From contig NC_057719.1 of NCBI RefSeq assembly GCF_004010195.1, forward strand, positions 37,451,777-37,490,373: a stretch of 38,597 bases of DNA. Reading direction: 5' to 3'. This document shows positions 1-38,597 of the stretch, in pieces (position 1 is the stretch's first letter; every line of letters begins with the position of its first letter). This DNA is from Chiloscyllium plagiosum (Eukaryota). The notes under the pieces were generated by a model. It had not been told where the DNA came from and made no database searches. It saw nothing but the letters and a program-made list of their open reading frames with translations. The position numbers were made by a program, and so were the translations under genes.

Positions 1-649
1 CCTCCCTGGACATGCATGGGAAGAGACTATTTTCTATTCTCTCTTTCTGTGCAAGGAAAAATATTTTGGTAAACTGGGTGGCTGAGGGCCCCCCTGGACT
101 TTCAAATTGGCACAGATTAATTATGGAATGTATTCCCCTTGACTTCCTTGCAAATATGGTGCACCAAAAGACCGAGTTATTTTATAAAATATGGCAGCCC
201 TTCTTGAATTATATGAATACAGATATTTCGGCTATCCTAACAAGGGCTTTTATTTAATTGAGATTACGAACCTGGCTGGTCCGGGGCCCCTTGGGAGAGG
301 AATCCCGCACGAATATGGGTTTTGTTACATTTGATGTTAACACATTCCGAGCATGTATCTCACTATCCAATTTCTGTGTTATCCACTGTTTTTTTTTGTT
401 TTCTTTCCCTCTTTCTCTTATTTGAATAATGTAAGAGACTTAAATATACACTCTGGTTAGTTGTAGGTTAGATTAGTAGTTAGTTGAGTTTTGTTTTTTT
501 TCTTCTCGGTATTTTTCTTTTGTTAAATTTTGGTTATTATTTATTTAAGATTTAATTGTATATCAATGTTTGTACTTGAGAGTTTTGTTTATTTTTGTAA
601 ACTTGTAAAAATGTTAAATTTCTAACAAAAATATCTATATAAAAAAAAA
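1..649 (+). mobile_element. L1-clade LINE 3' end (ORF2 C-terminus to stop at 257, T-rich 3' UTR, A-tail at 641-649)
   Basis: Peptide ARKNILVNW..PPGLSNW..IPLD..FYKIWQPFLNYM matches the C-terminal pattern of fish-type L1 ORF2; followed by a U-rich UTR and an oligo-A tail. Confidence 0.75.
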
Positions 650-744
650 GTTACCCTGGAATATTAAATAAATTGACTGCTACATTACAATTTGGAGACA
701 AGGTGATGATGTCGGAATATTCTTTTTCATGTTAAGAGTGGTTA

Positions 745-2588
745 ATAAACATTGAGATAATATGAGAGATAAATTAGAATCCAGCAAAGGATGCCCAAGA
801 AACTGATATGAAAAGGAAAAGCAAATGTAAATGCTAGCCAGTCAGAAATGTGAAGACAAAAGCTGCTTAACATATGTGAAAAGGAAAAGATTAGCAAAAG
901 GCAAATTTGGGTCCAGTTGGAAATAGGAGAATTTATGGAGAATAGGGAAATGTTGGACAAACTAAACAATTGCTTTGTGTCTTCACAATGGAAGATATAG
1001 AAAATCTCCTAGATATGCGAGGGAACCAAAGACCTTAGGAAAAAGAGGAATTGTAAGAAATTAATGTTACTGAAGAGATAGTAGTCAAAAGATTAATTGT
1101 ATTGCTAGTTGATAAATCACTAGGACCAGATGTATTACATCCCAGTGTGCTCAAGAAGGTAGCTATAGAGATAGTGGATGCACTTGTAATTAACTTTCAA
1201 AATTCTGTCAATTCTGAAAGATTCCTGCAAGCTGGAAAGTAGAAAATGCAACCTATTATTTCAGAAGGGAGAAATAGAGAAAATGGAGAATACAGACCCG
1301 GTAGTTTGATGTCATTAGCAACAAAAATGTGAAAAGAATGTGATAACTAAACACTTGGAAAATACAGATCTGTTTGGGAAGAGTCAACATGCTTTATGAA
1401 AGGGAATCATGTTTGACAAATCTGTGGAGGCATATGAGGATTTTACTTGTAGCATAGATAAAGGAGTGTCAGTGGATGTGCGTATTTGGACTTTTAGAGG
1501 GTTTTGATAGAGTCCCATTTGGGAAAGAGGGGAATACACTGTTATGGATTGAGAACTGGTTAACAGACATTTGACAAACTGAGAGTCGAAAGAAACAGGG
1601 GATTCTCAGAATAACAATTTGTTATTATAGGGTATTGCAAGGATCGGTACTGGGGTTACATTTGTTCACAATCTATGTCAATGATTTGGATGCAGGGAAC
1701 AAATACAATATTTCCAAATTTGCTGATAACTTGCATTTCAATTACTTTTGTGTTATGGAAAAGATGCAAGGAGGTTTCAAGGGGACTTGGGCAGGCTGAG
1801 CGAATGAACAAGAACAAGAAAGCATTTATTCTGAATAAGTGTGAAGTTATCCACTCTGGTAGTAGAAATACCCAGAAAGAGGGTATTTCTTAAAAGGCGA
1901 GAGCCTGGGAACAGTTGTCCTTGTTTATGAGAGACCGTAAGCAACTAACATGTTGACAATTAACATGTTGACCTTCATCACAAGGATATTTGAGTACAGG
2001 TGTAAAGTTGACTTGTATTGTGTAGAGCCTTGGTGGGCCTGCACTTGGGAGCACTGTATACAATTTTGGTGTCCTTATCTAAAGAAGGATTTACTTGCCA
2101 TAGTGGAAATGCAAAGAGATTCACCTAATCGCTGGGATGGGGAAATGTTTTATGATGGAAAAGTGAGGAAACAGGGTCAATATCCTTTGCTTTCGAAGAC
2201 TGAAAGGTGATCTCACTGAAACTTACAAAATTCTTACAAGGCATGACTAAAGATAAAAAGATATTTTCCAAAGCTGGTGAATCTCAATCCCCGAGATGTC
2301 ATTGAAGGATAAGGGGTATGCCACGTAAGACTGTTATGAGGAGAAATGTCTTTGCTCAGATGTCATGTATCATTTGAATTCTGTACCCCAATGGACTATG
2401 GAAGCCCAATTACTGGGCAAATTCAGGAAAGGAATCAATGGATTTCTGGAGATGAATGACATTAAGGGATGAAGGGATAGCATGCAAACTGGTGTTGTGG
2501 TAGATGATCAGCCATGATCTCACTGCATGGTGGACTAGGTTCAATGTAATAAATGCCCTATTCCTGCTCCTATATTCCTGTGTTTCTA
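745..2588 (+). mobile_element. Degraded CR1 LINE (ORF2 RT region plus 3' UTR)
   Basis: Disrupted remnants such as GPDVLHP, SQHAL..GKSCLTNL-like, ISKFADN, KCEVIH and EHCIQFWCPYLKKD; CR1-type 3' end ATTCCTGCTCCTATATTCCTGTG; many stops and frameshifts. Confidence 0.85.
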
Positions 2589-3689
2589 AAAATTCTGAAA
2601 TTGTTTAAGATGCTGCAATGGATGGACATTATAAGATGTGTTGAATGGCCTTCCTGATCTGTAACTATAACCCATTGGGCAGGTCCATCCACTACACCTA
2701 CAGGTACATCAGCTTTCTGTTTGCCAGAATTGCCAAAAAGGCAGCACAAGTGTTATATACTTTAAAATAAACTTCTGAGCGACTATAAACCAGAGAGGAA
2801 AACAAATGTACATTTTGTATTAGAATGGAAAAAGGAGATCGGTGGAACTGCGCACTTCAATATATCATATCAGTGTCATGATTACTATATTAGATCAAAT
2901 ATACATCAAGGTAGTAAAGTTTCCACTCTGCATTGCAATGCACTTAATAAGTGTGACAGGATGTTAGGAGATCCATTGTGCGCAAACAAATGAACCATTG
3001 CATTCATGACTGCTCATCACAAACACACCATTCATTCACAGCTCAAAACATACCACTCATTCACACCTCAATCTAATCGGATCCTATTGTATAAATTACA
3101 TTTAAGGGTTGCCAGGTACCAGAGAAAATAAGGAAATTATGAGCAGACAAAATAAGTATTGCAGTAGGTAGTTTCATTTTGGCATGTCATTTCCCAAAAT
3201 CCTTTGTTGAATGACAGGTACCTTAATATATTTGTAACAATGCACAAGCAACTGGAACTAAACTCACAAAACAAGTCAAGTGGTCTTGTACAATATCTAC
3301 GAAAACAACTGTGGCTGACAGCTAATGCCCGGTGAATCGCTACAATTACAAAGCTGCGGAGACCATATGAGAGTGGATGTGAGGCGCCTTCGCCAACTGT
3401 TCACATCTGCTATTATTTGATTGCACGGAGTCATAATGATTTAAACACTGATTCTGCAAATACTCACTATGTCCTTACAATTACTACAAGAATATTATTA
3501 TGTTAACTAAAAACCAGTACATGGAGATGAAGACAGCATGAAGTGTAAAAATTACCAGTAAACTCAATATTGTCTATGGGCATTTGATGAATGTTTTGTG
3601 TTTTATATTTAAGATTACAATAGAGTTGGGAAACTTCAAAACTCTCACTGCAGTATCATCCACTAACCAGTATCTGCATACAATTGTTT

Positions 3690-3975
3690 ACGCAGTCTTT
3701 TGGATGAGATGCTAAACTAAAATCCCTCCAACATGGCTGTAAAGGATCTGACAGCAATATATCGAAGAAAAGCAGGAAGAAGTACTTCCAATGTTTCTGG
3801 CCACTATTGTTGCCAAAAGCAACATTGCAAAAAGGCATTATTTGCTAATCATCACATTTTGCTGTTTATAGGAATTAATTGACTGCAGCATTTCAGAACT
3901 TTACTTCATTGATTGTAAAATGCTTTAAGAAATTCTGTATCTTTGAAAGATGCTACATATCCTCTATAAATGATT
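3690..3975 (+). mobile_element. Ancient Deu-domain SINE (SacSINE1/AmnSINE1-like), degraded
   Basis: GATGAGATGCTAAAC...GTAAAGGATC...CGAAGAAAAGCAGG...CTGGCCACTATT...TTGCTGTTT...TACTTCATTGATTGTAAAATGCTTT follows the Deu domain and tail layout as I recall it. Confidence 0.65.
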
Positions 3976-4099
3976 TTTAAAAAGTTTTTGATTCACATTG
4001 GAATTTTTGATTTTGAGCTGGACATAATGTACAGGACATCAAACTAAGCTGACAACTGTAAGTTTAAGAGGAAATGCATAACAAACATATTGATTGGTT

Positions 4100-4162
4100 G
4101 AAATCAAAACAGAAAATGTTTGTAACACTGTGGGTCTGGCAACATCACTGGAGAGAGAAACT
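4100..4162 (-). mobile_element. Old Penelope-like terminal-repeat fragment
   Basis: Reverse complement resembles the CTCTCTCCACAGATGCTGCCAGACC...TTTTCTGTTTT motif also seen at 14765-14870 and 36415-36505. Confidence 0.5.
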
Positions 4163-4477
4163 GAAGATAGGGTTTTCCAATCAGGAAAGCAATTCTACGC
4201 CATGACCAATAGTGGGATCTGTGGACAGCAATTCACTCATAGAAGCCATTGAGTGGGCATTGTACAATATATAACTCAGCTCAACATAAAAATACTCAAT
4301 TCTATGGCCAGGACTGTTAGGAAGAGAAGCATCTTGCTTGAAACAACACATAAATGCAGGCATATAAACAAACACAGAACATTTCAACACTATATGGCTT
4401 GAAACTCAGACCAGTATTCAACCAGCTCGCAGGGCTGCTAATCCAATCAGAAAGAATCCGAAAGGGAGGCTGCCTAC

Positions 4478-4586
4478 CTGGCAATGATCTACATGACAGT
4501 GGGCTTCCCAGCGCAGATAACCTATCGAAGTAGCAAGAGCTAGTCCTCAGCTGTTTGCTATATTGGCAACCTGACAAGTCAGACAT
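4478..4586 (-). CDS. Candidate alternative first coding exon of EML1 (MSDLSGCQYSKQLRTSSCYFDRLSALGSPLSCRSLP, 109 nt, phase 1)
   Basis: ATG with A at -3 (AGCATGT); 36 open codons plus 1 nt; donor CAG|GTAGGC; same strand and phase as the canonical EML1 exon 1; lies in unique, CpG-retaining DNA. No homology confirmed. Confidence 0.35.
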
Positions 4587-4971
4587 GCTACTAAGGTTAC
4601 CACCTTTGGGGGTGTGCCATGGTGAAGGCAAAACATTTATTACAGCAGCTGCCCCTTCTCTCTGTCTGTTTCCAATAGGCTGATAAAATCTGAGGCAAGG
4701 AAAAGAGTGTTGGGGAGAATTAAACGAAAGGGGAGGCATGTGATAGAATGGAAAGCAGAAGAGAATAAGTGACAAGAAGGATTCTGGAGTAATTAAAGCA
4801 AAAAGAGGATAATAATGGGATAAGTAAAGAAGCAAGAGATTTGCCAAGAATAAGTATAAATGGAAATGGCAGAATTAACACCAAGAGCTGAGAAGCCAGG
4901 AAAATATTGTTGAACTCTGTTGAGACAAGAATATCATAAAGTGTGTAATCAAAAGACAGGCTGCTACTCCT

Positions 4972-5262
4972 CAAGACTGTGAGATATAAGTCAACATTCA
5001 GCCCATTAAGTCTGCTCCGCCATTCAATGAGGTAACAGTGTATATGATAATCCTGAACTCCACTCTCCTGCCTTTTCCCCATAACCTTCGATTCCCTCAT
5101 TGATTAAAAATGTATCTCGGCTTTGCATATACTTAACGATCCAGCCTTGGCCGTCTTCTTGGCAGTAGAGAATTCCAGAGATTCTCAACCCTCTGAGAAG
5201 AAAACTTCCTCCTGATTTCTGACTTAAATGGTCCAGTTCATATTACTATTTATTGATATGCA
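4972..5262 (-). mobile_element. CR1 LINE 3' end fragment
   Basis: CATTCAGCCCATTAAGTCTGCTCCGCCATTCAATGAG...AGAATTCCAGAGATTCTCAACCCTCTGAGAAGAAAA is the reverse of CR1 'FSQRVENLWNSL' plus 3' UTR. Confidence 0.8.
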
Positions 5263-5424
5263 CAGGATGCTGAGCTCAGATTGGGAATGGGGCAGAGAAT
5301 TAAAATGGTGTGACCAGAAACATCGTGCAGGTGACAGGGCGGATGTATTCTGCAGAGTGGTCATCCAAACGGCATTGGGCCCCCAGCGTACAGGAGACAG
5401 CATAATGAGTAGCAAATACTGTCA

Positions 5425-5592
5425 ATCAAATTGACATGTCCAGGAAGAATGTTTGGACCTTCGGACAGAGAGAAGGGAGGAGGATAAAGTGGCTGCTATT
5501 GTATCCCCTGCCCTGCATGAGAAGATGCTGAGGGGAGAGAAGGGATCAGGGGACTGTGGGGTGAGTGAGGAGTAAATCAGAGCGTCACAGCT
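5425..5592 (-). mobile_element. Degraded Penelope-like ORF fragment (RT-endonuclease linker region)
   Basis: CAGGAAGAATGTTTGGACC...GGGAGGAGG...GCATGAGAAGATGC...GAGCGTCACAG resembles the antisense of the PLE linker and partly overlaps in similarity with 30859-30900. Confidence 0.5.
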
Positions 5593-8576
5593 TTTCAGAG
5601 TGCTAGATTATTGGTATTAAATATGTGCTCAATTCACAGAGCAGGACGTTCTGACTCAGAGGCAACAAAGCTTCAACCCAGCCAACTTGGCGCATACATT
5701 CGACCATGGGGTGGTCTGAATTTACCATTAGCATTTGAACACTTATTCTCCATTGCTATCTGTGCTTTGGCTATGACCAGAGTTAATCCTGTGAGACAGT
5801 TGTCATTAATGTCGCTGCTTCCAGCTGCATGGGGTTAATTCAACAAAATATATACCAAAGTAAACATGAAATCCTAGGAATTGAGTACAAAAATGAAGTA
5901 TTCACTGCCAACCACCAAAAGGTTAGGTTCACAGCTGTGTTTCTGTTCACCAAGAACAGGACTATAACTGTGCTTCATTGGCAATAGGCCAATTCCATAA
6001 AATAATCTTAAAACAATAATCTGATCAAAGTGATTATACCCAAAAACTAAGACACTCAGCAATGGGGGTTAAGGTTGGGTGAACACCCTGCAATGTCTGT
6101 TGGCTAGAACAATCTCTCCTGAATTTTTGAAAATACTGAAACTTGGAAATAAGCTTGGGGAATCCAACATAATCGAATCTCAACTTGGTAACACTGCAAG
6201 GTGTTCAGTGGCCTATTTGAAGTCCAAGTGGTGCTGGTCTTACCTGAGATGCATTCGGAAAAGCTGAACTGATGTCAGCTTCAGACCATGGAGTGAGGGT
6301 AAGGGAGAATTATTTAGAAAAATATGTGATTCAGGCTGTTGCCAGTAAATAACTAATTACTAATTATAAACCAATATTATAAAGAGTCGTGGGAGATGGC
6401 CATACGACTACAAAAGGTCATGAGCTGTGAAGTGGTGTGCATGTGTGCAGGGAAAAGAAAAAGTGGTTTCATCGCCCAATGCACAAAAGCATTTGCTCTG
6501 CCAGAAAACGACTTTACCTCAATTGTCATATTCTGGTCTTCACCAGCAGATCACATACCAGGAGGGAAATAGTTGTTTCCTGCACTTGTTGCAGTTTTCA
6601 GTGTCTAAAGGCTTCAAGGAAGCTCTTAAGCAGAAGTTTGTTAAAATATTTTGGAATCAAGGCGTTGCCTGTTGAAATTACCACATTGTTTGGCACAGTA
6701 TAAACCACAAATCAAGGAAAAGACCTAGAATTAAATTCATACCATTCATTCCTTATGCTGAGCTTAGACTGGATCCTATGAAATGATCCGGCTATGGTCT
6801 GCATTTTGTAGTTCAGGACCAATTCCCTGCTACAGCCCTGAAGGGTACCTTTTCTGGGTTAGTGATCCACATTGAACATGTGCAAGCAGTGAGAATGCCA
6901 TTGTGGTGTGTTGGTGTGTGCAGGCTGGTGCTCCTTTACACAGAGCACTACAGCAGCATTAATCACTTCCGTGTTGGAATATTGCTCCAGTTGCACCAAA
7001 TCATTAGTAATAATGGAATTCACAATGTGGCAATGAAGAGACTATTCGTAAATCAACTTGTCAAGTGGAATTCAAGGATTCCAGCCAAGGGTATCTATTT
7101 CTTGAAGATATGATGGGTCTTTGGAAACCTGGAAATCAGACACCATTGTTAGCAAGACTGGAAACTCACTCCAGATCATTTTCAACTATCGGTGCATATC
7201 CAAGGAAGAGCATAGCTATTGGATGAGTTGCAGCTCTCCTGCATTTAGCTATGCGCCCGAGTGTACACAATTCAGCCTGCATAGAATTGAGAGGATTGCA
7301 GATCACGTGATTATGGGCCCACCAATCTGCCACAAGGTACAGTAAATGCACAGAGCCACTCCTGCACATTAACAATCTTTAAGCAATATGATCAGAATCC
7401 AACACCCAGCTCTTGTCAATGAAGATGACATTAAGAAAAAAGTAGAATATAGAACTCAATTGCAAAGGAGGAACATAAAAAATTAAATTACAACATTTTA
7501 GCTAGCATCAGAAAGAGTTCGATCCAATTCAACTATAATTGCTACTAGATTCTTGGGAATTGGATACCTAGTTACCACTGCAGTGGAATTAGATACATGG
7601 CTGATATTATGTTGTCAGGGATTGGATCACAGACACCATTGGATTATCAGGAAATGGACAGGTATCCATAACCAGACATTCAAGGATTAGGTACGCAGTT
7701 ATCTGTAATTTACTAGAGATCAACTGTGACAGCCTGAGTTTGCACATTACCTTCTTATCTCAGAGACTGAACAGGATGAAGCCTGATTTCAGATGGAACA
7801 AGACACTTTTAGGGATCAATCCTATTGTCTCTAATGAAAGGTCAGAATCATTACAGGACAGCTAGAAATATGCACATGCATTCTCAATTGCACTGCCACT
7901 TATCAGAAAGACAGTGTAGCAAATTATGGATGAGCTGGAAAAGCTTTAAGTACCCACTTAGCCTTCTGAAATTGCCAGTTGCTATATGAGCAAAGGGCTT
8001 GTAGTCCTAACCTTCTAAAGGACGTGGCTCCAGTAGTGCAAACAAAATAAAACGGACAACTTGTTTTCCTTAAAATGACAAGCAGTAATAAAAAATATAC
8101 ACCTATCCTTATTACTATTTGGAAAATATTCAAAACAGACATAAAAAAACTTGTATAGCCAGTCCCAATTATCCTATTTCTCCACATCTACAGTAAATCA
8201 AAAGGGATTTACAACAAGCTTGACAGATGTTCACTATACAGTAAATTTGATGGACAGTAGCCCTTTTCAGTTATGCCATAACTTCTATCAACTGAATTGC
8301 AGGAAATAAAACAAGTTAAACCTCATCATTAACTCTGGTGGATCACCGCAGAATGCATTCTTCCTCGACTCAGTGAGTTACTTGGCATGAACCAACTGTT
8401 GGGGTATTGCTCAATCTACAGCTGAATCATGCATCCCATGCACTAAACATCATCAAGAGCTGCTACTGCTTTCTCTACTACAGTAACCATTACCATTCCT
8501 ACCTCAATCTTTCTCTATTGACCCCTGATCCATTCATACTTTTAAAATCAAATACCCAAACATCTTCCTTCCTATT

Positions 8577-8754
8577 AGTGTGGTGCTGGAAGAGCACAGC
8601 TGGTCAGGCAGCATCTGAGGATCAGGAGAATTGACATTTCAGGCATAAGCCCTTCATCATTCCTAATCCTCGGATGCTGCCTGACCTGCTGTTCTTTTCC
8701 AGCACCACATTCTTCGACTCGTGATCTCCAGCATCTGCAGTCCTCACTTTCTCC
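8577..8754 (+). mobile_element. Penelope-like family A fold-back insert with decayed hammerhead
   Basis: Inverted arm 8577-8658 (minus strand TGATGAAGGGCTTATGCCTGAAATGTC) is joined to a direct arm ending TCTCCAGCATCTGCAGTCCTCACTTTCTCC. Confidence 0.85.
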
Positions 8755-9010
8755 TATCCTCCTTTCCATTAGGTTGCATTCTCTACAAAGTTCACCTTAA
8801 TCAAAATACCACTGCTCATTTCCTGTCCTCTGCTAGTTATTATTTGTCTACTACAATTAAATTTGAACCAACTCTCTCCCAGAGTGTTAAGCTCTTCATC
8901 AAAGCCTTTCACAGCTTTGGTCATCACAGGCACTTCAATCTCCCAATCTTCAGTACATCTCCCGTTCCTTTCCTTTAACATGGCAGCAAAGCTATCCACC
9001 TGGCACCACT

Positions 9011-9367
9011 TAGAGTCATAGAGATGTACAGCAGAGAAACAAACCCTTTGGTCCAACTCGTCCATACGGACCAGATATCCCAACACATTCTAGTCCCACC
9101 TGCCAGCACCCGGCTCATATCCTCCAAACCCTTCCTACTCATTTACTCATCCAGATGCCTTTTAAATGTTGGAATTGTACTAGCCTCCACAACTTCCTCT
9201 GGCAGCCCATTCCATGCATGCACCACCCTCTGCATCAAAAGGTTGCCCCTTAGGTCTTTTCTTTATCTTTCCCCTCTCACCCTAAACCTATGCCCTCCAG
9301 TTCTGGAACTCCCCACCCCAGAGAAAAGACCTTGTATATTTCCCCTATCCATGCCTCTCATGATTCT
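9011..9367 (-). mobile_element. CR1 LINE 3' end
   Basis: TAGAGTCATAGAG tail and reverse of the 'QRVVHAWNGLP' region; similar to 31426-31772 and 33315-33768. Confidence 0.85.
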
Positions 9368-9887
9368 TGAAAGTCACATCATTAAACTAAATCACTTCTT
9401 TTCCTTAGTATGAAAGCATCCCCAAGATCCATTTTTATGATCGTTCAGATCTTAATTCTAATTATTTATTATCTTCATGGAATGTGAATGTTGCTGAAGA
9501 ACACGGGGATCATTTTTATGTTAAATGGTAAAGTCAAGTCCTCAGCTGCTGGTGGAGTACCTGCTGAAAGAAATGAGGCATTGGAAGTGTTAAAGTTTGC
9601 ATTCTTATAGTAAATCTATCTGAAGGCAGCTCAGCATTTAAAAGACCATGGACACAGCAAAAAATGATTAACTCCATGTCAATCAGTATTTTCAGCCAAC
9701 GCTCACACTCACAAAATCCAGGGCACCTGCTTGCATATTGCTTTCAGGCACTATATTTACTTTGATATGAAAAACAGTGCAGCTAAATAGTGCAAGGAGG
9801 TACATTGTAACTTAACTCCATGTGATAAATCTCTGCAACTGTAAAGCATGTGGCCCAGTGATTCTTACAGGTTAATAACACTGTATA

Positions 9888-10012
9888 GAAGAAGGACTCA
9901 TGCCTGGAACGTCGATTCTCCTGCTCCTTGGATGCTGCCTGACCTGCTGCGCTTTTCCAGCAACACATTTTCAGCTCTGATCTCCAGCATCTGCAGTCCT
10001 CACTTTCTCCCC
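9888..10012 (+). mobile_element. Penelope-like family A solo insert with 15-bp TSD
   Basis: TAATAACACTGTATA is duplicated at 9873-9887 and 10013-10027; the insert starts GAAGAAGGACTCATGCCTGGAACGTCGA (decayed hammerhead core) and ends with the family A tail. Confidence 0.9.
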
Positions 10013-11504
10013 TAATAACACTGTATACTCTACAGACGGCTACAGTCATGAATGCTGGGAAAGGAATTGTCCGACCAAGTCAAAGTTTCTTGAATTATTC
10101 CATCTCAAAGCACAACATAGTCATTTGCCTCTTTTGTTTTTGTGCAGGTTGTAGTTTTCTGATGCTTCAAAACTAAATATTCTGACCAAAACGCCTAAGT
10201 TTCTTTTCCTCACAATTCCATGGCAACATAAAGGTAGCAGAACAGCTATCTGGATTCTCAGTGTTTCATTTCAGCTATTGTAAGACAGAGAAAACTTAAT
10301 TAGTAAAACTCTCAGTGTCTTCTACATAAAAGGTCAAAAGTAAAACACGGCACTGAGCAACTACTCTCTAACATTGATCTCTGTTGTATATACTGTAATT
10401 GTAGCACATCAGCACCCCCACCCACCGATCTAAGAGTAAAGTAGTTTCAATTCACTGGAGCTGCTCATCTCTTCCTTCATGTGTGAAAGGGATTGCCAGA
10501 ACAACTAAATATAAATGTGCTCCTGCTATTTAAACACAGGCCCAGAACTGGAAACTAATGCTTATTTATGCCACATGACAAATATATCAGTTTATGAAGC
10601 ATGGAAATACTTTTTCATTCAATTGTATATTTAAGAATTAATAACTCAGTTACTCTTTTCATTCCCAATCATTGACATTGTAATATTTTATCTTTTTTCA
10701 CCTTCTGGGATATATAATTGCCTTGAAACTACAATGCCTAACATTTGTGGTGTAGATCAAACATAGCCTGAAGAGAACAGAAATATCTCATAAATTTCAA
10801 TTCTGTGTAGCAGTCAGCCATAAGCAACAAGCCTACAGAGTGCTCCTTTTCTGTCATTATTAACAATCACTGTCAATGCGAGTTCTTCCAGACTTGTATG
10901 AACACACCAATCTTTGCCATAATGGTAACATGTTCACAAGTCATAGACCAGATGTTCTTCCTGCTCAGCTGGAGATCAGAAGGGTGCACTTCCTCCCATA
11001 CCCTGCGCCGCCCACTCAATCCCACCCATTCCCCATACCTGGTGATTGTCAGCCTGACATTAAGAAATTAATAACCCAGGCATCTTTGTCTTTTTAGGGC
11101 CAGCATGCTATCAAATTGAGTGTACATCATGTGAAGAATATTTGAAAAACCATATAATTTCCAGATAGACTAATCATATGGTTATCTTTACTTGCCTCAT
11201 TTTTCTGTTCAACTTGGGGTTTGAGTTGATTCTAATTACAGACTACCAACAACATTCTAACAGTGTTAAAATCAGGTCTGTTTGCACTGCCCCCAGCGTA
11301 AATGTATTATTTCACAGCAACACAAACCCCACACATGCTTTACCTCCTTCAGCTTCCCTTTCTCATATAAACAACATGATTTTATGACTCAAACTCAGCG
11401 TCACTCAATCACTATTTTATGCCTCACTTTCTCTTCACAGTTTCTCTCTGGAGCCCCACAGTGCTTTAACAATCAAAAACAAATGGGTCCCAGTAAAACA
11501 CATG

Positions 11505-11662
11505 ATAAAAAGACATTTGGACAGGTACATGGATTGGAAAGGTTTAGAGGGATGTGGGTCAAATGTTGGCAAATGGGGCCAGTTCAGTTTAGGAAACCTG
11601 ATCGGCATGGACCAGGTGGGTCAAAGGTTCTGTCTCTGTGCTATATACCTCTATGACTCTAG
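11505..11662 (+). mobile_element. CR1 LINE 3' end fragment
   Basis: KRHLDRYMDWKGLEG peptide, then GGCATGGACCAGGTGGGTCAAAGG...CTCTATGACTCTA tail. Confidence 0.8.
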
Positions 11663-12139
11663 GATACCCATACAGATGGAAAGAAAGATTTGGGATGTAC
11701 GGCACAACGCAGTATGTAGTTCTTTGTTAACACTCATTTCTAAAAGATCTGTTGAAAATTCACCTGTTTTCTCACAAGAGCTTTGTTTTATAAAATTACA
11801 TTACTTCGTTTAAATCAATGCAAAGTGAAATAAGTGAATAATTCAGTAAATGTATTGGCACACTCACAAAACCAACCTACATGGTTACGTTACTGATACC
11901 ACCAATAGTGATGGTGGTTGCAGTTAACTGGCTGAAACAGGTACTGCGGAGTAGTTCAATGGTTTCAAAATTGGATCTCTGGAGTCTCTGTTTCTCCAGT
12001 CCTGACAGGCCACCCACCCACTGCAATTTTCACAACAGCCATTTCAGCACCTGTCTTGATCAGAGCATGCACAATATTTCACTGGCATGAGAGGAGAAAG
12101 ATTCTAGAAAGGTAAGCTTTACAGTTGGTTTTGAGAGCT

Positions 12140-12345
12140 CACAAATGGCGGTGAGAGAATGGAATTCACTACAACAAGGAGGGGAGTAATAAATGCATTT
12201 AAGGGGTAGATAGAAAAGCATTTGAGAATTACAACTATAGAATTAGACATGGGAAGGAAGGTCAACTTCAGCATAAACATTGGTGTGGAGTGGTGAGGTG
12301 GGATAGCCAGTCTCTTTGCTGCATATCCTGTGTATTACAATGTAA
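12140..12345 (+). mobile_element. Highly degraded CR1 3' fragment
   Basis: GGTGAGAGAATGGAATTCACTAC...ATGCATTTAAGGGG...AGCATAAACATTGG resembles the CR1 'WNSL..AFKG' region and 3' UTR. Confidence 0.5.
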
Positions 12346-13272
12346 TTTGGTTACCACTGCAAACCAGATTCTATCCTTTGATATTGTCTATTGACACCTC
12401 AAACTCACCCCCAGCAAATCCTTTCTACCTTTGAGTTGACCAATACCCCCATGGCCAAAGATTGGCAAGCTGCTTTGGAATGACCATCCCGAAGTTCACC
12501 AGCTGAATTCAAATGAAGCCCATGCATCAAAATCACAGCAACATCCTCTTTGTTGAAATGGACAGTCACCCTCTGGACCCTCCTGTTCAGGAGCCCAAAA
12601 GAGACAGAATCTACTACACAGGGCCCTGCAGTATGAAAGAAAGTTTGATCTACTGCAACATAACAATGAAAAACAAGGAATTAAGGAAACTGTAATCAAA
12701 TAAAATGTTGCATAATACATTGTACAACGGCAACTTGAATTCATATAGCACCTTGAATGTAGTAAAATGTCCCAAAGAGTACAAGGGAAACTCCGATCAC
12801 TTAAATCTTCCTTGAATACAGATATTATGTTGTCTGTGAAACTCGTGTCCAAGTCAAACACATAATTTGAATATACAAAGCAACTTTTCTTCAGATCAGA
12901 ACCCGCCTTGACTTAGACAAAATTCACACTGATTTCACTGCATGGCACTTCTACCTCAGATCGTATGAGCTTACAACAAACACAATTTAATCAGATGCAC
13001 CAACTACAAATCTGTAAGGGTTACAGAACCATCATCTGATGCAACTAAAATGATTTTAAGTTATGGGAAAGCCTAACAACTTTCCAGGTTTGAACACAAA
13101 AGCGATTTCAAGCTGAAAGTGGCCTAGCTGAGAGAACAGGCGAGTCCGTGTTGCCTGCTTTCCAGGAGCTGCCATACCTTTAAACACGGCACAGGGCTGG
13201 ATCGAAATTCCCCTCTGATTAGATCTGTCTCTACACAGGCCAACAGCAAAAAGCTCAGATGGTTGTATTTAC

Positions 13273-13339
13273 CAGTGCAGAACTGCAGCAGCGAGGAGGT
13301 GTCGTAGAGGCTGCTGTAGCCTGAGAACCCGTCCTCCAT
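13273..13339 (-). CDS. EML1: EML1 (echinoderm microtubule-associated protein-like 1) first coding exon, 67 nt
   Basis: Translates MEDGFSGYSSLYDTSSLLQFCT, near-identical to the recalled human EML1 N-terminus MEDGFSSYSSLYDTSSLLQFCN; phase-1 donor G|GTAAAT at 13273/13272 fits the following Asp codon. Exon 2 was not found in the window. Confidence 0.93.
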
Positions 13340-14100
13340 CCTCAAGCCGAACCCTCCCGTCTCTCCGTTACTTAGTTTGCCCGCCACAGGAGCTGTCCCC
13401 CATTCACGATCCAGTTTTCCGGGGGCTCCCTGCCAGTGTCAGTTACCATAGCAACCCATTCAGTTTCTCTTTCCCCGTTTTCCACAGCCTCTCAAATATA
13501 ACAAAATGTTTCCCTCTTGAGGCTTTGCACACTCAAAGCCACAGCCCAGAGGCTTCCAGAGGGAGCGGACCTGCAGCAAACCAGAGAGAGAGAGAGAAAA
13601 CGCTGGGATGTTTCAGACAGCGAGGGAGAGGGACTGCCAAACTGTGTCTCTAGTTCCTGCCTGTCGGTAATCTTAGACCAGTAAAAACAGGACGAGCATC
13701 CTTTCAAAATACAGCCAGGAAAGCCCGGGCCAATAAGCTTGCAGCAGCCGAGCAGCTGATGGTGGAGGGCTGTGGAAACTCGGCGTGAAAATCGAACCGA
13801 GCCCAGGACTCGGGAGCAACTTGCGGGAGGGAATCTACAGGAATCTCCCTGCCTCAACATACGATCAAGCAGCCATTTCCATCAGCTCATATCTGTCCCA
13901 GCAGCAGGCACTCTTAACCAGCTGATCGCAAACAGGTTTGGAAAAGCTAGCCCAAGCGAAGACGAAGGCGTTATGTTGCTTCATCCACCATTGCTTGGGA
14001 TCGTTTTGGGCAATGCGGTGCTAGTTTGTAATTTTTGTACAAACTCGATTCAGCGTTAGCGGACTGTAAACCGAACACCTCCCGAAAAGTGCAGGACTTT
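13340..14100 (-). promoter_or_regulatory. CpG-rich promoter/5' UTR region of EML1
   Basis: Many retained CpGs relative to the CpG-depleted flanks; repeat-free; CCAAT at 13730-13734; (GA)n at about 13583-13596; lies directly upstream of the EML1 ATG. TSS unknown. Confidence 0.7.
13442..13455. promoter_or_regulatory. RFX X-box motif
   Basis: GTTACCATAGCAAC matches the X-box consensus GTNRCC-N0-3-RGYAAC, about 100 bp upstream of the EML1 ATG. Confidence 0.7.
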
Positions 14101-14764
14101 TATTCTAAAATGCTTCCTAAGTATTTCCATTCATTCAGCAGCAGGCCCTGCAATTTATTCGAAGACATTGCCTGGGGAATATTTGGGATTTGGCTTCTGT
14201 GATAGGATTTTTCTCAAGACATAAAAAACTTAATTAAGTTTAGTTGTAGCTTATAATTGTTAAAAGCAATGGAAGCTGCATTTCAGCTGATTTTTTTTTT
14301 CATTTTAATTCCCAAGTCGATTCCTGCAAATTTGTCTCTAGCTTATTGCTTCTGTATGTACACTTAAACATAAACTCAATAGGCAAAACAGCTCTAATAC
14401 TTGGCAAGGCCACAAGAGAGGTAATGGTGGAGAGTAATTCCCTGGAGGGCCTGCCTGGAATAGCCAGTACATACGCCTCTGTTTTGTAATGTTAGCGTGC
14501 CCACAGCCCATGAATATCATTTTTAAAATGCTTCAGAAATAAAGTCTGCTGAACTAAAATCTAGCAAATCATTAAAATTAACTTTGCAGAATTTCCAGTG
14601 TCTTTTCTGAGACATTACGTGTAATTCTACCAGATGAATGAATGTAGTAAGATGCAATAATGGTTGAAATACAATCCCCAGAGCAGATGCAGAGTTTAAG
14701 AAGAAATTTGGTTTTGTTAGGAAGCCAATGCTTGGATAGTGTGGTTTTCTTTTAAATGGAATCA

Positions 14765-14870
14765 TGTTGAACTTGAAATGTTAACTCTGTTTCTGTCTCC
14801 ACAGATGCTGTCAGACCTGCTGAGTTTCTCCCAACACTTTGTTTTTATTTTAGAAGCTGCAGTACTTTGT
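14765..14870 (+). mobile_element. Old Penelope-like terminal-repeat fragment
   Basis: GAAATGTTAACTCTGTTTCTGTCTCCACAGATGCTGTCAGACCTGCTGAGTTTCTCC...CTGCAGTA shares the GATGCTG.C.GACCTGCTG block with family A. Confidence 0.6.
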
Positions 14871-15054
14871 ACATTACTTTGTGATGACACCTGTTTAATT
14901 AGATAGCCATGCAAGTAGGCCAAATATCAATGAAGGATAATGTTCACTGAAATAATTCAAAATATGAACAGATGATCCTGTGTCACAAAGCAGAACTATT
15001 GTGTACCAATACTGCAGAATCACATTAAAATCACGCTGCTTCTTTGGTACATGA

Positions 15055-15225
15055 AGAAATAAAGACTTGCATTTATAACGAATGTTTCACAGGAAGCCCC
15101 AAAGCTCTTTGCAGTTAATGAAGAACTTTTGAAATGTAATGTAATGTTGTAATGTAAGAACATTGCTTATGTGTGCGTTAGCACTGATCAACTTTCATTC
15201 TATTGTTAGTAGATAATTGGCCCCA
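15055..15225 (-). mobile_element. Deu-domain SINE 3' part, degraded
   Basis: GACTTGCATTTATA...CCCAAAGCTCTTTGCAGTTAATGAAGAACTTTTGAAATGTA...TGTTGTAATGTAAGAA is the reverse of the tail seen at 3890-3975. Confidence 0.6.
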
Positions 15226-15879
15226 AAGGTCTGCTCTCTAACAGTTTCACTTACTCTTTCAATACCCTGGCACTTTGAATACTTGCATCATTTCTAATTC
15301 CAAGCAGTTGATAAATTTTCCTTGACTACTCAAAGAGTTGCTGAGGAAATGATTCTTTTTCTCTAACTCACTCTGCACCTCCTCCAATTGTAACTCCTGA
15401 AATCAAATTAGCTCATCTAACATAGATGTAGGCTTGTTTGGAAAAAGTCACTGATTGGAAAAATAGATTCTAAAAACAAACAAACCTCTTTTTTGTCCCA
15501 GTTACTTTTCTGGCATTTGAATAATTATATGAATTATACTTGTATATTTGTTAGGGTTATGATAAAATAATATTTATGCAATTTTCCCATACATAATGAG
15601 TGGAAGGGCAGTTCCATCTCAAGCACTATAAAGCGAGAGGGAATAACGAAATAGATCAGAAAGAACAGAAGAGAAACAGAAAAGTCCTGATGGTCTGTTA
15701 ATAAAATACCACAGCATATTTGAAGTAACTATGCTGTAGAATATGCTACCAGCCCATGTGGATAGCTGCAGTAGATTCCCTCCCGCAATGACTGAGTCAT
15801 CCTTGTACGTTGTGATAGATCAAACATTGAGGAGTTGTCTATCTCATCACTGGACAAATAGCATTGTTGAATGCAATCA

Positions 15880-16145
15880 GGCAGATGCCAGTGCAGTTCA
15901 GGATGGAGCATTACATTACTGGGGGTATCATCTTCAAATAATATCTTTAACATGCATTGTCAAACAGACACAAAAACACCATGGCACCAGTCACACAGCG
16001 TGGAATTCACTTGCTATCTTGTCAATGTTTCTTTGATTCACCATCACCAATTACAGCTTAACTGGTCATTGTTTCATTTTTTGTTGGTTGAATGTTGCTG
16101 AATACAAATTGGAAGCTACATTTGACTTCATAACAACAGTGACTG
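15880..16145 (+). mobile_element. Deu-domain SINE, highly degraded
   Basis: CAGTGCAGT...AAAACACCATGGCAC...ACTGGTCATT...CAAATTGGAAGCTACATTTG...ATAACAACAGTGACT. Confidence 0.45.
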
Positions 16146-16329
16146 TTGTAACCTCAGATACCATCGCTGCTAGCATGTAGTGGTCTGATTTGGGTAACCC
16201 TATGCCCACAATCTTCCTTTCTCTATGATGGGTCTAGCACTTGGCTAAGTATCAGTGGTATGGGAGAGACCACAAGTGACTCTAAACAGAACCTGTGTTG
16301 GGCTGGTAATTTAGAGTTTGGGAAAAGGT

Positions 16330-16615
16330 TGGGGGGGGGGGGAGGAATTGTTGAAAAATTAGGGGTTTCCCATTTAAGACTGAGATATTTTTCTCTTGGG
16401 GATCAGGGGATTCTCTTCACCAGAGAGCATTGATTATATGGAAAGCTGAAGTTAGGCAGAATTTTAATCAACAGGGGAGTCGAGTGTTATGAGGGGTGGT
16501 GTAGGTAGAAAAATGGAAAAGGCCATAATCAGATCAACCATGATGTTATTGGATGGTTAATCAGGCTCAAAGGTCTGAAAAGCCTACTTCTGCTTCTATT
16601 TTTTTATGTTCTTAC
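16330..16615 (+). mobile_element. Degraded CR1 3' end
   Basis: CCATTTAAGACTGAGAT...GGCCATAATCAGATCAACCATGATG...CAGGCTCAAAGGTCTGAAAAGCCTACTTCTGCTTCTATT...TTATGTTCTTA. Confidence 0.65.
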
Positions 16616-17854
16616 ATAACAAAGTAGTTTATTGCATGATAGCAACAGTTCAGTTTACATTACTAATTAGCCATAATTACAAAGAACTCATGGGAGCAGT
16701 ACAGAATACACTTGCTCCCTTTGCCGACTTGTGCAGAACTCCTCTGTCTCCACCCAAAGATTGTGCGATGTCACCAGATTGGTGGAGCTCAGTATAACAA
16801 GAACATTAAGTCTTTCAGAACCATTACTTCATACACAATGACTACACTAGTAGCAATTCATTAGTCAAAAGCACTACATACATGTAAAATAAAGAAATAA
16901 TGTTGCAAGTGCAAGAACTGGAGTTCAAGAAAAATCAAACAATTTTAAATGCATTGCAGAAGTTGGATTTGGATTTCTAACATTACCAAGAGCTGAACTA
17001 TACCAAACCACTGAAAGTCTTCAGGTTTGACGCCTTTCTGTGCTGAATTAGCTGATCTCATGGAAAGCATAAGGGAGACTGTGATTGACATTACCATCCC
17101 TGCATTAGAAACTGACTGTTACACCCATCCCTATTCTATATCAATTTCTTATGGAAGTGTGTGGACATAGATTGACATAGATTGAGTCCAGGCTAACATT
17201 CAGATTTATTGCCCCATTAAATACAATGACCTGTTAGCAATCAAGTTCTTTCCATGCTTGAGAAAGGCAGTAGAAACGATGGCACATTCAATTATTCCTG
17301 GTATACAATTCAATGAAAAGATGGGTAACACTGAAAACATGACGTGTTGTCAGCAATTCCAGTGCAAGGATTACCCAAATTGCATTGCTAATGCAAGGAA
17401 CAAAAATGTTTTCCTTGATGTAATCTCATTGTTAGACCTAGAAAGCTATAGCTTCTATATTTTTGACTCATGGCCTGATTAGTTAGCTCACTGCAATGTT
17501 GTATAGTCAAGAGTACAATCTTTCATAAGCAGGATGCAAAAGCCAAAATTATTGATAGAAGGAAATCCAGTTTACTCTGCAGACGTACACCAGTATATCC
17601 TGCTGCTGACCCATGCCAATCTAATTTTACACAGCAGCGTTTATTTGTTGATGGATGGAATCATAACCTACACACACCTACTTTTTATGGCTTTCTTTAA
17701 ACTTAGTATTTGTTTGTTTTACCCAAGTTGTTTTTTTTCCACTTTCTGAATAATGCACATTTATGCTCCCATCTCTTTCTCATTATTACTGAAATCCCAA
17801 CAAATATTAATTCCCTCCATGCCTCACAGATTATGCTACTGTAGGTCCCTTTTG

Positions 17855-17964
17855 TGGCAGCGCTTCTAAAGCTTGAAATTTCAAATAAGCTTGTTGGGCT
17901 ATAACCTGGTGTTCTGTGACTGCCGACTTTGTCCTTCCTAGTCCAATACTGGTGCCCCAACATC
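17855..17964 (+). mobile_element. Penelope-like family B fragment, degraded
   Basis: GCAGCGCTTCTAAAGCTTG...AAATAAGCTTGTTGGGCTATAACCTGGTG...AGTCCAATACTGG aligns with 35597-35700. Confidence 0.7.
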
Positions 17965-18573
17965 ATTCTGCCCAATGGATAGGCAAGTGGTATCCAAGGA
18001 TTCCTGAAAGGGCCATTGGTGGCAGGCATGAGTGCTCAGCAAAGGAAAGGGTGTAAAGAGTGAGGCATGTCTTCTTCCCCAATGTTTGCAGCAACTGGAG
18101 GTCAACTGGAAAATGCCAGCTGTCCTCTGACAAAGAGTATTGAAGGCCATTAAACTATCTGAAATGGTTACACTGGCACTGGGACTAGCTCATGTTGTGA
18201 AATCCCCCATCCACCTGATTCTGGGTCTGTCTCCACGATGGCCTAAACCTTCAGATGTGAAAACTGACACTCGTGTTAAATTGTAAATTAGTTTTTCCCA
18301 TTTTGACATATTGCTAGGATTCCCAATGCTTCTACTTGTCCTTTTAAAGATACTTTTCTTTAACTGGTTCAGAATGTGATGCATTTATGGATTAGTTGGG
18401 GCTTGAATTCAAGCATTCTGGCCCAGAAGTAGAGACATTACCATTAAACCACAAAATCCCTCTATCTGTCCCTTTTATACTTGCGATGTTGAATTCCAGG
18501 GGTAGCAGAAAAGATTATGTATCAGCCTTTCACTTTTGTGAACCTTCACTCAAATTTAACTCAAATAGTATCT

Positions 18574-18650
18574 AACTAATATTACATTGGGCTTTTACTG
18601 CCAATAGGTTGTGTATCTATTGGCAATAAGAGTCCAATGTAATATTAGTT
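18574..18650. repeat. 77-nt inverted repeat (34-bp arms, 9-nt loop)
   Basis: 18574-18607 pairs with 18617-18650: 31/34 Watson-Crick, plus two G-T and one C-A on the + strand. Confidence 0.9.
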
Positions 18651-20949
18651 TGGATAACATCAGTCCAGTTCCTCATGGGTAAATGAACTGACAAGCTGGC
18701 AAGTTCACTTAGAGAGGAATATGGTAAATAGATAAAATGCTTTTCTGAAACAGCTGTTGGGATGAACTGCAAATGTGGCTCCTGAGGTGGAGGAGTCCTT
18801 TATCCAGCATTAATATCATTCACCCTAATGAATGCAAAAAAATTAATGGGAAACTAATTGGGTCTGTCCTTGTTTTCTCAAAGAGCAGCAGTGGTTTCAA
18901 ATTAAGCTGAAAAGAAATTGTCCTGTCTCCTTCAGTAAACCTGAACTTTTTTAGTTACAGCGTTAAGACTATGCAGAATAAACACAAGTGAATTTCACTG
19001 TTTACAAATTTATATTGGTTTAGAAATAGTTGTGGTTTGGAATGACCAGGTAAAATGATGTTCCTGGCATAGTTGATCTTTATTAAATGTCAAAGATTTT
19101 AATGAAATGAGAAGCTGGACGGGTGTTCTGTTTCACATCATCTTTTAGCATTCGCTCCCTGTTTGTACTAGAGATTAAGTACTCAAAGCACAACGGCACC
19201 CTCTTTATAAATGAAAGATTTTCCCACAGTCTGAAGTCAGGTGCTAGGTCCCACAGGATACTAACCATTACTCCACTATTGTTCTTTTCTCCCTGTTTGC
19301 TGGAAGCTGGCCAATCTCCTGAGAGGAACGAAGCTTGAAACATTATGCTGCAGAGTTCATGCCTGTCAGATTTAACTACTCAAGTAAGCAAGAACAAACG
19401 TCGCAAGTGATATCTATTAGGGCCCTGAAACATGAACTGCTGGCCGGCCGTAAGTTTTATGATAATGACCATAGATTATTTTAACACAGAAAAGAATGTA
19501 GAATTGCATGCAGGTTGATGTTACATTAAGTCACTTTGGCAGAGATTCACTGGACATTGATTTCCTAAACAAATTTCCTATGTGCTGAGTTTTAAGCTCG
19601 GAGAGATAAGGGGCTACCCCGCAGCGAAGGAAATGCAGAAGTTACTGTCACATGTCTGTCAGTGCTGACACCTGCCTGATCTCAGATTTAGGTCGGGATG
19701 TGGCAGGACATTAATGCACAAACGTCGGGAAAATGAAGGAATGACTTGGATTAGAAACGGGACAGGATGAGCCAAGTTCCCCGTTTGTGTCCGGGTGGCC
19801 CTTTCTCCAGGTTATGGATGGATAGCGGGTGAGAACAGAACAGCATCTGTCCCAGGTGGGATTATCTCCACGATGGCGTTGTGAATTCACAATTACTGCC
19901 TCTGCTCACGTAGGAAGAGGGGCCGCTTAGGCAAGGTATCGGAGAGTGCTCCGTATCCATGGAACCACATCACATCCACAAGTCAGTGCCTTCAGGAGAG
20001 GACAAAAGGTATATTGAGTGAGATTATCCATGTAGATAAGGAGGAATAATGAGGATGTGGATAACGACGGGTGGCTATGTGCATATTAAAGAGTGATTTC
20101 ATATACATAATGGGGGGGGGGGGGGGGGGGGGAAGCTCTTTGAATATTCAACAGTGGATCCCTGTAAACAATCTGCAAATGGTTTTCAATAATGTGTCAC
20201 CATTGTGAGCAAATTGAATTTTGCCTGGTCGTGCTAGTGTTTTTTTAAACTTGCAAGGTTCCGTTTTAGGATCAGTTCAAAAGCAGTTAACTCTTTACCA
20301 CACAACGGTTCTCAGAACTGAGGGGACCAGAGGGTCGATTTCAAATGTAATGGTGATGGTTCTGTTTAATTTTACAAGATGGTGTAGTTTTAAAGCAATG
20401 GAAAGATCTGACTCGGCAGGTGAGCCAATTCGCCACATTGATAAATATTTAGATCAACAACAAATATAGCATTCTTTGTCTTCATTGCCGGTTGGTAAAA
20501 TATTCAGTGTGATTAGTTACATCATGGGAAGTATATTGTCTAAACACTGACTTAAAGGCAGGTGACAGAGAGGAGATAAGACCTGTGTTCTAACTACAGC
20601 AACAGGAACCTTTTTGCTTGTGAAGGATCCTGACCAGTTTAGCTTTAGAAAGTTCGTTGAGCGAAGCAATATTCAAAGGTTCAGTAAATTGTATATTTAT
20701 TGTTTTACAAAACCAAAAATCAGTGAAACTCATTGTAAAAAAAAGCATTGTTAATACATCATTTGTGGAGTATTTTGTAAAAAAAAAATCAGTTCATGGT
20801 TTGCTTCCTTGTCACATCATTGTAAACTGTTGTTCCACTTTGTGTCCTAACAGCATATCTTTTTGTTATTTTTTTCCTCATGGATTTATCTAGCTTTATC
20901 TTAATTTCATCCTGCAGTGGAGAGAAGGAAATTCAAATGGCGGTACATT

Positions 20950-21640
20950 TCAACAACTAGTTGCATTTATGTTGTTCTCTTAACAGAAAAACATTTCAAT
21001 GTGTTTCATAGAAACATAATCAGACGATAAATAAATGATCAATTTAAGAAGCCAATACAATGATGAAGAACGACGACATTAAAGGAGGCCTGAGAAGTGA
21101 ATAAGTATATGGTTTAAGGCAAGACTTATAAAGGATGGGATCTAGATAGCTGAAAGTATTGGTGGGTATAGAGAGGGTGAATCATAAGAGGCAGGATTCA
21201 AAGGAGTTGTTTTGTTTCATGTGTTGTTTGTTTCAAAGTGCTTATTAAAAAGGACAGATAGAAAGGCACAAAGATTTTCAAAGAAATTCCAGAAATTAGG
21301 CCAATAGTACAGCCACTAATGGTGAGAATTTTAACATTGGAAAATCTAAAAGGCCACAGTTAGATGATGGTAAAATTGGAGATTTGTAGGGCTAGACATG
21401 ATTACTGATTTAGGGAAGGGTGAGCCGATGAAGACGTTGAAAACAAAGATGACAATTTTAAAATTGATTGGGAGCCAGTGACCACACCATTGCTGAGTAA
21501 ATTGAAGATGGAGCAACTATGGACGTGAGCAGCAGAGATTTGGATGATCTCAAGCATAGAGAGAGCATAGAATATGGAAGGTGCTGCAGGAATGTGTTGG
21601 AAAGCTCATGCCTAAACATAACAATGGTATGGAAGAGGGA
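20950..21640 (-). mobile_element. L2-type LINE 3' region, degraded
   Basis: CAACAACTAGTTGCATTTAT 3' end; TAGATAGCTGAAAG, GGGAGCCAGTG (HWLP antisense) and GCAGCAGAGATTTGGATGA (IQISAA antisense) motifs. Confidence 0.65.
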
Positions 21641-21666
21641 CACTCAAAACTGTAATTATGCTTCAG

Positions 21667-21860
21667 GATTTGGAGATGCCATTGGACTGGGGTGTACAAA
21701 ATTAAAAATCACACAACATCAGGTTATAGTCTAACAGGTTTAATTGGAAGTACTAGCTTTCAGAGCACCGCTCCTTCATCAGGTGGTTTCAACCGCTCCG
21801 AAAGCCAGTGCTTCCAATTAAACCTGTTGGACTATAACCTGGTGTTTTGTGATTTTTAAC
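21667..21860 (-). mobile_element. Penelope-like family B fold-back insert with 12-bp TSD and hammerhead motif
   Basis: ATTATGCTTCAG at 21655-21666 and 21861-21872; minus 21751-21785 reads CAC CTGATGA A GGAGC GGT GCTCT GAAAG CTA GTA; the inverted arm restarts at GCTCCGAAAG (21795). Confidence 0.9.
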
Positions 21861-22219
21861 ATTATGCTTCAGAGCTACCTAATTGGCTGGAAAGCATATC
21901 CTGAAATTTTGGAAAGGTGCCATATAAAATCAAGGGCTGAGTGTTTTTTTTTTGACTAAGTCTGAATTGATTCAAGCTTTTTTGGAGGTTTGTAGCAGTG
22001 TGGATTAGCAAGTTCGTGCACCCACATCTTATCAATTGTATTGCATCAAATACTTACCTCACCCCAGGACATCTCTCACATCTGATTCCTGCCACATCAT
22101 CCGACATGCCATTTATAGAACTACCCCACCACCAGCGGATATCATGGAATTCATCAACATTCCAAACAACCTGTAAAAGCCCACTCTGCACCCAGCCAAG
22201 ACCTGTAAGTCTAGAGCAG

Positions 22220-23360
22220 CTTTGCATAGTAAACTAATGGAAAAAGTGAAGTCACATGGCATGCAGTATGTTCTAGATAGGTGGATAAAGAACTGGCTGA
22301 GCAACAGGAGACAGAGAGTAGTAGTTGAAGAGAGTTTCTTGAAATGGAGAAAGGTGACCAGTGGTGTCCCACAGAGATCAGTGCTGGGGCCTCTGTTGTT
22401 TGTGATATACATAAATGATCTGGAAGAGGGCAGTGCTGGTCTGATCAGTAAGTTTGCAGATGACATAAAGATTGGTGGAGTAGCAGAAAGCATAGGAGAC
22501 TGTCAAAGAATATAGGAGGAGATAGATAGACTGAAGAGTGTGGCAGATGGAGTTCCATCCAGGCAAATGTGAGGTGTTGCATTTTGGGAAGACTAATTCC
22601 AGAGCAAACTATACTGTAAACGGAAGAGCCTTGGGAAAAGTTAATGAGCAGAGAGATCTGGGAGTTCAGGTCCATTATACCCTGAAGGTGGCTGCATAGG
22701 TGGATAAAGTGGTCAAGAAGGCATATGGTATGCTTGGCTTGATCGGACGGGGTATTGAGTATAAGAGCTGGCAAATCATGTTAACATTGTACGAGACTTT
22801 GGTTCAGCTGCATTTAGAATACTGTGTACCATTCTGGTCACCACATTATCAAAAGGATGTGGGCACTTTGGAGAGGGTGCAGAGAAGGTTAACGAGGATG
22901 TTGCCTGGTATGGAAGGTGCTAGCTATGAAGAGAGGTTGAGTAGGTTAGGATTGTTTTCATCAGAAAAAAGGAGATTGAGGGGGTGTCTGATTGAGGTCT
23001 ACAAAATCATGAAGGATATAGACAGGGTGGATAGTGGTAAACTTTTTCCCAGGGTGAGGGACTCAATAACGAGAGGTCACACATTCAAGGTGAGAAATGA
23101 AAAGCTCAAGGATGATACATGCAGAAAGTACTTTACACAGAGGGTGGAAGGTGCCTGGAATGCGTTGCCAGCAGAGGTATTAGAGACAGGCATGGTAGAT
23201 TCATTTAAGGTATGTCTGGACAGATGCAAGAATAGGTGGGGAGCAGAGGGATATAGATTCTTAGGAATTGGGCAATAGATTTCGACAGTGGATTTGGATC
23301 AGCTCAGGCACGGAGGGCCAAAGGGCCTGTTCCTGGGCTGTAAATTTTCTTTGTTCTTTG
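22220..23360 (+). mobile_element. CR1 LINE, 5'-truncated (RT domain to 3' UTR)
   Basis: [83 protein letters not shown] tail; frameshifted. Confidence 0.95.
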
Positions 23361-23409
23361 CATTGTTCCTGACATTTTGCCCCATCTGAAGCAAACCACG
23401 TCTGAGGCA

Positions 23410-23615
23410 AATGGCACCCACTGTCTAGGAAAGGATCTGGAGGTCTTTCTGGATGGAGTGATGCTCAGGTGCATCTTCCTCTTTCTCCAGGACCAGCAGC
23501 GGAAGCCACAACACCTGACCATGCCAGCCTGGTCCAAGATTGTCGCCCTGGGGACTGAAGTCTCAACTGTCTGGAGGAATGCCCAGCACAGTAGGAAGAA
23601 AATCAATGACCTTTT
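23410..23615 (+). pseudogene. Myb/SANT-like DNA-binding domain remnant (Harbinger accessory gene, part 1)
   Basis: KDLEVFLDGV..LF..QQRKPQHLTMPAWSKIVA..STVWRNAQHSRKKINDL fits the L.VL..V...W..IA...R...Q.RKK.NDL pattern of the Myb/SANT-like family. Confidence 0.65.
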
Positions 23616-24638
23616 CCAGCATAAATGCTACCATCTTATCTCTGACTCCTCACATACACTCTATCTCTGCTATTGTACCCACCTCCTACCACCCTCACCA
23701 ATGTCTGCAACATCTTCCCTCACTCGCTGGCATCCACCCAAAGCTTGAGACTATGAAGCATAAGCTCATAAAGACTTGGCACAGGAGTAGGTTGTGTGAC
23801 CTCTCAGTCCTGTTCCACCACTCAATAGAATCATAGCTGATCTGATATTCCTCATGCCGACTTGTTTGCCCTTTTCCCTGTAACCCTTGATTCCTCGACT
23901 AATCAAGAATCTATCTGCCTTACTCAAGGACTCTGCCCACCCCCCCCCCCAGCTCTCTACAGAAAGGTGTTTCAAAACCGTCGAACCCTCAGAGAAGAAA
24001 TTCCTCCTCATCTCACAATTTTAAACTGGTGCACATTTATTCTGAGACTACACCGTCTGGTCCGAGACTCCCCCATGAGGGGAAACATCCTCTCAGCATT
24101 TACCCTGTCCAGCCCCTTAAGAATCCAGTGTTTCAATGAGACCACCTCTCATTCCTCTAAACTTCATGGAATAGAGACCCACTCTGTTCAGCTTTTGCTC
24201 ATAAGGCAATCCCTCCAAACCAGGGATCATCCTAGTGAACCTTCTCTGAACTGCCTCCAATTAAATCATAGTTTTTCTTAAATAAGGGGACAAAACTGCT
24301 CACTGTACTCCACGTGATCCCAGCAGCACCTTGTGCAGGTGCAGTAAGACTTTCTTACTCTTATACTCCAATCCCCCTTGAAATATGAACCAACATTCCA
24401 TGAGTATTTCTGATTACCTGCTGCATCTATGGGCCAGCTTTCTTTGTATCATGTACAAATACCCCCAAGTCCCTTTGTGTTGCACCTCTCAGCAGTTATT
24501 CTCCATTAAATAATATTATCCCTTTGTTTTCCCTTCCAAGATTAGCAATTCATATTTTCCCACATTATACTCCAATTGCAAAATTTTTGTCCAATTACTT
24601 AACATATAAATACCACTCTAAACTAGTTGTGCTCCTTT

Positions 24639-24680
24639 TGCTCCTCGGATGTTGCCTGACCTGTTGTGGTTTCCAGCACC
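24639..24680 (+). mobile_element. Short Penelope-like family A fragment inside CR1
   Basis: TGCTCCTCGGATGTTGCCTGACCTGTTGTGGTTTCCAGCACC matches family A. Confidence 0.65.
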
Positions 24681-25042
24681 TATTGACTCCTTTTGCAACC
24701 CACCCCTACACCTAATTGTGTCATCTGGAAATTCAGCGCTAGTACACTCACTTCCTTCCTTCAAGTCATTAACGTAGATTGTAAAGAGTTGCAGTTCCAG
24801 CACTGCTCCCTGTGGAACTTACTGGTCACAAGTCACCAACCTGAAAAAGAAAGCCTTATCCCTACTCACTGTTTCCTGTTCATGAGCCAATTCTCTACCC
24901 ATGCCACTACACTACCTCCAATAGTGTGAACTCTAATCCTATGACTTAACCTTTTGTGAGATGCCTTGGTGAAAGCCTTCTGGAAATCCAAATTCAACAT
25001 ATCTACTGGTTCCTCTCTATCCACTCTTGCTGAGAATTCCTG

Positions 25043-25120
25043 TTAGGTGGGCTTGGATCGGCGCAACATCGAGGGCCAAAGGGCCTGTACTGCGCTGTAT
25101 TCTTCTATGTTCTATGTTCT
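25043..25120 (+). mobile_element. 78-bp CR1 3' terminal insert with 44-bp flanking direct duplication
   Basis: GATCGGCGCAACATCGAGGGCCAAAGGGCCTGTACTGCGCTGTA plus (TTCTATG)n tail; identical 44-mers at 24999-25042 and 25121-25164. Confidence 0.9.
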
Positions 25121-25976
25121 ATATCTACTGGTTCCTCTCTATCCACTCTTGCTGAGAATTCCTGGAAAAACTCTAATAAATTAGTCAGACACAATTCTCC
25201 TTTCATGAAGTCATGTTGATACTGCTTTAATAGATAACGATTTTCCAAATGTTCTGCTATTACTTCCTTAATAATTGATTCCAATACTTTTCCAACAATA
25301 GATGTTAGGCTGATTGGCCGATAGTTACCTGCTTTATGCCTCTCACCCTTTTGAATAGGGCTGTCACATTGGCAGTTTTCCAATCCTCTGGGACTTCTCC
25401 AGAATTCAAAGATTTTTGCAAAATTACAACCAAAGCATCTGTTACTTCTGTACCTACCACTGTGAAGCCATCAGGGCCAGAGGACTTACTTGCCCTTAGC
25501 CTCATTAGTTTGTCTAATACAATTTCTTTAGTGATAGTGATGGTACATAATTCCTCCCCATATTCTTTAGCATTAATGGGATGTTCAAAGTACCTTCCAC
25601 CATGAAGAATGATGCAAAATAGCTGTTTAACACCTTTGCCATCTCCTTGTCCCCCAAATCACCTCCCAGATTCATTTTCTAAGGGACCTAGGCTCACTTT
25701 GACCTCTCTTTTTATACATTTAAAGAAGGTTTTATTGACAGTTTTATATTCCTCACTAAGTTTGTCCTCCTGGTTTATTTTCTCTCTCTTCATTATCTTT
25801 TCAGTCCCCATATGCTGGATTCTGAATGTATCTGAGTTTTTAGGGTTATCACCCCCTGCATGCCCTCAGCACTGCATTTTCACTTGCTCAGGACACCTCC
25901 GCACCTGTACCAAAAGTAATACAAAAAGTGCCACACACTTTCATCTCCCTTAATACCTGCACCTCTCTCATTTCAG

Positions 25977-26085
25977 GAAGAAAGCAGCACTCAAAAGGGC
26001 AGAGAAATGCAAGATGTGTGGAAGGCAACTCACCATTCAGCTCCTTGCTCTTTATGTGGAGAATATTCTGACTGTGACTGTCTGA
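25977..26085 (+). pseudogene. Harbinger Myb/SANT-like gene remnant, part 2
   Basis: After a pyrimidine tract and TTTCAG acceptor, it reads KKAALKRAEKCKMCGRQLTIQLLALYVENIL, resembling the K.AHNR.E..KTGGG....LT.YEE motif that follows this domain. Confidence 0.45.
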
Positions 26086-26765
26086 GTGAGTGTGTCCAAG
26101 CCATTGAACTGATTGTGGACACTGCCCTTGACTTACTGTGCCAGGACTCCCTGACTCACTTGATATGAATTTGCACAATGACAGCAAGTGAAGAACAGGG
26201 AAATACAGTCTGGTCCAAACCATAAGCTGGGTGATGTCTCTAAGCAAACACTGTCCTTGTTGCACCATTCAGTATCGAAGTGCAGAAGCATCCTGTACAC
26301 AGTTTGGAGAAATACCAAGAGAGGTGTTAGACACTGGCACATTGCAGATACCAATGTTAATGGATATGGGGCAGGGGATTTGTGTGGCTGGTGCCCCTGC
26401 ACCTTACCCCAAGTAGTCCAACATGGACATCATTCAGAGCAAGCAGTGAGCTGAAGTCATGAGGTACCCATTCTGAATTACAGGTTGAGAATTCTTGACA
26501 TCTAGCTTGCTTGGTGAGTTTAAGAATTGGAAACTGAATATTAATGAGATAAGTTGGGCTGACAGTAAAGCATTTAATAAGCAGTAATTCCTTTTAATTG
26601 TCAGCTTGCCACTGCCTAGCGAGAAACTTGTCACTTTTGAAAAGCATAAAAGATGGCATGAGTTGCTCCTCTTGTTGAGATAGGCCTCACCAGACTTTTC
26701 ATCCTGGCTTTGTCACAAAGCCCACCATAGGCCACATTACTCAGGCTCTGATAAGATTCCAACCC

Positions 26766-27510
26766 AAGAGTCATGCTGCAGTTATAGAAACCCCTTGACT
26801 TCACTTAGAGCACTGCAAACAGATCTGGGCACCAGACTTCAGAAGGATATCAGAGGAGCCGAGAAAAATAAAATCGACATTTCAGGCAAAAGCTCTTCAT
26901 CAGGAAACATCGATTTTTCCTGTTCCTCAAATGCTGCCTGACCTACTGTGCTTTTCCAGCACAACTCTAATCTTGACTCTAACCTTCAGCATCTGCAGTA
27001 CCCACTTCTGCCGTTCAGAAGGATATACTCACTTAAGAAAGAATACAATGCAGATTTACAATAACAATACCTGAGCTTCAGGAATTATGTTAAGAGGAGA
27101 TATTGTACATACTAGGCCTGTTTTCACCTGAACATAGAAAGTTAAAGGGTGATCTGATTGAAATCTTCAAAATATTCACAGTAAATAACACGGTAGATAA
27201 AGATAAATTAATTCCACTGGTTCAAGGTTCTATAATTAGGGAACATGGTCTGAAAATTAGGGTCAGACCATTCAGGAGAGATGTTGGGAAGCACACAAAG
27301 GGCTGTAGAAGTTTGAAACTCTCTTTCAGAAATGATTGATGCTAGAGCAGTTGTTAATTATAAATCTGAGATAAGTAGATTTTTGTTAAGCAAAATATAT
27401 TAAGAGATATGAGTCAAAGGCTCATAAATGTAGTTAGCCCACTGATCAGTCATGATCTCATTGAGTGGTGGAACAGACTTGAAGGGCTGAATGAACCTCC
27501 TCTGCTTTCC
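26766..27510 (+). mobile_element. CR1 LINE 3' region, interrupted by a PLE insert
   Basis: LGLFSPEHRKLKGDLIEIFKI peptide and CR1 3' UTR (GATCAGTCATGATCTCATTGAGTGGTGGAACAGACTTGAAGGGCTGAATG). Confidence 0.85.
26851..27013 (+). mobile_element. Penelope-like family A fold-back insert with 13-bp TSD
   Basis: TTCAGAAGGATAT at 26838-26850 and 27014-27026; inverted part (minus CCTGATGAAGAGCTTTTGCCTGAAATGTCGAT) is fused directly to GAAACATCGAT of the direct arm. Confidence 0.88.
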
Positions 27511-28026
27511 TCAATTCTTGTTAAAATGCGTGGACTCTTGTCCTCTCCACGTTTAAATTTATCAATTATCGAATCACCAACATCCATTCCCCCACATTGT
27601 GCTACTTTCTATCTTAAATACTGTTACATCCATTATGATCTCTGCTTCTATATCTCCTGGATAAGTACAATACCAAGTAATTACTCAATATTTCCACATT
27701 TTGTGGTCATTAGCTGTGAGTTTATCACGTGCATTCTATAGTTACTATATCCCTATCCTGAAGCTTATTAACCTGGCTGCAGAATATTTCACCAATTATC
27801 CAGTGGAGCCAGGTAGCAAGTTGATGCCAAATGTTCCAGTGAGTGATCGAGAGAAACATTGACCTAGATCTTCCAGTTGCTGGATCATCAGAGACGGGAT
27901 GTGTGATCCAAGATAAGCATCTGTACCCTGTGGGAGTTCCAATGCACAAACTCCATGGGAATTGCTTGGGAAGCTTAAACTTCCAACTGAGAATGTCACA
28001 GCTCCCCAGGCTCTTCCAAAAAGGTC

Positions 28027-28233
28027 AAGATCAGAGTGGTGCTGGAAAAGCACAGCAGGTCAGGTAGCATCTAAGGAGCAAGAAAATCGACGTTTCGGGC
28101 AAAAGCCTGATGAAGGGTTTTTGCCCGAAACTTCGATTTTCCTGCTCCTCAGATGCTGCCTGACCTGCTGTGCTTTTCCAGCATCACTCTAATCTAGACT
28201 CTAATCTCCAGCATCTGCAGTACTCCCTTCTGC
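28027..28233 (+). mobile_element. Penelope-like family A palindromic insert with 14-bp TSD
   Basis: CTTCCAAAAAGGTC at 28013-28026 and 28234-28247; about 80-bp arms (28028-28107 and 28116-28195); core CTGATGA(28107-28113)..GCCC GAAA CTTC; 38-nt tail. Confidence 0.92.
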
Positions 28234-28859
28234 CTTCCAAAAAGGTCTCCGACTCTGATTCAGAAACTTTGCACAGTTCTGATTTACTTACCTGGATAGT
28301 TACACAGGAAACGTGAGTAACTAAATGATCAATCCTTTCTTCTTGCCTATCCACTTGAGGCCATGACCAGGCTTCCCTCCATACCCCCACTGATCTGACC
28401 CGACTACCCACCTCGCCATTCTGGCACCCCACTTTACCCAATCACTTACCTCCCTTATCCTGCCCACTTAGATTCCTGCACATTCTCCTATCCAGCCATT
28501 CACTCACACCCTGAAAAGCTATGTTTCAGGCATTGGAGAAAGAATACTTTACAGATTACAGCAGCTAATACTGTAAAAAGCTGTTTTGCTAAAACAGTCA
28601 AAAAATCAGAACTTGAGGTCTGTGTTGGCTTAAGGGAAATGCCATATAAGTTTCAGCAGCTGGGTCATGGATGGGTGGATCTGAAATGAAACACCAATAT
28701 AGCTGTGGCAATACTTTCCCACAAGTTAATCATCATTGTAATTCAAAAGTAATTCACTGTGTGCAGGACTTTGAGATATATTTGATTACATAATTAAGGA
28801 AAGACATTGCAAGTTTTTTTTCAGAATGAAATTTAGTTATGAGACACAGTAAATTGCTT

Positions 28860-29535
28860 GGATGGGAACAGGTTTGCACATAAGGACAAAGTGACTGAAC
28901 AAAAACAATGGTAAATGAACTTCAGTGTGGGAAAGAATGAAATGTGGCTCTAGGAATATTTTCTTGATATTAAAAGAGGAGTTTCTATGGAGAAGGGAAA
29001 GAATTTAGGTGTCCATTTTACAAAAGTCACTAAAATCTAGTGCACAAAATGAAAAAGTAATTATAAACATTAAATAATATCTTGACATTTACTTCAGAGA
29101 GTTGGAAATCAAGCATTTTAAAAAGTGTGCATCACAGCCCATGGAGTATTATAGTTCAGTTTTGGACTCTATACCTCAGGGGAGAATACAGGACAAATTC
29201 ATTGGATTTCTTAAGTAGTGCTTAAGGGTTTAGTCACAAGGATATATACATAAAAATGCCTTGTATTCTCTTGAAGATTGAGGGATAATCCAACTCATAT
29301 TTAATATTTTAAGCAACTTGATCAGGTGGATACAGAAAAATCATTTCTACTAATGGGTACATCTAGAATAATTAGAATCAGGCAATTAAAGCACATTTTT
29401 CCAAATTTAGAACTTGCTCCAACAGAATGACTTTTGCTTGGTTATTTTGGGAACGAATATTGAGTGATGTGGAACAAGATGTGTTGAGATATAGATCAGC
29501 TAGGATTAGCTAACTGTCAAAACAAGCTCAACAGC
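28860..29535 (+). mobile_element. Highly degraded CR1 3' region
   Basis: ATGGTAAATGAACTTCAGTGTGGGAAAG, GAATTTAGGTGTCC...AAGTCACTAAAATCTAG and GTTCAGTTTTGG motifs colinear with the other CR1 copies. Confidence 0.6.
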
Positions 29536-30252
29536 AATGTATTTTGTTTACTCATGGGATATGAACAGTGCTAGCTGACCACTATTTATTGCCTAATCCT
29601 AGTTGCCGTTGAGAAGGTGGTGGTGAGCTGTCTTCTTGAACTATTGCAGTCCATGTGCTGAAAGATGACCGACAATGACCTTAGGGAGGGAATTCCATGA
29701 TTTTGACCCAGCCACAGTGACAGAATGGTGACATATTTCTAAGTTAGGATGGCGAATGGCTTGGAGGAGAACTTGCATGTGATGATGTTCCCAAACGTCT
29801 ACTGTCCTTGTCCTTCCAGATAAAAGTGGTTGTAGATTTGGAAAGTGCTGTTTAAGGACCTTTGGTGAATTTCTGCTGTGTGTCTTGTATATAGTACACA
29901 CAGCTGCTACTGAGCATTGGTGGTGGAGGGAGTGAATGTTTATAGATGTGGTGCCAATCCAGCTGTCTGCTTTGTCTTGGATGGTATCAAGCTTCTTGAG
30001 TGTTGTTGGAGATACACCCATTCAGGCAAGTGGGGAATATTCCATTACACTCCTTATTTGTGCCTTGTAGATGGTGGATAGGCTTTGGACAGTCAGGCGA
30101 TGAGTAACTCCCTACAGTATTCCCAACCTGTGATCAGTTCCGGTTGTCACTGTATTTACATGGTGAGTCCATTTGAGTTTCTGGTCAATGGTAACCCCCA
30201 GGATGTTGATAATGGAGTATGCCGTGATGGTAACACCTTCAAAGGGAGGTAA

Positions 30253-31370
30253 TTTGATCTGAAAATGTGTTGCTGGAAAAGCACAGCAGGTCAGGCAGCA
30301 TCCAAGGAGTAGGAGAATCGATGTTTCGGGCATAAGCCCTTCTTCAGGAATGAGGAAAGTGTGTCCAGCAGGCTAAGATAAAAGGTAGGGAGGAGGGACT
30401 TGGGGGAGGGGCGTTGGAAATGCGATAGGTGGAAGGAGGACAAGGTGAGGGTGATAGGTCAGAGTGGGGGGGGGGGCGGAGAGGTCAGGAAGANNNNNNN
30501 NNNNNNNNNNNNNNNNNNNNNNNNNNNNNNNNNNNNNNNNNNNNNNNNNNNNNNNNNNNNNNNNNNNNNNNNNNNNNNNNNNNNNNNNNNNNNNNNNNNN
30601 NNNNNNNNNNNNNNNNNNNNNNNNNNNNNNNNNNNNNNNNNNNNNNNNNNNNNNNNNNNNNNNNNNNNNNNNNNNNNNNNNNNNNNNNNNNNNNNNNNNN
30701 NNNNNNNNNNNNNNNNNNNNNNNNNNNNNNNNNNNNNNNNNNNNNNNNNNNNNNNNNNNNNNNNNNNNNNNNNNNNNNNNNNNNNNNNNNNNNNNNNNNN
30801 NNNNNNNNNNNNNNNNNNNNNNNNNNNNNNNNNNNNNNNNNNNNNNNNNNNNNNNNNNGTGGGGTGTGTGGACCTGACGAGGGAGTCACGGAGGGAGTGG
30901 TCTTTTCGGAACGCTGATAGGGGAGGGGAGGGAAATATATTCCTGCTGGTGGGGTCCATTTGGAGGTGGCGGAAATGATGGCGGATGATACGCTGTATAT
31001 GGAGGTTGGTGGGGTGATAGGTTTCCTCATTTCCCCTCCCCCCACCTTGTCTCAGTCAAATCCCTCGAACTCAGCACCACCTTCCTAACCTGCAATCTTC
31101 TTCCTGACCTCTCCGCCCCCACCCCCACTCCGGCCTATCACCCTCACCTTGACCTCCTTCCACCTATCGCATTTCCAACGCCCCTCCCACAAGTCCCTCC
31201 TCCCTACCTTTTATCTTAGCCTGCTGGACACACTTTCCTCTTTCCTGAAGAAGGGCTCATGCCCAAAATGTCGATTCTCCTGCTCCTGGATGTTGCCTGA
31301 CCTGCTGCGCTTTTCCAGCTACACATTTTCAGCTCTGATCTCCAGCATCTGCAGTCCTCACTTTCTCCTC
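30253..31370. mobile_element. Penelope-like retroelement family A, inverted configuration with ORF remnant (contains assembly gap)
   Basis: Minus 30859-31022 encodes TYHPTNLHIQRIIRHHFRHLQMDPTSRNIFPSPPLSAFRKDHSLRDSLVRS (PLE RT-to-GIY-YIG linker); 30259-30493 is the reverse complement of about 31098-31332; hammerhead motifs at 30318-30349(-) and about 31243-31274(+); GAGGTAA flanks both sides. Confidence 0.9.
30494..30858. other. Assembly gap (365 N)
   Basis: Run of N. Confidence 1.
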
Positions 31371-31425
31371 GAGGTAACTAAGATCATCTCTTACTGGAGA
31401 TGGTTATTGCCTTGCATTTGTGTGC

Positions 31426-31772
31426 TTTATAAAATCATGAGGGGCACGGGTAGCGTGAATAGCCAAGGTATTTTTCCTAGGGTGGGAAGTCGAAAACCAG
31501 AGGGCATAGGTTTAAGGTGAGAGGGGAAGGATTTAAAAAGGATGTGAAGGGTAACATTTTCACACAGAGGGTGGTGTCTTTCTGGAATGAGCTGCCAGAG
31601 GATGTGATGGAGGTGGGTAAAATTACAACTTTTAAAGGGAACTGGATGGGTATAGGAAGGGTTTAGAGGGATATGGGCCAAATGCTGGCAAGGTCCCATT
31701 TGGGATGTTTATCCAGCGCAGATGAATTTGACTAAAGGGTCTGTTTCCATGCTTTTTGACTCTATGATTCTA
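31426..31772 (+). mobile_element. CR1 LINE 3' end
   Basis: YKIMRG..FTQRVVSFWNELPE peptide and GACTCTATGATTCTA tail. Confidence 0.88.
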
Positions 31773-31871
31773 AATATTATTTGCTACTTGTCAGCCCAAG
31801 CTTGGATATTGTCCAGATCTTGTTGCATTTGAACATGGATTACTTCATTATCAGAGGAGTTGCAGATGGTT

Positions 31872-32187
31872 TTAGATGAGATTACTTACAGTGTGGAAAC
31901 AGGCCCTCCGGCCCAACAAGTCCACACCGACCCTCCGAAGAACAAGCCACCCAGACCCATTCCCCTAAATTTACCCCTTCACCTAACACTACGGTCAATT
32001 TAACATGGCCAATTCACCTAACCTGCACATTTTTGGGCTGTGGGAGGAAACTGGAGCACCCGGAGGAAACCCACGCAGACACCGGGAAAATGTGCAAACT
32101 CCACACAGACAGTTGCCCGAGGCGGGAATTGAACCTGGGTCTCTGGCACTGTGAGGCAGCAGTGCTAACCACTGTGCCACTGTGCTG
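31872..32187 (-). mobile_element. HE1-type tRNA-derived V-SINE
   Basis: Minus strand: GTGGCACAGTGGTTAGCACTGCTGCCTCACAG (A box), GGTTCAATTCCCGCC (B box), V-domain TGTGTGGAGTTTGCACATTTTCCC..TGCGTGGGTTTCCTCCGGGTGCTCC and a CR1-like tail. Confidence 0.9.
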
Positions 32188-32191
32188 TAGC

Positions 32192-32305
32192 TACCTGAGG
32201 AAGGAGCAGCGCTCTGAAAGCTAGTGCTTCTAAATAAACCTGTTGGATTATAACCTGTTGTTGTGAGATTTTTAATTTTCTCCACTCCACTCCAATACCG
32301 ACCCC
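32192..32305 (+). mobile_element. Penelope-like family B solo insert with intact-core hammerhead motif
   Basis: TAC CTGAGGA A GGAGC AGC GCTCT GAAAG CTA GTG (32192-32226), followed by AATAAACCTGTTGGATTATAACCTG. Confidence 0.85.
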
Positions 32306-33238
32306 ATCACATTATACCTTCTTGCTAAGCCTCCTTCCAGTGTTAATGCTACTTGAATTACTGCATGGGATAGTTCACAAATTCTCACCTGACTTGGTTT
32401 TAAAATATGGAAGGCTACATTTCCTCTGCATTTGCACTCAGACCTGACATAATCTGATTAGAAATCAATGACATGGTTTGGTGATGTGAGATTACAAAAA
32501 AAATGAAAGAAACAGTATAATTGAGTAATCAAAGAGTAACTACAAAAGAATCTGAAGGGAATTGTTCTATGACCATTGGCAGAAGTGAAGCAAGTCCATT
32601 CGAGTAAACTTGAATTATATTCCCAGATTCACAAAGTATTTTACCATACAGCCAATGACTTTTTTCTAATGTGAAGAATGTGTCAGATTTATCAAAAAAT
32701 ATAGTCACTTACTCATAGTAAAGCCTTACACAATTTAAATAAATGAATGTTGAGATAAATGTCTCTGTCTGTAATAGTATAGCTAGGTGGAACCTAGCTT
32801 GCCTAATTTCAATAGGAGCCTGGAGATGAATGGGTATTAATACCATTGCAAACACAGGGAAGTTGCACAGATGTTTATTTAATGTCATGGAGGTAAAAAT
32901 TAAACATCAGCATCTACTAGTTGGTAGTACCATGTCAGCCACAAAGAATTTGACTTGTGACATATGGTCATTTCACTTCTGTGATTGATTGTAACTATCC
33001 TTATCTGGGATTGAGATGATAGAACTAAAGAGGCCACAGGAAAGAGCAGAGTCAAAGCTGTGTTCATGGATAGCTTATGTAGAGTGAGTGGTGAAGTGAA
33101 ACAGCAGGGAGAGGATAAGGTGAGCTCAAATGGATCATCCTGTAATGAAAAATCACTCAGAGCAGAGGCAGAGAAAGACCAGTATTTGTATCATGTCTTT
33201 CACAACCACTGGCCAACTCAAAGTGTTTTGTCACCATA

Positions 33239-33310
33239 CTAGGTAAGATCTTCAGTGAGCCTCACTGAAGATGTTACCTAGTTATAGCGACGAAACGTCT
33301 GAAAACCCAC
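33239..33310 (+). mobile_element. Penelope-like family C fold-back fragment with hammerhead motif
   Basis: 21-bp inverted arms 33239-33259 and 33261-33281 (1 mismatch); TCA CTGAAGA T GTTAC..GCGAC GAAAC GTC TGA at 33262-33302. Confidence 0.75.
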
Positions 33311-33314
33311 ATCC

Positions 33315-33768
33315 ACAAGGATGCTGCCAAGGTTGGAAGGTTTGAACTATAGGGAGAGACTGAACAGGCTGGGGCTGTTTTCCCTGGAGCATCGGAGCCT
33401 GAGGGGTGACCTTATAGAGGTTTATAAAATCATTAGGGGCATGGACAGAGTCAGCAAGGTCTTTTTCCCGGGGTGGGGGAGTCCAAAACCAGAGGGAATA
33501 GGTTTAGGGAAAAGAGTTAAAAGGGACCTAAGGGGTAACTTTTTCATGCAGACGATGGTGCGTGTATGGAATGAGCTGCCAGACAGTGTGGAGGTTGGTA
33601 CAATTACAACATTTATAAGATATCTGAATGGGTATATGAATAGGAAAGGTTTAGAGGGATTTGGGCCAAATGCTGGCAAAAAGGACTAGATTAATTTAGG
33701 ATATCTGGTCGGCATGGATGAGTTAGACTGAAAGGTCTGTTTCTGTGCTATACATCTCTCTGACTTTA
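33315..33768 (+). mobile_element. CR1 LINE 3' end
   Basis: TRMLPRLEGLNYRERLNRLGLFSLEHRSLRGDLIEVYKI..VWNELP peptide and CR1 3' UTR. Confidence 0.92.
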
Positions 33769-33791
33769 AGGCTGTTATTGTCCTAGAAAAT

Positions 33792-34141
33792 GGTGGTACA
33801 GTAGCTCAGTGGTTAGCACTGCTGCCTCACGGTGCCAGGAACCCAGGTCTGATTCCAGCCTCAGGAGACTGTGTGGAGTTTTCACATTCTCCCCATGTTG
33901 CGTGAGTTTCCTCCAGGTGATTAGTTTCTTCCTATGTACAATGGATGCACAGGTTAGGTGGATTGGCCAAGCAAAATTGCTGGTAGTGTCCAGGGATGTG
34001 TAGGCTAGGTGAATTAGCCATGGGAAATGCGGGGTTACAGCAATGGGGTGGGTCAAGGTGAGATGCTCTTTTGAGGGTCGGTATGCACTTGATGGGCCAG
34101 GTAGTGTCTTTCTGCACTGTAGGGATTTTATGATTCTATGA
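33792..34141 (+). mobile_element. HE1-type tRNA-derived V-SINE
   Basis: A box TAGCTCAGTGG (33802-33812), degenerate B box, V-domain TGTGTGGAGTTTTCACATTCTCCCCATG, tail CTGTAGGGATTTTATGATTCTATGA. Confidence 0.88.
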
Positions 34142-35030
34142 AAATATAACATGACAAACATCAGGTGAGCACTGGTTTGGGCTTAAGTGTCAGGCATATC
34201 CCCTGCCCAAGCCCATCGTGGTAAAATAGTAACATTTCTTAGTCAAACTTATACACAGTGAAATGCTACAATGTTAGAGGTCAGCATATTGTGCGAGGAA
34301 AGGTAAAACTATATACACAAAAAATCTACAGATCTGATACAACATCACAGTATTAACAGAGCAATGACTTTTTTGTGACTTAACTTTAACTTCATTTCTG
34401 CACAGTATATCCTGTCAAAGTGAAAATCAAGGTGTTATCTTGCTTTTCTTGACAAGTTAAAGATTACAGATAAAAGTGTACTCAATGGAGGAACAGAGAA
34501 AAGACTGCCACTGATCATTAAACATCTTAACTGTCATCACTCCTGCTGCATTCAATTTATTGCTGTATTCTTACCTTAAGACAAGAAATTAAAATGGAGA
34601 ATTCACTGTTTGGATTTTGAGAACCAATGCTGATGGCATTCTCCAATCTAAAATAACTGATCATTAACTCGGCAGACACCAAGAACAAGACACTACAAAG
34701 TTGAGTCTACTGTCAGGTTTGTTAAAAATGCCTCTTATGGAAAGTCAGTGCACATTTCAGTGACTGTGCTGACAAGCCTAAATAAGAAATCTTGAGGTGG
34801 AAGCAAACACATCTGGCAGTACAAAATGACCCCTTCTGTTTTAAGTGTTCTGACTAAGTGTTGTGACAATAGTTCAGGCATCACCACAGTGAAATGAGAT
34901 GGCCATGTGTGATCACAGCTTGTACATACTTGAATAATTAAAATTTGGAGATGCCGGTGTTGGACTGGGGTGTACAAAGTTAAAAATCACACAGCATCAG
35001 GTTATAGTCCAACAGGTTTAATTGGAAGCA

Positions 35031-35065
35031 CACTAGCTTTCGGAGCGACGCTCCTTCATCAGGTG
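35031..35065 (-). ncRNA. Minimal type I hammerhead ribozyme motif (family B, intact)
   Basis: CAC CUGAUGA A GGAGC GUC GCUCC GAAA G C U A GUG: complete core, perfect 5-bp stem II, 3-bp stem I, stem III reduced to palindromic AGCU. Activity not shown. Confidence 0.75.
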
Positions 35066-35291
35066 GTAGTGGAGGGCTCAATCCTAACACACAGAATTTA
35101 TAGCAAAAATTTACAGTGTGATGTAACTGAAATTATACATTGAAAAATTGATTGTCTGTTAAGCCTTTCATCTGTTAGAATACAGTGATAGTTTCATTTC
35201 TTTCATGTGTAAATCACAAAACCCTTTTTTTAAAGTTGCATTCTCGGGTTAGCTGTTAACAATGATGATAGCTAAACAATATGTTAAAGGT

Positions 35292-35490
35292 AAAAAAGGT
35301 AAAAACAATGACTGCAGATGCTGGAAACCAGATTCTGGATCAGTGTTGCTGGAAGAGCACAGCAATTCAGGCAGCATCCGAGGACAGGCAAAATCGACGT
35401 TTCGGGCAAAGGCTTTTGCCCAAAACGTCGATTTTGCCTGTCCTCGGATGCTGCCTGAATTGCTGTGCTCTTCCAGCAACACTGATCCAG
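35292..35490 (-). mobile_element. Young Penelope-like family A near-perfect palindrome nested in the family B element
   Basis: 79-bp arms 35332-35410 and 35415-35493 with one mismatch; TSD AATATGTTAAAGGT at 35278-35291 and 35491-35504 (first 3 nt shared with the arm); 40-nt tail at 35292-35331. Confidence 0.93.
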
Positions 35491-35946
35491 AATATGTTAA
35501 AGGTGTTAGCCCCCTGTGTTCTCTGTCTATGACCTGATGTTTAGATTGATTCTAATCTAAAAAGTGAGATAACAGAGTTTTACATAAATTCACTAGCTCC
35601 GAAAGCTAGTGTCCTTCCAATTAAACCTGTTGGACTATAACCTGGTGCTGTGTGATTTTTAACTTTGTACACCCCAGTCCAACACCGGCATCTCCAAATC
35701 ACCTTAACAATGGTGATAGCTATTGTCTAGCTATTGTCCAGCTATCACCATTGTTAACAGCTAACCCGAGAATGCAACTTTTTAAAAAAAGGTTTTGTGA
35801 TTTACACATGAAAGATGTGAAACTATCACTGTATTCTAACAGATGAAAGGCTTAACAGACAATCAATTTTTCAATGTATAATTTCAGTTACATCACACTG
35901 AAAATTTTTGCTATAAATTCTGTGTTACGATTGAGCCCTCCACAAT

Positions 35947-35981
35947 CACCTGATGAAGGAGCGTCACTCCGAAAGCTAGTG
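35947..35981 (+). ncRNA. Minimal type I hammerhead ribozyme motif (family B, intact core)
   Basis: CAC CUGAUGA A GGAG CGUCA CUCC GAAA G C U A GUG. Confidence 0.72.
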
Positions 35982-36414
35982 TGCTTCCAATTAAACCTGT
36001 TGGATTATAACCTGGTGTTGTGTGATTTTTAATTGAATAATTAAAGAGATTCAAACTGGTTCTTCCAGTTTTCTACTGAAAATAAAAGCAATGTCCACAG
36101 AGTACAATGAGGAAAAAAAGTTCTTGCAGTGATTGTCTATCTTTAGTCCGCCAACACACTTTTAAATATAAAAATAATGTTTTGTTTTCCAGCACCTTTT
36201 CATAAGGAAACAATCTGTATCGATAGATATAAAGGCTCAGAAAGAAACTGGCTTGACTTTGAGCACTCATGGTGTCAAGGGTGAGCTGCTTTTGTCAAAC
36301 CCAACAGAATACAGTGAGTGAAATCAATGACTGATTTCTGATACATGCTTTCAGTTGATGGAACTGCATTCGAAACAATAATAAGTAATTACTTCAATCT
36401 TAATGCGAGGCTAA

Positions 36415-36505
36415 GTCATACTGGACGCCAAATGTTAATTGATTTACTCTTCACAGATGCTGCCACACCTTCCTGAGTTTCTCCAATACTTTGTTTGCAT
36501 TTTAT
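36415..36505 (+). mobile_element. Old Penelope-like terminal-repeat fragment
   Basis: AAATGTTAA..CACAGATGCTGCCACACCTTCCTGAGTTTCTCCAATACTTTGTTT is similar to 14775-14850. Confidence 0.55.
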
Positions 36506-36781
36506 TTATGATAGAGACACCCTTCAGTACCCATGAACAGCTTGGCTGGCTGGACATGCAGGTGAAAGCTGTGTTAAAGTTTCCAATCATTAAAATGAAA
36601 AGCCAAGAAACCAGGAGCAGCTCGGTCCCAAATTTACCAAAAATATTTTTGCCAAGTTTTTACGCCCATGTACTTGAGAGGAAAATCTGCCGCCTACTGT
36701 CAACTTGGCTCAGTTGGTGGTACTCTTCAGAAGCTTATGCATTGATGCCGTGCTGTGTAAATTATTTGTTCAGACATCATT

Positions 36782-36865
36782 GAAAAGTGTGGTACTGGAA
36801 AAACACAGCTGGTCAGGTAGCATCCGAGGAGCAGGAGAGTCGACGTTTCCAGCATAGACCCCTTC
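36782..36865 (-). mobile_element. Penelope-like family A single arm
   Basis: GAAAAGTGTGGTACTGGAAAAACACAGCTGGTCAGGTAGCATCCGAGGAGCAGGAGAGTCGACGTTTC..CCCTTC; truncated within the hammerhead core. Confidence 0.85.
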
Positions 36866-36869
36866 GTTT

Positions 36870-36980
36870 CTCCAACATGTTCAGACATGTCAGACATATT
36901 ATAACATAACTTTGGGACAGATGGCTCTTGAAGATTGTCTATTGGTTTAGAAGTAGGGACCTCACCACTGCACCATAACA
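36870..36980 (-). mobile_element. Short tRNA-derived SINE-like fragment
   Basis: Minus TGGTGCAGTGGTGAGGTCCCTACTTCT (A-box-like head), similar to the fragment at about 18395-18460. Confidence 0.45.
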
Positions 36981-36995
36981 CCATTTAAAATGTAA

Positions 36996-37069
36996 TACCC
37001 GATGTAGGGTTTGAAACCAAGACCCTGAGATTAAGAGTCTTTGTGCACCACCGACTGAGATTACCCTAC
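36996..37069 (-). pseudogene. tRNA-Lys(CTT) pseudogene
   Basis: Minus GTAGGGTAATCTCAGTCGGTGGTGCACAAAGACTCTTAATCTCAGGGTCTTGGTTTCAAACCCTACATCGGGTA aligns with vertebrate tRNA-Lys-CTT; anticodon arm is recognisable, acceptor stem broken, TTTT shortly downstream. Confidence 0.8.
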
Positions 37070-37144
37070 GTCCTTTTAAATTCTACAAACTGCGATGGTG
37101 GAATTTAAACCATTCCCCAAAGCATTAGACTGGGCCCCTGGATT

Positions 37145-37762
37145 CGAGATTCTTGCTCCCTGTTCGGATGAGGAAAAGGGCTCTGGACAGGATGAGCCAA
37201 CTGACCAAGGCACCATGGTGCAGAAGGCCATTCAAGAGGGGGGAGCTAATAGACAAGTAGTGGTTATAGGGGATTCTATAATTAGGGGGACAGATAGTAT
37301 CCTTTGCAAGCCGGATCGGGAGTCTCGCATGGTGTGTTGCCTGCCCGGTGCCAGGGTGCGAGACATCTCCGACCGGCTTGAAAGGATATTGGAGCGGGAG
37401 GGGGAGGATCCAGTTGTTGTGGTCAACGTTGGTACTTGAGAGGCAAGACTAGGGTGGAGGACCTGTTTGGGCATTATGAAGCACTAGGCAGGAAATTGAA
37501 GCACAGGTCCTCAAGGGTCATAATCTCCGGATTACTGCTCGAGCCACATGCCAATTGGCATAGGGACAAGAAAATTAGGCAAGTAAACACGTGGCTAAGG
37601 GATTGGTGTGGGAAAGAGGGATTCCACTTCATGGGGCATTGGCATCAGTTTTGGAACAGGGGGGATCTGTACCGTTGGGACGGTCTCCACCTGAACCGAT
37701 CAGGTACCAATGTTCTAGCAAAGAGGGTAAATAGGGTGGTCAGTAGGACTTTAAACTTCTGA
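37145..37762 (+). pseudogene. CR1 ORF1 with SGNH/GDSL esterase domain, frameshifted at about 37437
   Basis: VVVIGDSIIRG, CCLPGARVRDI and VVVNVGT, then after the shift IISGLL and LYRWDGLHLNRSG, ending at stop 37762. Confidence 0.9.
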
Positions 37763-37797
37763 GTTGGGGGGAAGGGAAAGTGAAAGCAACAGGGAGT

Positions 37798-38597
37798 ATG
37801 GAGGTAAATGGCAAGATAAACAGCAGGATAGCATGTTTCCAGGCGGATTTAAAATTGAGGCAGACTGAGAATACAGTAAAAAGCAAGGATAACTTAGGAC
37901 ATATGACTTCCAACATCTCTAATGATAAGGAAGTTAGCATTAAGGCACTTTACCTGAATGCTCGTACCATACATAACAAAGCCGATGAACTAATGACACA
38001 GATAATAGTGAATGATTATGATGTAGTAGGCATCACAGAGACTTGGTTACAGGGGGGTCAGGACTGGCAGTTAAACCTCCATGGTTTTACAACTTATCGA
38101 AAAGACAGAGAGGTGGGCAGAGGGGGTGGGGTTGCCTTGTTAGTTAAGAACAAAATTAAATCTATGGTATTGAATGACATAGCGTCGGATGATGTGGAGT
38201 CTGTGTGGGTGGAATTGAGGAACCACAAAGGCAAAAAAAACAGAATTGGAGTTGTGTATAGACCTCCTAACAGTGGTCAGGACCAGGGACACAACATGTA
38301 CCGGGAAATAGAGAAGGAATGTCAGAAAGGCAAGGTTACATTGATCATGGGAGACTTCAATATGAAGGTGGACTGGGTAAATAATGTTGTTAGTGGATCT
38401 AAAGAAAGGGAATTCATGGAATGCTTACACGATGGCTTTTTGGAACAGCTTGTCATGGAGCCCACAAGAGAGCAGGCTATTCTGAACCTAGTGCTTTGCA
38501 ATGAACCAGACTCTATAAAAGATCTTAAAGTAAAGGAACCCTTAGGAAGTAGCGACCATAATATGATAGAGTTCAGTCTGGAGTTTGAAAGGCAGAA
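37798..38597 (+). CDS. CR1 ORF2 N-terminal APE endonuclease domain, open to window end
   Basis: Manual translation from ATG 37798 has no stop: ALYLNARTIHNK, DVVGITETW, RKDR..GGGVALLVK, GVVYRPP, IMGDFN, EPTREQAILNLV, GSSDHNMIEF. Confidence 0.92.
   Translation, partial: MEVNGKINSRIACFQADLKLRQTENTVKSKDNLGHMTSNISNDKEVSIKALYLNARTIHNKADELMTQIIVNDYDVVGITETWLQGGQDWQLNLHGFTTYRKDREVGRGGGVALLVKNKIKSMVLNDIASDDVESVWVELRNHKGKKNRIGVVYRPPNSGQDQGHNMYREIEKECQKGKVTLIMGDFNMKVDWVNNVVSGSKEREFMECLHDGFLEQLVMEPTREQAILNLVLCNEPDSIKDLKVKEPLGSSDHNMIEFSLEFERQ

Follow-up and report, generated by a model that had tools for sequence, protein, structure and literature searches.

Loop-less, palindromic hammerhead ribozymes of the dimer type (min-HHRs) were defined in Penelope-like elements (PLEs) by Cervera and de la Peña 2014 (PMC4209133), whose Fig. 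S3 contains ACGU motifs from fugu, Xenopus and lamprey, an AGCU motif from painted turtle, and examples with a helix I of 2-3 bp, including 2 bp in Culex and D. virilis. According to the title of Lünse, Weinberg and Breaker 2017 and a review (PMC6765202), PLE hammerheads whose short stem III is palindromic cleave in dimeric form, as proposed for the motifs described here. For PAc, a Poseidon element of green anole, Frangieh et al. 2024 (PMC11167929) report protein-assisted cleavage.

The motifs of the present study, found in a window of 38,597 nt from Chiloscyllium plagiosum, share with the min-HHRs of PMC4209133 the core, the unpaired base after A9, the G10.1-C11.1 pair, the palindromic 15.2-16.2 without loop 3, the short helix I, the pLTR location and an arrangement of copies that are mostly solo or on opposite strands. 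They differ in number, with ~115,000 exact-pattern matches here against 4,000-9,000 descriptor matches in coelacanth and Xenopus, counts obtained by different methods. The observation is confirmed, and the kind of motif is not new, being the already described dimer-type minimal hammerhead. In the supplement files of PMC4209133 covered by text search (file 1 not among them), the terms ‘Shark’, ‘Callorhinchus’ and ‘Leucoraja’ are absent. What the ribozyme contributes is a further host lineage and a high number of copies for a motif known since 2014; of more weight are the side results on 5′ ends, an extra G and a poly(A) site.

The initial annotation gave the consensus sequences TC CUGAwGA A GGGC-N4-GCCC GAAA CGUC GA (family A), CAC CUGAUGA A GGAGC-N3-GCUCC GAAA GCUA GUG (family B) and UCA CUGAAGA U GUUAC..GCGAC GAAA CGUC UGA (family C). 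All three are present at the places it named, and it numbered the predicted cut sites (after 35978 and after 33299) correctly. Throughout the genome the exact patterns matched 95,961 (A), 14,834 (B) and 4,011 (C) times, and the reversed control gave 0 for each. A generic hammerhead descriptor found 83 matches in 1.14 Mb of unselected DNA versus 2 on reversed DNA, with ACGU or AGCU as the tetramer in 66 of the 83, and an Rfam covariance-model search returned 9 matches at E<=5, among which the hammerhead family did not appear.

The random genome sample comprised 120 stretches of 10 kb. The consensus of unselected copies (n = 99, 63 and 10 for A, B and C) has the core CUGANGA...GAAA..UH. The unpaired base between 9 and 10.1 is A in families A and B and U in family C, and the closing pair 10.1-11.1 is G-C in every common haplotype of the three families. 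The loop-less palindrome at 15.2-16.2 is ACGU in 52/99 family A copies, the remainder reflecting mainly CpG decay, and AGCU in 54/63 family B copies. The description holds for the consensus but not for most individual copies. What had been called a covarying tetramer amounts to one double change between families (ACGU versus AGCU), with no compensatory change within any family, and stem I, given as 2-3 bp, reaches 4 bp in one family A subfamily. Stronger conservation of the core than of the flanks was not seen at copy level; this is expected because the copies are dead, and therefore does not refute the motif.

The copies and related features in the window are as follows.

8577-8755, both strands: head-to-head family A pair, two arms, each truncated or decayed.
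9888-10011, plus: family A stub with tail, core broken.
17857-17961, plus: family B 3′ fragment, decayed.
21673-21874, both strands: two family B arms head to head; the minus arm retains the tail and a full core (21751-21785), the plus arm begins within loop II.
26849-27013, both strands: two family A arms head to head, the tetramer of the minus motif decayed.
28027-28235, both strands: head-to-head family A pair; tetramer of the plus motif broken, minus arm without 5′ core.
30237-31370, both strands: family A element with a minus-arm hammerhead at 30318-30349 (tetramer decayed to ACAU), an assembly gap, an ORF fragment, and an inverted plus arm that has a tail and in which the motif (31243-31274) is broken.
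30861-31019, minus: fragment of a Penelope-like ORF, from the RT thumb/linker region, lying upstream of the hammerhead of family A.
32192-32226, plus: family B hammerhead, core retained, 10.1-11.1 being G-U and not G-C.
33224-33306, both strands: family C, consisting of a plus-strand hammerhead (33262-33302; predicted to be cut after 33299) and a short inverted arm; stem II of the hammerhead has a mismatch, while its core and ACGU are intact.
34939-36032, both strands: inverted family B insertion, 3′ tail on the minus arm and none on the plus arm; nested in it are an inverted pair of family A (35301-35497) and another B arm, truncated, at 35596-35700.
35031-35065, minus: flawless family B minimal hammerhead with 5-bp stem II, AGCU and 3-bp stem I.
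35947-35981, plus: minimal hammerhead of family B with intact AGCU and core and a single outer stem II mismatch, predicted to be cut after 35978.
35990-36010, plus: poly(A) signal of family B, ATTAAA at 35990-35995, with the poly(A) site at ~36008-36010 and a GU-rich tract after it.
36779-36865, minus: family A stub, truncated within the core.

None of the 10 family A copies in the window combines an intact core with ACGU, four family B copies and one family C copy retain the core, and only 35031-35065 is flawless in core, stem II and stem I. Most window copies could not pair up as a dimer, either being mutated or having their nearby partner on the other strand.

The motifs are the pLTR ends of three Penelope-like elements, and to call their carriers three unrelated repeat families, as had been done, is misleading. 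At protein-selected loci, with the query locus excluded, a matching motif lay on the same strand downstream of an RT/GIY-YIG ORF in 17/29 (A), 23/29 (B) and 20/29 (C) cases, each family with its own ORF type. Pfam matches of the linked ORFs (RVT_1, E 1e-5; GIY-YIG, E 0.002-0.003) all fall short of the curated cut-offs, and the linked proteins are homologous (B-A, E 1e-12; B-C, E 5e-5), the A-B homology spanning the C-terminal GIY-YIG/linker region, in which the GIY-YIG match of A is itself short of the cut-off. Two 3′ ends with a tail between them were seen, as in pLTRs. By published criterion a linker CxxC finger separates Neptune from Poseidon; this motif (CX2-5CxxC) was read in the translations of A and B and not in C, so that A and B fit EN+ PLEs of the Neptune/Nematis type and appear Neptune-like, with the linker motif as the single character considered. 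Family C, with a C-terminal GIY-YIG, no linker finger and an ORF start within the pLTR, as in Penelope/Poseidon-type elements, is Poseidon-like. Compared with PAc (PMC11167929), family C is alike in its ORF start at stem II, its cut site ~27 nt after the ATG and the 35-40 nt tail between its two 3′ ends, whereas the Neptune-like A and B have start codons that are likely downstream of the cut site. Among 20 loci with long open frames, most were gaps or local repeats and 0 had two direct pLTRs flanking the ORF, and no copy was found extending from the tail into shared ORF sequence.

We hold it highly probable that these are pLTR-borne min-HHRs of three PLE families, left behind in tens of thousands of mostly dead, 5′-truncated stubs, and that the source motif cleaves weakly, in paired form and likely with the help of protein. 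The decay of the copies is neutral. By analogy with published work on other elements, a dimer would form through the tetramer and cleavage would be protein-assisted; by our energy estimate the active dimer is marginal and not the minimum-energy fold. Both agree with the earlier proposal that helix III would not close in cis and that tetramer-paired copies would cleave weakly or with help, although the dimer mechanism had already been published (PMC4209133), as had protein assistance (PMC11167929).

In A and B, the 5′ ends of stubs are concentrated 0-10 nt ahead of the core, away from the cut site. Breakpoints numbered 70/176 at -8..0 versus 10 at +27..31 in family A, where some non-inverted breaks belong, as judged by eye, to subfamilies missing from the reference set, and 32/85 at -10..0 versus 2 in family B; the peak is spread over ~10 nt. 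A spike of 5′ ends at the cut site, sought in these breakpoints as a sign of in vivo cleavage, was not found. Family C has no pile-up, with 1/13 copies ending within 15 nt of the core. Reverse transcription usually passed through an uncut site, and its frequent stops 0-10 nt ahead of the core in A and B left an extra G. This G precedes A(-4) in family A, where the letter was G 15,481 times and A 9,366 times genome-wide against background frequencies of 0.206 and 0.292, and A(-8) in family B, with 67 G, 10 A and 23 T among the first 100 matches listed. In a local family A sample (17 G versus 3 A), the flanks were unrelated in 11/17 and an inverted arm supplied the letter in 6/17.

An untemplated G is described as a sign of the cap in PMC9341517, and the extra G here probably stems from a copied mRNA cap. 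Pile-up and extra G together make it likely that the A and B stub ends mark a capped RNA start. The reverse-transcription stop would then mark where the capped element RNA begins, namely A(-4) for family A and A(-8) for family B, a start that would limit the 5′ strand of helix I; the stubs would be run-off cDNAs begun at two known internal RT start sites, and cleavage at the predicted site would take away the cap and, in family C, also the start codon. Transcription in D. virilis starts 46 nt upstream of an intron ending at helix I, and a start at the ribozyme edge is therefore not general; the consulted parts of PMC11167929 map neither transcription start nor poly(A) site. A spliced-RNA origin of the pile-up was rejected, there being no AG before -4 and no common upstream exon, as was a subfamily with a templated G, since the 11 non-inverted flanks are unrelated. 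An RNA run (X19) from a 3′-biased library, uninformative on 5′ ends, gave no molecule-end pile for A or B, and a second run (X20) yielded 0 reads.

An alternative to which we give a modest chance is that the pLTR retains the motif chiefly for protein binding or folding, with cleavage incidental, and that the pile-up shows where RT halted or a nuclease was blocked beside the bound protein instead of a transcription start. In PMC11167929 cleavage is dispensable for insertion in vitro, on which catalytic mutants had no effect, and RNA-seq ends are absent at the cut site; Naiads spread without hammerheads; and here breaks are not in excess at the cut site, with 167 family B head-to-head junctions near it versus ~1,500 just 5′ of the core, the latter extrapolated from 11/50 listed. 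However, an RT stop or nuclease boundary predicts no extra G before a pyrimidine-A step, and all catalytic core letters are retained among three diverged families while N7 and loop II vary. Of the junctions near the cut site, 8/50 among those listed centre on the AGCT palindrome, which we take as DNA microhomology.

Neighbours of stubs within 1 kb were on the same strand versus inverted in 10 versus 33 cases (A) and 11 versus 26 (B), and 32/33 A pairs and 24/26 B pairs had a tail on one arm only. Inverted pLTR insertions of EN+ PLEs (PMC3846280, PMC8557442) likewise have head-to-head arms, palindromic junctions and a one-sided tail, but PMC3846280 attributes its palindromes to self-priming on an antisense template, whereas the junctions here gather at the 5′ edge of the ribozyme with an extra G. 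The very high copy number, and the report that non-LTR retrozymes derive from PLEs and are found in one of the chondrichthyans sampled (bioRxiv 10.64898/2026.07.22.740005), could suggest that the short stubs are a non-autonomous retrozyme-like family self-spreading via cleaved and circularised RNA. This is very improbable: stub ends are not at the cut site, the sequences upstream of stubs are unrelated, same-strand neighbours are rarer than inverted pairs, and the window has no tandem motif array of the retrozyme kind, i.e. units each with a type I hammerhead; the stubs are solo or inverted. Convergence of unrelated repeats on a novel class of ribozyme lacking stem III, as the little sequence common to the flanks and stems of the three families might indicate, is refuted by the linkage of the motifs to homologous Penelope-like RT/GIY-YIG ORFs, and the architecture is the published min-HHR consensus (PMC4209133).

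The stubs are a fossil record of many thousand reverse-transcription events; the record indicates a template that was usually uncut and a start likely just before the core. Among read ends listed from one RNA run, no family A poly(A) site was found within 31130-31370. In the same run, poly(A)-tailed reads of family B copies show a poly(A) site in use 30 nt downstream of the cut position, and AATAAA/ATTAAA occurs in 72/90 unselected family B copies. We tentatively envisage a Neptune-like mRNA in which the hammerhead is the first structure after the cap and, with this poly(A) site in family B, would lie in a short sequence repeated at each end, comparable to the R region of retroviruses. By clasping the two ends, the palindrome could let run-off cDNA jump from the 5′ repeat to the 3′ one; protein-assisted cleavage, by taking off the cap, would act as a feedback switch, and stubs would be failed jumps. 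Moreover, family B stubs may give host transcripts ectopic poly(A) sites.

The three motif positions reported by the initial annotation hold in the window, and its predicted cut sites after 35978 and 33299 were correctly placed. When the entire 3.56-Gb genome containing the window was searched with exact patterns, 95,961 matches were obtained for family A, 14,834 for family B and 4,011 for family C, and the reversed control patterns of all three families gave none. On unselected DNA (120 stretches of 10 kb, 1.14 Mb without N), a family-blind descriptor picked out 83 motifs, compared with 2 on reversed DNA; the tetramer was ACGU in 43 of the 83 and AGCU in 23. The same descriptor revealed at least two additional minimal-hammerhead families in the genome (loci L263, L277, L256 and L298), one of them with a U3-A8 core. 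Window positions 14776-14840 and 36448-36504 resemble 3' fragments of such an additional family.

In the accessible text of PMC4209133, helix III or loop 3 is argued to be unnecessary, the palindrome is placed at 15.2-16.2, ACGU and AGCU motifs and a 2-bp helix I are already listed, and cleavage is absent in the monomer and low in the dimer. Hammerheads of Penelope-like elements (PLEs) were also treated by Lünse 2017, as cited in part of a review (PMC6765202). Our literature search found no direct shark-specific description of these motifs, and retrozymes are reported in one chondrichthyan in the available part of a 2026 preprint (bioRxiv 10.64898/2026.07.22.740005). The motif is a real ribozyme type, already described, now in new host families. 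For the best B copy, the estimated energies were -18.3 kcal/mol for the active dimer, -14.4 for two stem-II-only monomers and -33.1 for an inactive dimer; the window's C copy had an estimated score of +2.7, and the family A copy at 30318 gave -6.4 versus -15.8. These estimates would fit weak, helper-dependent cleavage. For the anole Poseidon element, which like family C has an ATG at stem II, the consulted sections of PMC11167929 state that cleavage requires protein, that insertion in vitro does not require cleavage and that RT initiates at two internal sites flanking the tail.

A 53-residue ORF fragment is encoded at 30861-31019(-), upstream of a family A motif. Of the 29 loci per family chosen by protein alone, with the query locus left out, 17 (A), 23 (B) and 20 (C) had the matching motif on the same strand and downstream. 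The ORFs of the three families are homologous to one another, and 3 of 6 proteins match RVT_1 and GIY-YIG weakly, under the Pfam cut-offs. A CxxC linker finger is present in the A and B ORFs and absent from C; its presence or absence divides Neptune/Nematis from Poseidon (PMC8557442, in the part available). In every family there are two 3' ends, separated by 35-40 nt (the PLE 'tail'), and exactly one tail occurs per head-to-head pair (A, 32/33; B, 24/26), the arms of which resemble each other more than random pairs do. From ORF linkage, homology and tail structure, therefore, families A, B and C are the terminal-repeat (pLTR) ends of related elements, rather than the three unrelated repeat families first described.

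In A, B and C alike, the tail contains 7-9 nt of complementarity to a segment shortly past the cut site, and the proximal 3' end lies between the two. Example tails are:
34939-35010, minus strand, family tail
31285-31345, plus strand, family tail
This comprises 9 pairs at 93-99% in 98 B copies, 7 pairs in 38 C copies and 7 pairs in only 7 A copies; within-family covariation is almost nil, and a consensus fold recovers the stem for families A and C but misses it in B.

Many copies are decayed. Ten family A copies in the window extend to the tetramer; the 5' core is present in four of them, and none combines the core with ACGU. The core is retained in four copies of B and one of C, and 35031-35065(-) is the sole flawless copy. 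Among unselected copies, core and palindrome are intact in 42/99 (A) and 31/63 (B). The family A tetramer contains a CpG and decays as other CpGs do (ACGU 52, ACAU 25, AUGU 11; n = 99 unselected). Non-CpG core positions are kept at 0.92-1.00, figures somewhat raised for the 5' core by a filter demanding a present 5' part, and not above the non-CpG flank; an excess conservation of core over flanks is not seen in copies, as is expected of dead ones. Subfamilies differ at N7, in loop II and in the outer part of stem I. Selection thus worked on source elements rather than copies. The proposed covariation of the tetramer amounts to one double change between families (ACGU versus AGCU).

Copies were anchored in sequence 3' of the ribozyme; their 5' breaks fell at -8..0 (C3 = 0) in 70 of 176 for family A and at -10..0 in 32 of 85 for family B, whereas only 10 and 2, respectively, fell at the cut site (+27..31). 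Per base, breaks were enriched ~9-10-fold (A) and ~5-9-fold (B) in the peak over adjoining stretches, where the A set contains some related-family copies and some non-inverted A breaks are due to absent subfamily references; with inverted junctions alone, 42/77 (A) and 26/54 (B) breaks were in the peak. The peak was absent among 13 family C copies. Across the genome, 6,859 head-to-head junctions were counted directly 5' of the core in A and B together (B being 11 of the 50 listed); for B, a control position ~40 nt upstream gave 85 and the vicinity of the cut site 167. The base preceding A(-4) in family A was G in 15,481 and A in 9,366 (background 0.206 and 0.292), and in a local sample 17 G versus 3 A, with unrelated flanks in 11 of the 17; that preceding A(-8) in family B was G in 67, T in 23 and A in 10 of the first 100 listed of 3,293 non-template matches. 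Untemplated 5' G has been tied to cap copying in L1 (PMC9341517, in part). From these sequences we infer that a capped RNA would start at the pyrimidine-A steps of A(-4) in A and A(-8) in B. The D. virilis start site, 46 nt before an intron (available text of PMC2377424), counts against the generality of a start at the ribozyme edge, and antisense self-priming has been proposed as the origin of junction palindromes (PMC3846280, in the portion seen). Our search found no publication on a PLE start at the ribozyme edge or on the cap G.

The RNA run X19, one raw poly(A) run of which ~2% was read and whose organism may not be the window's, gave 2,943 aligned reads, only 26 at >=99% identity; its sister run X20 gave 0. 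Family B reads over the motif had a ~tenfold sense bias, and depth was sustained from one side of the cut site (1,335) to the other (1,253). Because the organism is possibly another and many decayed copies contribute reads, this uncut RNA does not argue against activity of the dimer. Long A tails occur at 36004-36010 on family B X19 reads (378 and 427 reads), beyond which depth drops to 536:
35990-36010, family B poly(A) site in the pLTR (hexamer, cleavage site, GU-rich tract), used
AATAAA or ATTAAA precedes the site in 72 of 90 unselected B copies, and none of the loci retrieved has a genomic A run there. No comparable site was found for family A among the X19 read ends listed (31130-31370). 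Thousands of family B stubs could terminate host transcripts early. Together, the cap G and the poly(A) site give more precision to a testable model that would place the ribozyme in a short terminal repeat at the ends of the RNA.

Assembly gaps are frequently found between inverted PLE arms (window 30495-30859; loci L202-L214), so that full-length PLEs are likely under-assembled. At another locus (L201:1500-4000) a 33-nt unit covering the linker finger of a family A ORF is repeated in a long tandem array that joins a LINE fragment, either a real expansion or an assembly artefact. LINE-like ORF fragments, presumably CR1-type, and SINE copies form much of the remaining repeats (22200-23360 and 37160-38597). 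A short exon with start codon and splice donor lies by a GC-rich stretch at 13271-13339 minus, and we take it to resemble the first coding exon of EML1.

Follow-up and report, generated by a model that had tools for sequence, protein, structure and literature searches.

What fixes the ends of the short inserts in this DNA is the question raised by an initial annotation, which placed their fold-back and truncation breakpoints inside a hammerhead ribozyme motif. The window is the whole stretch analyzed, 38,597 nt of Chiloscyllium plagiosum (contig NC_057719.1, positions 37,451,777 to 37,490,373). Positions within inserts were counted from C3 of CUGANGA (= 0), with cleavage predicted after +27 (family A) or +28 (family B). 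End distributions were taken from an unbiased sample of 140 stretches of 10 kb (1.4 Mb), in which 188 of 269 family A arms (cut-off at least 85% identity) and 57 of 72 family B arms were analyzed; a larger family A set (316 arms) was obtained by adding query-selected loci. Extra bases were tallied by hand from the first 100 matches listed per end position, genome-wide. For RNA, raw poly(A) reads of a related species (one run) were compared with a family B copy. The clustering of breakpoints was confirmed, and the mechanism was revised.

Inserts in the window and their family

The window inserts are stubs of hammerhead-bearing Penelope-like elements (PLEs) with an endonuclease (EN+), a known kind that includes the inverted, tailed form. 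In family A, copy L158 matched the reverse transcriptase (RT) profile RVT_1 above cut-off (E = 4e-9) and, C-terminally, the GIY-YIG profile PF01541 (E = 1.6e-4, 22.4 bits against a cut-off of 22.6). Two cysteines lie between the GIY-YIG motifs, the motif being visible in the alignment, and a CX4CxxC linker in L158 and L150 corresponds to the Neptune-type CX2-5CxxC linker from RT to EN, which in the description of PMC8557442 defines the Neptune clade. For family B, a GIY-YIG-like C-terminal piece was read from the translation. A pseudo-LTR (pLTR) repeat at both ends, an inverted copy, a one-sided tail and a target site duplication (TSD) were found; TSDs ranged from 10-18 bp (mode 14-15) and were mostly 12-16 bp for the window inserts. 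The features of a minimal type-I hammerhead were present (CUGANGA, stem II, GAA, palindromic tetramer, UH, short stem I). There was no Rfam hammerhead match at E ≤ 1, and free-energy folds recovered stem II in family A, not the full hammerhead fold.

Other element classes did not fit. A tRNA-primed LTR type with a DDE integrase is at odds with target-primed ends, 12-16 bp TSDs and a GIY-YIG nuclease. MITEs, with symmetric TIRs, a short fixed TSD and a uniform family, were rejected on asymmetry in 54/55 fold-backs, TSDs of 10-18 bp and variable junctions. Non-LTR retrozymes were rejected on dispersed copies with TSDs and on the lack of tandem hammerhead units in the window.

Solo stubs occur at 9888..10012 (family A1, plus strand, 5' end at +2, tailed, exact 15-bp TSD), 32193..32300 (family B, plus strand, 5' end at -2, for which no clear TSD was found) and 36772..36865 (family A, minus strand, 5' end at +5, with a 12-nt filler and an 11-bp TSD). 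Among the fold-backs, the family A copy at 8579..8755 joins a tail-less minus arm reaching +1 (8659) to a tailed plus arm from +33 (8661), within a degenerate 17-bp TSD (3 mismatches). The family B fold-back at 21667..21860 has a tailed minus arm to -5 (21787), a 6-nt filler at the joint, a tail-less plus arm from +15 (21794) and a 12-bp TSD. Family A2 is represented at 26851..27013, where a short minus arm to -3 (26906) meets a plus arm from +20 (26904) at a GAA microhomology (exact 13-bp TSD), and at 28027..28233, where a tail-less minus arm to +9 and a tailed plus arm from -1 are joined at 28106/28107 (2-nt microhomology, 14-bp TSD). The family C fold-back (33198..33310) has its junction at 33256-33264, within -8..-1 of both arms.

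Longer insertions are also present. The complex family B insertion at 34943..36032 (exact 13-bp TSD) begins with a long tailed minus arm, followed by a micro fold-back (35591-35611) starting at +16, a plus unit of +16..+119 (35596-35699) and a last plus unit of about -250..+82 (35700-36032). Nested in this element is a family A3 fold-back (35292..35490, 14-bp TSD), whose joint in stem II (35408/35413) links a tailed minus arm to +10 with a tail-less plus arm from +6. The last unit contains a minimal family B hammerhead (35942..35981, plus strand; core at 35950, AGCT palindrome, UA site). The long inverted family A1 insertion at 30258..31369 has its junction at about 31021, far upstream of the hammerhead, and is a counter-example to the clustering; an assembly gap spans 30494-30858, and the minus arm holds a piece of PLE ORF (30861-31019). 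Its minimal type-I hammerhead lies at 31241..31276 on the plus strand (core at 31245, stem II, GAA, ACGT-type palindrome, UH).

Every example that the initial annotation had named was present in the sequence. Of 23 window arms, 17 end at -10..+20, 2 at +33/+35 and 4 far upstream (both arms of 30258-31369, 34943-35590 and 35700-36032); the last 4 are counter-examples that the initial annotation left out. Stub density was about 244 arms per Mb. Because the assembly has gaps in long inverted and full-length copies, short stubs probably make up too large a share.

Position of the 5' ends and the extra base

Against background in the unbiased 1.4 Mb, 5' ends peaked at the hammerhead edge. For family A (n = 188), the hazard per base was 0.0025 at -300..-61, 0.110 at -10..-1, 0.027 at 0..7, 0.010 at 8..27, 0.0065 at 24..32 and 0.0045 at 36..70. 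The peak at -10..+4 was 17.3x the flanks in family A (188 arms, p ~ 1e-53) and 9.8x in family B (57 arms, p ~ 1e-11). For CR1-type 3' ends from these stretches (125 units, 59 censored), values were 0-0.0044 per base and no peak appeared. Ends at -10..+4 were found for 51 of the 88 arms of TSD-bounded fold-backs and for 18/29 TSD-bounded solos, which excludes subfamily divergence as the source of the peak.

The ends are thus at the motif, as had been claimed, with their mode at its 5' edge rather than its center or the cleavage site. This edge is sharp and upstream of the core, at A(-4) in family A (23 of 316 arms at -4, 28 at -3) and A(-8) in family B, with a shoulder into stem II. No pile-up was found at the cleavage site (+27/28): 9/188 family A and 0/57 family B ends fell at +24..+32, and the 316-arm set had 1-3 ends per base there. 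About 30% (A) to 50% (B) of arms run on upstream.

Arms with and without a tail share one stopping place (median 5' end +2 and -1.5, respectively, p = 0.22, 44 each), which indicates that the end is set by position and not by cDNA length. Of the 55 TSD-bounded fold-backs, 54 combine one tailed and one tail-less arm, a pairing that suggests head-to-head joining of two target-primed cDNAs. The joints (n = 44) comprised 16 overlaps, 6 blunt and 22 filled. Lengths and junctions vary widely; recurrence of an identical junction at different loci, proposed as a check in the initial annotation, was observed for -1/+9 in A1 (L134, L137) and A2 (window, 28107). Joints between opposite strands at -3 and -2 (31242-31243) were also found in contigs of independent runs. 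End points within pairs were correlated (rho = 0.48, p = 0.001), which counts against the explanation favored below.

A1 ends at -4 were preceded by G56 A29 T15 in the first 100 listed of 9,981 matches, where the partner arm could supply about 20 of the 56 G; with read-through and partner-suppliable letters set aside, G34 A15 T8 remained (p = 3e-8 vs. 25%). Control ends of family A gave G17 T36 C47 at -3 (first 100 listed of 10,106), G19 A48 C33 at -2 (first 100 of 3,507) and G30 A27 C43 at -5 (first 100 of 4,588; about 18 G partner-supplied). For family B ends at -8, the first 100 listed of 1,532 matches had G56 A14 T30, of which 24 A/T were read-through variants and about half of the G could come from the partner arm. 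Family B ends at -6 gave, among the matches listed, G29 A27 T44 (G27:A18 without read-through), a control that is not clean, having less G than -8 (p = 0.003) and yet being G-rich. PMC3287187 ascribes to the cap an untemplated G found at the 5' ends of full-length L1/SVA copies. At A(-4)/A(-8), the extra G is likely a trace of the cap at the start of the RNA that was copied, and not of a cut or a roadblock. The predicted capped start is 31241 in the A1 copy (position -4; A in family A1, T in the window copy) and 35942, A(-8), in the family B copy.

RNA evidence and the origin of the stubs

In poly(A) reads of the related species, sense depth was 1,160-1,220 across the family B hammerhead and about 290 after +60, with no dip at the cleavage site. 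Reads with A-runs numbered 344 at +54 and 398 at +60, where the DNA of the family B copy is not A-rich. In these reads, polyadenylation of family B RNA falls at about +57..60, a position upstream of either priming end; AATAAA/ATTAAA occurs in 42/49 family B sample copies, and in the window the hexamer (35990-35995) and the equivalent of the RNA poly(A) site lie at 35990..36010 on the plus strand. A poly(A) site within the repeat and upstream of the priming site was found for family B only, in related-species RNA; family A showed none, and only 13/152 of its copies have a hexamer at +75..89. Neither RNA comparison (A, B) displayed a site where many RNA molecules begin, which counts against a capped start there. 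Drosophila Penelope, according to PMC2377424 and PMC4209133, starts inside its pLTR, upstream of its hammerhead and tail.

We consider it probable that the stubs are insertions of endonuclease-bearing PLEs in which cDNA ran off the capped RNA start at A(-4)/A(-8). The RNA would begin at this pyrimidine-purine site, the hammerhead simply being first in the transcript. The enzyme would nick both target strands 12-16 bp apart, with priming of one strand at about +125 (tail end) and of its partner at about +90 (tail-less site); these positions would correspond to the pair of internal starts that the anole element uses in vitro. Each cDNA would meet the cap after about 95-130 nt and copy it as one extra base. 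If neither cDNA jumped, trimming of both ends and head-to-head joining through 1-3 nt of microhomology or short fillers would give the hairpin and the shoulder into stem II; a single cDNA would give a solo. Upstream-running arms probably arise by a jump to the repeat at the RNA 3' end, and family B would need one because its poly(A) site is upstream of both priming sites. In many copies, an ORF-start piece has a stub starting at -3..-14 attached behind it, the arrangement that a jump after run-off would leave. Among ORF-start copies reaching +5, 17/25 stop at the hammerhead edge, compared with 89/122 ordinary 3' arms; that they stop no more often counts against the capped-start explanation. 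A hard RNA end predicts that all ORF-start copies stop at the edge, unless jumps rebuild the upstream repeat.

Arrest of the RT while unwinding a folded or protein-bound hammerhead in a longer RNA, with a base added at the arrest, extends the stall of the initial annotation and is unlikely. The edge roughly matches the 5' strand of stem I in families A, B and C, similar shares stop at 5' and 3' hammerheads (17/25 vs. 89/122), and the anole hammerhead is described as protein-assisted (PMC11167929). However, a stall at the fold does not predict an edge upstream of it with an extra G: it should lie on the side from which the RT arrives (+32 to +19), and the hazard there was near background; the family B edge (-8) is outside stem I, and an extra G accompanies A(-4) ends but not those at -3 or -2. 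Naiad PLEs, described in PMC8557442 as lacking hammerheads, make the same inverted, tailed insertions. We regard as quite improbable a template 5' end made by processing, either by a host exonuclease that cuts a longer RNA down to the footprint of the element's protein or by hammerhead self-cleavage. A footprint would likewise give a position-fixed end, and protein binding in the anole element maps, in PMC11167929, just downstream of the hammerhead; yet a trimmed end would be uncapped, from which a preference for G over other bases is not predicted. Cleavage predicts ends at +28/+29, where the few seen leave it at most a minor share; with poly(A) reads crossing the family B site without a dip, it is not supported as the breakpoint cause, while the placement of breakpoints at the hammerhead, their origin in retro-insertion and the derivation of hairpin stubs from a retroelement were retained.

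A short unit, either the retrozyme-like RNA that the initial annotation offered as an alternative or a MITE-like hairpin, might itself be the mobile family, the pile-up then reflecting founder amplification of few junctions. Some junctions do recur many times among the genome-wide matches listed, stubs are abundant, and any that begin at the start site might undergo transcription and a new round of copying; the variable fold-back lengths and junctions, the same junction in different subfamilies, one-sided tails with PLE-type TSDs (12-16 bp), ends off the cleavage site and the lack of a hammerhead tandem array in the window make this very unlikely. Slightly less credit still is due to snap-back self-priming, in which one cDNA folds back, or antisense RNA primes itself (Arkhipova 2013), and the hairpin is cut at the tail boundary. 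This is the reading of head-to-head palindromes given in PMC3846280, and it would suit the micro fold-back at 35591-35611 and the closeness of arms to each other (median 93.5% identity, 86% to other copies). In 18/44 pairs, though, the tail-less arm extends 5' of the tailed one by over 5 nt and is therefore not a copy of it; a tail-less arm cannot provide a tail, and solos have the same edge. Least credible of all is an artifact of collapsed assembly or of palindrome spacers deleted after insertion: gaps do affect long inverted and full-length copies, but non-palindromic, TSD-bounded solos give the same peak (18/29), deletion produces neither the extra G nor the tail rule, and the opposite-strand joints recur in the independent-run contigs.

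Relation to known elements

The probable capped-start ends suggest a retrovirus-like first jump in the copying of Penelope elements. In LTR retrotransposons and retroviruses, minus-strand strong-stop DNA is made and the first strand transfer follows. Family B resembles them in the order of predicted start, poly(A) site and priming site within its terminal repeat, an order in which a short cDNA would reach the cap, run off and have to jump. It differs in being primed by nicked target DNA on both strands and not by tRNA, in using GIY-YIG and not integrase, and in that failed intermediates are integrated. A wider reading, held tentatively and judged somewhat short of even, is that the pseudo-LTR may be a working U3-R-U5, every insertion beginning as two target-primed strong-stop cDNAs and the very many stubs and hairpins being frozen failed jumps. 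Taken jointly and equally tentatively, the mRNA may be capped and polyadenylated with priming sites only near its 5' end, and full-length copies with the upstream repeat may be rebuilt only by the cap-to-3'-repeat jump. If true, strong-stop synthesis followed by a jump would be the route that a telomerase-related RT takes on target DNA, and hammerhead and breakpoints would be linked by position, not by catalysis. The stubs bear on how PLEs rebuild the pseudo-LTR and make inverted, one-side-tailed insertions, and give base-level predictions of RNA start, poly(A) site and two priming sites.

Family A shares with EN+ Neptune PLEs, as these are presented in PMC8557442 and PMC3846280, an RT with GIY-YIG and the CX4CxxC linker, and the inserts share with them a minimal hammerhead in the repeat and a head-to-head inverted arm with a tail on one end and a TSD; Neptune-type elements have a pLTR, an inverted 5'-truncated copy and a one-sided 30-40 bp tail. 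In contrast, the passages of these accounts that deal with truncation and inversion place them at no fixed site, say nothing of an extra G and account for inversion through resolution by the endonuclease or through antisense self-priming. The hammerheads resemble the minimal type-I motifs of PLEs described in PMC4209133 in core, stem II, palindromic tetramer and short stem I, and in occurring mainly as scattered single copies, some of them near each other on opposite strands; cleavage and circular templates are proposed there, whereas the insertion ends here miss the cleavage site. Animal non-LTR retrozymes, in the account of bioRxiv 10.64898/2026.07.22.740005, are likewise PLE-derived, non-coding and dispersed as monomers with a type-I hammerhead, but are defined as tandem repeats with a hammerhead per unit, unlike the dispersed, TSD-bounded and often inverted stubs. 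The enzyme of PAc (Poseidon, Anolis) is reported in PMC11167929 to cut and extend both strands in vitro from two internal start sites, with no need for hammerhead cleavage; as in the window families, these RT starts define the tail and lie just downstream of the hammerhead. Unlike the reading favored here, that work assumes a multi-copy transcript and, in the portion of its text available, maps no start or poly(A) site. The PAc ORF begins in stem II (PMC11167929), compared with an ATG at about +165 in family A.

Hammerhead-bearing repeat families

The 3.56-Gb genome that holds the window contains many CR1/L2-type pieces, and a minimal type-I hammerhead was present in three repeat families of the window (A, B and C). 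Positions were numbered from C3 of CUGANGA (= 0), with cleavage predicted after +27 in family A and +28 in family B. An Rfam search returned hairpin-type miRNA matches and one snoRNA only, all sub-threshold. On sequence grounds family A is a Penelope-like element (PLE), as judged from the RT, GIY-YIG and Neptune-type cysteine linker predicted in relatives of the window ORF piece; its ATG lies at about +165. In family B a GIY-YIG-like ORF end lies ~700 nt upstream of the hammerhead, and a search for the ORF start with window 35505-35590 as query gave no match. Candidate loci with seemingly long open frames proved to be assembly gaps or repeats, and an intact element was not recovered.

Copies stopped at one of two 3′ positions, about +90 (tail-less) or about +125 (tailed), and were bounded by target duplications (TSDs) of mostly 12-16 bp. 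Inverted pseudo-LTRs (pLTRs), one-sided tails, TSDs and minimal hammerheads are already established, according to the available sections of PMC3846280, PMC8557442 and PMC4209133. The initial annotation had offered a retrozyme-like unit as the mobilised RNA; this was set aside, as retrozymes are tandem units by definition in the available portion of bioRxiv 2026.07.22.740005, whereas the window copies form no such array. Many copies at loci L170-L199 carried the 5′ repeat and a short ORF start fused to a second hammerhead unit restarting at -3 to -14, and such copies are mini-elements without nearly the whole ORF (e.g. L180, L183, L185, L190, L197, L199). A subfamily A3 hairpin at window 35292-35490 sits inside a family B copy (34943-36032), in its 3′ UTR.

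Position of 5′ ends and joining of arms

All breakpoint examples named in the initial annotation were confirmed in sequence. Its claim that window breakpoints cluster at the hammerhead held for 17/23 arms (insert copies up to their 5′ ends), which ended at -10 to +20, against 4 long counter-examples. The sample used for counting comprised 140 unselected 10-kb stretches, with 5′ ends mapped against a panel of long copies chosen to represent every subfamily in use. Arms of <85% identity (81/269 in A, 15/72 in B) and window arms were excluded before counting, and censored arms were excluded as events. Breakpoints in this unselected sample bore out a peak at the hammerhead edge: relative to the flanks, hazard at -10 to +4 was 17.3x for family A (n = 188 arms) and 9.8x for family B (n = 57 arms), and the peak was absent from CR1 ends in the same DNA, used as control. 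Ends were most frequent at -4/-3 for family A and from -8 to -3 for family B, positions on the stem I 5′ strand or upstream of it. TSD-bounded inserts peaked at the same place, both as fold-backs, with two arms head to head (51/88 arms), and as solos, with a single arm (18/29), and the peak is therefore not an artefact of upstream divergence. Tailed and tail-less arms, with a length difference of 35 nt, shared a stopping place. The pile-up is genuine and statistically very strong, in elements of a type already described.

That ribozyme structure or cleavage sets the breakpoint was upheld only for the coincidence of site; the cleavage region was at background (9 of 188 A arms, 0 of 57 B arms), so that cleavage could account for a minor share of ends at most, and the ribozyme marks the break site, probably without causing the break. 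An apparent cluster of ends at the family A ATG was attributed to query bias. Minor secondary counts in family A were 7 ends at +38 and 11 at +46 to +48 (n = 316), possibly from older subfamilies whose similarity starts there.

Tailed and tail-less arms were paired in 54/55 fold-backs with a good TSD; a one-sided tail is already known to be frequent in PLEs (PMC8557442, in the section available). At the junction the tail-less arm was the longer in 18 of 44 pairs and the tailed arm in 9 (17 ties), which excludes a simple snap-back from the tailed arm in those 18. Junctions were overlapping (16), blunt (6) or filled (22), and the expectation that identical junctions recur at different loci was supported by one junction common to more than one subfamily. 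In the anole element, both strands are nicked and then extended by the enzyme, from two internal RNA sites that define the tail (PMC11167929). By the mechanism proposed here, one cDNA would be made per target strand, followed by head-to-head joining. Sequence identity between arms failed to distinguish a one-RNA from a two-RNA origin (partner among the top three matches in 12/34).

Across the 44 sample fold-back pairs, paired arms had correlated 5′ end positions (rho = 0.48, p = 0.001), which suggests coupled trimming or synthesis. Four apparent tail-less solos (L035:2707, L089:6476, L130:1388 and L023:2481) carried an inverted tail-only piece at the 5′ end, and are fold-backs whose second arm is very short.

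Proposed start, poly(A) site and priming of the element RNA

The base before the end was obtained from whole-genome pattern counts, hand-counted among the first 100 matches listed per pattern. For subfamily A1, ends at A(-4) were preceded by G56 A29 T15, against G17 T36 C47 at -3 and G19 A48 C33 at -2 as controls (each among 100 matches listed; G vs A, -4 compared with -2, p = 5e-6). At -5 the 100 matches listed gave G30 A27 C43, with the partner arm (the other arm of a fold-back) accounting for more than half of the G. Removal of rows explained by the partner or by read-through (copies continuing upstream with the native base) left G34 A15 T8 at A(-4) among the matches listed. Family B ends at A(-8) gave G56 A14 T30 among 100 matches listed, and G56 A9 T11 without read-through variants; the control at -6 (G27 A18 among matches listed) was weaker than -8 yet G-rich. 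A cap-G count within the 1.4 Mb of unselected stretches was discarded, since its numbers were too low and partner arms confounded it. Both A(-4) and A(-8) are pyrimidine-purine steps, at which transcription starts under the initiator rule, and the edge of the pile-up is read, on this indirect evidence, as the capped start of the element RNA. In Drosophila Penelope the start lies inside its pLTR (PMC2377424, available part). The RNA read alignments of A and B contained no start pile-up, and a depth rise at the hammerhead edge was rejected as a start site because it was present on both strands in both alignments.

No RNA run was listed as containing the window stretch. About 2% of run X19, a set of raw poly(A) reads from one related species, was aligned on a B copy. 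Depth upstream was sense-biased and did not dip where cleavage is predicted; A-runs were added at +54 (344 reads) and +60 (398 reads) over non-A-rich DNA, and depth dropped to background past these sites. A poly(A) hexamer was found at +35 to +45 in 42/49 B copies. In the family A alignment reads came from both strands, and neither a pile-up nor a poly(A) end was found; run X20 gave 0 aligned reads. Since the B poly(A) site lies upstream of both priming ends (+86 and +119 to +122), a B mRNA ending there is primable only at its 5′ repeat. A short cDNA from the 5′ repeat would meet the cap and would have to jump, presumably to the 3′ repeat, to continue. In family B only, the order of proposed start, poly(A) site and priming equals the U3-R-U5 repeat order of LTR elements. 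A literature search of incomplete coverage turned up no paper that describes, for PLEs, truncation at a constant site, a G derived from the cap or a strong-stop model (a short cDNA ending at the RNA 5′ end); with the cap and poly(A) evidence, a mechanism long left open is now directly testable.

Stubs joined behind ORF-start pieces are hints that support the proposed jump. Upstream extension was observed in 8/25 ORF-start copies reaching the hammerhead, 33/122 ordinary A arms and 21/42 B arms. ORF-start copies had been predicted never to continue upstream; this was true of a first set (0/12) and untrue of a second, in which 8 did, and these copies count against a plain hard RNA end. Such extension is compatible with jumps into the 3′ repeat; longer transcripts would also fit, as would a leaky stall. 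The family A tailed end, at about +110 to +130 (window 31352-31369; L170-L249), coincides with a motif resembling a branch point, pyrimidine tract and AG that lies ~35 nt upstream of the ATG, and a second acceptor-like motif lies at -18 to -26. No copy spliced at the tail-end motif was found among the 58 matches listed, 5 of them repeats.

Other features of the window

Broken reading frames at 37080-37762 weakly matched a GDSL/SGNH esterase (E = 2e-6) and are probably ORF1 of a CR1/L2-type element. CR1/L2-type RT fragments lay at 22177-23278 (RVT_1, E = 1e-7), and the CR1-like 3′ ends used as control near 11380-11665, 31400-31770 and 33340-33775. Overlapping open frames in a GC-richer stretch (13124-13880) are possibly a host exon or promoter. 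A SINE-like repeat occurred as two inverted copies (pair I17; 31880-32190 and 33775-33900), and the edge of one of these copies is adjoined by a family B stub at 32193.
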